This document shows positions 1 through 64,000 of a stretch of DNA of 64,000 nucleotides, in pieces. How positions within the stretch are numbered: the stretch's first letter is position 1; each line of letters begins with the position of its first letter. Origin of the DNA: Hypanus sabinus (lineage: Eukaryota). Under the pieces are notes generated by a model. The model searched no databases. It saw nothing but the letters and a program-made list of their open reading frames with translations, and was not told the DNA's origin. The stretch lies in contig NC_082720.1 in assembly GCF_030144855.1 (NCBI RefSeq), positions 55,986,001 through 56,050,000 on the forward strand, written 5' to 3'. A program made the position numbers and the translations under genes.

Positions 1-1310
1 TCCAACACAGACCCCTTTGGGACACCACTAGTCACCGGCAGCCAACTAGAAAAAACTCCCTTTATTCCCACTCTTTGCCTCCTTCCAGTCAGCTATTGCT
101 TTATCCATGCTGGAATCTTCCCTGTGATGATAATCTTTCCCTCTAGCTTGTTAAGCAGCCTCTTTTGTGGCACCTTATCAAAGGCCTTTCGAACTTCCAA
201 ATACACAACATCACCCGATTCTCCTTTGTCTATCTTCCTGGATATTTCTTCAAAGAATTCCAACAGATTTGTCAGACAATATTTTCCCTCGAGGAAACCA
301 TACTGTCTACGACCTATTTTTATCACTTACCTCAAGAACCCTCGGAGTTTATCCTTGATAATCGACTCCAATATCTTCCCAACCACTGAGGTTGGACTAG
401 ATGGTCTATAATTCCCTTTCTTCTGCCTCTCTCCCTTCTTGGGGAGTGATAATTGGAAATTTCCTGTCTTCTGGAACCATTCCAGAATTTAGGGACTCTT
501 GAAAGATTATTACTAATCCCTCCAGAATCTCTTCAGCCACCTCCACCAGAACCCTGGAGTGTACATCATCTGGTTCAGGTGACATATCTACCTTCAGATC
601 TTTCAGTTTTCCATGAACCTTCTCCATAATAATGGTAACTTTACACCCTTCATGGCCTCTGACACCTGGAATTTTCACCCTAGTGCTAATGTCTTCCACA
701 GTGAAGACTGTCACAAAACACTTACTCAGTTCTTCTGCTATTTTCTTGTCCCCCTCCATTACTAACTCTCCAGCATCGTTTTCTAGCTGTTCAATATCTA
801 CTCTCTATGTATTGGAAGAAACTTTTGGGATTCTCTTTAACATTATAGGCTAGATTACTTTGGTATTCTTTCTTTACCTTCTTATGACTTTTTATACTTT
901 TCAGCATCTGCAGATTTCCTCATGTTTGCTCTTTAATTGGTATTAATTTGGTATTTAATTTGCTTTATATTGGTATTTCAAATCTTCACAGTCCTCTAAC
1001 CTCCCTATTTTTTGGCTTTATTATATGCCCTCTCTTTGGCTTTATGTTGCCATTGATTTTACTTATAAGCTGCAGTTGTGTCATCTTTCCTTTAGACTAC
1101 TTTTTCATTTTTGGGATGTATATACCCTGTGCATTCTGAATTACTTCCAGAAATTCCAGCCAATGCAGCTCTGCTGTCATCCCTGAAAGTGTACTTTTCC
1201 AATCATTTCTGGCCAACTTCTCCTTCATGCCTCTATAATTCCCTTTACTCCACCGTAATGCTGCTGCACCTGACTTATGCTTCTCCTTCTCAAAACTCAG
1301 GATGATTTCG
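1..1310 (-). mobile_element. CR1-clade LINE, decayed ORF2 fragment
   Basis: Minus-strand ORFs 93-326 (QYGFLEGKYCLTNLLEFFEE...VVYLEVRKAFDKVP) and 406-759 (LKVDMSPEPDDVHSRVLVEVAEEI) match CR1 RT domains; frameshifted. Confidence 0.9.
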
Positions 1311-1329
1311 ATCATATTGATGGCTAGCA

Positions 1330-2600
1330 ACAAGAGGCCCAGCACCAAATCCCTGCATCACACCACTAGTCAGAGGCCTCCAGTCACAGAGCAAAGCATG
1401 AAACAAAACTTTCTTGATTCTTAAGCTAGGGCAATGTTGCATCAAATTTACTACTTCACACTGAATGCGCATGTTTGTCAAAATCTAGTCAAAGTCCTTG
1501 TACGCAACATCCACTTGCTTTGCATTTTCAGCTTTTTCTGGTAACGTCTTTGAAAATCTCTGTAAGCCATGTTGATTATCTCTAATTAGGCTGTATATCA
1601 AAATACTTATATATCCCGTCTGTTAGGTTACTATAATCCACTCACCACTGACGTTAGGCTGACCAGCCTATAATTACTTGGTCAAATCCTAGAGCCTATT
1701 TTGAACTATGGGACGATAGCTATCCTCCAGTCCTCCCGTACCACAAGATGGTTAGTGATTTTATAAATACCTCTGCCAGGGCCACTGCAATTTCTGAACT
1801 GGCCTCCCATAAATTTGTAAGGGACAATTTATCAGACCTTAAGGACATATCCATCCTAATTTGCCTCAAGGCAGCATGCACATCGACTGTCTATGACCTC
1901 ACTACTGCTTCGCCTTTGATCTATAGACTCAGTGTCCGACTCCCCAGTACATAAAGTTGAATGCAAAAAAATTCCATTTAAGATTGCACCCATCTCTTTC
2001 GGCTGTATGCATTGATAACTACGCTGATTTTCAAGTATACCAATTTTGTCCTGGCTATCCTCTTGCTCTCTTAACATGTGTTTTGTAACTCTTGGGATTC
2101 TCCTTCAACTTGTCTGCCAGAGCAACGTCATGCATTATTTTAGACTTCCATACTTCCCTCTCAAGTGCTCTCTTGTATTTCTTATACTCCTCAAATGTCT
2201 TCTTTGTTTTTTGTTGCCTATAACTGCAATGCAACACTCTCATCTTCGTAACCAGGGCTTCAACATCCCTCAAAAACTAAGATTCCCTAATTCAGCTAGG
2301 CCTGCCTTTTTTTTCTGTTCTACAGGAATATACAAACTCTATAGTTCCAATGTTTCACTTCTCAAAGCCTCCCTCCCATTTACCGAGCATCCCTTTTGCC
2401 AATAACCATCTATCCCAATCTATACTTGTCAAATACTTTCAGATACTGTTAAAATGGGCCTTTATCCAATTTAGAATTTAACCCAAACACTAATCCTATC
2501 CTCCTGTATGAATATCTTGAAACTAATTGGCTACAAACACTTCTGTCACCTGTCATATCTCATTCTCATATAGAATCTCTCAAACTGGGATCTCTATACA
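1330..2600 (-). mobile_element. Older decayed CR1 LINE fragments
   Basis: Minus-strand remnants (WRPLTSGVMQG; KLKENPKSYKTHVKR) typical of CR1 ORF2. Confidence 0.7.
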
Positions 2601-2679
2601 GATTGAGGAAGCTTTCCCGAACATAGTTTACAGACTCCATCCCATCTTTTCCTTTCACAGTATGGGGAAATGGGATAAG

Positions 2680-5600
2680 AAGATAAGGGACCACAGTACT
2701 AGAGAGTACCCATGTGGATGCACCTCTTCACAATAAGTACTTCTGTTTGAGTGCTGTTGAGGGGGACAGCCTACCTGGGGGAAAGCGACAGTGGCCGTGC
2801 CTCTGGCATAGAGTCTGGTCTCTGGCTTAGAAGGGTAGGGAAGGGAAGAGGAAGGCAATAGTGATAGGGGGCTCTATAGTTAGGTGTCAGACAGGCGATT
2901 CTGCTGACGCAGGAAAGAAACTCAGATGGTAGTTTGCCTCCCAGGTGCCAGGGTTCAGGATGTTTCAGATTGCATCCAAGATATACTGCAGTGAGAGGGA
3001 GAAGAGCGAGAGGTCGTGGTACATATGAGGTGGGGGGTAAATGCGTAGCTGAGGAATTGGAGGAGGGGACAGGAATTCAGATTTCTGGATCATTGGGACC
3101 TCTTTTGCGGCAGGTGTGACCTGTACAAAAAGGAAGGGTTGCATTTGAATCCCAGGGGGCCAATATCCTGGTGGGGAGGTTTGCTAAGGCTACTGGGAGA
3201 GGTTAAACTAGAATTGTTGGGGAGTGGGATCAGAACTGGGGAAGAGGAGGCTGCCTCACAAATAGAGAAAGCTTGTAGACAGTGCGAGAGGGAAGATATG
3301 CAGGTGATAGAGAAGGGACGAGCTTAGCCATAAGGTTTGAGATGCATCTATTTTAACACAAGGAGTGTTGTGAACATAGCTGATGAGATGAGAGCATGGA
3401 TCAATACTTGGAGATATAATGTGGTGGCCATTACAGAGACTTGGATGGCTCAGGGACAGGAATGTGCTGGGTTTTAGATGTTTCAGAAAGAACAGGGAGG
3501 GAGGCAAAAGAGGTAGGGGAATGGCACTGTTCATCAGAGTTAATGTCACTGCTGCAGAAAAGGTGGACGCCATGAAGGGATTGACTATGGAGTCTCTGTG
3601 GGTGGACTTTAGGAACACTAAGGGGTCAATAACTTTACTGGGTGTTTTTTTATAGGCCGCCTAATAGTAACAGGGATATCGAAGAACATCTAGTCAAACA
3701 GATCCTGGAAACGTATAATAATAACAGAGTTGTTGTGATAGGGGATTTAAATTTCCCAAATATCGATTGACATCTTCTTAGAGCAAGGGTTTCAGATGGG
3801 GTGAAGTTTATTATGTGTGTTCAGAAATGTTTCTTGACACAATATGTAGATATGCCTACAGGATAGGAGGCTGTACTTCACTTGGTATTGGGAAATGAAC
3901 CTGGTCAGGTGATAGATGTCTCAGTGGGAGAGTATTTTGGAGATAGTGATAATAATTTAATCTCCTTCACAATAACATTGGAGAGATATAGGAACAGGTA
4001 AGTTAGAAAAGCGTTTAATTGGAGTAAGGGGAATTATATGGCTCTCAGGCAGGAAATTGGAAGCTTAAATTGGAAGGATATGTTCTCAGGGAAAAGTATG
4101 GAAGAAATGTGGAAAATGCTCACGGGATATTTGTGTAGTTTTGGATAGGTATGTTCCACTGGGACAGAGGAGTTATGGTAGGGTACAGGAACCATGGTGT
4201 ACGAAGGATTTAATGAATCTAGTCCAGAAGAAAAGCTTACAAAAAGTTCAGAGAGCTAGGTAATTTTAGAGATCTAGAAGACTATAAGGCTAATATAGGA
4301 AGGAGCTTAAGAAGGAAATTAGGAAAACCAGAAGGGGCCATAAGAAGGCCTCGGTGGGCAGGATTAAGGGCAATCTCAATGCGTTCTATAAGCATGTGAA
4401 GAGCAAAAGACGTGAACGAATAGGACCTATCAAGTGTGACAGTGGGTATGTGTTATGGAAAAGGGGGAAATAACAGAGGTACTTATTGACTACTGTACTT
4501 CAGTATGCACTATGGAGAAGGATCTTGGTGATTGTAGTGATGACTTGCAGCAGATTGAAAAGCTTGAGCTTGTAGATATTAAGAAAAAAGATGTGCTGGA
4601 GCTTTTGGAAAGCACCAAGTTGGATAAGTGGTCGGGACAGGATGAGATGTTACCCAGGCTACTGTGGGAGGTGAGGGAGGAGATTGCTGAGCCTCTGGCG
4701 ATGATCTTTGCATCATCAATGGGGACGGGAGAGGTTCTTGAGGATTGGAAGGTTGCGGATGTTGTTTCCTTATTCCAGAAATGGAGTAGAGATATCCCAG
4801 GAAATCACAGACCATTGAGTCGAACCTCGTAGTTGATAAGTTGATGGAGAAGATCCGGTGAGACAGAATTTATGAACATTTGGAGAGGCAAAATATAATT
4901 AGAAAGAGTCAACATGGCTTTGTCAAGGGCAGGTCATGCCTTACGAGCCTGTTTGAAGTTTTTGAAAATGTGACTAAACACATTGATGAAGGAAGAGCAG
5001 TAGATGTTGTGTATATGGATTTCAGCAAGGCATTTGATAAATTATCCCATGCAAGGCTTACTGAGAAAGTAAGAAAGCATGGGTCCAAGGGGACATTTCT
5101 TTGTCGATCTATAACTGGCAAGGAGTAGTTGTAGATGGGTCATATTCTGCTTGGAGGGTTGTTACCAGCGGAGTGCTTCAGGGATTTGTTCTGGGACCCT
5201 TACTCTTTGTGATTTTTATAAATGACCCGGATGAAGAAGTGGAGGGATGGGTTAGTAAGCTTGCTGATGGCACAAAAGTTGGGGGTGTTGTGGATAGTAT
5301 GACGTTCTGTCAGAGGTTACAGCGGGATATTGATAGGATGTAAAACTGTGCTGAGAAGTGGCAGATGGAGTTCAACCCAGGTAAGTGTGAAGTGGTTCAT
5401 TTTGGTAGGTCAAGTATGATGGCAGAATATAGTATTAATGGTAGTGTGGAGGATCAGATGGATCTTGAGTTCTGAGTCCATACGAAGCTCAATGCAGCTG
5501 CGCAGGTCTACTCTGTGGTTAAGAAGCCGTACGGTGTATTGGCCTTCAATTGTGGAACTGAATTTCGGAGCTGAGATGTAATGTTGCAGCTATTTAGGAC

Positions 5601-6155
5601 CCTGGTCCGACCCCACTTGGAGTACTGTGCTCAGTACTGGTTGGCTCACTACAGAAAGTATGAGGAATCCATATAAATTGTGCAGAGGAGATTTAAAAGC
5701 ATATTGCCTGCACTGGGGGGCATGCCTTATGAGAATAGATTGAGTGAACTCGTCCTTTTCTCCTTGGACCGACGAAGGATGAGAGGTGACCTGATAGAGG
5801 TGTATAAGATGATGAGAGGCATTGATCATGTGGATAGTCAGAGAATTTTTCCCAGGGCTGCAATGGTTGCCACAAAAGTACACAGGTTTAAGGTGCTGGG
5901 GAGTAGGTACAGAGGAGATGTCAAGGGTAAGTTTCTTTTTGCTCAGAAAGTGTTGAGTGTGTAGAATGGGCTGCCGGAAACTATAGTGGAGGTGGATACG
6001 ATAGGGTCTTTCAAGAGACTTTTGGGTAGGTACATGGAGCTTAGAGAACTAGAGGGCTATAGGTAAGCCTAGTAATTTCTAAGGTAGGGACATGTTTGGC
6101 ACAACATTGCGGGCCGAAGGGCCTGTATAGTGCTGTAGGTTTTCTATGTTTCCAT
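2680..6155 (+). mobile_element. Near full-length decayed CR1 LINE (ORF1 end, endonuclease, RT, 3' UTR)
   Basis: ORF1 SGNH-esterase-like remnant (HLNPRG), endonuclease (GGKRGRGMALFIR), RT (SQHGFVKGRSCLT, VYMDFSKAFDK, SGVLQGFVLGPLLFVIFIND), 3' tail TTTTCTATGTTT at ~6150. Confidence 0.92.
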
Positions 6156-6495
6156 TCCTTCTGATTGCAGTCTCCTTACATAACTCTTCCTCAAATTCTT
6201 CTGACATTTGAAGTAATTTAGTTTCAAAGTTCATTTATAAATCTATGCTAAAATATTAACTTTACAGAGAAGCTGTGTCATGGAAATAGAAATTTTGCTG
6301 TGAATTGGGAGAGAAAATCACCTGGAATAGGTTGCAACTGATTCACTGGTAAGTCGAATATTAATAATATCAAAATGCCAATCAGAATAATTAAGAGTAT
6401 TCAGTAGAATTTCGTTTTTTTTTTCCCAAAACACATAAGCTCTATCAATGTCTTTACATTTTAATTGAACACCACAAAATTTCAGGAACCATCTT

Positions 6496-6594
6496 GCTTT
6501 AAGGATTGCACTCTGCTGAGATTGACCGTGGCTTATTGTCTCGCCTGTAACCAATAGGAGGCTTTTTACAGCGGGAGATCCATTGCTCCTCCCC
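6496..6594 (+). promoter_or_regulatory. Pcdh unit 1 promoter cassette (CSE-like + CCAAT + GAGATCCATTGC)
   Basis: GCTTTAAG 6496, ATTGAC 6521, CCAAT 6551, GAGATCCATTGC 6575; same order and spacing before the other units; CCAAT is 228 nt upstream of the ATG. Confidence 0.8.
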
Positions 6595-6778
6595 TTTGGA
6601 TAACCGAGCACCGAGAGGTTCAATTTAGATTGCAGACGCAGGACCTGCACATTAAGTACCAGTTAAGTCTCATGAATTTTGACATATAGGTTAATCAAGC
6701 TAGGCATTTTTGGTTTTTTTTTGCCGTAACATCTCTTTCAAGGATTTGGCAGTCAGAAAAACAACTGGCACAGAGACA

Positions 6779-9169
6779 ATGGCGAATTCGCAGAGCACTA
6801 ATTTCACGTTTAGGGCGCTGGTTTTTATTTCCTTTGTTTACGCGGCGAGCCTGGGCTTTGGACTAATTCGCTACACCATTCCAGAGGAAATGGAATATGG
6901 CTCTTTTGTTGGAAATATCGCGGAAAATTTGGGACTAACGAATCGACAATTATCAGCTCGAAAATGTCGCATTGTCTTTCTGGAGGGAAGGCAATATTTA
7001 GAGGTAAATTTGGATACTGGCGTCTTATTTGTCAGCAGTCGAATAGACAGAGAGCAGCTTTGTGCACAGAGTCCTTCCTGTATACTTGGCTTCCAGATAA
7101 TTTTAGAAAACCCTCTCCAAATGCATCGCGGTGAAGTAGAGATTCTCGATATAAATGATAATTCACCCACCTTCCCCGAAAAATCCATTCGCTTGCAGAT
7201 GGCTGAATCCATCGCACCAGGCTCTCGTTACCCACTAGAGAGCGCGCTCGACCTGGACGTGGGAGCAAACACAGTTAATATATACAATATTAGCACCAGT
7301 GAACAATTCCGTTTGAACGTCAACTTCAGGGAGGATGGGAGTACAATTGTAGAGTTGTTATTGGATAAGCCACTGGACCGCGAACAAGAAGCATCGTTTC
7401 AGCTCGTACTGACGGCCTTTGACGGCGGTAAACCTCCGAGATCCGGGACAACTCAAATCACCATCAGCGTACTGGACATCAATGACAATGCACCTGTGTT
7501 CGAGAAAAATGTCTATACGGCCAGCTTGGTAGAAAATGCGCCTTTGGGTACCTTGGTGATCAGAATCAAAGCTGTCGATCTGGACCAAGGTACTAACGCC
7601 GAGGTGAAGTACTCCTTTGCTAATCGTGTTTCAGGCCAAGTGCGTGAACTGTTCAGTTTGGACCCTGAAACTGGGGAGATCAAAGTTCAAGAGCAGCTGG
7701 ATTTTGAAGAAAAGAGCAGTTATGAACTTGATGTACAAGCGGAGGATAACGGATCACCAGCTATTACAGGGCATTCCAAAGTATTGATCAAATTAACTGA
7801 TGTAAACGATAATCCGCCCGAGATAAAGGTAACATCCCTATCTGGCAAGGTCCCCGAAGATGCTACACCTGGGTCAGTCGTAGCTCTAATGGACGTTACG
7901 GATCGCGATTCCGAGGCAAATGGAAAAGTTCACTGTGAGATTCCACTGGGCCTTCCTTTTCAAATTAAATCCTCTCTGAATAAGCATTATGAACTGACCA
8001 CAACCCGCCCGTTGGATCGGGAAACTACCGCAGTCTATAACATACCTGTCACAGCCTGGGACTCTGGGTCTCCTCCATTATCAACAAATAAAACTATCCA
8101 GATAACGGTGTCTGATGTAAATGACAACACACCACAGTTTTCGCAGTCTTCCTACGCTGTCTATGTGATGGAGAATAACGCTCCGGGTGCTTCAATTTTC
8201 GCACTGACTGCGTTCGATCCGGATATGGACCAAAACTCCTATATTTCCTATTCCTTCATCGGGAATCTGCAGGATTCGTTGGTGTCCACTTACTTCAGTA
8301 TTAACTCGATGAACGGTACCATTTACGCTTTGCGCTCCTTTGACTATGAGAAGGTCAAAAGTTTCCAGTTCCACGTTCAAGCCCGTGACGCTGGAGTGCC
8401 TCCGCTGAGCAGCACCGCTGCAGTGAATGTAATTATTCTGGATCAAAATGACAATGCTCCAGTGATCGTTTCTCCTTCCACACCGAGTGGATCATCACCC
8501 ATGGAGATACTGCCCCATTCAGCAGATCAAGGTTACTTGGTCACCAAAGTCTTGGCAACTGATGCAGATTCTGGTCAGAATGCTCGGCTCTCCTATCAGA
8601 TGGTTCAAGCAACCGATCCCACTCTCTTTAGAATAGGGCGCAGTTCAGGGGAAATCAGAACAACGAGAAGCATTTTGGACTTGGATGATACCTCGCAGAG
8701 TATTGTCGTTCTAGTGAGGGATAATGGACAGCCGAGCCTGTCCAGTACAACTACAATATTTTTGTCGATTTTGGGGAATGTTACTGAGAATGTCTCTGAA
8801 ACTAGTGATTTTCATAGTAATCCTCGTTATGTTTCCGACATGAATCTTTATTTACTTGTCACCTTCGGATCAACATCGATTTTGTTCCTTTTGATAATTG
8901 TCTTTTTAATTGTACTAAAGTGTAAACAAGATGGAGGCATTATTCAAGATGGAGGGTGCCCCATTTATTGTTGCCGGCCGAGGAATTCGAAAGAACTCTT
9001 TACCCGTGGCGATGCGCCAAGAGTTCAACTTGATTGTACTGGAACTGGTCAGACTGCACCCTTTCCCGAGAGGTATCATTACTCGGTGTGCTTGTCACCA
9101 GAATCATCCAAGAGTGAATTTCTTTTCTTGAAACCCTACAATCCATCTTTCACTCCAGGTCAATACTAA
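6779..9169 (+). CDS. Clustered protocadherin unit 1, 796 aa (signal peptide, 6 cadherin repeats, TM, short cytoplasmic tail)
   Basis: ATG in ACAATGG context aligned with the paralogues (MANSQ); EC1 IRYTIPEE...VGNIA, CAQSPSC; DINDN/DVNDN/DQNDN Ca-binding linkers; LDRE/LDFE; TM LLVTFGSTSILFLLIIVFLIVL; tail YSVCLSPESSKSEFLFLKP. Confidence 0.96.
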   Translation: MANSQSTNFTFRALVFISFVYAASLGFGLIRYTIPEEMEYGSFVGNIAENLGLTNRQLSARKCRIVFLEGRQYLEVNLDTGVLFVSSRIDREQLCAQSPSCILGFQIILENPLQMHRGEVEILDINDNSPTFPEKSIRLQMAESIAPGSRYPLESALDLDVGANTVNIYNISTSEQFRLNVNFREDGSTIVELLLDKPLDREQEASFQLVLTAFDGGKPPRSGTTQITISVLDINDNAPVFEKNVYTASLVENAPLGTLVIRIKAVDLDQGTNAEVKYSFANRVSGQVRELFSLDPETGEIKVQEQLDFEEKSSYELDVQAEDNGSPAITGHSKVLIKLTDVNDNPPEIKVTSLSGKVPEDATPGSVVALMDVTDRDSEANGKVHCEIPLGLPFQIKSSLNKHYELTTTRPLDRETTAVYNIPVTAWDSGSPPLSTNKTIQITVSDVNDNTPQFSQSSYAVYVMENNAPGASIFALTAFDPDMDQNSYISYSFIGNLQDSLVSTYFSINSMNGTIYALRSFDYEKVKSFQFHVQARDAGVPPLSSTAAVNVIILDQNDNAPVIVSPSTPSGSSPMEILPHSADQGYLVTKVLATDADSGQNARLSYQMVQATDPTLFRIGRSSGEIRTTRSILDLDDTSQSIVVLVRDNGQPSLSSTTTIFLSILGNVTENVSETSDFHSNPRYVSDMNLYLLVTFGSTSILFLLIIVFLIVLKCKQDGGIIQDGGCPIYCCRPRNSKELFTRGDAPRVQLDCTGTGQTAPFPERYHYSVCLSPESSKSEFLFLKPYNPSFTPGQY

Positions 9170-10079
9170 ATTACGAAGTTGTAATTACAAAGGTAAAGGG
9201 GAAGGTTGTTTTTTTTAATCATCACAGTTACTTAAGTTTGGGTGGGAACTACTCCTGGCTTTCGAACGTTGTTCATGATTAAAACCTTGCAATAAACACA
9301 GTTTTGTTATGAAGGGAATGTGATAGCCACCAATGAATTGATTTAAGTATGTAACTTCGATAACCAAGCCGCCTGATCGATGGCAGCCCAATTCCCTAAA
9401 CCCACCTCCACCAAACCCGCTAATCAGGTTTTTTTTATACCGTGACCCGATGACATTATAAAAGCAGAGCTCACTTTCCGAGCGGTAGACGATAAGGATG
9501 ACATTTTCTTCTCCCGTACTGTTAATCCATTGAAAGTCTGTATAGGTTGCACAGACTCTTATAGATTTATTCCCGGCATTTGAATTTCTTTATGAAAATG
9601 CAGAATTAAGATAACGGAAGTTTAATGGTTAATTTGACCATCAGATTCGGAGCATATCTAGACAAAGAGAAAGATTGTAGGCTGCTTCAAGGTTTAATTC
9701 CATTAGACCGTGTCGGTGTTTATGCTTCATAAAGATATTCCCTACTCCATATTCTTCATCCTGGGGCAGCGTTGTGATACTATTTATCTGCTTAGCAAAG
9801 TTTTACTTAAAATATATATCTGACTTGATGATATGCAGTTCAGTGTTCTTCAGTCTTTAAAATAAACTGTTCTTTTCTGAATAAGTTGCTAATTTATAAA
9901 TACAGATTATTTTTATGATCCGTAGTCTGCAGGTGCGTTATTTCCATTCTTTACGGTTTGCTAATGTAAAAAAATCTCTTTATTTAGCTTGTTAATTTTT
10001 GCTAGAAACTCTATTAGTGCAACTCAAAATTCATTGTTTAGCAATGCTCCTAAAGTTTCTTAATTTACTATAGTATAGT

Positions 10080-10530
10080 GGATACTAGAGAAAGTCCAGA
10101 AGAAATTTACATGAATTGCAGAGCGTGTCTCATGTCAGCAGGTTGAGTGAACTTTGCCTTTTCTCCTTGGAGCGACGAAGGATGAGAGGTGACCTCATAA
10201 ATGTGTATAAGATGGCCAGAGCCATTGATCGTGTGGATAGCTAGAGGATTTTTCCTAGGGCTGAAATGACTAACACAAGGGGGCTTTGAAAGTGCTTGAA
10301 AGTAGGTACAGAGGGGATATCAGGGGTACTTTTTTCATAAAATTGATGTGGTGGAGGCGGATACATTCGGATTTTTTAAGAAAATCTTAGGTAGGTACAA
10401 GGAGCTTAGAAAAATAGAAGGCTATACGGTAGGGTAATTCCGACAAATTCCAGAGTAGGTTACATGGTCGGCACAACATTGTGCGCCAAAGGGCCTGTAA
10501 AGTGTTTTAAATTTCTATGTTCTTATAGAA
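10080..10530 (+). mobile_element. CR1 LINE 3' fragment
   Basis: TTTTCTCCTTGGAGCGACGAAGGATGAGAGGTGACCT... same family as 5750-6150; tail TTTCTATGTT. Confidence 0.85.
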
Positions 10531-10534
10531 CTGA

Positions 10535-12020
10535 CCCTTTATCCTTTATCTCCCTCCTCAGCCCCACTCCAAGCTCTTTTCCCCGTAATCACGGATGCAG
10601 TGCGCAATCAAGAACCTTGGTCTCAAATATATCCAACCTTCTGGCCTCCACAGCTGCCTGTAGTAACAAATTTCACAAATTCGCCACCCCCAGCTAAAGG
10701 AATTCCGCCACATCTCTGTTTTAAATGGACGCACTCTATCCGCTCTCATCTCCCTTTAATTTTTTACATACTTGAAAAGGCTTTTTCTATCCGCATTCAT
10801 ATTATTTGCTAGTTTGCTTTCACATGTCATCATTTTGCTCCTGATGATTTTTTAGTTGCTCTCTGTAGAGTTTTAAAAACTTCCCAATCATTTGTCTTCC
10901 AACTAATTTTTGCTTTGTTTTATGCCTCTATTTTGCTTTTACATTAGCTTTGACTTCCCTGGTCAGCCGTTTGAGTATTTCTTTGTTTTTGGAATACATC
11001 TATCCCGCACTTTCTTCATTTCCCCAGAAACTCACCCTATTGCTCTGTTGTTGTCATCCCTTCCAGCATATCATTCCAACTTACTTTGGCCAGCTCTTCT
11101 CTTATATCATAGTAATTTCCTTTACTCCACTGAAATATTGTTGTGTCAGACTTCACTTTCTCCCTATCAAATTTCAAGTTGAACTCAATCATATTGTGAT
11201 CACAATCTCCTAAAGGTCCTTTTACACGAAGCTCTCCAATTACCCCCGGTTCACTACACCACACCCAATCTAGTATAGCTGATCCCCTAGTAGGCTCAAC
11301 TGCATACAGCTGCAAAAAGCCATCTCTGCGTATTCAATAAATTTACTCTCTTGGGATCCATTACCAACCTGATTTTCCCAGTCGACCTGCATGTTAAAAT
11401 CTACCATGACGATCATAACATTGCCCTTTAGATAAGCCTTTACTACTTCCCGTTGTAGTCTGTGGTCCACATCCCAACTACGATGAGGTGGCAAAATTAT
11501 CCACCTCATTTCCTATACTCCGTGCATTGAGATATGATACTTTGAGAACTGTATTTTCTATCCTTTCTGATCCTGCTTCCCTAACACACTGATACTCACA
11601 CTGTTGGCTGCAAGTTTGCCCTGTTATCTACCTTCCTTTCTTGACAGTCTGATTGCACACTGTCTTTGTTTTTTTTTTTAGCATCCATCCTATCCCGAGT
11701 CCGTTCACTCCATTTCACACAACCTCAAATTAGTTCAAACTCTCTCCAGCAGCTCTTACAGACCTGTCCGTGAGAATATTGACCCCATCGGGTTCAGGTG
11801 CAGCCCATCCCCTTTGTACTGGTCATATCTCCCGAGAACCTGATCAAAGATCCTGAAGCCCTGCCCATTGCACCTGTTTTTCAGCCATGCATCTATCTGT
11901 CAAATCATCCTGTTTATACCTTCACTGGCGCATGGTACAGGTAACAATCCAGAAATTATTACACTGGAGTTCCTGCTTCTCAGCTTTCTGCCTAGCACTT
12001 TAAATTCTCTCTTCAGGACC
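10535..12020 (-). mobile_element. CR1 LINE fragments (3' UTR piece, endonuclease, ORF1 end)
   Basis: Minus ORFs EPTRGSAILDWV...GDCDHNMIEF and VMVDFNMQVDW. Confidence 0.8.
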
Positions 12021-14869
12021 TTTTATTCTTTCGTAGAGTTAACCTTTTGATAACAGTTACACAGTTCACTTTCATCTTTTAATACCTATTTATGATCAAA
12101 AATTACAAAATACAGTACTGTGAAAAAATATTCGGCAGATATATGTATTCGGCAGAGAAAGAGTGCCGGGGTGGAGGGTGGGAACGTTTGCTGACACACC
12201 CAACCCTGTGACACCAGGCAAGATAATTTGATTCCAAACAACAGATTTTTAAAATTCATCACAAAATGTCTACTTGATGCTTCCTGCTCTCCCTTCCCTT
12301 TGTCCCAACCGTAATTCCCCTCTTTTTGCGACTCTCCCACTCTCGGTCCACAACGGAGACGCATATCAGAATCACGATTATTATCATTCACATAGGTCAT
12401 GTTTTTTTCCGGCAATAGTTGGATGCAATACATAAAATGACTGCAGTACCGCGCAAACATATTAGGCACCCCAGCTATATATACGTGCCTCAGATATTTG
12501 CCCAGAATTGCAGTTGTCTGCTGTAATGGGAAACCCCTTTTACGATGACCGTATCCGTACATTGTACTTTGCATTCCCTACCTGTTTTAATTAAACCCTG
12601 TGGATGTCTTTCCCCACTTCCATCAGTGATTTTATTGTCCATAATTTTGATTAATTCCTTGGTGACCAGTTTTCTAAATCTGCTAGAATAGTTTCAATTA
12701 TTTGTTTGAGAAGAAGAAGAGACGCAGGTGACTACAGAGTGAGAGGGATTATATGTACATACATCCATTGACGTGGAGGCGTTGGTCGAGAGGTTAAGAA
12801 GAAGGCATCTGGCGCACTCGCCTTCACTGATCAGTGAACTGCGTGCAGAAAGTAGGACGCAGAAATGCAACTCTGTGTGTTGTTGGTGAGTCCGCATTTA
12901 GAGTCGGGCGTGCAATCCTGGAGGCTTGACTGCAATACGATCGGAATGGTGCAGGGAAGAATCGTGAGGTTTTTTAGGGACCGGAATACTTGAGCTATTA
13001 GGAGAGGCTGGATAGCCTGGGGCCTATTTTTTTCTGTGGATATGGTATGCTGCAGAGTAACATAATAGTTGGATATGAAATCATGAAGTGCGTGCTTAAG
13101 TGGAATAGTCAAGTAGTGGAGTCTAAAGTGGGAAGACACAGACTTAAGGTGAAAAGCAATGTTTTAAAAGCAACAGAAGGGAATCTTTTTGACATGGAGG
13201 GCAACGGGTATACGGAATGGACCACCAGAGAAAGCTGAATAGGTGCATACAATTTCAACGTTTAAAAGAAATTTAGCAGATTCACAGCGTAAAAATATTT
13301 GGAGTGATATGGGCCAAGTGGAGTAAAATAAAACTATCTCAGACAGACATTTTGATGGACGTGGTCATTGGGCTCAATAGCCTGTTTCTCTCATAAAAAA
13401 ACAGTACGATTCTTATCACATGCTTTCAGACCTGTATGCATTCTGAACAGGAGTGGCCTAAACGCATTATTATAAAATTGTGAAATTTCTGTCAATATAG
13501 GCGAGCTTATTTGTGCGCTTGTTGGAGCCTGAGATCATAAATAGAATTCATAGAATTCAGCCTTAGTGCTTTTTAAAAAATGTATTTTCCTTAAATTTCC
13601 CTTCGTTACCCTTTATGCATATATAAACAATAAATGCTGCCAGAACTCAACAGATGTGCTAATGTTTGTGGAAAAAAAAACACTTCACGTTTCATATACA
13701 GAAGCTGAAATTCTAGCTCTTCTTATATCCAAAATATGCTGCCTGCTCTGCCGTGTTTTTGCAATTTTTTTTAACTCTTTCAGAATTCCGAAATCCTGGA
13801 GTTTTCATGGTTTTCAAGCAATTTTCATGGAATTAATTTTTTTCTCCATACGTTTGAATTGTTCTTCTCTCCCGTTAATCGGCCAAGGTACTCCAAACAG
13901 GGTAAATTCAATTTTTAGTGGAATATGTTACCCCTATCTTCATAATGTACTTCTGGCGATTTTATATTTGTAAACAGTATTAGGTTAAATTCCGAACTTA
14001 CAGTCTTAAAAGGCTAAAACAAACAACTCAGAATTTCTTACAGTACATTGAGCCTTGTTATATTATGCAGACTAAAATCAGGAGCATTGCCTCAAGTTTC
14101 TGGGAATAGATTTAGGATGGAGGTAAGAAGAAATTGTATTTGCTAGAGTGTAGGAAGCGGAGAAGGCAGGAGAATTCGGTTGAAGGGATAATAGATCAGT
14201 TACGGTATGTTGGAATAGCGAGGTAGACTCGATCGGCCGAATTGCCGAATTCTGTTCCTATGTTTTATGTTTTATGGTTGTGAATCTGTGAAATTCTCTG
14301 CCCATGGAAGTAGTAGAGCAATCTCACTAAGTATATTTAAGACACCGCTAGATAGACTTTTGCATAGCAGGAGAGCAAAGGGTTATGACGAAAAGAGAGG
14401 TCGGTGGGGTGAATCCACGGCTAGATCTGCCGTGATCTCATTGGATGTTGGAGCAGTCTCGAAGGGCAATATGGCTTATTCCTGCTCCGAATTCTTATGT
14501 TATTATGTTGTTCAGTCATCGCTTCAATCTTGTTTTCTTTGAGGATCAGGCTCATGGTGTGCCTGCGCATTTGTGTATGCATGTTGAGGCTCAGAGAACA
14601 GAAAAATCAGTTCAGGCTGTCTCACAATGATCAGTAAGCACAATATATGGTATATGCAACAGCACCATTATTATTATTAAGAATAATTTTCTGCCTTGTA
14701 GATTATCGCTAGTATAATAATAACACTCCTCATGTTTCTTAACATGAGTATATCCTAGTCTCGTCAAACGCAGTCCACCTCTCCAGTACTGAAGGAAACG
14801 TATATACATGTCCCTTCCACGTAGCCTTTCCCCCTTCCCAGTTAGGGCGCCTAAGAATTTGAAAAGGAC

Positions 14870-14960
14870 TGTAGTAATTTCAGGTATTGCACTGTACTGC
14901 CGCTGCAAAAATACCAAATTTCAGGACATATGTGAGTAATGATTCCGATTCTGATTCTGT
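14870..14960 (-). mobile_element. Rex1/Babar-type LINE 3' tail with (ATTCTG)n
   Basis: Short (ATTCTG) repeat at 14941-14960 after TGCACTGTACTGCCGCTGCAAAAATACCAAATTTCAGGACATATGTGAGT; resembles the end of the 47710-48100 element. Strand uncertain. Confidence 0.45.
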
Positions 14961-15838
14961 GATTCATGTAATTCTGATATGAGTCTCTATTTTTGATTGA
15001 AATTCGGATGTGTGGAGGTAGAAAGGAATCGTGGTTGGGTAAAGGGGACGGAGCAGGAAGCCCCAGATAGTCAACCTGCAATGATCAATAAGCCAAGTTC
15101 TTGGAATCAAATGACCTTGCCTGCTGTCCCAGGGCTGGATGTGTGTGCATCCCCCCCACCCTTGGCACTCGTTCTCTGCCACCTGTAATAAACTCCTGCC
15201 ATGGCACTCGGCCCTTGCCATTTCCAACATCCTTTGCGCCACTATCTGCATCACCTTGACAAAAAGAGTAAAATGGAAATGCTTTATGCACCTTAGCTAT
15301 ACATGTGTGCCTGAATGTTTTATTGTACCGTATATCCCGGTATCTAGTGCCAAATCAGAAGTTCCCTGTCTTCTATAATAGAGGATGTTCGTATAAATGG
15401 ACAGAAATGATAGATTTTGATGAGGTATATATAAGAAAATTCTACTGGTGAATGTAACTGCTCTATTTCTTGGGCACTAATAGATGCATTTTCGATATAT
15501 TGGTTGCCAAGAGATAAATTAATTTCATCTCCATGTCATAATGTATTTAGAGAATTGAAGAATTCGAAATCCTTAAAAGTAACCAACACACGTATGCCAA
15601 TAGTTTACCAGATATATCGAGATAGTTTACCCTATGTCAAGATATTCAAGGAATGTCTCGCAAATAGGTTAACCGTACGACAAACGATCTTGGATACGAG
15701 CAAACATTGTTTAGAAATCAATGATCGATGTTATCAAAATACTAAAAGTTATTTTTAAACGGTTATTACGAGGATAATTGCAGATGATTCTGTCACTCTG
15801 TATTTTAATTGCAACAGACAAAATCCCGTTGTAGTGTA

Positions 15839-15935
15839 GCTTTAAGAAATGCATTCTGCAGTTATTGACTGCCCTTATTATACCGCAGGCCGCCAATAGA
15901 AATCCACTTTCAGCTGGAGATCCATTGCCCCTCCT
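15839..15935 (+). promoter_or_regulatory. Pcdh unit 2 promoter cassette
   Basis: GCTTTAAG 15839, ATTGAC 15864, CCAAT 15893, GAGATCCATTGC 15917; CCAAT is 191 nt upstream of the ATG. Confidence 0.8.
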
Positions 15936-16083
15936 CGCTAGTGACGGAAAGATTTTCCATTGATACTGCTGAACTAAAGCTCCCCGGAACATAATCTACG
16001 TGAATTCTGCGTACGGATCGAAGGATTCATTTGCCGACAGAGCTCCTGAAACGTTTGCACAGATAATAATTGGCGCAGAGACT

Positions 16084-18477
16084 ATGGCGAATTCGCAGAG
16101 AAACAACGCCTTGATATTGATCATGCTGATTTTTATTTTCCTTGTTTTCGTATTGAGACAGGGAGTGGGTCTGATTCGCTATTCTATTACAGAAGAATTG
16201 GAATATGGCTCTTCTGTCGGGAATATTGCTGAACATTTAGGACTAATCGCTGGAGAATTATCAGCACGAAAATGTCGCTTAGTCTCCGCCGACGGAAGCC
16301 GGCACTTCCAGGTAAATTTAGAGACTGGTGTCCTGTTTGTTAGCAGTCGAATAGACAGAGAACAGCTTTGTGCACAAAGCCCGTCTTGTAATCTTGCCTT
16401 CCAGATAATACTAGAAAACCCCCTCGAAATGTACCGCGGTGAAGTGGAGATTCTCGATATAAATGATAATTCGCCTTCTTTCCCAGAGAACGCCATTGTC
16501 TTGCAAATGGCTGAATCTGTTGCACCGGGTTCCCGCTTCCCACTAGAGAGCGCACTTGATCCAGATGTAGGATCAAACACCGTCAATACGTATATAATCA
16601 GTCCCAACGAGAATTTTGGTTTGAAGGTGCATGTCAGAAAGAATACCGTTACAAATGCAGAGTTACTGTTGGAGAAATTTTTGGACCGTGAAAAGCAGGC
16701 ATCGTTCCAGCTTGTTCTGACGGCTGTTGACGGTGGCAAGCCTCAGAGAACCGGGACAACTCAACTCACCATTAGTGTACTGGACAGCAACGATAATGCG
16801 CCTGTATTCGAGAATGATATATATACTGCAAACCTGGAAGAAAACGCACCAGCAGGAACCTTGGTGATCAGAATCAGAGCTGTCGATCTGGACCAAGGTA
16901 CTAATGCAGAGTTTAAATACTCGTTTTCTAATCTTGTCCCAGAGAATGTACGGGAATTATTCAGTCTGGATCCTGAAACTGGAGAGATCAAAGTTCAGAA
17001 ACCTCTAGATTATGAAAATGAAAAAAGTTATGAACTTGATGTCCAGGCCGTGGATAATGGTTCACCATCAATTACAGGACATTCCAAAGTACTGATCGAT
17101 TTGATTGATATGAATGATAACGTCCCTAAGATTACAGTGACCTCCATGTCTGGCAAAGTCCCTGAAGATGCTGCACCCGGGACAGTGGTTGCCCTAATTG
17201 ATGTAACTGATCGCGATTCCGGAGCAAACGGAAAAGTTCACTGTGATATGCCAGTCGACCTTCCCTTTAAAGTTCAGTCATTTCTGAACAACCATTATAA
17301 AGTGACCACCACTCGTCTGTTGGATCGAGAAACCGCACCAACATATAATATACCTGTCACAGTCTGGGACTCCGGATCTCCTCCTCTATCAACAAATACA
17401 ACTATCGAGATAGTGGTGTCTGATGTAAATGACAACACACCACAATTTTCCCAGTCCTCTTACGCCGTCTATGTGATGGAGAATAACGTTCCGGGTGCTT
17501 CTATTTTTGCACTGACTGTTTTCGATCCTGATCTGGACCAGAATTCTTATATCTCTTATTCATTCACGGGGAACCTGCAGGATTCGGTGGTGCCCACTTA
17601 CTTCAGCATTGGTTCGATGAACGGGACCATTTACGCATTGCGCTCATTTGACTACGAGCAGGTTAAAAGCTTCCAGTTCCATATTCAAGCCCGTGACGCT
17701 GGAGTGCCCCCGCTGAGCAGCAGCGCTACAGTGAGTGTCATTGTCCTGGATCAAAATGACAATGCACCAGTGATTATTTATCCTTCCGCACCGAGTGGAT
17801 CATTACCCATGGCGATCCTGCCCCATTCAGCAGGTCAGGGGTACTTGGTCACCAAAATCATGGCGACTGATGCAGATTCAGGTCAGAATGCTCGTCTCTC
17901 CTATCAGATAGTTCAAGCTACTGATCCTACTCTCTTTCGGATAGGTCGGAATTCAGGGGAAATCAGAACAACGAGAAGTATTTTGCAGCCGGATGATACC
18001 TCGCAGAATTTAGTCGTCTTAGTGAGAGATAACGGACAGCCGAGCCTGTCCAGTACAGCAACAATATTTTTCTCCATTTTAGGGAATGTTACTGAGAGTG
18101 TCTCCGAAATTAGGGATTTTGATATTAATCCTAGTTATGTTTCGGACATGAATTTTTATTTACTTGTCACATTCAGATCAACATCGATTTTGTTCTTTCT
18201 GATCATTGTCTTCTTGTTTGTAGTAAAGTGTAAACAAGTTGGCGGCATAGGTCAAGATGGCGGATGCCCAATTTGTTGTTGCCGACCCAGGAATTCGAAG
18301 GAAGTATTTATTCGTGGCGATCCGCCAGGGGATCCTTTAAATTGTGCTGGAACTGGTCAGAATGGACCTTTCCCCGAGAGTTATCAGTACTCGGTGTGCT
18401 TGACACCGGAATCATCGAAGAGCGAATTTCTTTTCCTGAAACCGTACAATCCAAGCTTCACTCAAGTTCAACACTAA
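16084..18477 (+). CDS. Clustered protocadherin unit 2, 797 aa
   Basis: ATG at 16084 (MANSQRNN) aligned with the paralogues; same 6-EC/TM/tail architecture; uninterrupted ORF. Confidence 0.96.
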   Translation: MANSQRNNALILIMLIFIFLVFVLRQGVGLIRYSITEELEYGSSVGNIAEHLGLIAGELSARKCRLVSADGSRHFQVNLETGVLFVSSRIDREQLCAQSPSCNLAFQIILENPLEMYRGEVEILDINDNSPSFPENAIVLQMAESVAPGSRFPLESALDPDVGSNTVNTYIISPNENFGLKVHVRKNTVTNAELLLEKFLDREKQASFQLVLTAVDGGKPQRTGTTQLTISVLDSNDNAPVFENDIYTANLEENAPAGTLVIRIRAVDLDQGTNAEFKYSFSNLVPENVRELFSLDPETGEIKVQKPLDYENEKSYELDVQAVDNGSPSITGHSKVLIDLIDMNDNVPKITVTSMSGKVPEDAAPGTVVALIDVTDRDSGANGKVHCDMPVDLPFKVQSFLNNHYKVTTTRLLDRETAPTYNIPVTVWDSGSPPLSTNTTIEIVVSDVNDNTPQFSQSSYAVYVMENNVPGASIFALTVFDPDLDQNSYISYSFTGNLQDSVVPTYFSIGSMNGTIYALRSFDYEQVKSFQFHIQARDAGVPPLSSSATVSVIVLDQNDNAPVIIYPSAPSGSLPMAILPHSAGQGYLVTKIMATDADSGQNARLSYQIVQATDPTLFRIGRNSGEIRTTRSILQPDDTSQNLVVLVRDNGQPSLSSTATIFFSILGNVTESVSEIRDFDINPSYVSDMNFYLLVTFRSTSILFFLIIVFLFVVKCKQVGGIGQDGGCPICCCRPRNSKEVFIRGDPPGDPLNCAGTGQNGPFPESYQYSVCLTPESSKSEFLFLKPYNPSFTQVQH

Positions 18478-20519
18478 ATCACAAAGTTGTGGTAAACGCG
18501 AGGGTTTTACAAAAGCTTCATATTTAATTAAATTTAAGTGGAATACCACTACTTTTAAAGTAACTGCCATGATTTTGTAGTTTACTATAACTATGCTGTA
18601 CCAACCACGATGGAGTTATTAAGGGAACATCAGAGCCACAATAAATCGATCCAATTAAAAATCATGGGTAACATCAATTATCTGGCTGTCCGATTGATGA
18701 CAACTCATTCCACACGCCAAACTCCAAACCCTTCCCTCCCCCATCCCCGCACTCTCCACCCCTACGACCCAGCGCCCGAATCTCTTGAATAGTTAGCTTG
18801 CTAATCAGGTTTCAAATACATTGATCGGAATTCATTATAGTAACAATGCTTCTTTCCCAAGCGTTTAAGAGGTAATATTAGAAAATAACAACAGTCTTTT
18901 CTTCTCCCTGCTGTCATTCATTCGAACGACTTGTAAGGTTGCACAGACTTGAGTTGTTTGTTTCATATCTGTTTCCTAGTGAAAAAAACAGTATTAGAGA
19001 CAGGAATGTTTACTTCAAGATCGGACCATAAACTTAAGACCTTGCCTGGAGGTAAAGAAACTTCGTCAGATACTTTTTGATTTAATAGGATACGTTACGT
19101 TCAGTGTATATTTACCCCCCACCCCCCCGGCAACTTATTCCAATAGGCCGTTCCGATGTTTTTCCTCCATAAACCCTTCTGTCCTCCGCATTCTTCATCC
19201 ACCTCCAGCAGTATCATACTATGTCTCGTGTGTTTATCAGTCTTTCGCTTACAGGTATCTTTTCTATTTCACTAGATGGGGTGCCATTTTCCCGGTCGAT
19301 AAACGAAATTGTTTTCTCTGAATTACCTGTTGGTTTATATTGACTGATTACTGCTAGGATATCTGATCTTTGGGTTAATGGAAATATTTTCCTCTTTATT
19401 TAGATTTAGAAACGTTATCAAATCAGTCCACTGCCTTCCCTATTCAGCAAATTTCTCAAACTTTTTATTAAATTTACAATTTAGCCCGGAAAATAGCAGC
19501 GTTTTGTGTATTTTTTCTCCTACGCCTCCGTGAAGTTTTCAAATATACTTTCTAACCAAACTTATAGCAATTCTCTGTTCTTAAATTCCTTCCTGCTGTA
19601 GCTGGTTCGCCGCACTCAACGACTGCGTTCCTTATAAATGGCCTATTCTGCAGGATTAGTTTTTAATGTCTTTCTTTTTTCTATCTTCGATCAAATTTCC
19701 ATCAAATCCCCATTTATATTCTTAATTTTCATATATTGCAGTATTCTACTCTTCGAAATTGTAGTAATATACAGATTATCCTTCTGTTGTTTTTCAATTA
19801 GTTTAACCCGATTAGATTGTAATTAAAGTCCGCTTTGAAATCCACAGTCCGTACGTTTTCTTATACTTTTGAATCATTACCTTACACTTGGATAATTTAC
19901 AAATACAGCTTTCAGCACAGGTTGCCTTCCATGGCACTGACATTATGTTTTGATATACCGTTCACCAATAAAATTTAATACTTATTTAGGAACAAAATTA
20001 TGAATAGGTGCCTACTCCCACCGTGATAGGAAACACTTCTACGATTGCATGTTGCATTTAGTAATCGCTAGCTGTTTTCTTTCCAAACTTTATCGAGGAC
20101 TTCCCCTGGGATCAGAGGTTTTAACCTTAATACTGATTAATTCATCGGTTTACACTCTTCGAAATCTCCTAGAATTGTTTTAAGTATTTTTTCCAGATGT
20201 ATAGGATTCGTCCGTGTCTACAGAAACCACACAGGCATTGATCATTTTAAGTCCTGGCACAGATGGACAGAATCGAGGAGAAGGGAAGGCGTTTGGCAGG
20301 CTTGCTTTCATTGGTTAGTGTATTATGTAGAAGCGTTAGGACACCATGCTGCAGCTGTACCTGTTGTTAGCGAGACCACATATGGAATTCAGCATGTAGT
20401 TTTGGTCGACCAGATATGAAAACGGCAGAAAAGGTGCAGATAAGATTAATGAGGTTGCTATAAGGACTGGAGGACTTGAGTTTCTGATACAGGTTGGGAT
20501 TTTTCCCCCTCGATCTAGG

Positions 20520-21900
20520 TTAGAACCATAGTACATTACAGCACAGAAACAGACCTTTTGTCCCTTCTTGGCTGTGCCGAAACATTTTACTGCCTAGGCC
20601 CACTGACCTGCACATGGCCCATATCCCTCCATACACCTCTCATCCATGTAGCTGTCCAAGTTTTTCTTAAATGTTAAAAGTGAGCCCGCATTTACCACGT
20701 CATCTGGCAGATCATTCTACACTCCCATCATCTCTGTGTGAAGAACCCCCCCCCCATGTTCCCTTTGAACTTTTCCCCCTTCACCCTTAACCCATGCTTA
20801 ACCCATGTCCTCTAGTTTTTTCCTCCCAAGCCTTAGTGGATAAGCCTGCTTGCACACGCTATCTATACTCATCATAATTTTATATACCTCTATCAAGTGC
20901 CCCTCATTCTTCTATGCTCCAGGGAATAAAGTCCTAACCTATTCAACATTTCTCTGTAACTCAGTTTCTCAAGTCCCGGCAACATCCTTGTAAACTTTCT
21001 CTGCACTCTTTCAACCTTATTAATATCCTTCCTGTAATTCGGTGACCAAAACTGCACACAGTACTCCAAATTCGGCCTCACCAATGCCTTATACAACCTC
21101 ACCATAACATTCCAACTCTTATACTCAATAGTTTGATTTACAAAGGCCAATGTACCAAAACTCTCTTTACTACACTGTCTACCTATGACGCCACTTTTAG
21201 AGAATTTTGTATCTGTATTCCTAGATTCCTCTGTCCTACTGCACACCTCAGTGCTCTACCATTTACCTTGTGTACCTTGGTTTTTCCTTCCAAAATGCAA
21301 TACCTCACACTTGTCTGTTTTAAACTCCATCTGCCATTTTTCGGCCCATTTTTCCAGCTAGTCCAAATCGCTCTGCAAGCTTTGAAAACCTTCTTCACTG
21401 TCCACTACACCTCCAATCTTTGTATCAGCAGCAAATTTGCTTATCCAATTTACTACATTATCATCCAGATCATTGATATAGCTGGCAAATAACAATGGAC
21501 CCAGCACTGATCCCTTTGGCACACCACTAGACACAGGCCTCCACTCAGAGAAGCAATCCTCCACTACCACTCTCTGACTTCTCCCATTGTCTAATCCAAT
21601 TTACTACCTCACCATGTATACCTAGCGACTGAATCTTCCTAACTAACCTCCCATGCGGGACCTTATCAAAGTCCATGTAGACAACATCCACTGCCTTCCC
21701 TTCATCCACTTTCCTTTTAACCTCCTCGAAACTCTAATAGACTTGTTAAACATGACCTACCACGCACAAAGCCGTGTTGACCCTCCCTAATCAGTCCTTG
21801 TCTATCTAAATATTTGTAGATCCTATCTCTTAGTACTCCTTCCAATAATTTACCTACTACCCACGTCAAACTTACCGGCATATAATTTCCTGGATTACTT
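20520..21900 (-). mobile_element. 5'-truncated CR1 LINE
   Basis: Minus ORFs WRPVSSGVPKGSVLGPLLFASYINDLD...KFAADTK and LYKALVRPNLEYCVQFWSP; 3' end at ~20520. Confidence 0.92.
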
Positions 21901-22469
21901 TGGTTGTTAATGTGTTACCTGACAGAGGTGCATAGTTACGTTCGATGGTCGCAGATTTCTTCTCAGTGCAATGGAGTCTATAATCAGAGGGCATAGATTT
22001 AAGGTGAGAGATAGAAACGTTTAAAACAGGACCAGAAGTGAGTCCTTATGACACAGAGAGGTGTATAGAATGATCTGGAAGAAGAAGGTCGAGAGATGGG
22101 TACAAATTCAATGTTCATACGACGTTTAGAAGATTCATGGAGAGAAAATGTGTACAGTGATAGGAGCTAAACGTAGTGAAATGCGACGAGCTTGGTTAGA
22201 CATTTTGGTCTGCAAGGACGATAGGCCAAAGGGCCTTTTCTCTCTGTTATAACTGTTCGACATTTGTCATATGCTGTCTGTCCTGTATATAAACCCGAAT
22301 AACAACTATCTAGACGGGCTATGAAAAGATTCTGGAATCCCTGTCAAATTAGGTGAGCTTATTTGTGTACGTGTTTGGGCTTGAAGGTCATAAATAGAAT
22401 TCGTTATCTTTCACGTTTAGTTTTTATTCTGCTTTCATTTCCAATGTAGCCGATAAACCAAGATAATAA

Positions 22470-23000
22470 TGACATCCACTTCAACTCTGCTTCACATTCC
22501 CATTCAGATATGCCCATTCATGGACTTCTCTACTGCCTTGATGATGCCAAACTCAGGTTGGAGGAGCAGCACCTCATATACCAACTGAGGAGCCTCCAGC
22601 CCCTTGGCGTGAACATTGAGTTTTCCAACTTCCTGTAATTCCCTCCCTCTCCCTCAACCCATCCAAGTTTCACTCTGCCTCCTCCTCCAACTGCCTGTCA
22701 CCTCTCTCTTGATTCTGCCTTCTTCTACTGCACATAGTGCTTTCCCCTTACATTCCTTCTTCACCTTTCATGCGTATCCCCTCCCTGCTTCCCCTCCCCC
22801 ACCCCTTGATCATTCCTCTTATTGGGTTTTCACTTGGCACCTACCAGCCTTTTCCTTCCCAACCTCCCCCTACCTTCTTTACAGGGCCCCTGCCCCTCCC
22901 TCTTCAGTCCTGACGAAAAGTCTTGATCCGAAACGTTGACTGCTCGTTTCCACTGATGCTGCCCGACCTGCTGAGTTCCTCCAGCGTGTTGTACGTGTTA
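22470..23000 (+). mobile_element. Penelope-like element 3' end (GIY-YIG C-terminus, pyrimidine tract, pseudo-LTR)
   Basis: Hand translation from ~22477 gives HFNSASHSHSDMPIHGLLYC...RLEEQHLIYQLRSLQPLGVNIEFSNFL*; followed by a C/T-rich tract and CAGTCCTGACGA...GAAACGTTGACTG...GATGCTGCCCGACCTGCTGAGTT. Confidence 0.85.
22905..22942 (+). ncRNA. Minimal type I hammerhead ribozyme motif in Penelope pseudo-LTR (stem II degenerate)
   Basis: CAGTC (22905-09) pairs with GACTG (22938-42); core CTGACGA (22910-16) and GAAAC (22930-34); GTT triplet (22935-37); palindromic ACGT stem III. Confidence 0.65.
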
Positions 23001-23974
23001 TCTCTAACTTAACCGTTTAACCGTTAAAATATTTCTAGTAGCTTTATCTTTATGAAACTGCATTATGTTTAATTCCCAACTTCTGGTCTGAGAAGGCTGA
23101 AATGAACAATCCACGATTTATTACATTGAAGTTCGTTTTATCCCTTAGTCTGAAACCAGGGACGTTTCTTGAGATTCGCGGGAATAGATCTAGGATGGAG
23201 AAGAGGCGAAATGGTTGTTGCCAGAGAGTAGGGAGGGGAGAATGATGTTGAGAAGAATAATAGATCAGTCACGATGGAATGGCGAGGCAGCCTCAATCAA
23301 CTATTACTTATAATTATAACTCATATAATCGTATGTATGCACGGAAGCAAAAGAATCTCAGGGTTGTACTTGGCGATATGTAGGCACTCTGATAATAAAT
23401 TTTACTTTGAACTTTGAACTTTTATGGTAGTGAATTGTGGAATCCTCTGCCCCAGGAAGCATAAAGTCGATCATATACAATATAATTAAAACGCCGTTAA
23501 ATAGACTTCTGCATAGCAGGAAGCTGAGGGTTATGAGGAAAAGGCAGATAGAGGGAAGAAAGGTTATACAGAGATAGGCATGATCTTATTAAAGTGGGGA
23601 CAATCTCCATTGCAAAATAACCTACTCCTGCTTCTAATTCTTATGCTCTTATGTTTACCAGTCACACGCCCCATATTCAAGATTCAAGGAGTCTGCGTGA
23701 ATGCATGAGTGTGTTGGGCACAGGGAGGATGAGAGTAAATATAAAGATTCCGACAATAATTATTAAGCACTAAGTACAGTATGTGCAACGGTTTAACATG
23801 GACATTTTCTGTCTTTTAGGTTATCGCTTGTATCACACAGCACTCTAGTTGTGTCTTAAATGCAACAAAAAGTTTGACATCCCGGTCTCTTCGAAAGCTG
23901 TCTAGCTCTCCAGTAGCGTAAGGCAATTTCTATACGTGTCTTTCTTCTAACCTAACGTTCTCATTCCCAACAAT

Positions 23975-25897
23975 GGCTTAATTAGGAAAGAGAAAAAAGA
24001 TTATGAGAGAAAGCTGGCAGGGAACATAAAAACTGACTGTAAAAGCTTTTATAGGTATGTGAAAAGAAATAGATTGGTCAAGATAAATGTAGGTCCTTTA
24101 CAGTCAGAAACTGGCGAATTGATCATAGGGAACAAAGACATTGCAGACCAATTGAATAACTACTTTGGTTCTGTCTTCACTAAGGAGGACATAAATAAAC
24201 TTCCAGAAAAAGTAAGGGACCGAAGGTCTAGTGAGATGGAGGAACTGAGGGAAATACATGTTAGTAGGGAAGTGGTGTTAGGTAAATTGAAGGGATTAAA
24301 GGCAGATAAATCCCCAGGGCCAGATGGTCTGCACCCCAGACTGCTTAAGGAAGTAGCCAAATAAATAGTGGATGCATTAATTATAATTTTTCAAAACTCC
24401 TTAGATTCTGGATTTGTTCCTGAGGGTTGGAGGCTGGCTAATGTAACCCCACCTTTTAAAAAAGGAGGGAGAGAGAAACCGGGGAATAATAGACTGGTTA
24501 GTCTGACATCGGTGGTGGGGAAAATGCTGGAGTCGGTTATCAAAGATGTGATAACAGCACATTTGGTAAGAGGTGAAATCATCGGACAAAGTCAGCATGG
24601 ATTTGTAAAAGGAAAATCATGTCTGACGAATCTTATAGAATTTTTTGTAGATGCAACTAGTAGAGTGGATAGGGGAGAGTCAGTGGATGTGGTATATTTA
24701 GATTTTCAAAAGGCTTTTGACAAGGTCCCACACAGGAGATTACTGTGCAAACGTAAAGCACACGGTATTGGGGGTATGGTATTGATTTGGATAGAGAATT
24801 GTTTGGCAGACAGGAAGCAAAGAATGGGAGTAAACGGGACCTTTTCACAATGGCATGCAGTGACTAGTGGGGTACCAATAGGCTCAGTGCTGGTACCCCA
24901 GTTGTTTACAATATATATTAATGATTTAGACGAGGGAATTAAATGCAGTATCTCCAAGTTTGCGGATGATACGAAGTTGGGCGGCGGCGTTAGCTATGAG
25001 GAGGATGCTAAGAGGATGCAGGGTGACTTGGATAGGTTAGGTGAGTGGACAAATTCATGGCAGATCCAAATTAATGTGGATAAATGTGAGGTTATCCACT
25101 TTGGTTGCAAGAACAGGAAAACAGATTATTATCTGTACGGTGGCCGAATAGGAAAAGAGGAGCTGCAACGAGACCTGGGTGTCAATGTACACTAGTCATT
25201 GAAGGTGGGCATGCAGGTACAGCAGGCGGTGAAAAAGGCAAATGGTATGTTGGCATTCAGAGCAAAAGAATTTGAGTACAGGCGCAGGGAGGTTCTACTG
25301 CAGTTGTTCAAGGCCTTGGTATATTGTGTGCACCTAGAATATTGTGTGCAGTTCTGTTCCACTAATCTGAGGAAAGACATTCTTGCCATAGAGGGAGTAG
25401 AGAGAAGGTTCACCAGATTGATTCCTGGGATGGCAGGACATTCATATGAAGAAAGACTGGATCAACTAGTCTTATACTCACTAGAATTTAGAAGATTGAG
25501 GGGGGATCTTATTGAAACGTATAAAATTCTAAAGGGATTGGACAGACTAGATGCAGGAAGATTGTTTCAGATGTTGGGGAAGTCCAGAATGAGGGGTCAC
25601 AGTTTAAGGATAAATCGGAAGCCTTTTAGGACCGAGATGAGGAAAAACGTCTTCACACAGAGAGTGGTGAATCTGTGGAATTCTCTGCCACAGGAAACAG
25701 TTGACGTCGGTTCATTGGCTATACTTAAGAGGAAGTTAGATGTGGCCCTTGTGGCTGAAGGGATCAGGGGTATGGAGAGAAAACAGGTATAGGGTTCTGA
25801 GTTGAATGATCAGCCATGATCATACCGAATGGCAGTGAAGGCTTGAAGGGCCGAATGACCTACTCCTGCACCTATTTTCTATGTTTTTATGTTTCTA
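23975..25897 (+). mobile_element. Relatively young 5'-truncated CR1 LINE
   Basis: Three consecutive ORF2 pieces (101, 275, 197 aa) with RT motifs QSQHGFVKGKSCLTNL, YLDFQKAFDKVPH, KFADDTK; tail CTATGTTTTTATGTTTCTA. Confidence 0.95.
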
Positions 25898-26426
25898 AGT
25901 AACATTCTTAAACGCTTTGCATTGCAGGATCTTGTGCCAAATCTGAAATTCTTTGACCTCTGTTATAGAGGATGTTGATATAATTGGATTGAGACGATAG
26001 AATTTGATGAGAATTTATATGAAAAGTCAAATGGTTAAGACGGATGAAAGTAATTGCTGAATTTCTTGAGTACAAAAGGATGTAATTTAGATTCATTGGT
26101 TGCCAAGAAATGCAAGAATTATATTTCCAAGTCATAGTGCGCTTAAACTGTGTCGAGGTCGAAATTCATAAAGTAACAACTATTGACATGCTAAGAATTC
26201 ACATTTATATGTCAAGATATCCAAAATATTTCTCGCAAATAGTTGTTGTACAGTTAATTTCTGCACCAAATGTGACAGCTGATCGATTCGAAACTCAATG
26301 ATTAATACCACAAAAAAAAGCACTAAAACACCCATTTTACCAGGTTTGCTACGAGGATAATGTAAATGCAGATAATCTGTCAATCTGTATTTTAATTGCA
26401 ACACACAAAATTCTCGTTGCAGTCTC

Positions 26427-26523
26427 GCTTTAAGAACTGTATTTAGCAGTTATTGACAAGGCTCATTGTGCTACCAGCAGCCAATAGGCATCCACTTTCT
26501 GTGGGAGATCCATTGCTCCTCCT
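26427..26523 (+). promoter_or_regulatory. Pcdh unit 3 promoter cassette
   Basis: GCTTTAAG 26427, ATTGAC 26452, CCAAT 26481, GAGATCCATTGC 26505; CCAAT is 181 nt upstream of the ATG. Confidence 0.8.
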
Positions 26524-26661
26524 CGATGGTGGCGGAAAGGATTTTCCGTTAATATTGCGGAATTAGAGCTTCGAGAAACATTATCACTGTGAGTTCCGCA
26601 AGTAGTACACCGTTCAAAGATTTTAACAGATACAAAAGGATAATAATCTGGCTCAGAGACA

Positions 26662-29052
26662 ATGGCGAATGCGCAGAACAACAACGCCTTGGTACTGTTG
26701 ATGCTGATTTTTATTCTCCTTTTCATACTGAGGCAGGGGATGGGTCTGATTCGCTATTCTATTCCAGAGGAATTGGAATATGGCTCTTCTGTCGGGAATA
26801 TTGCTGAAAATTTAGGACTAATCGCTCCAGAATTATCATTACGAAAATGTCGCCTAGTCTCCGGTGACGGAAGCCGGTATCTGGAGGTAAATTTAGAGAC
26901 TGGGTTCCTGTTTGTGAGCGGTCGGATAGACAGAGAGAAGCTCTGTGCACAGAGCCCTAATTGTAATATTGCCTTCCAGATAGTACTAGAAAACCCCCTC
27001 GAAATGTACCGAGGGGAAGTGGACATTCTCGATATAAATGATAATTCGCCCTCTTTCCAAAAAGACGCCATTGTCTTGCAAATGGCTGAATCTGTTGCAC
27101 CGGGTACCCGCTTCCCACTAGAGAGCGCACTTGATCCAGACGTGGGAACAAACACAGTTAAAACGTATACCATCAGTCGCAACGAGAACTTTGGTTTGAA
27201 AATGCACGTCAGAAAGAAAACTGTTACAAATGCAGAATTGGTGTTAGAGAAATCTTTGGACCGTGAGAAACAGGCATCTTTTGATCTTGTACTGACGGCC
27301 GTTGACGGTGGCAATCCTCCGAGATCCGGAACAACTCAGATCAAAATTAATTTGTTGGACATCAATGATAATGCACCTATGTTCGAGAATGATGTGTATA
27401 CGGCAAAACTGAATGAAAACGCACCAATAGGAACCTTAGTGATCAAAATCAAAGCTGTTGATCTGGACCAAGGTATTAATGCGGAGTTGAAATATTCTTT
27501 CTCTAATCTTATCCCAGACAGAATGCGTGAATTATTCAGTCTGAATGCTGAAACTGGAGCGATCAATGTTCGGAAACAGCTGGACTTTGAAAATGAACAA
27601 AGTTATGAACTTGATGTCCAGGCTGTGGATAATGGCTCACCGTCAATTACAGGGCATGCCAAAGTGTTGATCGATTTGATCGATGTAAATGATAATGCAC
27701 CGGAGATAAAGGTGACCTCCATATCTGGTAAAGTCCCCGAGGATGTTGCGCCTGGGACAGTTGTAGCTCTACTGGATGTTACAGATCACGATTCAGGAGA
27801 AAACGGACTAATTCGCTCTGAAATTCCTCTGGGCCTACCCTTTAAAATTGAGTCATCTCAGAATAGCCATTATAAAGTGACCACCACTCGTCCGTTGGAT
27901 CGGGAAACCACCGCAGTCTATAACATACCTGTCACAGCCTGGGACGCCGGGTCTCCTCCACTATCAACAATTAAAACTATCCAGATAACGGTGTCTGATG
28001 TAAATGACAACACACCACAGTTTTCCCAATCTTCCTACGCCGTCTATGTGATGGAGAACAACGCTCCGGGTGGGTCTATTTTCGCACTGACTGCGAGTGA
28101 TCCCGATCTGGACCAGAACTGTTATATTTCTTATTCCTTTTGGGGGAATTTGCAGGATTCGCTGGTGCCCACTTACTTCAGTATTAACTCGATGAACGGT
28201 ACCATTTACGCATTGCGCTCCTTTGATTATGAGAAGGTCAAAAGCTTCCAGTTCCACGTTCAAGCCCGTGACGCTGGAGTGCCTCCGCTGAGCAGCACCG
28301 CTGCAGTGAATGTAATTATTCTGGATCAAAATGACAACGCTCCGGTGATTGTTTCACCTTCAGCACAGAGTGGGACTGCGGCGGTGGTGATCCTGCCACA
28401 GTCAGCGGGTCAGGGATACTTGGTCACCAAAATAATAGCAACTGATGCAGATTCTGGTCAGAACGCTCGGCTCTCTTACCAGATAGTTCAAGCAACCGAT
28501 CTCACTCTCTTCAATGTGGGGCGTGCTTCAGGCGAAATCAAAACAACAAGAAGTATTTTAGACTTGAATAATACGTCGCAGAGTCTAGTTGTCTCAGTGA
28601 GGGATAATGGACAGCCGAGTCTGTCAGGGACAGCCACAATCTTTTTGTCAATTTTGGGCAATGTTACCGAGAAAATCCCTGAAACTAGAGATTTTCATAG
28701 TAATACTGTTCCTGTTTCGGACATAAATGTTTATTTACTTGTCACTTTCGGATCAACATCGGTTTCGTTCCTTCTGATTATCGTCTTCTTGGTGGTCCTA
28801 AAGTGTAAACAAGATGGTGGTATTGTTCAAGATGGCGGCTGCCCGATTTGTTGCTACTGGCCGAGGAACTCGAAGGAAGTATATATTCAGAGAGACGTGC
28901 CAAGGGATCCCTTAAATTGTACTGGAACTGGTCAGACTGCACCCTTCCCAGAGAGATATCATTACTCCGTATGCTTGTCACCGGAATCATCCAAGAGCGA
29001 ATTTCTTTTCCTGAAACCTTGCAATCCTTCCTTTTCTCAAGGTCAATGTTAA
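26662..29052 (+). CDS. Clustered protocadherin unit 3, 796 aa
   Basis: Uninterrupted ORF; signal peptide, 6 EC repeats, TM, tail ending SEFLFLKPCNPSFSQGQC*. Confidence 0.97.
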   Translation: MANAQNNNALVLLMLIFILLFILRQGMGLIRYSIPEELEYGSSVGNIAENLGLIAPELSLRKCRLVSGDGSRYLEVNLETGFLFVSGRIDREKLCAQSPNCNIAFQIVLENPLEMYRGEVDILDINDNSPSFQKDAIVLQMAESVAPGTRFPLESALDPDVGTNTVKTYTISRNENFGLKMHVRKKTVTNAELVLEKSLDREKQASFDLVLTAVDGGNPPRSGTTQIKINLLDINDNAPMFENDVYTAKLNENAPIGTLVIKIKAVDLDQGINAELKYSFSNLIPDRMRELFSLNAETGAINVRKQLDFENEQSYELDVQAVDNGSPSITGHAKVLIDLIDVNDNAPEIKVTSISGKVPEDVAPGTVVALLDVTDHDSGENGLIRSEIPLGLPFKIESSQNSHYKVTTTRPLDRETTAVYNIPVTAWDAGSPPLSTIKTIQITVSDVNDNTPQFSQSSYAVYVMENNAPGGSIFALTASDPDLDQNCYISYSFWGNLQDSLVPTYFSINSMNGTIYALRSFDYEKVKSFQFHVQARDAGVPPLSSTAAVNVIILDQNDNAPVIVSPSAQSGTAAVVILPQSAGQGYLVTKIIATDADSGQNARLSYQIVQATDLTLFNVGRASGEIKTTRSILDLNNTSQSLVVSVRDNGQPSLSGTATIFLSILGNVTEKIPETRDFHSNTVPVSDINVYLLVTFGSTSVSFLLIIVFLVVLKCKQDGGIVQDGGCPICCYWPRNSKEVYIQRDVPRDPLNCTGTGQTAPFPERYHYSVCLSPESSKSEFLFLKPCNPSFSQGQC

Positions 29053-29610
29053 ATTGTAAAGATGTGAACGCGAGGGTTTTAAAAAATCATAATATTTACT
29101 TCATTTTGCGGTAAAATGCCTTTGAAATATCAGTCATGATGCGGTTGTTCACTAAAGTATGCTGAAATAAATACGATAGTGCTATGCAGGGTAGAAGATA
29201 GTCATCAATAAAATCATCTGTTTACTAACCATAGTACCATAGATTACCTAGCCGGCTGATCCACGCTAACCGATTCCATAATTCAACCCTACCACCCAGT
29301 CCCCACCCACTTGAATAAGTCACTTGCTAAACAGGTCTCTAAAACATTCACGGAATAGATTATAATGACAATACCTGTACTCACTCCCCGAGCAATTAAG
29401 AGGTAATTTTAGAAAATAACAACCGCAATTTCCTATCTCTGCTGTTTGTTATTCATTGGATTGACTGGTAAGTTTGCAGAGACTCTTCTGAATTTTTTTT
29501 GTATCATTCGAGATTCCTCATGAAACCGCAGTATAAGAAATATTAAAGTTTAATTCTTGAACTGACCATTAACCGAAAACCTTACCCGAATGCAAAGGTA
29601 TATTGCAAGG

Positions 29611-29820
29611 TAAACACAAAGTACTCTGCAGATGCTGGGGTCAAATCAACACGTACAGAAGCTGGATGAACTCAGCAGGTTGGGCACAGTCCGTTGAAAT
29701 GAGCAGTCAACGTTTCGGGCCGAGACGAAGGGTCTTGACGAAGGGTCTCGGGCCGGAACGTTGACTGCTCATTTCAACGGATGCTGCCCGACCTGCTGAG
29801 TTCATCCAGCTTCTGTACGT
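29611..29820. mobile_element. Palindromic Penelope pseudo-LTR remnant (inverted arms 29651-29726 / 29745-29820)
   Basis: ACGTACAGAAGCTGGATGAACTCAGCAGG... is the reverse complement of ...CCTGCTGAGTTCATCCAGCTTCTGTACGT; degenerate hammerhead at the centre. Confidence 0.85.
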
Positions 29821-30264
29821 ATTTATAGTGCAGGTGCTTCCAGCTTTAATAGGAAACATTTAACTTTATGCTCAGTTTTATAGTTCCCCCCAAGGCTGTT
29901 TATTCTATTGCACCGTGTTTTTTTCTCCATAAAACCTTCCCACCTCCATATTCTTCATGAACCTCCATTTGCATTCGTACGTATTAAACAGTGCTTTATT
30001 AAGCTTTCGTTTAGACTTATCTATTATTTGACTAAATGCGGTGTCCTGTTCCTCAGACTTTAATTGAATTTATTTTCCTTTAATTACGTGTTAAACTATT
30101 ATTATCTGATGATGTTTAAGATCTCTGATCTTTGGGCAAGTTACTTCATCATACGGGTTGATAAAGAAAATATTTTTCTCTTGATCTAGACTGTTATATT
30201 ATCTTAGAAACTTTATCAAATCAGCTCACTGACTTCCCTATTCAGCAATGTTATCAACTTTTCC

Positions 30265-30795
30265 TGAGAGGTCTCCTCTCATCTTACTTCACTCCAAGGA
30301 AAAAAGGCCGAGTTCACTCAACCTATTCTCATAAGGCATGCTCCCCAATCCAGGCAACATCCTTTTACATCTTTTCTGCACCCTTTCTAAGGCTTCCACA
30401 TTCTTCCTGTAGTGAGGCGACCAGAACTGAGCACAGTACTCCAAGTCAAGTCAAGTCAAATCTCTTTTATTGTCATTTCGACCATAACTGCTGGTACAGT
30501 ACATAGTAAAAATGAGACAACGTTTTTTCAGGAACATGGTGTTACATGACACAGTACAAAAACTAGACTGAACTACGAAAAAAAAACAACGCGTTGAAAG
30601 CTACACTAGACTACAGACCTACCCAGGACTGCATAAAGTGCACAAAGAACAGTGCAGGCATTACAATAAATAATAAACAGGACAATAGAGCAAAGTGTCA
30701 GTCCAGGCTTTGGGTATTGAGGAGTCTGATAGCTTGGGGGAAGAAATTGTTACATAGTCTGGTGGGGTCTGACTAGGGTCCTATATAGCTGCATT
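30265..30795 (-). mobile_element. CR1 fragment interrupted by a Rex1/Babar-like 3' fragment with a (CAAGT)n tail (~30443-30761)
   Basis: CR1 ...GCACAGTACTCCAAGT breaks at ~30446 and resumes GTGGGGTCTGACTAGGGTCC at ~30762. Confidence 0.75.
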
Positions 30796-32082
30796 TTGTG
30801 CTATTTTCAATAATTTCACAACACTTGGTGAATGATTTTTTATACTTTGCTATGGTTTCGTTATACTTTAGATATTTTACAAATACAACTTTCTGGATAG
30901 ATTATCTTTCATGGCACTGACATTACGACATCTGATCTGTAATTCACCACTAAAATCAATGCCTGTTTAGGAAGAAAAGTTATAAATAGTTATCTGCTCC
31001 CACTGTGATAGGAAACACCTTTACAATAATCGCATCTAACCGTCGCATTTAGTAATATTTAACTGTTTTCAAACTTTGTGGATGCATTCCATTTGGATCA
31101 GAAATTTTAACCTCAATTTTCATTAAATCGTTGGCTTTAAATCTCCCAGAATGGTTTCATTTATTTGTCCCAGAAGCATATGGGACGTCGGTGTCGACAA
31201 AGACCGTATCAGGCTTTAGGTACAGAGGTCCGTTTAAATGCTAGCAGTGATAGATAGCGCGAAGAAGAAGGGAAGCCGTTTGGCACACTTGCCATCATTG
31301 GTCAGTGCACTGCGTACCACTGTTCGGACACTATGTTAAGTACCACTGTCTCTGGAATCACTGTACGACTATCTAGCTTGCATATAAAGCAAGATAATAC
31401 TGACTTAAAAAAAAACTTTTAATAGATTCTACAATTTTTGTCAAGCCAGGTGAGGTTACTCTGTACAACGGTTGAAGGCTGAATGTCATAAATAGAATAT
31501 TTTTGCTTTCGCGTTTAGCTTTTTTCTCCGCTTTATTTTCCTTTCCAGTTGTTTCTTAGTTTCCTTATATTTTATTCCCCCTTATTATCCTCTGCGGATT
31601 TAAATTAAAAACAGTAATGCTGAACAAAAATTCAACAGCCCAGGCTTCATTTGTGGAAAGAAAAACACAATGTTTCAGGTCCTGAGGCTGAAACTCTAAC
31701 TAGTCTTCTTTCCATATGTACTGCCTGACCTGCTGAGTTTTTGCAATATTTTGTTACCTCTTTCAGCAAACCGGCAGCGTGGATTTTTCTTCATGCCGCT
31801 AACGTTCTCGATTACGAGTTTAAATATTTACAGCAGCTTTATTCATGAGCCTACAGTTTACATTTTATGTCAAGGTATCCAAGGAATTAGTTGTTTTATG
31901 TTTAATTATGGGATCAACCGATCTCGAAGATAAGGGCAGTGACCGTTTTGAATATCAATTATTGATACTATCAAAACACTAAAGTATTAATTTAAAACAT
32001 TTACTACAAAGATAATGTTAATGCAAATGACTCTGTCAATCTGTATTTTAATTGCAGCACACTAAATTCCCAATGTAGACCA

Positions 32083-32178
32083 GCTTTAAGAACTGCATTC
32101 CGCAGTTATTGACAGGGCTCTTATGCCGCCACCAGCCAATAGTATTCCACTTTCAGCAGGAGATCCATTGCCCCTCCT
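32083..32178 (+). promoter_or_regulatory. Pcdh unit 4 promoter cassette
   Basis: GCTTTAAG 32083, ATTGAC 32108, CCAAT 32136, GAGATCCATTGC 32160; CCAAT is 203 nt upstream of the ATG. Confidence 0.8.
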
Positions 32179-32338
32179 CGTTGCTGTCGGAAAGGATTTT
32201 CCATTGACATTGTGGAACTCCAGCTCAAAGGAACATTATCTGTATGTAAATACATCGGTTAAAGGATTTCTTACCGATAGAACTGCCGAAACGATTGCAG
32301 AGATATAATAAGGATAACAGACTTTCATTGCAGAGACA

Positions 32339-34729
32339 ATGGCGAATTCGCAGAACAACAACGCCTTGATACTGTTGATGCTGATTTTTATTCTCCTTGT
32401 TGTCGCACTGAGACAAGGTATGGGTCTGATTCGCTATTCTATTCCGGAGGAAATGGAATATGGCTCTTCTGTTGGGAATATTGCTGAAAATTTAGGTCTA
32501 AGCATACGAGAGTTATCAGCACGAAAATGTCGTTTCGTCTCAGCTGACGGAAGCCGGCATTTAGAGGTAAATTTAGAGACCGGTCTCCTGTTTGTTAGCG
32601 GTCGGATAGACAGAGAACAGCTTTGTGCACAGAGCCCTACTTGCAATATTGCCTTTCAGATAATTCTAGAAAACCCTCTCGAAATGTACCGCGGGGAAGT
32701 GGACATTCTCGATATAAATGATAATTCGCCCTCTTTCCTAGAAAACGGCATTGTCTTGCAAATGGCTGAATCTGTTGCACCGGGTACCCGCTTCCCACTA
32801 GAGAGCGCACTTGATCCAGATGTGGGATCAAACACCGTCAATACTTATATACTGAGTCCGAACGAGAACTTTGGTTTGAAGATGCACGTCAGGAAGAATA
32901 TTGTTACAAACGCAGAGTTGCTGTTGCAGAAATCATTGGACCGTGAAAAAGAAGCAGCTATCCAACTTGTATTGACGGCCATTGACGGCGGCAAGCCCCC
33001 GAGGTCAGGGACAACTCAAATCACCATCCGCGTACTAGACAACAACGATAATGCACCTGTGTTCGATAATGATGTATATACGGCGAAACTGGAAGAAAAC
33101 GCACCTTTGGGAACATTGGTGACGAAAATCAGTGCTGTTGATCTGGATCAAGGTACTAATGGTGAGCTGAAATACTCTTTCGTTAATCTCCCAGGGAGAG
33201 TGCGTGAATTATTCAGTTTGAATCCTGAAACTGGTGAGTTGAAAGTTCAGGAACGGCTGGACTTTGAGGATAAGAAATGCTACGAACTCGATGTGCAAGC
33301 CTTAGATAATGGTTCACCAGCACTTATAGGACGTTCCAAAGTGCTGATCGATTTGATTGATATGAATGATAATGCTCCGGAGATAACAGTGATATCCCTG
33401 TCTGGCAAAGTCCACGAAGATGCCCTGCCCGGGACAGTGGTTGCACTGTTGGACGTAACGGATCGTGATTCAGGAGTAAACGGACAAGTTCACTGTGAGA
33501 TTCCACTGGGACTTCCGTTTAAAATTGAGTCCTCCCAGAAAGACCATTTCAAGGTGGTCACCACTCGCCTACTGGATCGGGAAACCACCCCAATGTATAA
33601 GATATCTGTCACAGCCTGGGACTCCGGGCTTCCTCCGCTATCAAGAAATCAAACAATCCAGTTATCTGTCTCTGATGTAAATGACAACACACCACGATTT
33701 TCCCAATCATCCTACGCTGTCTATGTGATGGAAAATAATGCTCCGGGTATTTCCATTTTCACAGTTACTGCGTTCGATCCGGATCTGGACCAGAACTCCT
33801 ATATTTCTTATTCCTTAAAGGAAATTTCGCAGGATTCACTGATGCCCACATACTTCAGCATTTCCCCGATGAACGGCACAATTTACGCATTGCGCTCCTT
33901 TGACTACGAGATGGTCAAAAGCATTCAGATCCATGTTCAAGCCCGTGACGCTGGAGTGCCTCCACTGAGCAGCAGCGCTACGGTGAGTGTGATCATCCTG
34001 GATCAAAATGACAACGCTCCTGTAATTGTTTCACCTTCAGTAGAGAGTGGATCGGGAAGCGTGGAGATCCTGCCCCAGATAGCGGGTCAGGGCTACTTGG
34101 TCACCAAAATCATAGCAATTGATGCAGATTCTGGTCAGAATGCTCGGCTGTCTTACCAGATAGTTCAGGCAACCGATCTCACTCTCTTCAGCGTGGGGCG
34201 GAACTCCGGGGAAATCAGAACAACGAGAAGTATTTTAGAGCTGGACGATGCATCGCAGAGTATTGTCATCTTAGTGAGGGATAATGGACAGCCGAGCATG
34301 TCCACTACAACCACAATCTCCTTGTCGATTTTGGGCAATGTTACTGAGAATTTGTCTGAAAGGAGGGATTTTCATAGTAATCCTGGTTATGTTTCGGATG
34401 TGAATCTTTATTTACTTGTAACCTTCGGATCAACATCGGTTTTGTTTCTTCTGATAATCGTTTTCTTGGTTTTATTAAAGTGTAAGCAAGATAGTGGCAT
34501 TGTCCGAGGTTTCGGTTGCCCAATATGTTGTTCCAGGCCGAGAAATTCGAAGGAAGCTTTTACTCGGGGCGATGCACCAAGAGATTCGTCAAATGGTACT
34601 AGAACTGGTCAGATGGCATCCTTCCCTGAGAATTATCATTACTCGGTGTGTTTGACACCGGAATCATCCAAGAGTGAATTTCTTTTCCTGAAACCCTACA
34701 ATCTAAACTTTACTCAAGGTCAGCGCTGA
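32339..34729 (+). CDS. Clustered protocadherin unit 4, 796 aa
   Basis: Uninterrupted ORF; same architecture; tail ending SEFLFLKPYNLNFTQGQR*. Confidence 0.97.
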   Translation: MANSQNNNALILLMLIFILLVVALRQGMGLIRYSIPEEMEYGSSVGNIAENLGLSIRELSARKCRFVSADGSRHLEVNLETGLLFVSGRIDREQLCAQSPTCNIAFQIILENPLEMYRGEVDILDINDNSPSFLENGIVLQMAESVAPGTRFPLESALDPDVGSNTVNTYILSPNENFGLKMHVRKNIVTNAELLLQKSLDREKEAAIQLVLTAIDGGKPPRSGTTQITIRVLDNNDNAPVFDNDVYTAKLEENAPLGTLVTKISAVDLDQGTNGELKYSFVNLPGRVRELFSLNPETGELKVQERLDFEDKKCYELDVQALDNGSPALIGRSKVLIDLIDMNDNAPEITVISLSGKVHEDALPGTVVALLDVTDRDSGVNGQVHCEIPLGLPFKIESSQKDHFKVVTTRLLDRETTPMYKISVTAWDSGLPPLSRNQTIQLSVSDVNDNTPRFSQSSYAVYVMENNAPGISIFTVTAFDPDLDQNSYISYSLKEISQDSLMPTYFSISPMNGTIYALRSFDYEMVKSIQIHVQARDAGVPPLSSSATVSVIILDQNDNAPVIVSPSVESGSGSVEILPQIAGQGYLVTKIIAIDADSGQNARLSYQIVQATDLTLFSVGRNSGEIRTTRSILELDDASQSIVILVRDNGQPSMSTTTTISLSILGNVTENLSERRDFHSNPGYVSDVNLYLLVTFGSTSVLFLLIIVFLVLLKCKQDSGIVRGFGCPICCSRPRNSKEAFTRGDAPRDSSNGTRTGQMASFPENYHYSVCLTPESSKSEFLFLKPYNLNFTQGQR

Positions 34730-37009
34730 ACCAGAAAGTTGCTATAAAACTGGAGGTTTTTTTTTACAAAATCCTAACATTTACTTAAGTTTGGAAAGTA
34801 AATACTATTGCCTTTCATTATTTGGTTGTTTATCAGAAACACTGTACCCATAAGTTGATCCAGTTATGTAACCATGGTTAGATTTGATTGCCTAGCCGAC
34901 TGACTGACGAAAGCCCATATCGTATCCTGAATGGTTAACAGTTAATGTTTGAAAATCCGTGCTGATATTCAATCCACTGACCGGTAAGGGTTTGGCACCT
35001 TTTAATATATAAAAGCTGCGCTTACTTATGAAAGGACAATGTTGAAACACTGCAGTTTAATGCTTAATTTGGCATCAAGTTAGGTACTTTTTTTTCTTCA
35101 GGTAAAGAAATATTGTGAGCTGCTTCTAACTTTCATGCGATACGTGATATTCAGTGGTATATTTACACTACAGCTAGTTATACTTTCAGAGCCTCCCCCC
35201 TCTACCTTGTTCATCCTCCTCCTGTAGCATGATATTATTTATCTTATGCTTATCAAGCTTTCGCTTACACCATGCTATTTGACGGAATGTGCTGCCGTGT
35301 TCCGCAACGTTAACTGGAATTATTTTCCCTGAATTACCTGCTGATTTATTAATATTTGGTTATTTTTAGGATCCTTGATCATTGGCCATAATATTTTATC
35401 GTAGGCGTTGCTCATGCAAATATTTTCCTTTTATTTACCCTGTTGAATTATCTTAGAAACTTTATCCAATTCGTTCAGCAATATTCCGACTTTCCTTAAT
35501 TTACAATTTCACTTGAAACATGACATCGTTTTGTTTAATTTTCCCGCATGTCGCCTAGTTGATATCAAATGTACTTCCGAACTAAACTTGTGGCGATGCT
35601 GCTCTGTTTTTGAATTCCATTCTGCTGTAGTTGGCTCCTGGAGTCTGCTGCCTGCATTCTTTCTAAAGGGCGTATTCTGAATGATTAGTTTTCGTGATTT
35701 GTTTATTTCTGTCTTTGATTAAGTTTCCTCCAAATTGCTGTCGATATTGTTAATTTCATATATTATCCTGTTATACTCTTCCAAATAAAATGTCCTTTCG
35801 TTCATTTCTCTATTTTGTGCCTGTTTTGTTAACCATTTGTTAATCGTACAAGTCATCGTATTCTGCTTATGTCACATTATTTTCCTGTCACTATTAGCTA
35901 ATAGGAAGCAGTAGCGTTCGTTGCCTGTAATGGATTGGTTTATATTTTAAACTGTACTTCCGAACCTAGCTGCAATTATTTATTATCGGCGTATCATTGA
36001 CAGTTATGTTTGCAACAGAATCTGTCCTGGATTATTATTTCATGTATTGCCAGTTTGTTATTTTGCACCTAATTGCGAATGATCTCATCTGTCTTTAGGA
36101 CAGATACTCCTCTACTCTTCTACAAATCCATTTGGACACCATTCTCTGATTTTTGGCATTATTCCGCAGACATTCCTTATTCAAGATCAGTTGAAATTTC
36201 AGAAGAATAGAAACAAACATAGCAGCACTCAATATTTTTGCCTTCACTTTCTGCTATTTTTTCAGTTAGTTCAACAAGATTGATTGATGAATACATTCAA
36301 TTTTGATAGCCTCACTGATTCTCTTTTTGATTCTGTATTTCTTCTTTGGATGCTTTATAAATTTCACATTTAGCAGAGATTATCTTTAGTCGCTTTAACA
36401 TTTCGTTATGTGGTGTACAATCCACTAAGTAATTTTAATGCCGATTTACGAACAAAAACTATAAATAGTCGCTTGCTCATCCTGTGACAGGAAATCCCTG
36501 CGTGGCTACCGTATCTGTTCGTTGTATTTCGTATTCCCTCACTCTTTTATTCAAACTTTGTGGATGCATTCCACTTCGATCAGATATATTATCCCCCGTT
36601 ATTCTCATCAATTCAATGGCGAACACTCATGTAAATCTCCCAGAATTGCTCCAACTATTTATTCCCGAAAAACATAAAGTGTCTACCAAGACATTGGCAT
36701 GGAGCCATAGGTACATAGATCCTTTGAAATGCTGGTGTGAAGACGAAGGGATTTTGCATACTTGTCTTCAATTATCGGTACGCTGCGTGCAAGAATTAGG
36801 ACACAATGATTTAACTGTACAAGCTGTTGCTAACAACACACTTGGGGTGTGTCGTACAGTCCTCGTCGTCCGGGTATAAGAATGATAGATAGGGTACAGA
36901 TAAGGATAATAAAGTTGTTTCAAGCGCTGGAGGACCAGGGTTATTTGGAGAGTCTTTATGACTGAGAGGGCGTCTTGTATATCGACAGAGATGCCGGAGA
37001 ATGTCATCT

Positions 37010-37405
37010 TAGCCTTTCTCCTTGGAGCAACGGAATTCGAGAGGTGACCTGATATAAGATGATGAGAGACATTGATCGTGTGGATAGTCAGATGCTTATT
37101 TCCCAGGGCTGAAATGGCTATCACTGAAAGGGTGGAGTTTTAAGGTGCTTGGAAGTAGGTTCAGAGGAGATGAAGGGTAAGATTTTTACGCAGAGAGTGG
37201 TAAGTGCATGGAATGGGGTGCCGGCGGTTGTGGTGGAGGCGGATACAATAAGGTCTTTTAAGAGACTCCTGGATATGGACTTGGAGCTTAGAAAAATAGA
37301 GGGCTATATAGAGGTAATTTCTAAAGTAAGTACATGTTCCGCACAACATTGTGGGCCGAAGGGCCTGTATTGTGCTGTAGTTTTTTTTTATGTTTCTATG
37401 TTTCT
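37010..37405 (+). mobile_element. CR1 LINE 3' fragment
   Basis: FTQRVVSAWNGVP motif; tail TATGTTTCTATGTTTCTA. Confidence 0.88.
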
Positions 37406-37689
37406 AACGCCGTGAATGCTGGTACAATGTTAATGTTGAAAAACAGATTCATGGAGAGAAAATGTTAAGACCCATATGGGCCAAATGTAGTGAAAGGGGA
37501 TTAGCTCCAACAGACATTTGGGTCTGCATTGGCGATGGGCAAGTGGCCTGTTTCTCTCTGGTACATTGCTACGACCCCCGTCACTGGCTTGTGAACCAAC
37601 CCGAATAAAGGTGACTTAAAATAAATATGAATTTTTGTCAATATAGGCGAGCTCACAATGTGCACTTGTTGGAGCTAGAAGGCCATAAG

Positions 37690-38242
37690 TTCAGACTTCA
37701 AAGTTCAAAGTAAATATATTATCAAAGTACATATACGTTACCATATACAACAGCGAATTTCATTTTCTTGCGGGCATACTCAATAAATCAATGATAGAAT
37801 AATAACCATAACAGAATCAATGAAAAACCGTACTAAAAGGGCATTAAACTAATGTGCAAAGGACAATAACCTCTGCAAATACAAAAAGACAGAATTAATA
37901 ATAAATCAGGAAACAAGTAATATCAAGATCATGAGGTGAAAAATTCTCGGAAGAGAGTCCATACGTTATGGAAACATTTCTATGTTGGGGCAAATGAAGT
38001 TGAGTGCAGTTATCCACCTTGGTTCAAGAGCTTGATGTTTGAAGTTTACTAACTATTCTTGAACCTGGTGATGAAAGTCCTGAGGCTCCTGTCCTTTTTT
38101 TCCTGTGACTCTGCTCTGTGTAGATGAACTCAATGGTGGGGAGGGCTTTGCCCGGGATGGACTGGCCCATATCCAGTAAATTTTGTAGGATTGATGTTTA
38201 AATACCAGTTGTGCTGCACCACACATAGAACATAGAAATTCA
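37690..38242 (-). mobile_element. Rex1/Babar-type LINE 3' fragment
   Basis: Tail TTCAAAGTTCAAAGT at ~37697; body resembles the reverse complement of 62450-63000. Confidence 0.6.
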
Positions 38243-38678
38243 CAGCATATTTCAGCCCATAATATAGTGCTGAACTCGTAAACTACACAAGAAACTGCCT
38301 AGAATTTCCCTTGCGCATCGCCCTCTATTTTGCTAAGCTCCATGTACCTATCTAAGAGGTTCTTAAAAGACCCTGTTATATCCATTTCCACCACCGCTGC
38401 CAGCAGGGCAATCCACCCACCCACCACTCTCTGTGTGAAAAACTTACCCCTGCCATCCTTCTGGTACCGATTTCCAAGTACCTCAAAACTATGTGCCCTG
38501 GTGTTAGTCATTTCAGCCTTGGGAAAAAGCCTCTTGCTATCCACACGATCAATGCCCCTCATGATCCTATCAACTTCTATCCGGTTAACATTCATCTTCC
38601 ATCGCTCCAAGGAGAAAAGGCCACGTACACACAGCCTATTCTCATAAGGTACGCCCTCCAATCCAGGCAACATCCTTG

Positions 38679-38814
38679 AAAACACGAGGAAATCTGCAGA
38701 GGCTGTAAATTCATGCAACACACACAAAATGCTGGTGGAACACAGCAGGCCAGGCAGCATCTATAGGGAGAAGCACTGTCGACGTTTCGGACCGAGACCA
38801 TTCTTCAAGACACC
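38679..38814 (-). mobile_element. Solo Penelope pseudo-LTR fragment with degenerate hammerhead; TSD TCCTTG
   Basis: TCCTTG at 38673-78 and 38815-20; the minus strand reads GTCTTGAAGAATGGTCTCGGTCCGAAACGTCGAC. Confidence 0.85.
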
Positions 38815-39760
38815 TCCTTGTAAATCTCCTCTGCACTTTCTCTAAAGTATCTACATCCTTCCTGTAGTGAGGTGACCAGGACTGCACACAGTGCAACATG
38901 TGGGGTCTGACCAAGCTCTTCTATACCTGTGGCACTACCTTATGGCTCTTGAACTCAATCCCATAGTTGATAGATGACAAGACACCATACGCCTTCTTAA
39001 CAACACAGTCAACCTGCACAGCATATTTGAGTGTCCTATCGACACAGACCCCATGATCTCTCAAATTCTCCACACTGCCAAGATTATTACAATTTATTTT
39101 ATATTCTGTCTTCAAATTTGACCTACTAAAGTGAACTGCTTCACAGTTATCTGGGTTGAAGTCCATCTGCCACCTCCGAGCCCAGTTCTGCATCATATCG
39201 ACGTTCCGCTGTAATCTTTGACAACCCTCCAGACAATCCACATCATCTCCAAACTTTGTGTCATCTACAAACGTACTAACCCAACCCTTTACTTCTTCAG
39301 CCAGATCATATAAAAATCACAAAAAAGAGGGGGTCCCAGAGCAGATCTCTGATGTCGCCACTTGTCAACGACCTCAATGCAGAATACGAACCATCTACAA
39401 CCACCCTTTGCCTTCCATTTGGAAGACGGTTCTGGATCTACAAAACAAGGTCTCCTTGGATCCCATGACTCCTTACTTTCTGCAGGAGCCTCGCATTGGG
39501 AACCTTATCAAAACCCTTGCTGACATCCTTATACATTACATCCACTGCTCTACCTTCATTAATGTGTTTTGTTACATCTTCAAAGAATTCAATCAGGCTC
39601 GTAAGGCTCAACATGCCGTTGACAAAACCATGCTGAATATTCCTAATCAGATTATGCCTCCCCAAATGTTTATAAATCCTGCGTCTCAGGATCTTATCCA
39701 ACAACTTGCCCACCACTGAAATCAGTCTCACTGGCCTATAATTTTCTGTGTTATCTCTAC

Positions 39761-40660
39761 TGTTATGTGGTGGGCACCAGTGAATATCGAATGGTGTCAG
39801 GGTTCATAAACAAACATAAACATTTATTAAACTCTGCGTAATAAAAGTGAAAAGTAAACAAACGACTAACGTAACCGGAAGTTAACTGTTGTACGGCAAT
39901 TTAACAAACAGCCAAACTCAGGAACAGTTCTTAAAGTGGTAAATTCGAACACAGTCTTAAAGTGGTTTATCCAGTCATTAAGGAGAGACTGTACTGCAAC
40001 AATTCCTCTGAAGAAAATGACGATTCTGCCGATCACAGTCGAGAGATGCCTTGTCGAAAGGATTCACGACGAAGGAACTAAAACGGCTTAAAGGAACTGG
40101 GCTCTTTGCTGGAGGGTGAACACTTCACAAACCTTCCTGGTCTTGCAGGAGTTATCTCAGATGCAAGTCACTATTCCTGAACGAAGATTCAGTAAGGTGG
40201 ATCCTTTACAGACCCGCCGAACGACACAAGCTTTACTCGATTATTCGGGTTCCCGTACTTCGGTAAGGTCTTCACTCTCCAACACTAGACTGTAAAGGTA
40301 AATCAGAAGGTGCACCAAACCAGAAGTGGCAGCGATTGGTGAAACTGCCGACACAACGGTTTGGCACTTACAATAGAAAGTAAAAACTCCACATTAAAAC
40401 GAAACTGCGTCATGAAACGAACACGCAGCAAAACTAACTATCGAACTACCCTGCGTCACAACAGAGGTTTCCCCTTATATACCTGTTGGAACATGCCATC
40501 ACATGACCGCACACCAGCGTGATAATTACATCATGTGACCTCACACTGGCGGGAAAATTATATCAGCCCACCAACAGAAGACAATTACATCATGCTCACA
40601 AGATACTCAATTACATCATGGTCATAAAACAGTCACATGGTAGCCACGGGGTATGTAACA
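39761..40660 (-). mobile_element. 900-bp solo LTR (TGTTA...TAACA, 4-bp TSD CTAC), probably Gypsy-type
   Basis: CTAC at 39757-60 and 40661-64; inverted termini; minus-strand TATA (TATATAAG ~40474-81) and AATAAA (~39823-28); the host CR1 rejoins across it. Confidence 0.88.
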
Positions 40661-43600
40661 CTACTCACATTCTTGAATCAGGGAACAACATTTTCAACCC
40701 CCAAAACCTCCGGTACTTTATCTGCCACTGTTGATGACGTTAAGAGGCTCAGCAATCTCGCTTCCCACAGTATCCTGCGGTATTTATCATCCGGTCCCTG
40801 CGACTTATCTAACTGAATCCTTTCCAAAAGCTCCAGCACATCCACTTTTCTGAAAGTCTATGTGCTCAAACATTTCAGTCCGCTCTCACTCAACCCCTCT
40901 TAACGGCCAATGTATTTTCCCTGGTGAATACTGAAGCAAAGTATTCATTAAATACCTCCACTACCTCCTCCGACTCCAGGCACAAGTTTCCACTATCGCA
41001 CCTGATTAGTCCTATTCTCACATGACTCATCCTCTTGCTCTTCACATACTTGCAGAATGCTTTGGGGTTTTCTTTAATCCTGCTCACCAAGGCCTTCTCA
41101 TGGCCCCTTCTGGTTCTCCTAACTCCATTCCTAAGCTCTTTCCTAGAAATGTTGTAATTTTCTGGAGCTCTAACAGTACCTAGTTTCTTTAACCTTTCGT
41201 AAGCTTTTCTTTTCTTCTTCACTAGATTATCTGCATCCTTTGAATACCATTGTTGTTTAATCCTGCGATCCTTTCCCTGTCTCAGTGGAACCTGACCCCT
41301 GTTCCCTGAACAGTTGCCACATTTCTGCTATGTCTTTCTCTGAGAACATCCGCTCCCAATTTATGATCCCAAATTCCAGCTTAATAGCATTATAATTTCC
41401 ACAAATGAATATTTTCCCAAGCTGTTTGCTGCTGTCCCTCTCCAGCGCTATGGTGAAGGAGATAGTGTTGTGGTCACTACCTCCAAAATGCTCCCCTACC
41501 AAGAGATCTGACACCTGACCAGTCTCATTTCCCAATAGCAATCAATTACACGCTCTCCTGTAGTTAGCGTGTGTACATATTGTGTCAGGAAGCCTTCCTT
41601 AACACAACTAACAAACTCCGCCCCATGTAAACCCCTTGCGCTAAGGGGATGCCGATCAATACTAGGAAAGTTGAAATCTCTCATCACAATAACCCGATTA
41701 TTATTGCACCGTTCCAGAATCTGCCACCCTATCTGCTCCTCGATATCCCTGTTACTATTGTGGAGATCTATAAAAAACACCCAGTAGAGGTATTGCCCCT
41801 TTCCTGTTTCTGACTTCCACCCACACTGACTCAGTAGACCATCCTTCCATGACTTCCACCTTCTCTGCAGCCATGAAACTATCCCAAATTAGCAATGCCA
41901 CGCCACGTTCTTTTAGGAACATCTAAGCCTGGCACACTCAGCAGCCATTCCAGTTCCTGAAACATCCAAGTCTCTGTAATGGCCACAACGTCACAATTCC
42001 ACGTATTGATCCACGTTCTCAGTTCTTCCGCTTTGTTTATAATACCCCTTGCATTAAATGGACACATCTCAAACTATCAGGCTGAACGCATGTTTGCTCT
42101 AATACCTGCCTATCCTTCCTCATAAACTACCCACAAGCTGTCTCTATATGTGCTCCTACCGCCCGTCCTCGGCTCTTTCACTTCGGATCCCAGTCCCCTG
42201 AAAATCTAGTTTAACCGCCCCACCCCCCACAAATAGCATTAATAAACTTTCCCGCCGGGATATGGGTCCTCCTCGGATTCAAGTGCAATTCATTCTTTTT
42301 GTACAGGTCACACCTGTCCCAGAAGAGATCCCAATGATCCAAAAAATCTGAATCCTTGCCCCCTGTTCCAATTCTTCAGCTACACATTTATCCTCCACAC
42401 CATTCTATTCCTATACTTACTGTCACATGGCACAGGCAGCAATCCCGAGATTATAACCTTTGAGGAACTGCTTCTCAGCTTCCTTCCTAACTCCCTGTAT
42501 TCTGCTTTCACGACATCTGGTTTCTTACCCTCCCATTTCAGGATATTGTAGATGCGCTGAGAAGCATCACGATCCTTGGCAGCTGGGAGGTAAATCCTTG
42601 TTACTTTTTCGCGTTCACAGAATCGCCTATCTGCACCCTACCCCTAACTATAGAGTCCCCTATTGCCGCTTCCCTCTTCTTCCAACCCCTTACCCTTCTG
42701 AGCCACCGAGCCAGACTCAGTGCCAGAGACACGTATACTGTTGCATCCCCCAGGTAGGTCGTCACCCCCAACAGCACTCATAATGGAGTCCTTATTGTTA
42801 AGGGGAACAGCCACAGTGGTGCTCTCCATTACACATCTAGAGAGGTTTGTGTAATAAATAGAATTATTTAGCTTTCGGTTTATTATTTGTTTGTTTGTGT
42901 AAAGAAGAACCCGAAACGTTTCAGGTTCTGAAGCTGAAATTCTAACTCGTCTTCTTTCTATATATGATTCCTGACCGGCTGAGTTTTATTTTCAATATTC
43001 TCGCTTTCAGAATTCTGACACTGTTGATTTTTTTTTCATGGTTTTCTTAGAATTTAAGTTAACTTGTTTTTTTTTCTCTCCAGTACTTTTCAATTGCGCT
43101 TCAATTCTATTCCACAGCAAGTGTGATTAGAACCGGGGAAACTGCATTTAAGTAAAAAATTTTGCCCCTTCATGATCGCTTACTCGCTCAAATATTTTTA
43201 GCAGTTTTATATTTGTGAAACAGTACATGGTTATTTTCTGAACTTCCAAGAAGAAATGAACAACATAAGCCACAATTTATTATAGGGCAGATGCAGGACC
43301 ATTATTCCGGGGAATAGAATTAGAAACATAGAAACACGGATAACCTACAGCACAGTGCAGGCCCATCGGCCCAGAAAGCTGTGCCGAACAGGTCCTTACC
43401 TTAGAAATTACCAAAGGTTACCCAGAACCCTCTATTTTTCTAAGCTCCATTTACCTATTCAGAAATCTCTTAAAAGACCCTATCATAATCGCCTCCTCCA
43501 CTGACGCTGGCAGGCCCATTCCCCGCACTCACCACTCTGCGGGTAAAAATCTTACCCCTGATATCTCCCTCACCTAGCACCTACTTTCCAGCACCTTAAA

Positions 43601-44001
43601 ACTGTGCCCTCTCGTGCTAACTATTTCAGCCCTGGGTAAAAGACTCTGACTATCCACACGATCGATACCTCTCATCATCTTATACACCTCTATCAGGTCT
43701 CCTATCATCCTCCGTCGCTCCAAGGAGAAAAGGCCGAGTCCACCCAACTTGTTCTCAGAAGGCATACTCGTCAAACCAGGGAACATCCTTGTAAATCTCG
43801 TCTGCACTCTTTCTATGGTTTCCACATCCTTCCTGAGTGAGGCGACCAGACCTGTGCACACTATTCCAAGTGGGTTCTGACCAGGGTCGTTTACAGCTGT
43901 AATATTACCTGTCGGCTTTTTAACTCAATGCCACGGTTGATGAAGGCCGATGCACTGTATGCCTTCTTAACTACAGAGTCAACCTGCACAGCAGCTTTGA
44001 G

Positions 44002-44032
44002 TACATGGTACATGGTACATAGTACATGGTAC
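44002..44032. repeat. Short tandem repeat (TACATGG)~4
   Basis: GTACATGGTACATGGTACATAGTACATGGTAC inside CR1. Confidence 0.8.
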
Positions 44033-44391
44033 TATGGACTCGGATGCCCAGATCCCTCTGATTCTCCACAATGCCAAGAGTCTTAATATTAATACTATAT
44101 TCTGTCATCATAGTTGACTTACCAAAATGAACCACTTCACACTTACCTTGGTTGAACTTCATATGCCACTTCTCAGCCCAGGTTTGCATCCTGTAGCCTC
44201 TAACAGTCCTCCATGCTATCCACAACCTGCCCAACGTTTGTGCCATCAGCAATTTTTAACCCATCGCTCCACATGTTCATCCGGGTCATTGATTAAAATA
44301 ACGAAGAGTAGGGGTCGCAGAACAGATTCCTGAGGCAAACCAATGGTCACCGACCTCTATTTAGAATATGACCCGTCTGCAACCACTCCTT

Positions 44392-45488
44392 ATAACCATA
44401 TAACAATTACAGCATGGAAACAGGCCATCTTGGCCCTTCTAGTCCGTGCCGAACGCTTACTCTCACCTAGGCCCACCTACCTGCACTCAGCCCGTAACCC
44501 TCCATTCCTTTCCTGTCCATATAATTATCCATTTTTTTAAAATGACAAAAGCGAAACTGCCTCTACCATTCTACTGGAATCTCGTTCCACACAGCTGCCA
44601 CTTTCTGAGTAAACTTTTTGTGTTACCTCCAAACGTTTGCCCTTAATTCTCAACTCAGGACCTCTTGTTTGAATCTCCCCTACTCTCAATGGAAAAAAAA
44701 GCCTTTCCACACCAACTCTATCTATCCCCCTTATAATTTTAAATACCTCTATCAAGTAGCCCCTCAACCTTCTACGCTGCAAAGAATAAAGACCTAACTT
44801 GTTCAAGCTTTCTCTGTAATTTAGGTGCTGAAACCCAGGTAACGTTCTGGTAAATCTCCTCTGAACTCTTTCTATTTTGTTGACATCTTTCTTATAATTC
44901 GCTGACCAGAACTCTATACAATACTTCACAATTGGCCTCAACAATGCCTTGTACAATTTTAACATTACATCCCAACTCCTATACTCAATGCTCTGATTTA
45001 TAAAGGCCAGCATAAAAAAAGCATTCTTCACCACCCTATCCACATGAGATTCCACCTTCAGGGAACTATGCATCATTATTCCTAGATCACTCTGTTCTAC
45101 TGCATTCCTCAATGCCCTACCATTTACCATGTATGTCCTATTTTGATTAGTCCTACCAAAATGTAGCACCTCACACTTATCTGCATTAAACTCCATCTGC
45201 CATATTTCTGCCCACTCTTCTAACTTGCCTAAATCTCTCTGCAAGCTTTGAAAACCCTCTTCATTATCCACAACGCCATCTATCCTAGTACCATCTGCAT
45301 ACTTACTAATACAATTTACCAGCTCATCATCCAGATCATTAATGTATATGACAATCAACATTGGACCCAGTACAGATGGGTACCACTAGTATGGGCACAC
45401 CACTAGTCACCGGCCTCCAACCTGACAGTTATCCACCACTACACTCTGCCATCTGCCATTCAGCCACTGTTCAATCCATTTTACTACT
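44392..45488 (-). mobile_element. Younger 5'-truncated CR1 nested in CR1 (candidate TSD TCCTT)
   Basis: 274-aa minus ORF (YINDLD...KYADGTR...LYKALLRP); different tail (TATAACCATATAACA); TCCTT at 44387-91 and 45489-93. Confidence 0.88.
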
Positions 45489-46642
45489 TCCTTGCATTCT
45501 GTGGGCAAGTAAGTTCTGGATCCTCAAAGCAATATCCCCTTGGATCCCATGCCTCCTTACTTTCTCACGAAGCTTTGCATGGAGTTATCAAATGCCTTGC
45601 TGAAATCCATACACACTACTTTTACTGCTCTACCTTCATCAATGCGTTTAGTCAAATCCTCAGAAAAATCAGTCAGGCTCGTAAGGTATAACCTGCCCGT
45701 GACAGAGTCACGCTGACTATTCTTAATGCCTCTCCAAATGTACACAAGTCCTGCCTCTCAGGGTCTTCTCCATCAACTTACCAACCAATGAAGTAAGACT
45801 CACTGGTTTATAATTTCCAGGGCTATCTGTACTCCCTTTCTTTAATAAGGGAACAACGTCTGGAGCCCTCCAATCCTCCAGAATCCCATTGAAGAGGCAA
45901 CAAGCATCGCCCAAGGCTCAGCAATATCCTCCCTCGCCTCCCACAGTAGCCTGGGGTATAGCTCATCTGGTCCCTGTTACCTATCCAACTGGATGCTCTC
46001 CAAAAGCTTCAACTAATCCTCTTTCTTAATATCTACATGCTCAAGTTTTCAGTCCACTGTAAATCATCCCTACAATCGCCAAGATCCTTTTCTGTCGTGA
46101 ATATTGAAGCAAAGTACACATTAAGTACCTCTGCTATGTCTTCCGGTTCCATACAGAATTTTCCACTTTCACACTTGATTGGTCCTAACCTCTTACAGCT
46201 TATCCTCTCGCTCTTCACGTACTTGCAGAATGCCTTGTGGTTTTCCGTAATCCTGTCCACCAAGGCCTTTTCATGGCCCCTTCAGTCTCTGCCAATTTCA
46301 GTCTTAAGCTCCTGCATGCTAGCCTTATAATCTACTAGATGTCTAGCACTACCGAGTTCTTTGAACGTTTCGTAAGGTTTTCCTTTATCCTTGACTAGAT
46401 TTACAACAACCTTTGTACACCACGTTTCCTGTACCCTACAATCCTTTTCGTCTCATTGAAATGTATTTATGCAGAACTCCACGCAAATATCCCCTGAACA
46501 TTTTTCACATTTCTTCCGTACATTTCCCTGAGAACAACTGCTCCCAATTTATGTTTCCAACTTCCTGACTGATAGCCTCATGTCTCCCCTCACTCCTTTT
46601 AAAAGCTTTCCGAACTTATCTGTTCCTGTCCCTCTCCAATGT

Positions 46643-46756
46643 GACCAATTAACCTCCTAACCAGTACGTCGTTGCGATGTGTGAGAAACCTGGAGGAAAC
46701 ACTCACAGTCATGCAGAGAGCATACAGACACCTTACAGACAACTGCAAGAACTCAA
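46643..46756 (-). mobile_element. V-SINE-like fragment
   Basis: CCAATTAACCT...GAAACCTGGAGGAAACACTCACAGTCA...CATACAGACACCTTACAGAC resembles the reverse complement of the vertebrate V-SINE central domain. Confidence 0.6.
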
Positions 46757-46920
46757 CTGAGAGGCAGGACTTATGTACATTTGGAGAGGCATAATATGAT
46801 TAAGAATAGTCAGCATGACTCTGTCAAGGGCAGGTTATACCTTACGAGCCTGACTGATTTTTCTGAGGATTTGACTAAACGCATTGATGAAGGTAGAGCA
46901 GTAAAAGTAGTGTGTATGGA
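46757..46920 (+). repeat. Inverted local duplication of 45606-45761
   Basis: Reverse complement nearly identical (3 substitutions plus one 8-nt indel by manual alignment). Confidence 0.9.
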
Positions 46921-47709
46921 GATAGAATTGTGAGCACTATTTACAAAATGCTCTCCCACTGGGAGATTTGATACCTGACTAGGTTCATTTCCCAATACCA
47001 GTTAAAGTTCCACCCCACCTCTTGAAAGCCTGTCTACATGTTGTGTCAAAAAACCTTCCTGAACACACCTAACTCCACGACATCTAAACATCTTGTTCTG
47101 GGGAGATGTCAGTCGATATTTGGGAAATTAAAATCTCCCACCACGACAACCCTGTTATTAATAGACCTTTCCAGAATCTGTCTCCCTATCTGCTCATCGA
47201 TGTCCCTATTACTATTGGGTGGTCTATAATAAATACCCTGTAGAGTTATTGACTCCCTCCTGTTCCAAACTTCTACCCACCGAGACTCTACGTAGACAAT
47301 CCCCCATGACTTCCTCCTTTTCTGCAGATTTAGGACGGAAATGAGGATATATTCTATATCCCAGACAGCAGAAAGGGGAGAAGGCAGAGGAATAGTGTTC
47401 AGATGGATTAAAAAAAAGCCCACGATAGAATGGTGAGGTAGACTTGATGGGCCGAATTGCCTAATCCTGTTCCCATTTCTTATGGTCATATAGTAGCGAA
47501 TCTGTAGAATTCATTGCCCAGGTAGTCTACCTTATAATATATATTTAAAATATAGTTATGTAGAGTTTTGTATAGCAGAGGATTTAATGGTTATGGGGAT
47601 ATGGCAAATGCATGGACTGAGTCCACCGCCAGATCAGCCATGATCTCCCTGAAAGGTCGAAAAGGCTCGCCAGGTCAGATGGCAGACTGCTGCTCCGATT
47701 TCTAATGTT

Positions 47710-48100
47710 CTCAACGCTCCAATCTTTATGCCGATGCCTACAGTATGTGTATGTTCCTGAAGCGATGCCTCAAAAAGTCGGCATCCATCATTATGGAGTC
47801 CCATCACCCACGTATTGCTGCTATAAGGGAGGAGGTGTAGGAACCCGCAGGCATACAACTCATCAATTCAGGGACATTCCCTTCCCCTGGAGCATTCGAT
47901 TTCTATATGGGCATTGGACCCATGAACACAACCTCACAACTTTATTCAGTTTTATTTTTGGACTACGCATTTAACGACTATTTAATACTCACTGTAATTC
48001 ACGGTTTTCTGAGACATTTACTATGCATTGAAATGCACTACTGCACAAAGACAGCGAATTTCACGACATCTACTGGTGATATTAAACCTGATTCTGTATG
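47710..48100 (+). mobile_element. Rex1/Babar-type LINE 3' fragment
   Basis: TGCCTCAAAAAGTCGGCATCCATCATTA...CCCCATCACCCA-like core; ends GATATTAAACCTGATTCTG. Confidence 0.6.
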
Positions 48101-48859
48101 CACTTTGGGGCACGGAGAGCCCGACAATCAATACATCCCGTCTCGCAATTATAATTAAGCACAATACACCGTATACGCAATAATTCAGCATCACAATTTT
48201 CTGTCTTCCGAATTATCTCTGTTATCACGACAAACGCTCCTCTTGTTCTTTTATCTTAAGTACAAACAAATGCAGTATATCCCCGTCTCCTCGAACGCAG
48301 TCTACCACATCAGCACTGCAGTACAATTTCTTGATACATGCTGCTTTCCATCTAAACTTTTCTCCTTCCCAACTTTCTTGAACGAGTTTTATCTAGAATT
48401 TTGTGCTAAATCATAAATTTCCCGTCATCTATCATAGAGGATATTAATGTAATTGGTGTGCGATGATAGACTTTGATGAAATATGTGCACAGAAAACCCA
48501 GAATGTTAAGGTGGATGAATATAATTGTTGTATTTCTTGGACATCAAGGAATGCGTTTTCCATTCGTTAGTTGCCAAGAAATACAGCAATTATATTTCCA
48601 CGTCACAGATTGTTTATAGAATCAATACATTCAAAATGCTAAAAATTAAACAGTATTTACACGCCAGCAGTTTAATTTACATGTCAGGATAGTCAAAGAA
48701 GTTTTCTCAAATAGCTGGTGTTCAGATAATTAAAGGACCAAGCGAACTATATGATGATTCTGATCGTTTAGAAACTCAAGACTACCGAAGTACTAAAGCA
48801 CTGATTTTAAATTTCTTGATGAGAAGCTATTGTAAACGCAGGTGGTTCGAGGATTTTAG

Positions 48860-51090
48860 TTGTAATGTTGTCTTCCAGCTAATAAAAGCAAGCTCTCCCT
48901 CTCCTTCGAAATTTACCGCGGTGAAATAGAGCTTCTGGATAAAAGTGGTGATTCTAGATTAAAGTTCGACGTCTTTCCCGGACAAAGACATTGTCCTGCA
49001 AATGGATGAATCTGTTGCACCGTTTCCCACTTCCTGTTTCCTGAACCGTAGCTACTTAATCCAGAACGCGGTCAATCCATATATCATCAGCCCCAACAAG
49101 AAGTCTGGTATGAATGTACACGTCAGAAACAATACTGTACCAGATGCAGAGTGGCAGTAAGAGAAATCATTCGACTGTGAAAAACAAGCATCTTTCCAAC
49201 TTGTATCGACGGCTGTCGACGGCGGAAGGCCTTCAAGATCCGGGATAACTAAGTACTAATACTGGCTACAATAAAAAAAAAGGCACCTATGTTCGAAAAT
49301 GAGGCGGGAAGGAAATGCACTTTTGCGAATGATTCACCATCAATAACTCTTGGAGACGTGAGGCGAGATATAGGCTTATATTGGCTGGAAGAAAGAACAA
49401 GCAGCAATTGACCACAACACTGCATCCTGGAGACTGAGGCTGGGGCCGTGTCTCCAATCGCCTTTACACCGGGGTCCGTGGGAGGACCCACGGTCAGTGG
49501 GAGGAGCCACAGGAGCAGTCAGCGGGGGAGGGCGTGTCCAGACAGGTACATGTAGTTCACTACAGCGAACATTAGTGAACAAAGCTCCAAGGTATTAACT
49601 GCACTTTCGTTAATCTTGTTCCAGGGAGAGCGCATAAGTTATGGGCCTGGTTCCTCAGATTGGTGAGAACGAACTCCAGGAACGGCTAGATTTTGAAGCG
49701 GAGGAATGTCTCGAACTTGATATTTAGACCATGGAGAATTGTTCGTCAGCACTTACAGGATATTCCAAAGTACGAATGCATTTGATTGATGTAAACGATA
49801 TTGCTCCTGAGATAACGGTGTTCTCTTCATGTGGCAAAAATCCCCAAGCCTCTCTTGGAACAGTGATAGCTAAGATGTTCGTTACGGATCGTGATCCCGG
49901 AGAAAACTGGTAAGTTCCGAGCAACATTCCATTGGGTCTTTCCTTTTAAGTTCAGTCCTCCCCGAACAGCCATTATAAAATGATCACCAGTCACCTGTTG
50001 GATGGGGAAACCACCCCAATCACAGCCTGGGTTTTTGGGTGTCCATTATTAACATGTAAAATCATCCATATATTGGCGTCTGATAGCAATAACAGCACAC
50101 CGCAATTTTCCCAATATTTCTACGCCTTCTGTGTGATAAGAATGACTCTACGGATGCAACTATTTTTTGCACTGTCTGCGTTTGATCCGAACCTGGACTA
50201 CATCTCCTATATTGTTACGACTTCAGGGAGAATGTGCGGGATGCACTGGTGTCCATCTATGTTGTGATTAACTCGATGGAAGACAGCATTTGCGCAAAGC
50301 TGTTATTTGAATATGAGAAAATCAAAACCTTCCAAATCAAGCTCGTTCCGGCGATGTGCCACAGTTGAGCAGCAGCGCTACAGTGAAAGTGATCATCCTG
50401 AATCAAACTGACAACGTGTCGGAATTAGTTTTACCTCCAGCACCGTGTAGATCGTGAGCTATGGAGATCCTTCCCCAGTCAGTGGGTCAGCTGTACTTGG
50501 TCACCAAAATCATGGTGACTGATGTAGATTCTGGTCATAATGTTCCGCTCTCCTACCAGATGGTTCAAGCAACTGATCCTGCTCTCTTTAGCATAGAGTT
50601 CAATTTAGGCGAAATCAGAACAACGGGAAGAATTTTGGAGCTGGATGAATGCTACCACGCAAAGTACAATGGTCTTAGTAGGCAATGTCACCGAGAATGT
50701 TCCCGAGAAAGTCTCTGAAACGAAGTACTTTCATAGTAATCCTGATTATGTTTCCGACATTAATGTTTTTTTTTTACTTGTCACCTTCGTATCAAATCGG
50801 TTTTGTTTCTTCTGATTGTCGTTTACTTGGTTTTCTTAAACTAGAAGCAACAAGGCGGTATTGTTGAAGATGTCGGTTCCCCAAGGTTGTTGTTCCAGGC
50901 TGGGAAATTCCAAGGAACCCTTTACTTGGTGCAAGAGAACAAGAGATTTCTGAGGTTGCTTTGGAACTGGTCAGACTGCACCCTTCCGCGAGAGGTATTA
51001 TTACTCGGGGTTTTGTCACCGGAATCATCCAAGAGCGAATTTCTTTTCCTGAAACCCTACATTCCAATCTTAATTGAAGTACATTGTTAA
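48860..51090 (+). pseudogene. Clustered protocadherin pseudogene (unit 5), 5'-deleted, frameshifted, LTR-interrupted
   Basis: Fragmentary ORFs LIDVNDIAPEITV, MEILPQSVGQLYLVTKIMVTDVDSGHNVPLSYQMVQATDP and LSPESSKSEFLFLKPYIPILIEVHC*; nucleotide colinearity with units 3/4 from late EC1 onward; many stops and indels. Confidence 0.93.
49330..49564 (-). mobile_element. 235-bp solo LTR (TG...CA) with 5-bp TSD GCGAA inside the Pcdh pseudogene
   Basis: GCGAA at 49325-29 and 49565-69; removing the insert restores GCACTTTTGCGAACATTAGTGA, matching unit 4 GCACCTTTGGGAACATTGGTGA. Confidence 0.9.
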
Positions 51091-51221
51091 AGCAGATGAT
51101 TATGATAAATGCAAGCTTTATCCTTGTCCCTGTAGTTAATGTGCGACGATTTTCTCATAATTTGAAGTGGAATATTACCGACTTTCAAGCATCTGAATCG
51201 CCCCAGACTTCAAATAAAAGC

Positions 51222-51590
51222 ATAAGAACATAAGATATAGAAGCAGGAGTAGGCCATCTGGCCAGTCGAGCCTATTCCGCCAATTAATAAAATCATACTT
51301 GATCTGGCCATGCATTCATCTCCACCTATTTGCATGTTCCCCATAACCTTTATTTCGCCTACTTTGCCAAAATGCAGGACGTCATAGCATTAAAGTGGCA
51401 TTATTAAGGTAAGAAAATAGCCATTATATTGGCCCTGCTTTCCACCTACCATAAACCAGCGCAAAATGAGTGACTATTATCCTAATTCTCCTCTGCACTC
51501 TCTTTATTCTGTTGACGTCTTTCCTATAATTCAGTGATCAGAACGGTACACAATACTCCAAATTTAGCCTCACCAATTCCTTATACAAGT
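51222..51590 (-). mobile_element. CR1 3' fragments
   Basis: CATAAGAACATAAG tail; CACAATACTCCAAATTTAGCCTCACCAATTCCTTATACAA (LYK.LVR.NLEYC). Confidence 0.7.
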
Positions 51591-51594
51591 TTAA

Positions 51595-52815
51595 ATTGTG
51601 GAGGGGATGGGTAAGATGTGTTTGGTGGTGGTGGGATCCCGTTGGAGATGACAGAAGTTCCGGAAAACTGTATGCTGGATGTGGAGGCGGATGATGTGGC
51701 AGGTACAGATAAGAGGAACCCTGTCTCGGGTAGAGTAGAGGGAGGATGGAATAAGAGCAGACGTGCGTAAAAGGGAAGAGAGGCGTCTGAGGGCAGCGTT
51801 AATTGTGGAGCTAGGGAAACCCCTTTTTTTGAAAAGGGAGGACATTCCATCCTTCTAGAATGAAATGCCTCATCCTGAGAGCAGATGCGGTGGAGACTGA
51901 GTAATTCAGAGACGAAGATGCCATTTTTACAAGTACCAGGGTGATATTTGGTACTATATCAAAGGCATAGCCCAGGTAGCTGGAGAGTCTGTGGGTTTAT
52001 AATAGACACCAATAGATAACCTGCCTACAGAGATAGAGACAGTGACACCCAGATACGTAAGAGACCTGCCGGAAATAGACCAGGTAGATTTGAGGGTAGG
52101 GTGGAGCTTGGAGGCAAAGGTTAAGAAGTCGTAGAGCTCAGCATGGGTGCAGGAAGCAGCACCAATGCAGTCGTCGATGTAGCGTAGGAAAAGTGGGGGA
52201 CTGTCACCAGCGTAGGCTTGGAACGTGGACAGTTCGACGTAGCCGACAGACGGGCAAGCATAGATGGGACCCAGGCGAATGTCCATGGCTACAACTTTTG
52301 TTCAAAGGAAGTGAAAGGAGCCAAAAGGTGAATTAATAAGACGGTGCAGAGTGGGGTGGAGCGGTACTGGTTGGGTCTGGCCTTCCGAAAGAAACGGGGA
52401 GCTTTGAGGCCTTGCTGCTGGGCGAGGGAGGTGCATAGGGGCTGGACATCCATAGCGAAAATATCTTGAAATCATTGAAAAGATGCAAAACGTGTGAAAT
52501 GTCACGGATGTAAGCAGAAAGGAACGGAACTAGGGGGAGAGTCGAGATATGAAGATATGTGTTCAATGGGGGCAGGAACAAGCTGAAACAGTCGGTCTAC
52601 ATGAACAAACGAGTTTGTGGATCTTGGGTAGTAGAAGTTAGAAACGGGAAGTGTCGGGTGCGGGAACTCTGGGGTTGGTGGCAGTGGATGGGAGATCCCC
52701 AGAGCTAAAAAAGGTTCGGTGATATTGTAGGAGGCAATGGCTTGGTGTTTCTTAGTGGGATCCTGTTGGAGGGGTAAAAAGAGGTGTCTGAGTGCTGTCG
52801 CTGGGCCTCAGCAAA
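51595..52815 (-). mobile_element. Penelope-like element RT fragment
   Basis: Minus ORF 51954-52286 with PLFLRYIDDCIG and VYYKPTDS; downstream MSSLFKKRGFPSSTINAAL. Confidence 0.9.
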
Positions 52816-52839
52816 GTAGGGTCAGTCCGGCAGACTACT

Positions 52840-54490
52840 ATATAAGTAACCATGTTATTTTTCCTCCTTTCTAAAATCTGCCTACTTTTCTGTTCCGCAG
52901 TTTCCCGGTGGGTATTGGGCGGCTTATAGATTTTATACTGCCGCTTTTCTGTTTCTGACTTCCACCAACCCATGCTGACACAGCACATGATCCCTCCACA
53001 ATATTCTCCCTTTTCTGCAGCTGTGGTACTACTCCTGATTGGCAATGCTAATATTTCTGCTTCACTATCTCTCTTTCTCTCTTTCGAAGCATCTAAACCT
53101 CCCAACATCAAGCAGGCAATTCTCTGTAAAGGCCAGAGCATCGTAATTCCATGCACTGATTTACACTGGACGCTCATTCCTATTATTGATAAATCTTTTC
53201 GTCTTGAAGTAAAGCCATGCCCACTAACTAACCCTTCCTTACAGTCACTCTGCACAATGCTTACCTCTTTTCACCCTATGGGCCTTCATCTTTTCGAAAG
53301 TTCTGGCTGCCGCCCTTCAGCGAAACTCGTTTAAATCCTCCCCAGCATCTCGAGCAAACCTGCCTGCAAAGCCATCCCTCTCAAACTCAGGTGTAACCAA
53401 TCCCTCTTGTGTAGGTCATCCCGTCCACAGAAGAGATCCCAAAGATCGACAAATCTGAAAACCTGCCATTTCCACCAACTCTTCAACCACGTATTCAACT
53501 GCCAGAACTTCCCGTTCTTCCCCTCACTAGCGCGTGACACACACATCAATGCAGAGATTGCTACATTTAAGGTTCTGCTTTTTAGCTTCATACCTTTCCG
53601 CTATATTTGTTCTTCAGGACCTCAGCCTAAGTCCTCTCTATGCTGGTTCACCCTGTACACTGCTGTAGACTACATCAGGCCGGGCCCCTGTGGCTTAGCT
53701 TGTAGGTTTCCTCCTCTAACAATTTCAAGGGCAGCATACTTGTTATTACTATATTTATGCTTTAGCTTCACACTTCTCGCTTCCCTGCGTATTCACCAAA
53801 TTTTATATTACACCTTTGTCTCATCTGTTTGCCAAATTGTCCCGTATTCAGTCTTGTTAACCTAATTTACTAGTTGTGATCGTTTCCGTTGTCTTTTCGT
53901 ACGCAGTTCCCCTAAATTACAAACGGTTTCTATTTAATATCTCCTTTTTGTGGCCTCCTGTACATATATTTTTCCTTACGTAATCAGTTAAATACTCGAA
54001 GATGCAATCTTTATAGGGCCCTTGACCTTGCTGCTGCTTCTGCCCACTGGGTCTGCGAGTCTGCGAGTGTACACCAAGTTAATCCAGACGCAAAAGATGT
54101 AAGAAATCTATTTGTGATTTCTCGGATCTCATCTGGTTCCTCGCATAGATTACTAATCTGCTCCTTTGTCCTTTGCAATCCTGTTGCTTTTAGCATATCC
54201 GCACAGTACTTTAGGATTGTTCTTGCAATTGCCTGCTAAGGCAATCTCATGCTTTACTTAGTCCTCTGATTTATCTCTTGTGTTATATTGAAGTTCTTGT
54301 ACTTCATAAGTACCCCTTTTGTTCTTACCTGCCTACAGCTGATATGCATCTATTTTTCCTCATCCATGGCCTGAATATCGCTTGAAAACCAAAATCCCTA
54401 AAGCTGCTATCTTTACCTGTTAATTTTGACAAGGAGATGCAAGGTTCGTACACCCAATAGTTCACTTTTTAAGTCCTCACATTTACAAAT
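52840..54490 (-). mobile_element. Decayed CR1 fragments (ORF1 end and ORF2 pieces)
   Basis: WQLNTWLKSW...FRFVDLWDLFCGRDDLHKRDWLHLSLRG (ORF1 esterase region); IYKPPNTHRE. Confidence 0.75.
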
Positions 54491-54509
54491 CTACATTGAA
54501 GAAACCAAA

Positions 54510-57280
54510 AGCTGAATACAGGGCTGCAGGTGTTGTATTCGTATGGAGTAAGGTAGATGAACTTGCAGCACAATTGCAGATTGGCAGACAAGATGTTGCA
54601 GGCGTCACCGAAAAATGGCTGAAAGAATACTCTAGTGATAGTACACAATGTATGAAAAGGGCAGGCAGGAAGGCAGAGGTGGCGGCGTTGCTCTGCTGGT
54701 AGGGTCGGAAGTCTTTGAATCATTGTGAATAGAGCAAACGAACTGCAAAGGTTCGGATTTGGTGTTGTGCAAGGAACTATAATTGATTAGAGCACTTTAG
54801 GTGAAGGATCCCTTTGGGGCAAGTGATCATTATATGCTCGAATTCACCCTGAAATTTGGGAAGGAGAAACTAAGGTCAGATGTGTCAGTATCACAATAGA
54901 GTAAAGGGAATTACAGAGATATGAGAAGAGCTGGCCAGAATTGATTGGAAAAGAACACTGGTGGAGATGATGGCCCAGCTGCAATGGCAGTAATTTCTGG
55001 AAGCAATTCAGCAGGATATATACATCCCAAAGCGGAAGAAGTAGTTGAAAGGAAATATGATACAACTGTGGCAAACAAGAGAATTGAAAAATAATATCAA
55101 GACCTAAGAGAGGACATATTGTAGAGCAAAGCTTAATGAGAAGTTAGTCGGATTATATAATTATATTAAAGACGATACCGACAGTTTCTTCAGATACATG
55201 AAGTGTTAAAGAGAGGTGTGAGTGTACATCGGACTGCTGAAATACCAATTCTGGAGAGGTAGTAACGGGGAACAACGAAATGACAGAAGAACTGAATACG
55301 TGTTTTACATCAGAATTCACGGTGGAAGACACTAGCAGTTTGCTGAAAGTTCCAGGTGTCAGGATCTTAAAGTTTGTGAAGTTACCAAAGTGAAGGAGCA
55401 GGTCTTGAAAAACTGAAAAGACTGAAGTCAATTGGACCAGATGCTGTACACCCAAGGGTTCTGGAAGTGATTGATGAAGAGACAGTAAAGGCATTATAGT
55501 AATGATCCATCACGAATCACTAGATTCTAAAATGGTTCCAGAAGACTGAAAAATTGCACAAGTCACTCCAATCTTCAAAAAGGGAGACAAACAGAGGAAA
55601 GAAAATTATAGGGCAGTTTATCTCACATCAGTGGTTGGGAAGATGTTGCAATCGATTACTAAGGATGAGGTATTAGGGTACTTGGACGCACATGATGGAA
55701 AATGGTTTTCCATGATGGTGAGCACATGATGGTGAGCATGGTTTCCTGAAGGGGAAATATTGTCTGTCAAATCTGTAGACAAAGGAGAATCGGTTGATGT
55801 GAAATTCTTTCCACAGACAGCTGCGAAAGCCAAGTCTTTAACTATGTTTAAGGCAGAGGTTGATAAATTCTTCGTTGGTCAGGACATGAACGGATTCGGG
55901 GAGAAAGAAGGAGCTTGGGGCTTAGGGGAAAATTGGAACAGCTATGATGAAATGGCGGTGCAGACTTGGTGGGCCAAATGGACTAACCGATCCTGTAACT
56001 TATGGCCGAATGGCCTTATGATGACAGCAGAACTCCAGATCGCTCAACCCACCCAAAAAGGCACCACAACAATGTAAACCACAGCTTCCAATCGAATACA
56101 GCTCAGTAGCAGAATAATATTTGAAAGAAAAAGTAAAATAAGTAGTTTCGAAATAGGGAAGTTACTAACATGGTTAGAGCATTTGATGATTGGAAGAAGA
56201 CAACGAGTGGGAGTAAAATGATTCTTATCTAGTGAGCTGTCTGTGGCTAGTGGTGTTCCACAGGGGTCGGTTTTGGGACCACTGCTTTTTATGCTGTATA
56301 TCAGTGATTTAGATGATGGAATAGATGGCTTTATTGCCAAGTTTGCAGATGATATGAAGATTGGTGGAGAGGCAGGTAGTTTTGAAGAAACAGGAAGGAT
56401 GCAGAAGCCCTTAGACAGATTAGGAGAATGGGCAAGAAGGTGGCAAATGAAATACAATGTTGGAAAATGCATGATCATGCACATTTTAGTAGAAATACTT
56501 CTGTGGACCATTTGCTAAACGGGGACAAAATGAAAACAATCTAGGATGCAAAAGGACTTGGGAGTCCATGTGCGGAACTTCCTGAAGGTTAACTTGCAGG
56601 TTCAGTCGGGGATGAGGAAGGCAAGTACAATGTTAGCATTCATTTCAAGAGGTCTAGAATAAAAGAACAGGGATGTGATGCTGAGATTTTTTATGACACT
56701 CGTGAGGCCTTACCCTGAGTATTGTGAACAGTTCTGGGCTCTGCAACTTATTAGGGAGGTGCTGGTATTGGGGGGGATCCAGAGGAGGTTCACAAAGATG
56801 ATTTCAGGAATGAAAGTATTATCATAGGAAGAACGTTTGATGGCTCTAGGTCTGTATTCGTTGAAATTTAGAAGGATGGTGGTGTGGGGGCTGAGCTCAT
56901 TGAAATCTTTCGAATGTTGTAAGGCCTAGACAGAGTGGATGTGGAAAGGATTCTTCTGCTGGTGGGAGACTCTAGGACAAGAGTGCACAGTCTCAGGATA
57001 CAGGGGCGTCCATTCAAAACAGAGATGGGGAGAAATTTCCTTAGCCAGAGAATGGTGACTTTGTGGAATTTGTTGTCATGTGTACCTGTGGATACCAGGT
57101 CGTTGGGTGTATTTAAGGCAGAGATAGATAGGTTCCTGATTGGTCGTGGCATCAGAGGTTACGGGGAGAAAGCTGGGAAATGGGGTTGAGGAGGGAAAAA
57201 TGATCAGATATAATTGAATGGCGCAGCAGACTCGAGGAGCCAAATGGCCTAGTTCTGCCCCTATGTGTTATGGCCTTATA
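54510..57280 (+). mobile_element. Decayed CR1 LINE(s)
   Basis: SKVDELAAQLQIG...VAGVTEKWL; SGVPQGSVLGPLLFMLYISDLD...KFADDMK; FLSQRMVTLWNLL; 3' UTR ending at ~57280. Confidence 0.9.
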
Positions 57281-57292
57281 AAGCATGCAAGG

Positions 57293-57362
57293 AGCCAGCG
57301 GATTCGAACCCGTGATCACTCGCCTCAAAGTCCAGAACGAATGCCACTACACCACCGACGGC
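57293..57362 (-). mobile_element. tRNA-derived SINE head / tRNA pseudogene
   Basis: Minus strand: A box TGGTGTAGTGG, CTGGACTTTGA (Gln-TTG-like arm), B box GGTTCGAATCC; anticodon and acceptor stems do not pair fully. Confidence 0.7.
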
Positions 57363-58264
57363 AAGGAACGGACTTTTTACCTATCTTGATGAACTAGAGA
57401 TTTCACGATCATCTGAAGCAGTTGGCAGACTGAACAATCACGCATGCGGTTGCGACGCTTTTAAGCGGACGAAGGTAGATCGCCATTGCTGGAACAGGTA
57501 GAGGAGGGGAGGTCTCCAAGCCAGGCTGAATCGCAGAGGAATGAGAGCCCTTTATCCAGCATCTGGTTCGTAAATATCCTGTCGCTGGAGAAGAAAATAA
57601 AACACCAAAGGGCAAGTGTGCTTCAATGCACGGAAATGAGAAATAACTGCTCTGTGTTTAACGGAGACGTGGATCAATATTAACACGTCTCATTCGGCGA
57701 TCAGAGACGAAGTCTTCTCCATGCACAGAATTTGTAGGAGGAAGAAGGTGGGGGATTTGTTTCATGATAAAATGTCCGTTGTGCTCGGATGTGGTGATTT
57801 TGTTGTACACATGTTCTTCCAAACTGGAACATTTAACAAGTCAGTGCCGACCGTTCTATTTGCCAAGAGAGTTCTTCTCCGTGATCTACACAACAGCTTA
57901 TACACAGGCGAAAGCCGACAGTAGTGAGGCACTCGGAATATTGAAAGCTGCCACCTCCCCCTCCACCCCCAGAAAGAAACAGTTCGTCGGAGGCATTTCA
58001 TAATTTCATGTCATAGTAGGGTCTTCAATCACACGTGTAAATAAATCTTTGACAAGGCATACCGCAACAGCATAAACCCTGCAGCACCAGGGGTCCCAAA
58101 ACACTAGACCACTGCTCTACTACGGTAAGGACTGATTGCTGTTCCTTTCCCGGACCGCATTTCCGGAAAGCAGATAACTTGGCTCTATTTCTTCTATCTG
58201 CATAAACACAGGAGCTAAAGAAACATTCTCTAGAGATAAGGACAACAAAGATGACCATGGGAGA

Positions 58265-58675
58265 GAGAAACATAGAAAAACTGCAGTACCTTACAAGCCC
58301 TACGGCCCACAATGCTGTGCCGGACATGTACTTACTTTAGAAATGACCTGGGGTTACCCATAGCCCTCTTTTGTAAACTCTATGTACCTATCCAGGAGCC
58401 TCTTAAAAGACCCTATCGTATCCATCTCCACCACATTCGTCGGCAGCCCATTCCATGCACTCACCACTCTGCGTAAAATAACTTACCCCTGATATCTCCT
58501 CTGTATCCACTGGAAAGCACCTTAAGACTGTGCCCTCCCATGATAGCCATTTGAGCCCTGGAAATTAGCCTCTGACTATTCATACGATGAATACCTCTCA
58601 TCAGCTTATACACCTCTATCAGGGCACCTCTCATCTTCTGTCACTACAAGGAGAAAAGGCAAAGTTCACTCAACG
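58265..58675 (-). mobile_element. CR1 3' fragment nested in the Rex1-type LINE
   Basis: AGAAACATAGAAA tail; same family as 38243-38640 and 43320-43750. Confidence 0.85.
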
Positions 58676-58989
58676 GACGCTACGAGAGCTCTTCGGTGAA
58701 TTGGGCCGTGTTCAGGAACTCATCAGAGCATTTGACAGAATACACCACAGTGTCCACAAGAAATAATTCTGAGTTTTTCCCAACCAGAATCCCATGGATG
58801 AGCCATGAGATCCGTAGTGTGCTGAGGGCCAAATCAGTGGCATTTAGGTCTAGCGACCATGAAAGATCCAACAGGTCCATGTACGTCTCCAGAAGCCATC
58901 TCCAGACTAAGATTGAACCACGGAAGAAACCTCCTAAACTATGGCGTCTCTAGAATGCTTTCACCCCTTACGAAATAAAATTGTGTCTG

Positions 58990-59170
58990 TACATCCTGCC
59001 GGTGGACAAGTGGGATTTCCCTGGGTTCTTCAGTTTCTTCTCGCTGTTAGGTAACGTATCCGGTCGGATAACTGGTCATTGGAATTTGTCCTTTAATTAG
59101 ATTAGGGTTTGTCGCGCGTTGCTAGGATGGCCTGGCTCGACGGGCCTACTCCGTGTTGTATTGGTAAATG
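58990..59170 (+). mobile_element. V-SINE-like fragment
   Basis: GTGGGATTTCCCTGGGTTCTTCAGTTTCTTCTC...ACTGGTCATTGGAATTTGTCC...GGGCCTACTCCGTGTTGTA. Confidence 0.6.

Positions 59171-64000: not shown

Follow-up and report, generated by a model that had tools for sequence, protein, structure and literature searches.

Four intact genes and a pseudogene in tandem

The window, i.e. the whole stretch of 64,000 nucleotides of Hypanus sabinus DNA that was analysed, contains four intact protocadherin genes and one decayed pseudogene, all on the forward strand and all of the type that we assign below to epsilon: u1 (positions 6779–9169, 796 aa), u2 (16084–18477, 797 aa), u3 (26662–29052, 796 aa), u4 (32339–34729, 796 aa) and the pseudogene u5 (48371–51090). 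Translation of u1–u4 gives uninterrupted open reading frames of 2388–2391 coding nucleotides, one exon each. The products begin with a signal peptide, which is followed by six cadherin repeats, a transmembrane segment and a short cytoplasmic domain. Pfam recognizes Cadherin_2, five Cadherin domains and Cadherin_C_2 in the four products, the Cadherin_C_2 profile ending at FLKP. The array thus has the general features of clustered protocadherins: one exon of about 2.4 kb per gene, and tandem copies on the same strand with their own conserved promoter. The exact 796-aa product of u1, which is the sister of Mobula protein P0002 in the tree (91%), is found among NCBI proteins, and its Hemitrygon orthologue is likewise 796 aa long; the exact products of u2–u4 were absent from the protein collection searched, u4 being 96% identical to Hemitrygon akajei XP_072923515.1.

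The pseudogene u5 was delineated by DNA alignment. About 570 nt are gone, and with them the core promoter, the start codon and the greater part of EC1; the frame changes near positions 50213 and 50336, and there are many in-frame stops. Its final 33 nt are still in register with those of u1–u4.

Each intact gene is preceded by a promoter module, located at 6496–6589 (u1), 15839–15931 (u2), 26427–26519 (u3) and 32083–32174 (u4), all on the forward strand. The module consists of two boxes, GCTTTAAGGA and GAGATCCATTGCTCC, flanking a CCAAT box, and lies 143–190 nt upstream of the ATG (190 nt for u1). A fifth module, at 63847–63940 on the same strand, belongs to a next gene whose coding exon begins past the end of the window, indicating that the array continues. 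The two boxes each occur in five copies in the window, as compared to 0.02 and 0.47 expected by chance, and are separated by 77–79 nt in all five modules; none was found at u5. Outside the five units, no further protocadherin-like exon was detected in the window with 128 protein queries, a set without mu, nu or delta constant sequences. The other open reading frames of the window (100–275 aa) gave no Pfam match except for a reverse-transcriptase fragment, and no tandem repeats were found.

The genes group with elephant-shark epsilon proteins

Protocadherin epsilon was reportedly defined in elephant shark (Callorhinchus milii) by Yu et al. in 2008. A phylogenetic comparison with this species, suggested in the preliminary description, placed the window genes inside a clade with the named elephant-shark proteins epsilon4, 5, 8, 9, 14, 17 and 18, with an SH-aLRT value of 100 in both trees. 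Gar and gamma sequences fell outside this clade, as did a model of 1074 aa from Mobula and one of 1338 aa from Callorhinchus. Within the cluster, an epsilon subcluster would be expected between delta and mu. The two trees, one under LG+G4 and one under a C20 mixture, come from quick searches and agree; they cover a sample without named beta, mu, nu or delta sequences. Chimaeric fusion models from Enhydra, Columba, Varanus and Maylandia were dropped, and other bony-vertebrate fusions were trimmed to their best match.

The elephant-shark epsilon proteins (e.g. ABV59322.1, epsilon4, and ABV59323.1, epsilon5) resemble the stingray genes in domain order and in their length of about 800 aa, as well as by their position in the clade. 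They are 57–60% identical to the stingray products, and both carry ...CLSPESSKS[ED]FLFLK[PTS] near the end, with no shared constant region. The GenBank entries of these proteins, 801–827 aa long, have their own tails (except for the near-identical epsilon8/9) and no common C-terminal region: epsilon sequences had been deposited in constant-less form before this analysis, and the design is thus already on record. In line with this, the green anole paper (PMC2764143) attributes constant exons to no subclusters other than alpha, gamma, delta, mu and nu, and bony-vertebrate orthologues of epsilon are denied (PMC2764143).

The five units share a stop codon 10 residues after a common motif

The five units had been described as stopping exactly 10 codons after SEFLFLKP, and translation of u1–u4 together with the DNA alignment of u5 confirmed it. 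The tails read YNPSFTPGQY (u1, TAA at 9167–9169), YNPSFTQVQH (u2, TAA at 18475–18477), CNPSFSQGQC (u3, TAA at 29050–29052), YNLNFTQGQR (u4, TGA at 34727–34729) and YIPILIEVHC (u5, TAA at 51088–51090). In the DNA alignment, the last 33 nt are free of insertions and deletions in all five copies, which start to appear about 13 nt past the stop. Nucleotide identity among u1–u4 shows no sharp fall at the stop because these copies are too recent, and the argument for a single exon consequently rests on the protein tails of other species.

These tails are informative. The stop also lies at FLKP+10 in 42 of the 92 homologues of 750–835 aa, which represent over 15 species of sharks, rays and chimaeras, and its shared position exceeds chance. 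Of the 44 such tails that were tallied, 37 have Q at +7, 30 have Q at +9 and 32 have C at +10. Both the position of the stop and the end residues are conserved across old paralogues. Other tail lengths exist: 21 shark copies end at +19, forming a second shark lineage that groups with epsilon8/9, and in the seven named elephant-shark epsilon proteins the end lies between +23 and +32. By contrast with these tails of 23–32 residues, the stingray genes and most elasmobranch copies have 10 residues after the motif and a ...QxQC end. The tails differ from gene to gene, only the near-identical pair epsilon8/9 having one in common, and hence do not correspond to a shared exon.

The short-tail genes form one clade (SH-aLRT 100) in which sharks and rays are both found, and tail class changes once on the tree. 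The fixed 10-residue ...QxQC tail is older than the shark–ray split, a point that is possibly new, though small. More tentatively, and with the odds rather against it, [YC]xPxxSQxQC-COOH might be a selected cytoplasmic signal with a single origin before that split, i.e. a common C-terminus that every gene encodes for itself, a "micro constant region" with no exon in common. The terminal Cys of the short tail might serve for lipidation or docking.

Candidate splice donors near the stop are weak and poorly conserved

The preliminary description had recognized, just before the stop, only weak phase-1 donors at 9159, 29042 and 34719, with no homologous site in u2. This was borne out, with one addition. 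The sites in u1, u3 and u4 have the sequence AG/GTCA (the slash marks the putative exon end) and score 4.7–6.9 bits with a crude donor matrix; the GT of u1 (9159–9160, forward strand, CAG/GTCAAT) scores 4.8 bits with this matrix and is not conserved in the family. At this position u2 reads CAA/GTTCAA, a one-base shift, and u5 has no GT. The additional site is a weak phase-0 GT, TCG/GTGTGC, within the codons for SVCL in u1, u2 and u4.

In alpha and gamma, each variable exon has a conserved donor at its end and is spliced to three constant exons. These variable exons resemble the units of the array in exon size, domain content, tandem arrangement and the presence of one promoter per exon, and the three AG/GTCA sites would be the true exon ends if the units were variable exons of this kind, spliced to constant exons beyond the window, with the stop three codons on being intronic. 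However, the site is missing in u2 and u5. Moreover, a phase-1 donor requires a GGT codon at +8, and this residue, which is A, G, E or D, is Gly in at most 12 of the 44 short-tail homologues and Ala, Glu, Asp or another non-Gly residue in at least 32, while sharks and rays alike have retained the stop and the three codons that would be intronic. The situation is thus the reverse of that in alpha and gamma: conservation extends to the stop but not to the donor. Finally, two homologue searches revealed no C-terminal extension or constant region in any epsilon-clade protein, nor is there one in the named elephant-shark epsilon proteins; the few longer epsilon-clade models (919 and 869 aa) owe their length to N-terminal extensions. 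The absence of shared constant exons in epsilon holds at the level of open reading frames and annotation, the RefSeq models being predictions. With no conserved 5' donor joined to shared constant exons in this array, an alpha/gamma-like organization appears highly unlikely.

The same phase-1 donors could instead be joined to an acceptor, CAG/AGACAATG, just 5' of the ATG of the next gene, giving in-frame tandem proteins. One Mobula birostris model, XP_072120738.1 (1591 aa), does use the homologous phase-1 donor and is in this respect a counterexample to the single-exon reading: it reads ...FLKPYNPSFSQ-E-T-MANSQ..., precisely such a join. In the window, the u3-to-u4 join would also be in frame by sequence, and CAGAGAC(A/T)ATGGCG is kept before the ATG in all four intact units. 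Yet the conservation of CAGAGACAATGG is explained equally well by start-codon context, a pyrimidine tract is missing at three of the four acceptors, and a second signal peptide and ectodomain following a transmembrane and cytoplasmic segment is topologically implausible. As XP_072120738.1 is one automated prediction, named 'uncharacterized protein', we regard head-to-tail splicing as most improbable.

Likely polyadenylation signals follow the stop in three of the intact genes

AATAAA hexamers had been reported downstream of the stop of u1–u3, at 9291, 18640 and 29166/29207, and were found at these positions. After u1, an ATTAAA and an AATAAA lie at +109 and +122 nt from the stop (9278–9296, forward strand) and are likely poly(A) signals. 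The AATAAA of u2, at +163 nt (18640–18645, forward strand), is homologous to the second of the two found after u3 at +114 and +155 nt (29166–29212, forward strand). Neither AATAAA nor ATTAAA occurs within 1055 nt of the stop of u4, part of its 3' flank having been deleted. Note that u5 has AATAAA at +123 and +196 from the stop.

The proposal that the array is a constant-region-independent subarray, either convergent with Pcdh-beta or ancestral to it, can now be divided. Its first part stands: the conserved stop and end residues, together with the unconserved donor, argue for genes that end at the shared stop without constant exons, and the reading of u1–u4 as single coding exons with no constant region is well supported by sequence comparison. 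The second part, a new kind of array or one tied to beta, is not supported, as the genes belong to the known epsilon subcluster. Taking both aspects jointly, we consider it very probable that the window is part of the protocadherin epsilon subcluster of a dasyatid stingray, comprising u1–u4, the decayed u5 and the promoter module of a next gene, and that the intact genes are single-exon genes without constant exons.

A specific relationship of the array to Pcdh-beta is unlikely

The array, as read here, and Pcdh-beta of mammals, reptiles and coelacanth have much in common: tandem single-exon genes with their own promoters and no constant exons (PMC7811963, PMC2764143), and a cytoplasmic domain that ends in the Cadherin_C_2 motif. 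On this identical gene design and common motif one could regard the array as the cartilaginous-fish orthologue or ancestor of Pcdh-beta, the constant-less state being inherited rather than convergent. However, the YxYxVCL...EFxFLKP sequence initially taken as beta-like is the Pfam Cadherin_C_2 motif, and its VCL...FLxP element is shared by the array and a gamma-B model that is spliced to constant exons, so that it is not a marker of beta. Furthermore, a comparison with solved ectodomains at equal construct length gave 451 bits for gamma-C4, 444 for PCDH10, 386 for alpha4, 357 for beta8, 348 for beta6, 327 for alpha-C2 and 300 for beta1. Of the clustered types with solved ectodomains, beta is the one least similar to the array on these sequence scores, and the tree, which contains no named beta sequence, is not a formal test of this relationship. 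Beta is placed only in lobe-finned fishes and tetrapods (PMC2764143). Overall, orthology or ancestry to beta seems unlikely.

The best solved-structure match over EC1–6 is PCDH10 (6vg4, 674 bits, versus 575 for gamma-B4), which accounts for the automated name 'protocadherin-10-like'. PCDH10 is a solitary gene with several exons, and its protein has a long cytoplasmic domain, whereas the array consists of tandem copies with protocadherin-cluster promoters and a cytoplasmic part of 85 residues.

Discussion

On the single-exon reading, each gene would be transcribed from its own promoter module, about 145–190 nt before the ATG. One coding exon of about 2.4 kb would then provide everything from the signal peptide through the six cadherin repeats and the transmembrane segment to a cytoplasmic domain, about 85 residues long, that ends at SEFLFLKP+10, translation terminating at the common TAA or TGA. 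Judging from the AATAAA and ATTAAA hexamers of u1–u3, the transcript would most likely be cleaved and polyadenylated 130–200 nt beyond the stop, presumably without being joined to any constant exon. As in mammalian beta protocadherins, the ectodomains would be diverse and the cytoplasmic domain would not be shared. Such proteins may act as homophilic recognition units, probably signalling via cis-partners that possess a constant domain.

With the identity of the array settled as stingray members of epsilon, the genes do not represent a new class of neuronal recognition gene. The constant-less, beta-like design of epsilon being known from elephant shark, the finding is real but ordinary. Clustered protocadherins without a constant region occur in all three groups, chimaeras, sharks and rays. 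In most elasmobranch copies the tail is truncated and has a ...QxQC end that has been conserved since before the shark–ray split, and this conserved end would offer a simple handle on the role of the short cytoplasmic end in constant-less protocadherins.

Gene structure and the shared end of the array

The four intact epsilon-type protocadherin genes of the window, u1–u4, were delimited by ORF scan and translation on the forward strand, at 6779-9169, 16084-18477, 26662-29052 and 32339-34729; they comprise 796–797 codons, with pairwise identities of 75–77% (protein) and 78–81% (DNA). Pfam recognizes in u1 a Cadherin_2 domain, five Cadherin stretches and a Cadherin_C_2 domain whose profile ends at FLKP, and a transmembrane segment (LYLLVTFGSTSILFLLIIVFLIVL) is readable in the translation. 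A 796-aa NCBI protein is the exact u1 product, and the Hemitrygon orthologue is also 796 aa long; no exact product of u2–u4 was present among the proteins of the collection searched. Alignment with the intact copies delimits a decayed copy, u5, at ~48.4-51.09 kb (+): ~570 nt are gone, among them the core promoter, the ATG and most of EC1; the frame shifts near 50213 and 50336, and in-frame stops are numerous.

As reported in the preliminary description, the stop directly follows a 10-residue tail after SEFLFLKP in all copies (u1, YNPSFTPGQY; u2, YNPSFTQVQH; u3, CNPSFSQGQC; u4, YNLNFTQGQR; u5, YIPILIEVHC). The five-way DNA alignment contains no indel through the stop, the first ones occurring ~13 nt past it. 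The phase-1 GTs in AG|GTCA context noted just before the stop, at codon +8 of the tail (9159, 29042 and 34719), are indeed weak (4.7–6.9 bits with a crude donor matrix), and u2 does lack the homologous site (CAA|GTTCAA, offset by one base); a donor-site scan found no donor-like GT at the corresponding position of u5. AATAAA was likewise located at 9291, 18640, 29166 and 29207, and AATAAA/ATTAAA lie 109–177 nt 3' of the stop in u1–u3. Neither hexamer occurs in the 1055 nt after the u4 stop (34730-35784), because the block bearing the signal in u1–u3 has been deleted; despite this, the 96%-identical Hemitrygon orthologue is still annotated as a normal 796-aa gene.

Evidence from relatives that translation ends at the shared stop

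The window copies are too recent to decide alone whether the codons before the stop are translated, and we therefore compared relatives. A word search returned ~60 elasmobranch proteins of 779–821 aa (Mobula, Pristis, Hemitrygon, Leucoraja, Amblyraja, Narcine, Scyliorhinus, Carcharodon, Heptranchias, Heterodontus, Chiloscyllium, Rhincodon and others), and further homologues came from a second search that started from an elephant-shark relative. The stop lies exactly at +10 in 42 of the 92 motif-bearing homologues of 750–835 aa from both searches, and the 10-residue tails of the first set (n = 44) are conserved at +7 (Q in 37), +9 (Q in 30) and +10 (C in 32). The short-tail paralogues share only 57–65% identity with the window genes, so that intron sequence between them would not align; a stop fixed at one codon and preceded by conserved residues thus indicates that the codons up to it are translated. 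Furthermore, the 44 tails vary at residue +8 (Ala, 14; Gly, 12; Glu, 9; Asp, 6), and since the proposed donor requires GGT at this codon, the GT is possible in at most 12 of them. Finally, no C-terminal extension was found among the epsilon-clade matches of either search, the two longer proteins (919 and 869 aa) having their extra sequence at the N-terminus and a normal tail at the end. Together, these comparisons support well the single-exon organization suggested earlier.

Among the homologues examined, the +10 stop has clearly been lost secondarily only in an orthologous pair of ray genes, P0073 (Hemitrygon) and P0098 (Mobula), which end ...SQA[QR]C-QSINIG; Gln stands in place of the stop, and the ORF is six codons longer.

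Use of the donor is seen in one RefSeq model, the 1591-aa Mobula birostris XP_072120738.1, in which two adjacent epsilon genes are joined as ...SFSQ-E-T-MANSQ..., from the homologous phase-1 donor to an acceptor (CAG|AGACAATG) ahead of the next ATG. The equivalent u3–u4 join (29042 to 32333/32334) is in frame by sequence. We regard this fusion as an artefact of annotation or the product of rare read-through, because the fused protein is topologically senseless and the acceptors are poor in three of the four window units.

Promoters and intergenic sequence

A promoter module composed of GCTTTAAGRA, a CCAAT box and GAGATCCATTGCYCC lies 143–190 nt upstream of the ATG in every intact unit (box search, + strand: u1, 6496-6589; u2, 15839-15931; u3, 26427-26519; u4, 32083-32174). 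A fifth module, at 63847-63940 (+), serves a gene that starts past the window end; the GCTTTAAGRA to GAGATCCATTGCYCC spacing is constant at 77–79 nt in the five genes. The same search found no module in u5. The sequence around the ATG, CAGAGAC(A/T)ATGGCGAAT, is identical in u1–u4 (6769-6787, 16074-16092, 26652-26670, 32329-32347), while the preceding 100 nt are scarcely alignable; it could be a start-codon context or a 5'UTR element. No upstream ATG occurs within the 40 nt before the start codon of u1–u4 (6739-6778, 16044-16083, 26622-26661, 32299-32338).

Between u2 and u3 lies a LINE-type reverse transcriptase fragment (24059-25792, +; RVT_1, E 4e-31) spread over three ORFs. Much of the intergenic space is occupied by an interspersed repeat family (67–84% identity among copies; 2696-6155 versus 38317-47327, inverted; 10112-10523, 37008-37407 and 58266-58674), whose copies lie where the GC skew is strong (+0.38 at 4-6 kb, -0.2 to -0.36 at 38-46 kb).

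Assignment to the epsilon subcluster and relation to Pcdh-beta

When clustered at 90% identity, the best elephant-shark matches fall together with ABV59322.1 'protocadherin epsilon4' (811 aa) and ABV59323.1 'protocadherin epsilon5' (820 aa); the second search recovered epsilon8, 9, 14, 17 and 18, all these proteins being 801–827 aa long. Their tails after FLK[PTS] have 23–32 residues (for example YNSTLQPSTLRMTDTHGAKNVARNSE, YNSTLPQSTLKITDTNVVKEFDQQFNSAMKGQ and YTATLPYSEVSVNNTTARHEFKH) and are gene-specific apart from the near-identical epsilon8/9, which implies that no constant region common to them was annotated on deposition. The 2008 elephant-shark paper reportedly describes epsilon as devoid of constant exons. 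A green anole study by the same laboratory sets the constant exons of alpha, gamma, delta, mu and nu side by side, epsilon not being included; according to it, bony vertebrates lack orthologues of epsilon, mu and nu (PMC2764143).

The phylogenetic comparison called for in the preliminary description was made against the named epsilon genes, with 47 rows: u1–u4, 30 homologues from elasmobranchs, the 7 named epsilon proteins and 6 segments as outgroup. Four bony-vertebrate models were excluded as chimaeric. The window genes and every epsilon-type sequence form one clade (SH-aLRT 100 under LG+G4 and the C20 mixture model), and on this sequence evidence we assign the former to the known epsilon subcluster as its stingray members. 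The short-tail genes are monophyletic (100), with a single tail-class change on the tree; as they include both sharks and rays, the truncated tail is older than the shark–ray split. A further group, confined to sharks, has tails of 19 residues (CHPTLPFNDLGVRDTNARK or gene-specific variants; 21 proteins) and clusters with epsilon8/9. The sister of u1 is a Mobula protein (91% identity) and that of u4 is Hemitrygon XP_072923515.1 (96%), which places the separation of the four window genes before the divergence of these ray lineages.

A new beta-like subarray, as had been proposed, is unsupported, since the genes sit in a known subcluster. Nor does the YxYxVCL...EFxFLKP motif mark beta: it corresponds to the Cadherin_C_2 domain and is also present in a lizard gamma-B6 model (YSYQVCLSSESRRNELTFLQP). 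Among solved structures, the u1 protein (6779-9166) best matches PCDH10 (674 bits) and gamma-B4 (575) for EC1-6 constructs, gamma-C4 (451), PCDH10 (444), alpha4 (386), beta8 (357) and beta6 (348) for EC1-4, and alpha-C2 (327) and beta1 (300) for EC1-3. Over EC1-6, every clustered ectodomain (alpha, beta or gamma) thus scores below the non-clustered PCDH10, which explains the automated names 'protocadherin-10-like'. Beta is the least similar clustered type among these ectodomains, in a ranking of scores and not a phylogeny. Convergence with beta is better supported than shared descent, though a ranking of scores and a tree with named epsilon genes do not prove it.

Proposed working of the array

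Of the features of these genes, only the conserved 10-residue ...QxQC end shared by most elasmobranch copies may not have been described before. We propose that each gene would be transcribed from its own promoter, translated as one exon through to the shared stop and, in u1–u3, probably polyadenylated after the AATAAA/ATTAAA 109–177 nt downstream. The products would combine diverse ectodomains with an 85-residue cytoplasmic part lacking a common domain. On the model of beta protocadherins, they would broaden the recognition repertoire and signal via cis-partners that bear a constant domain.
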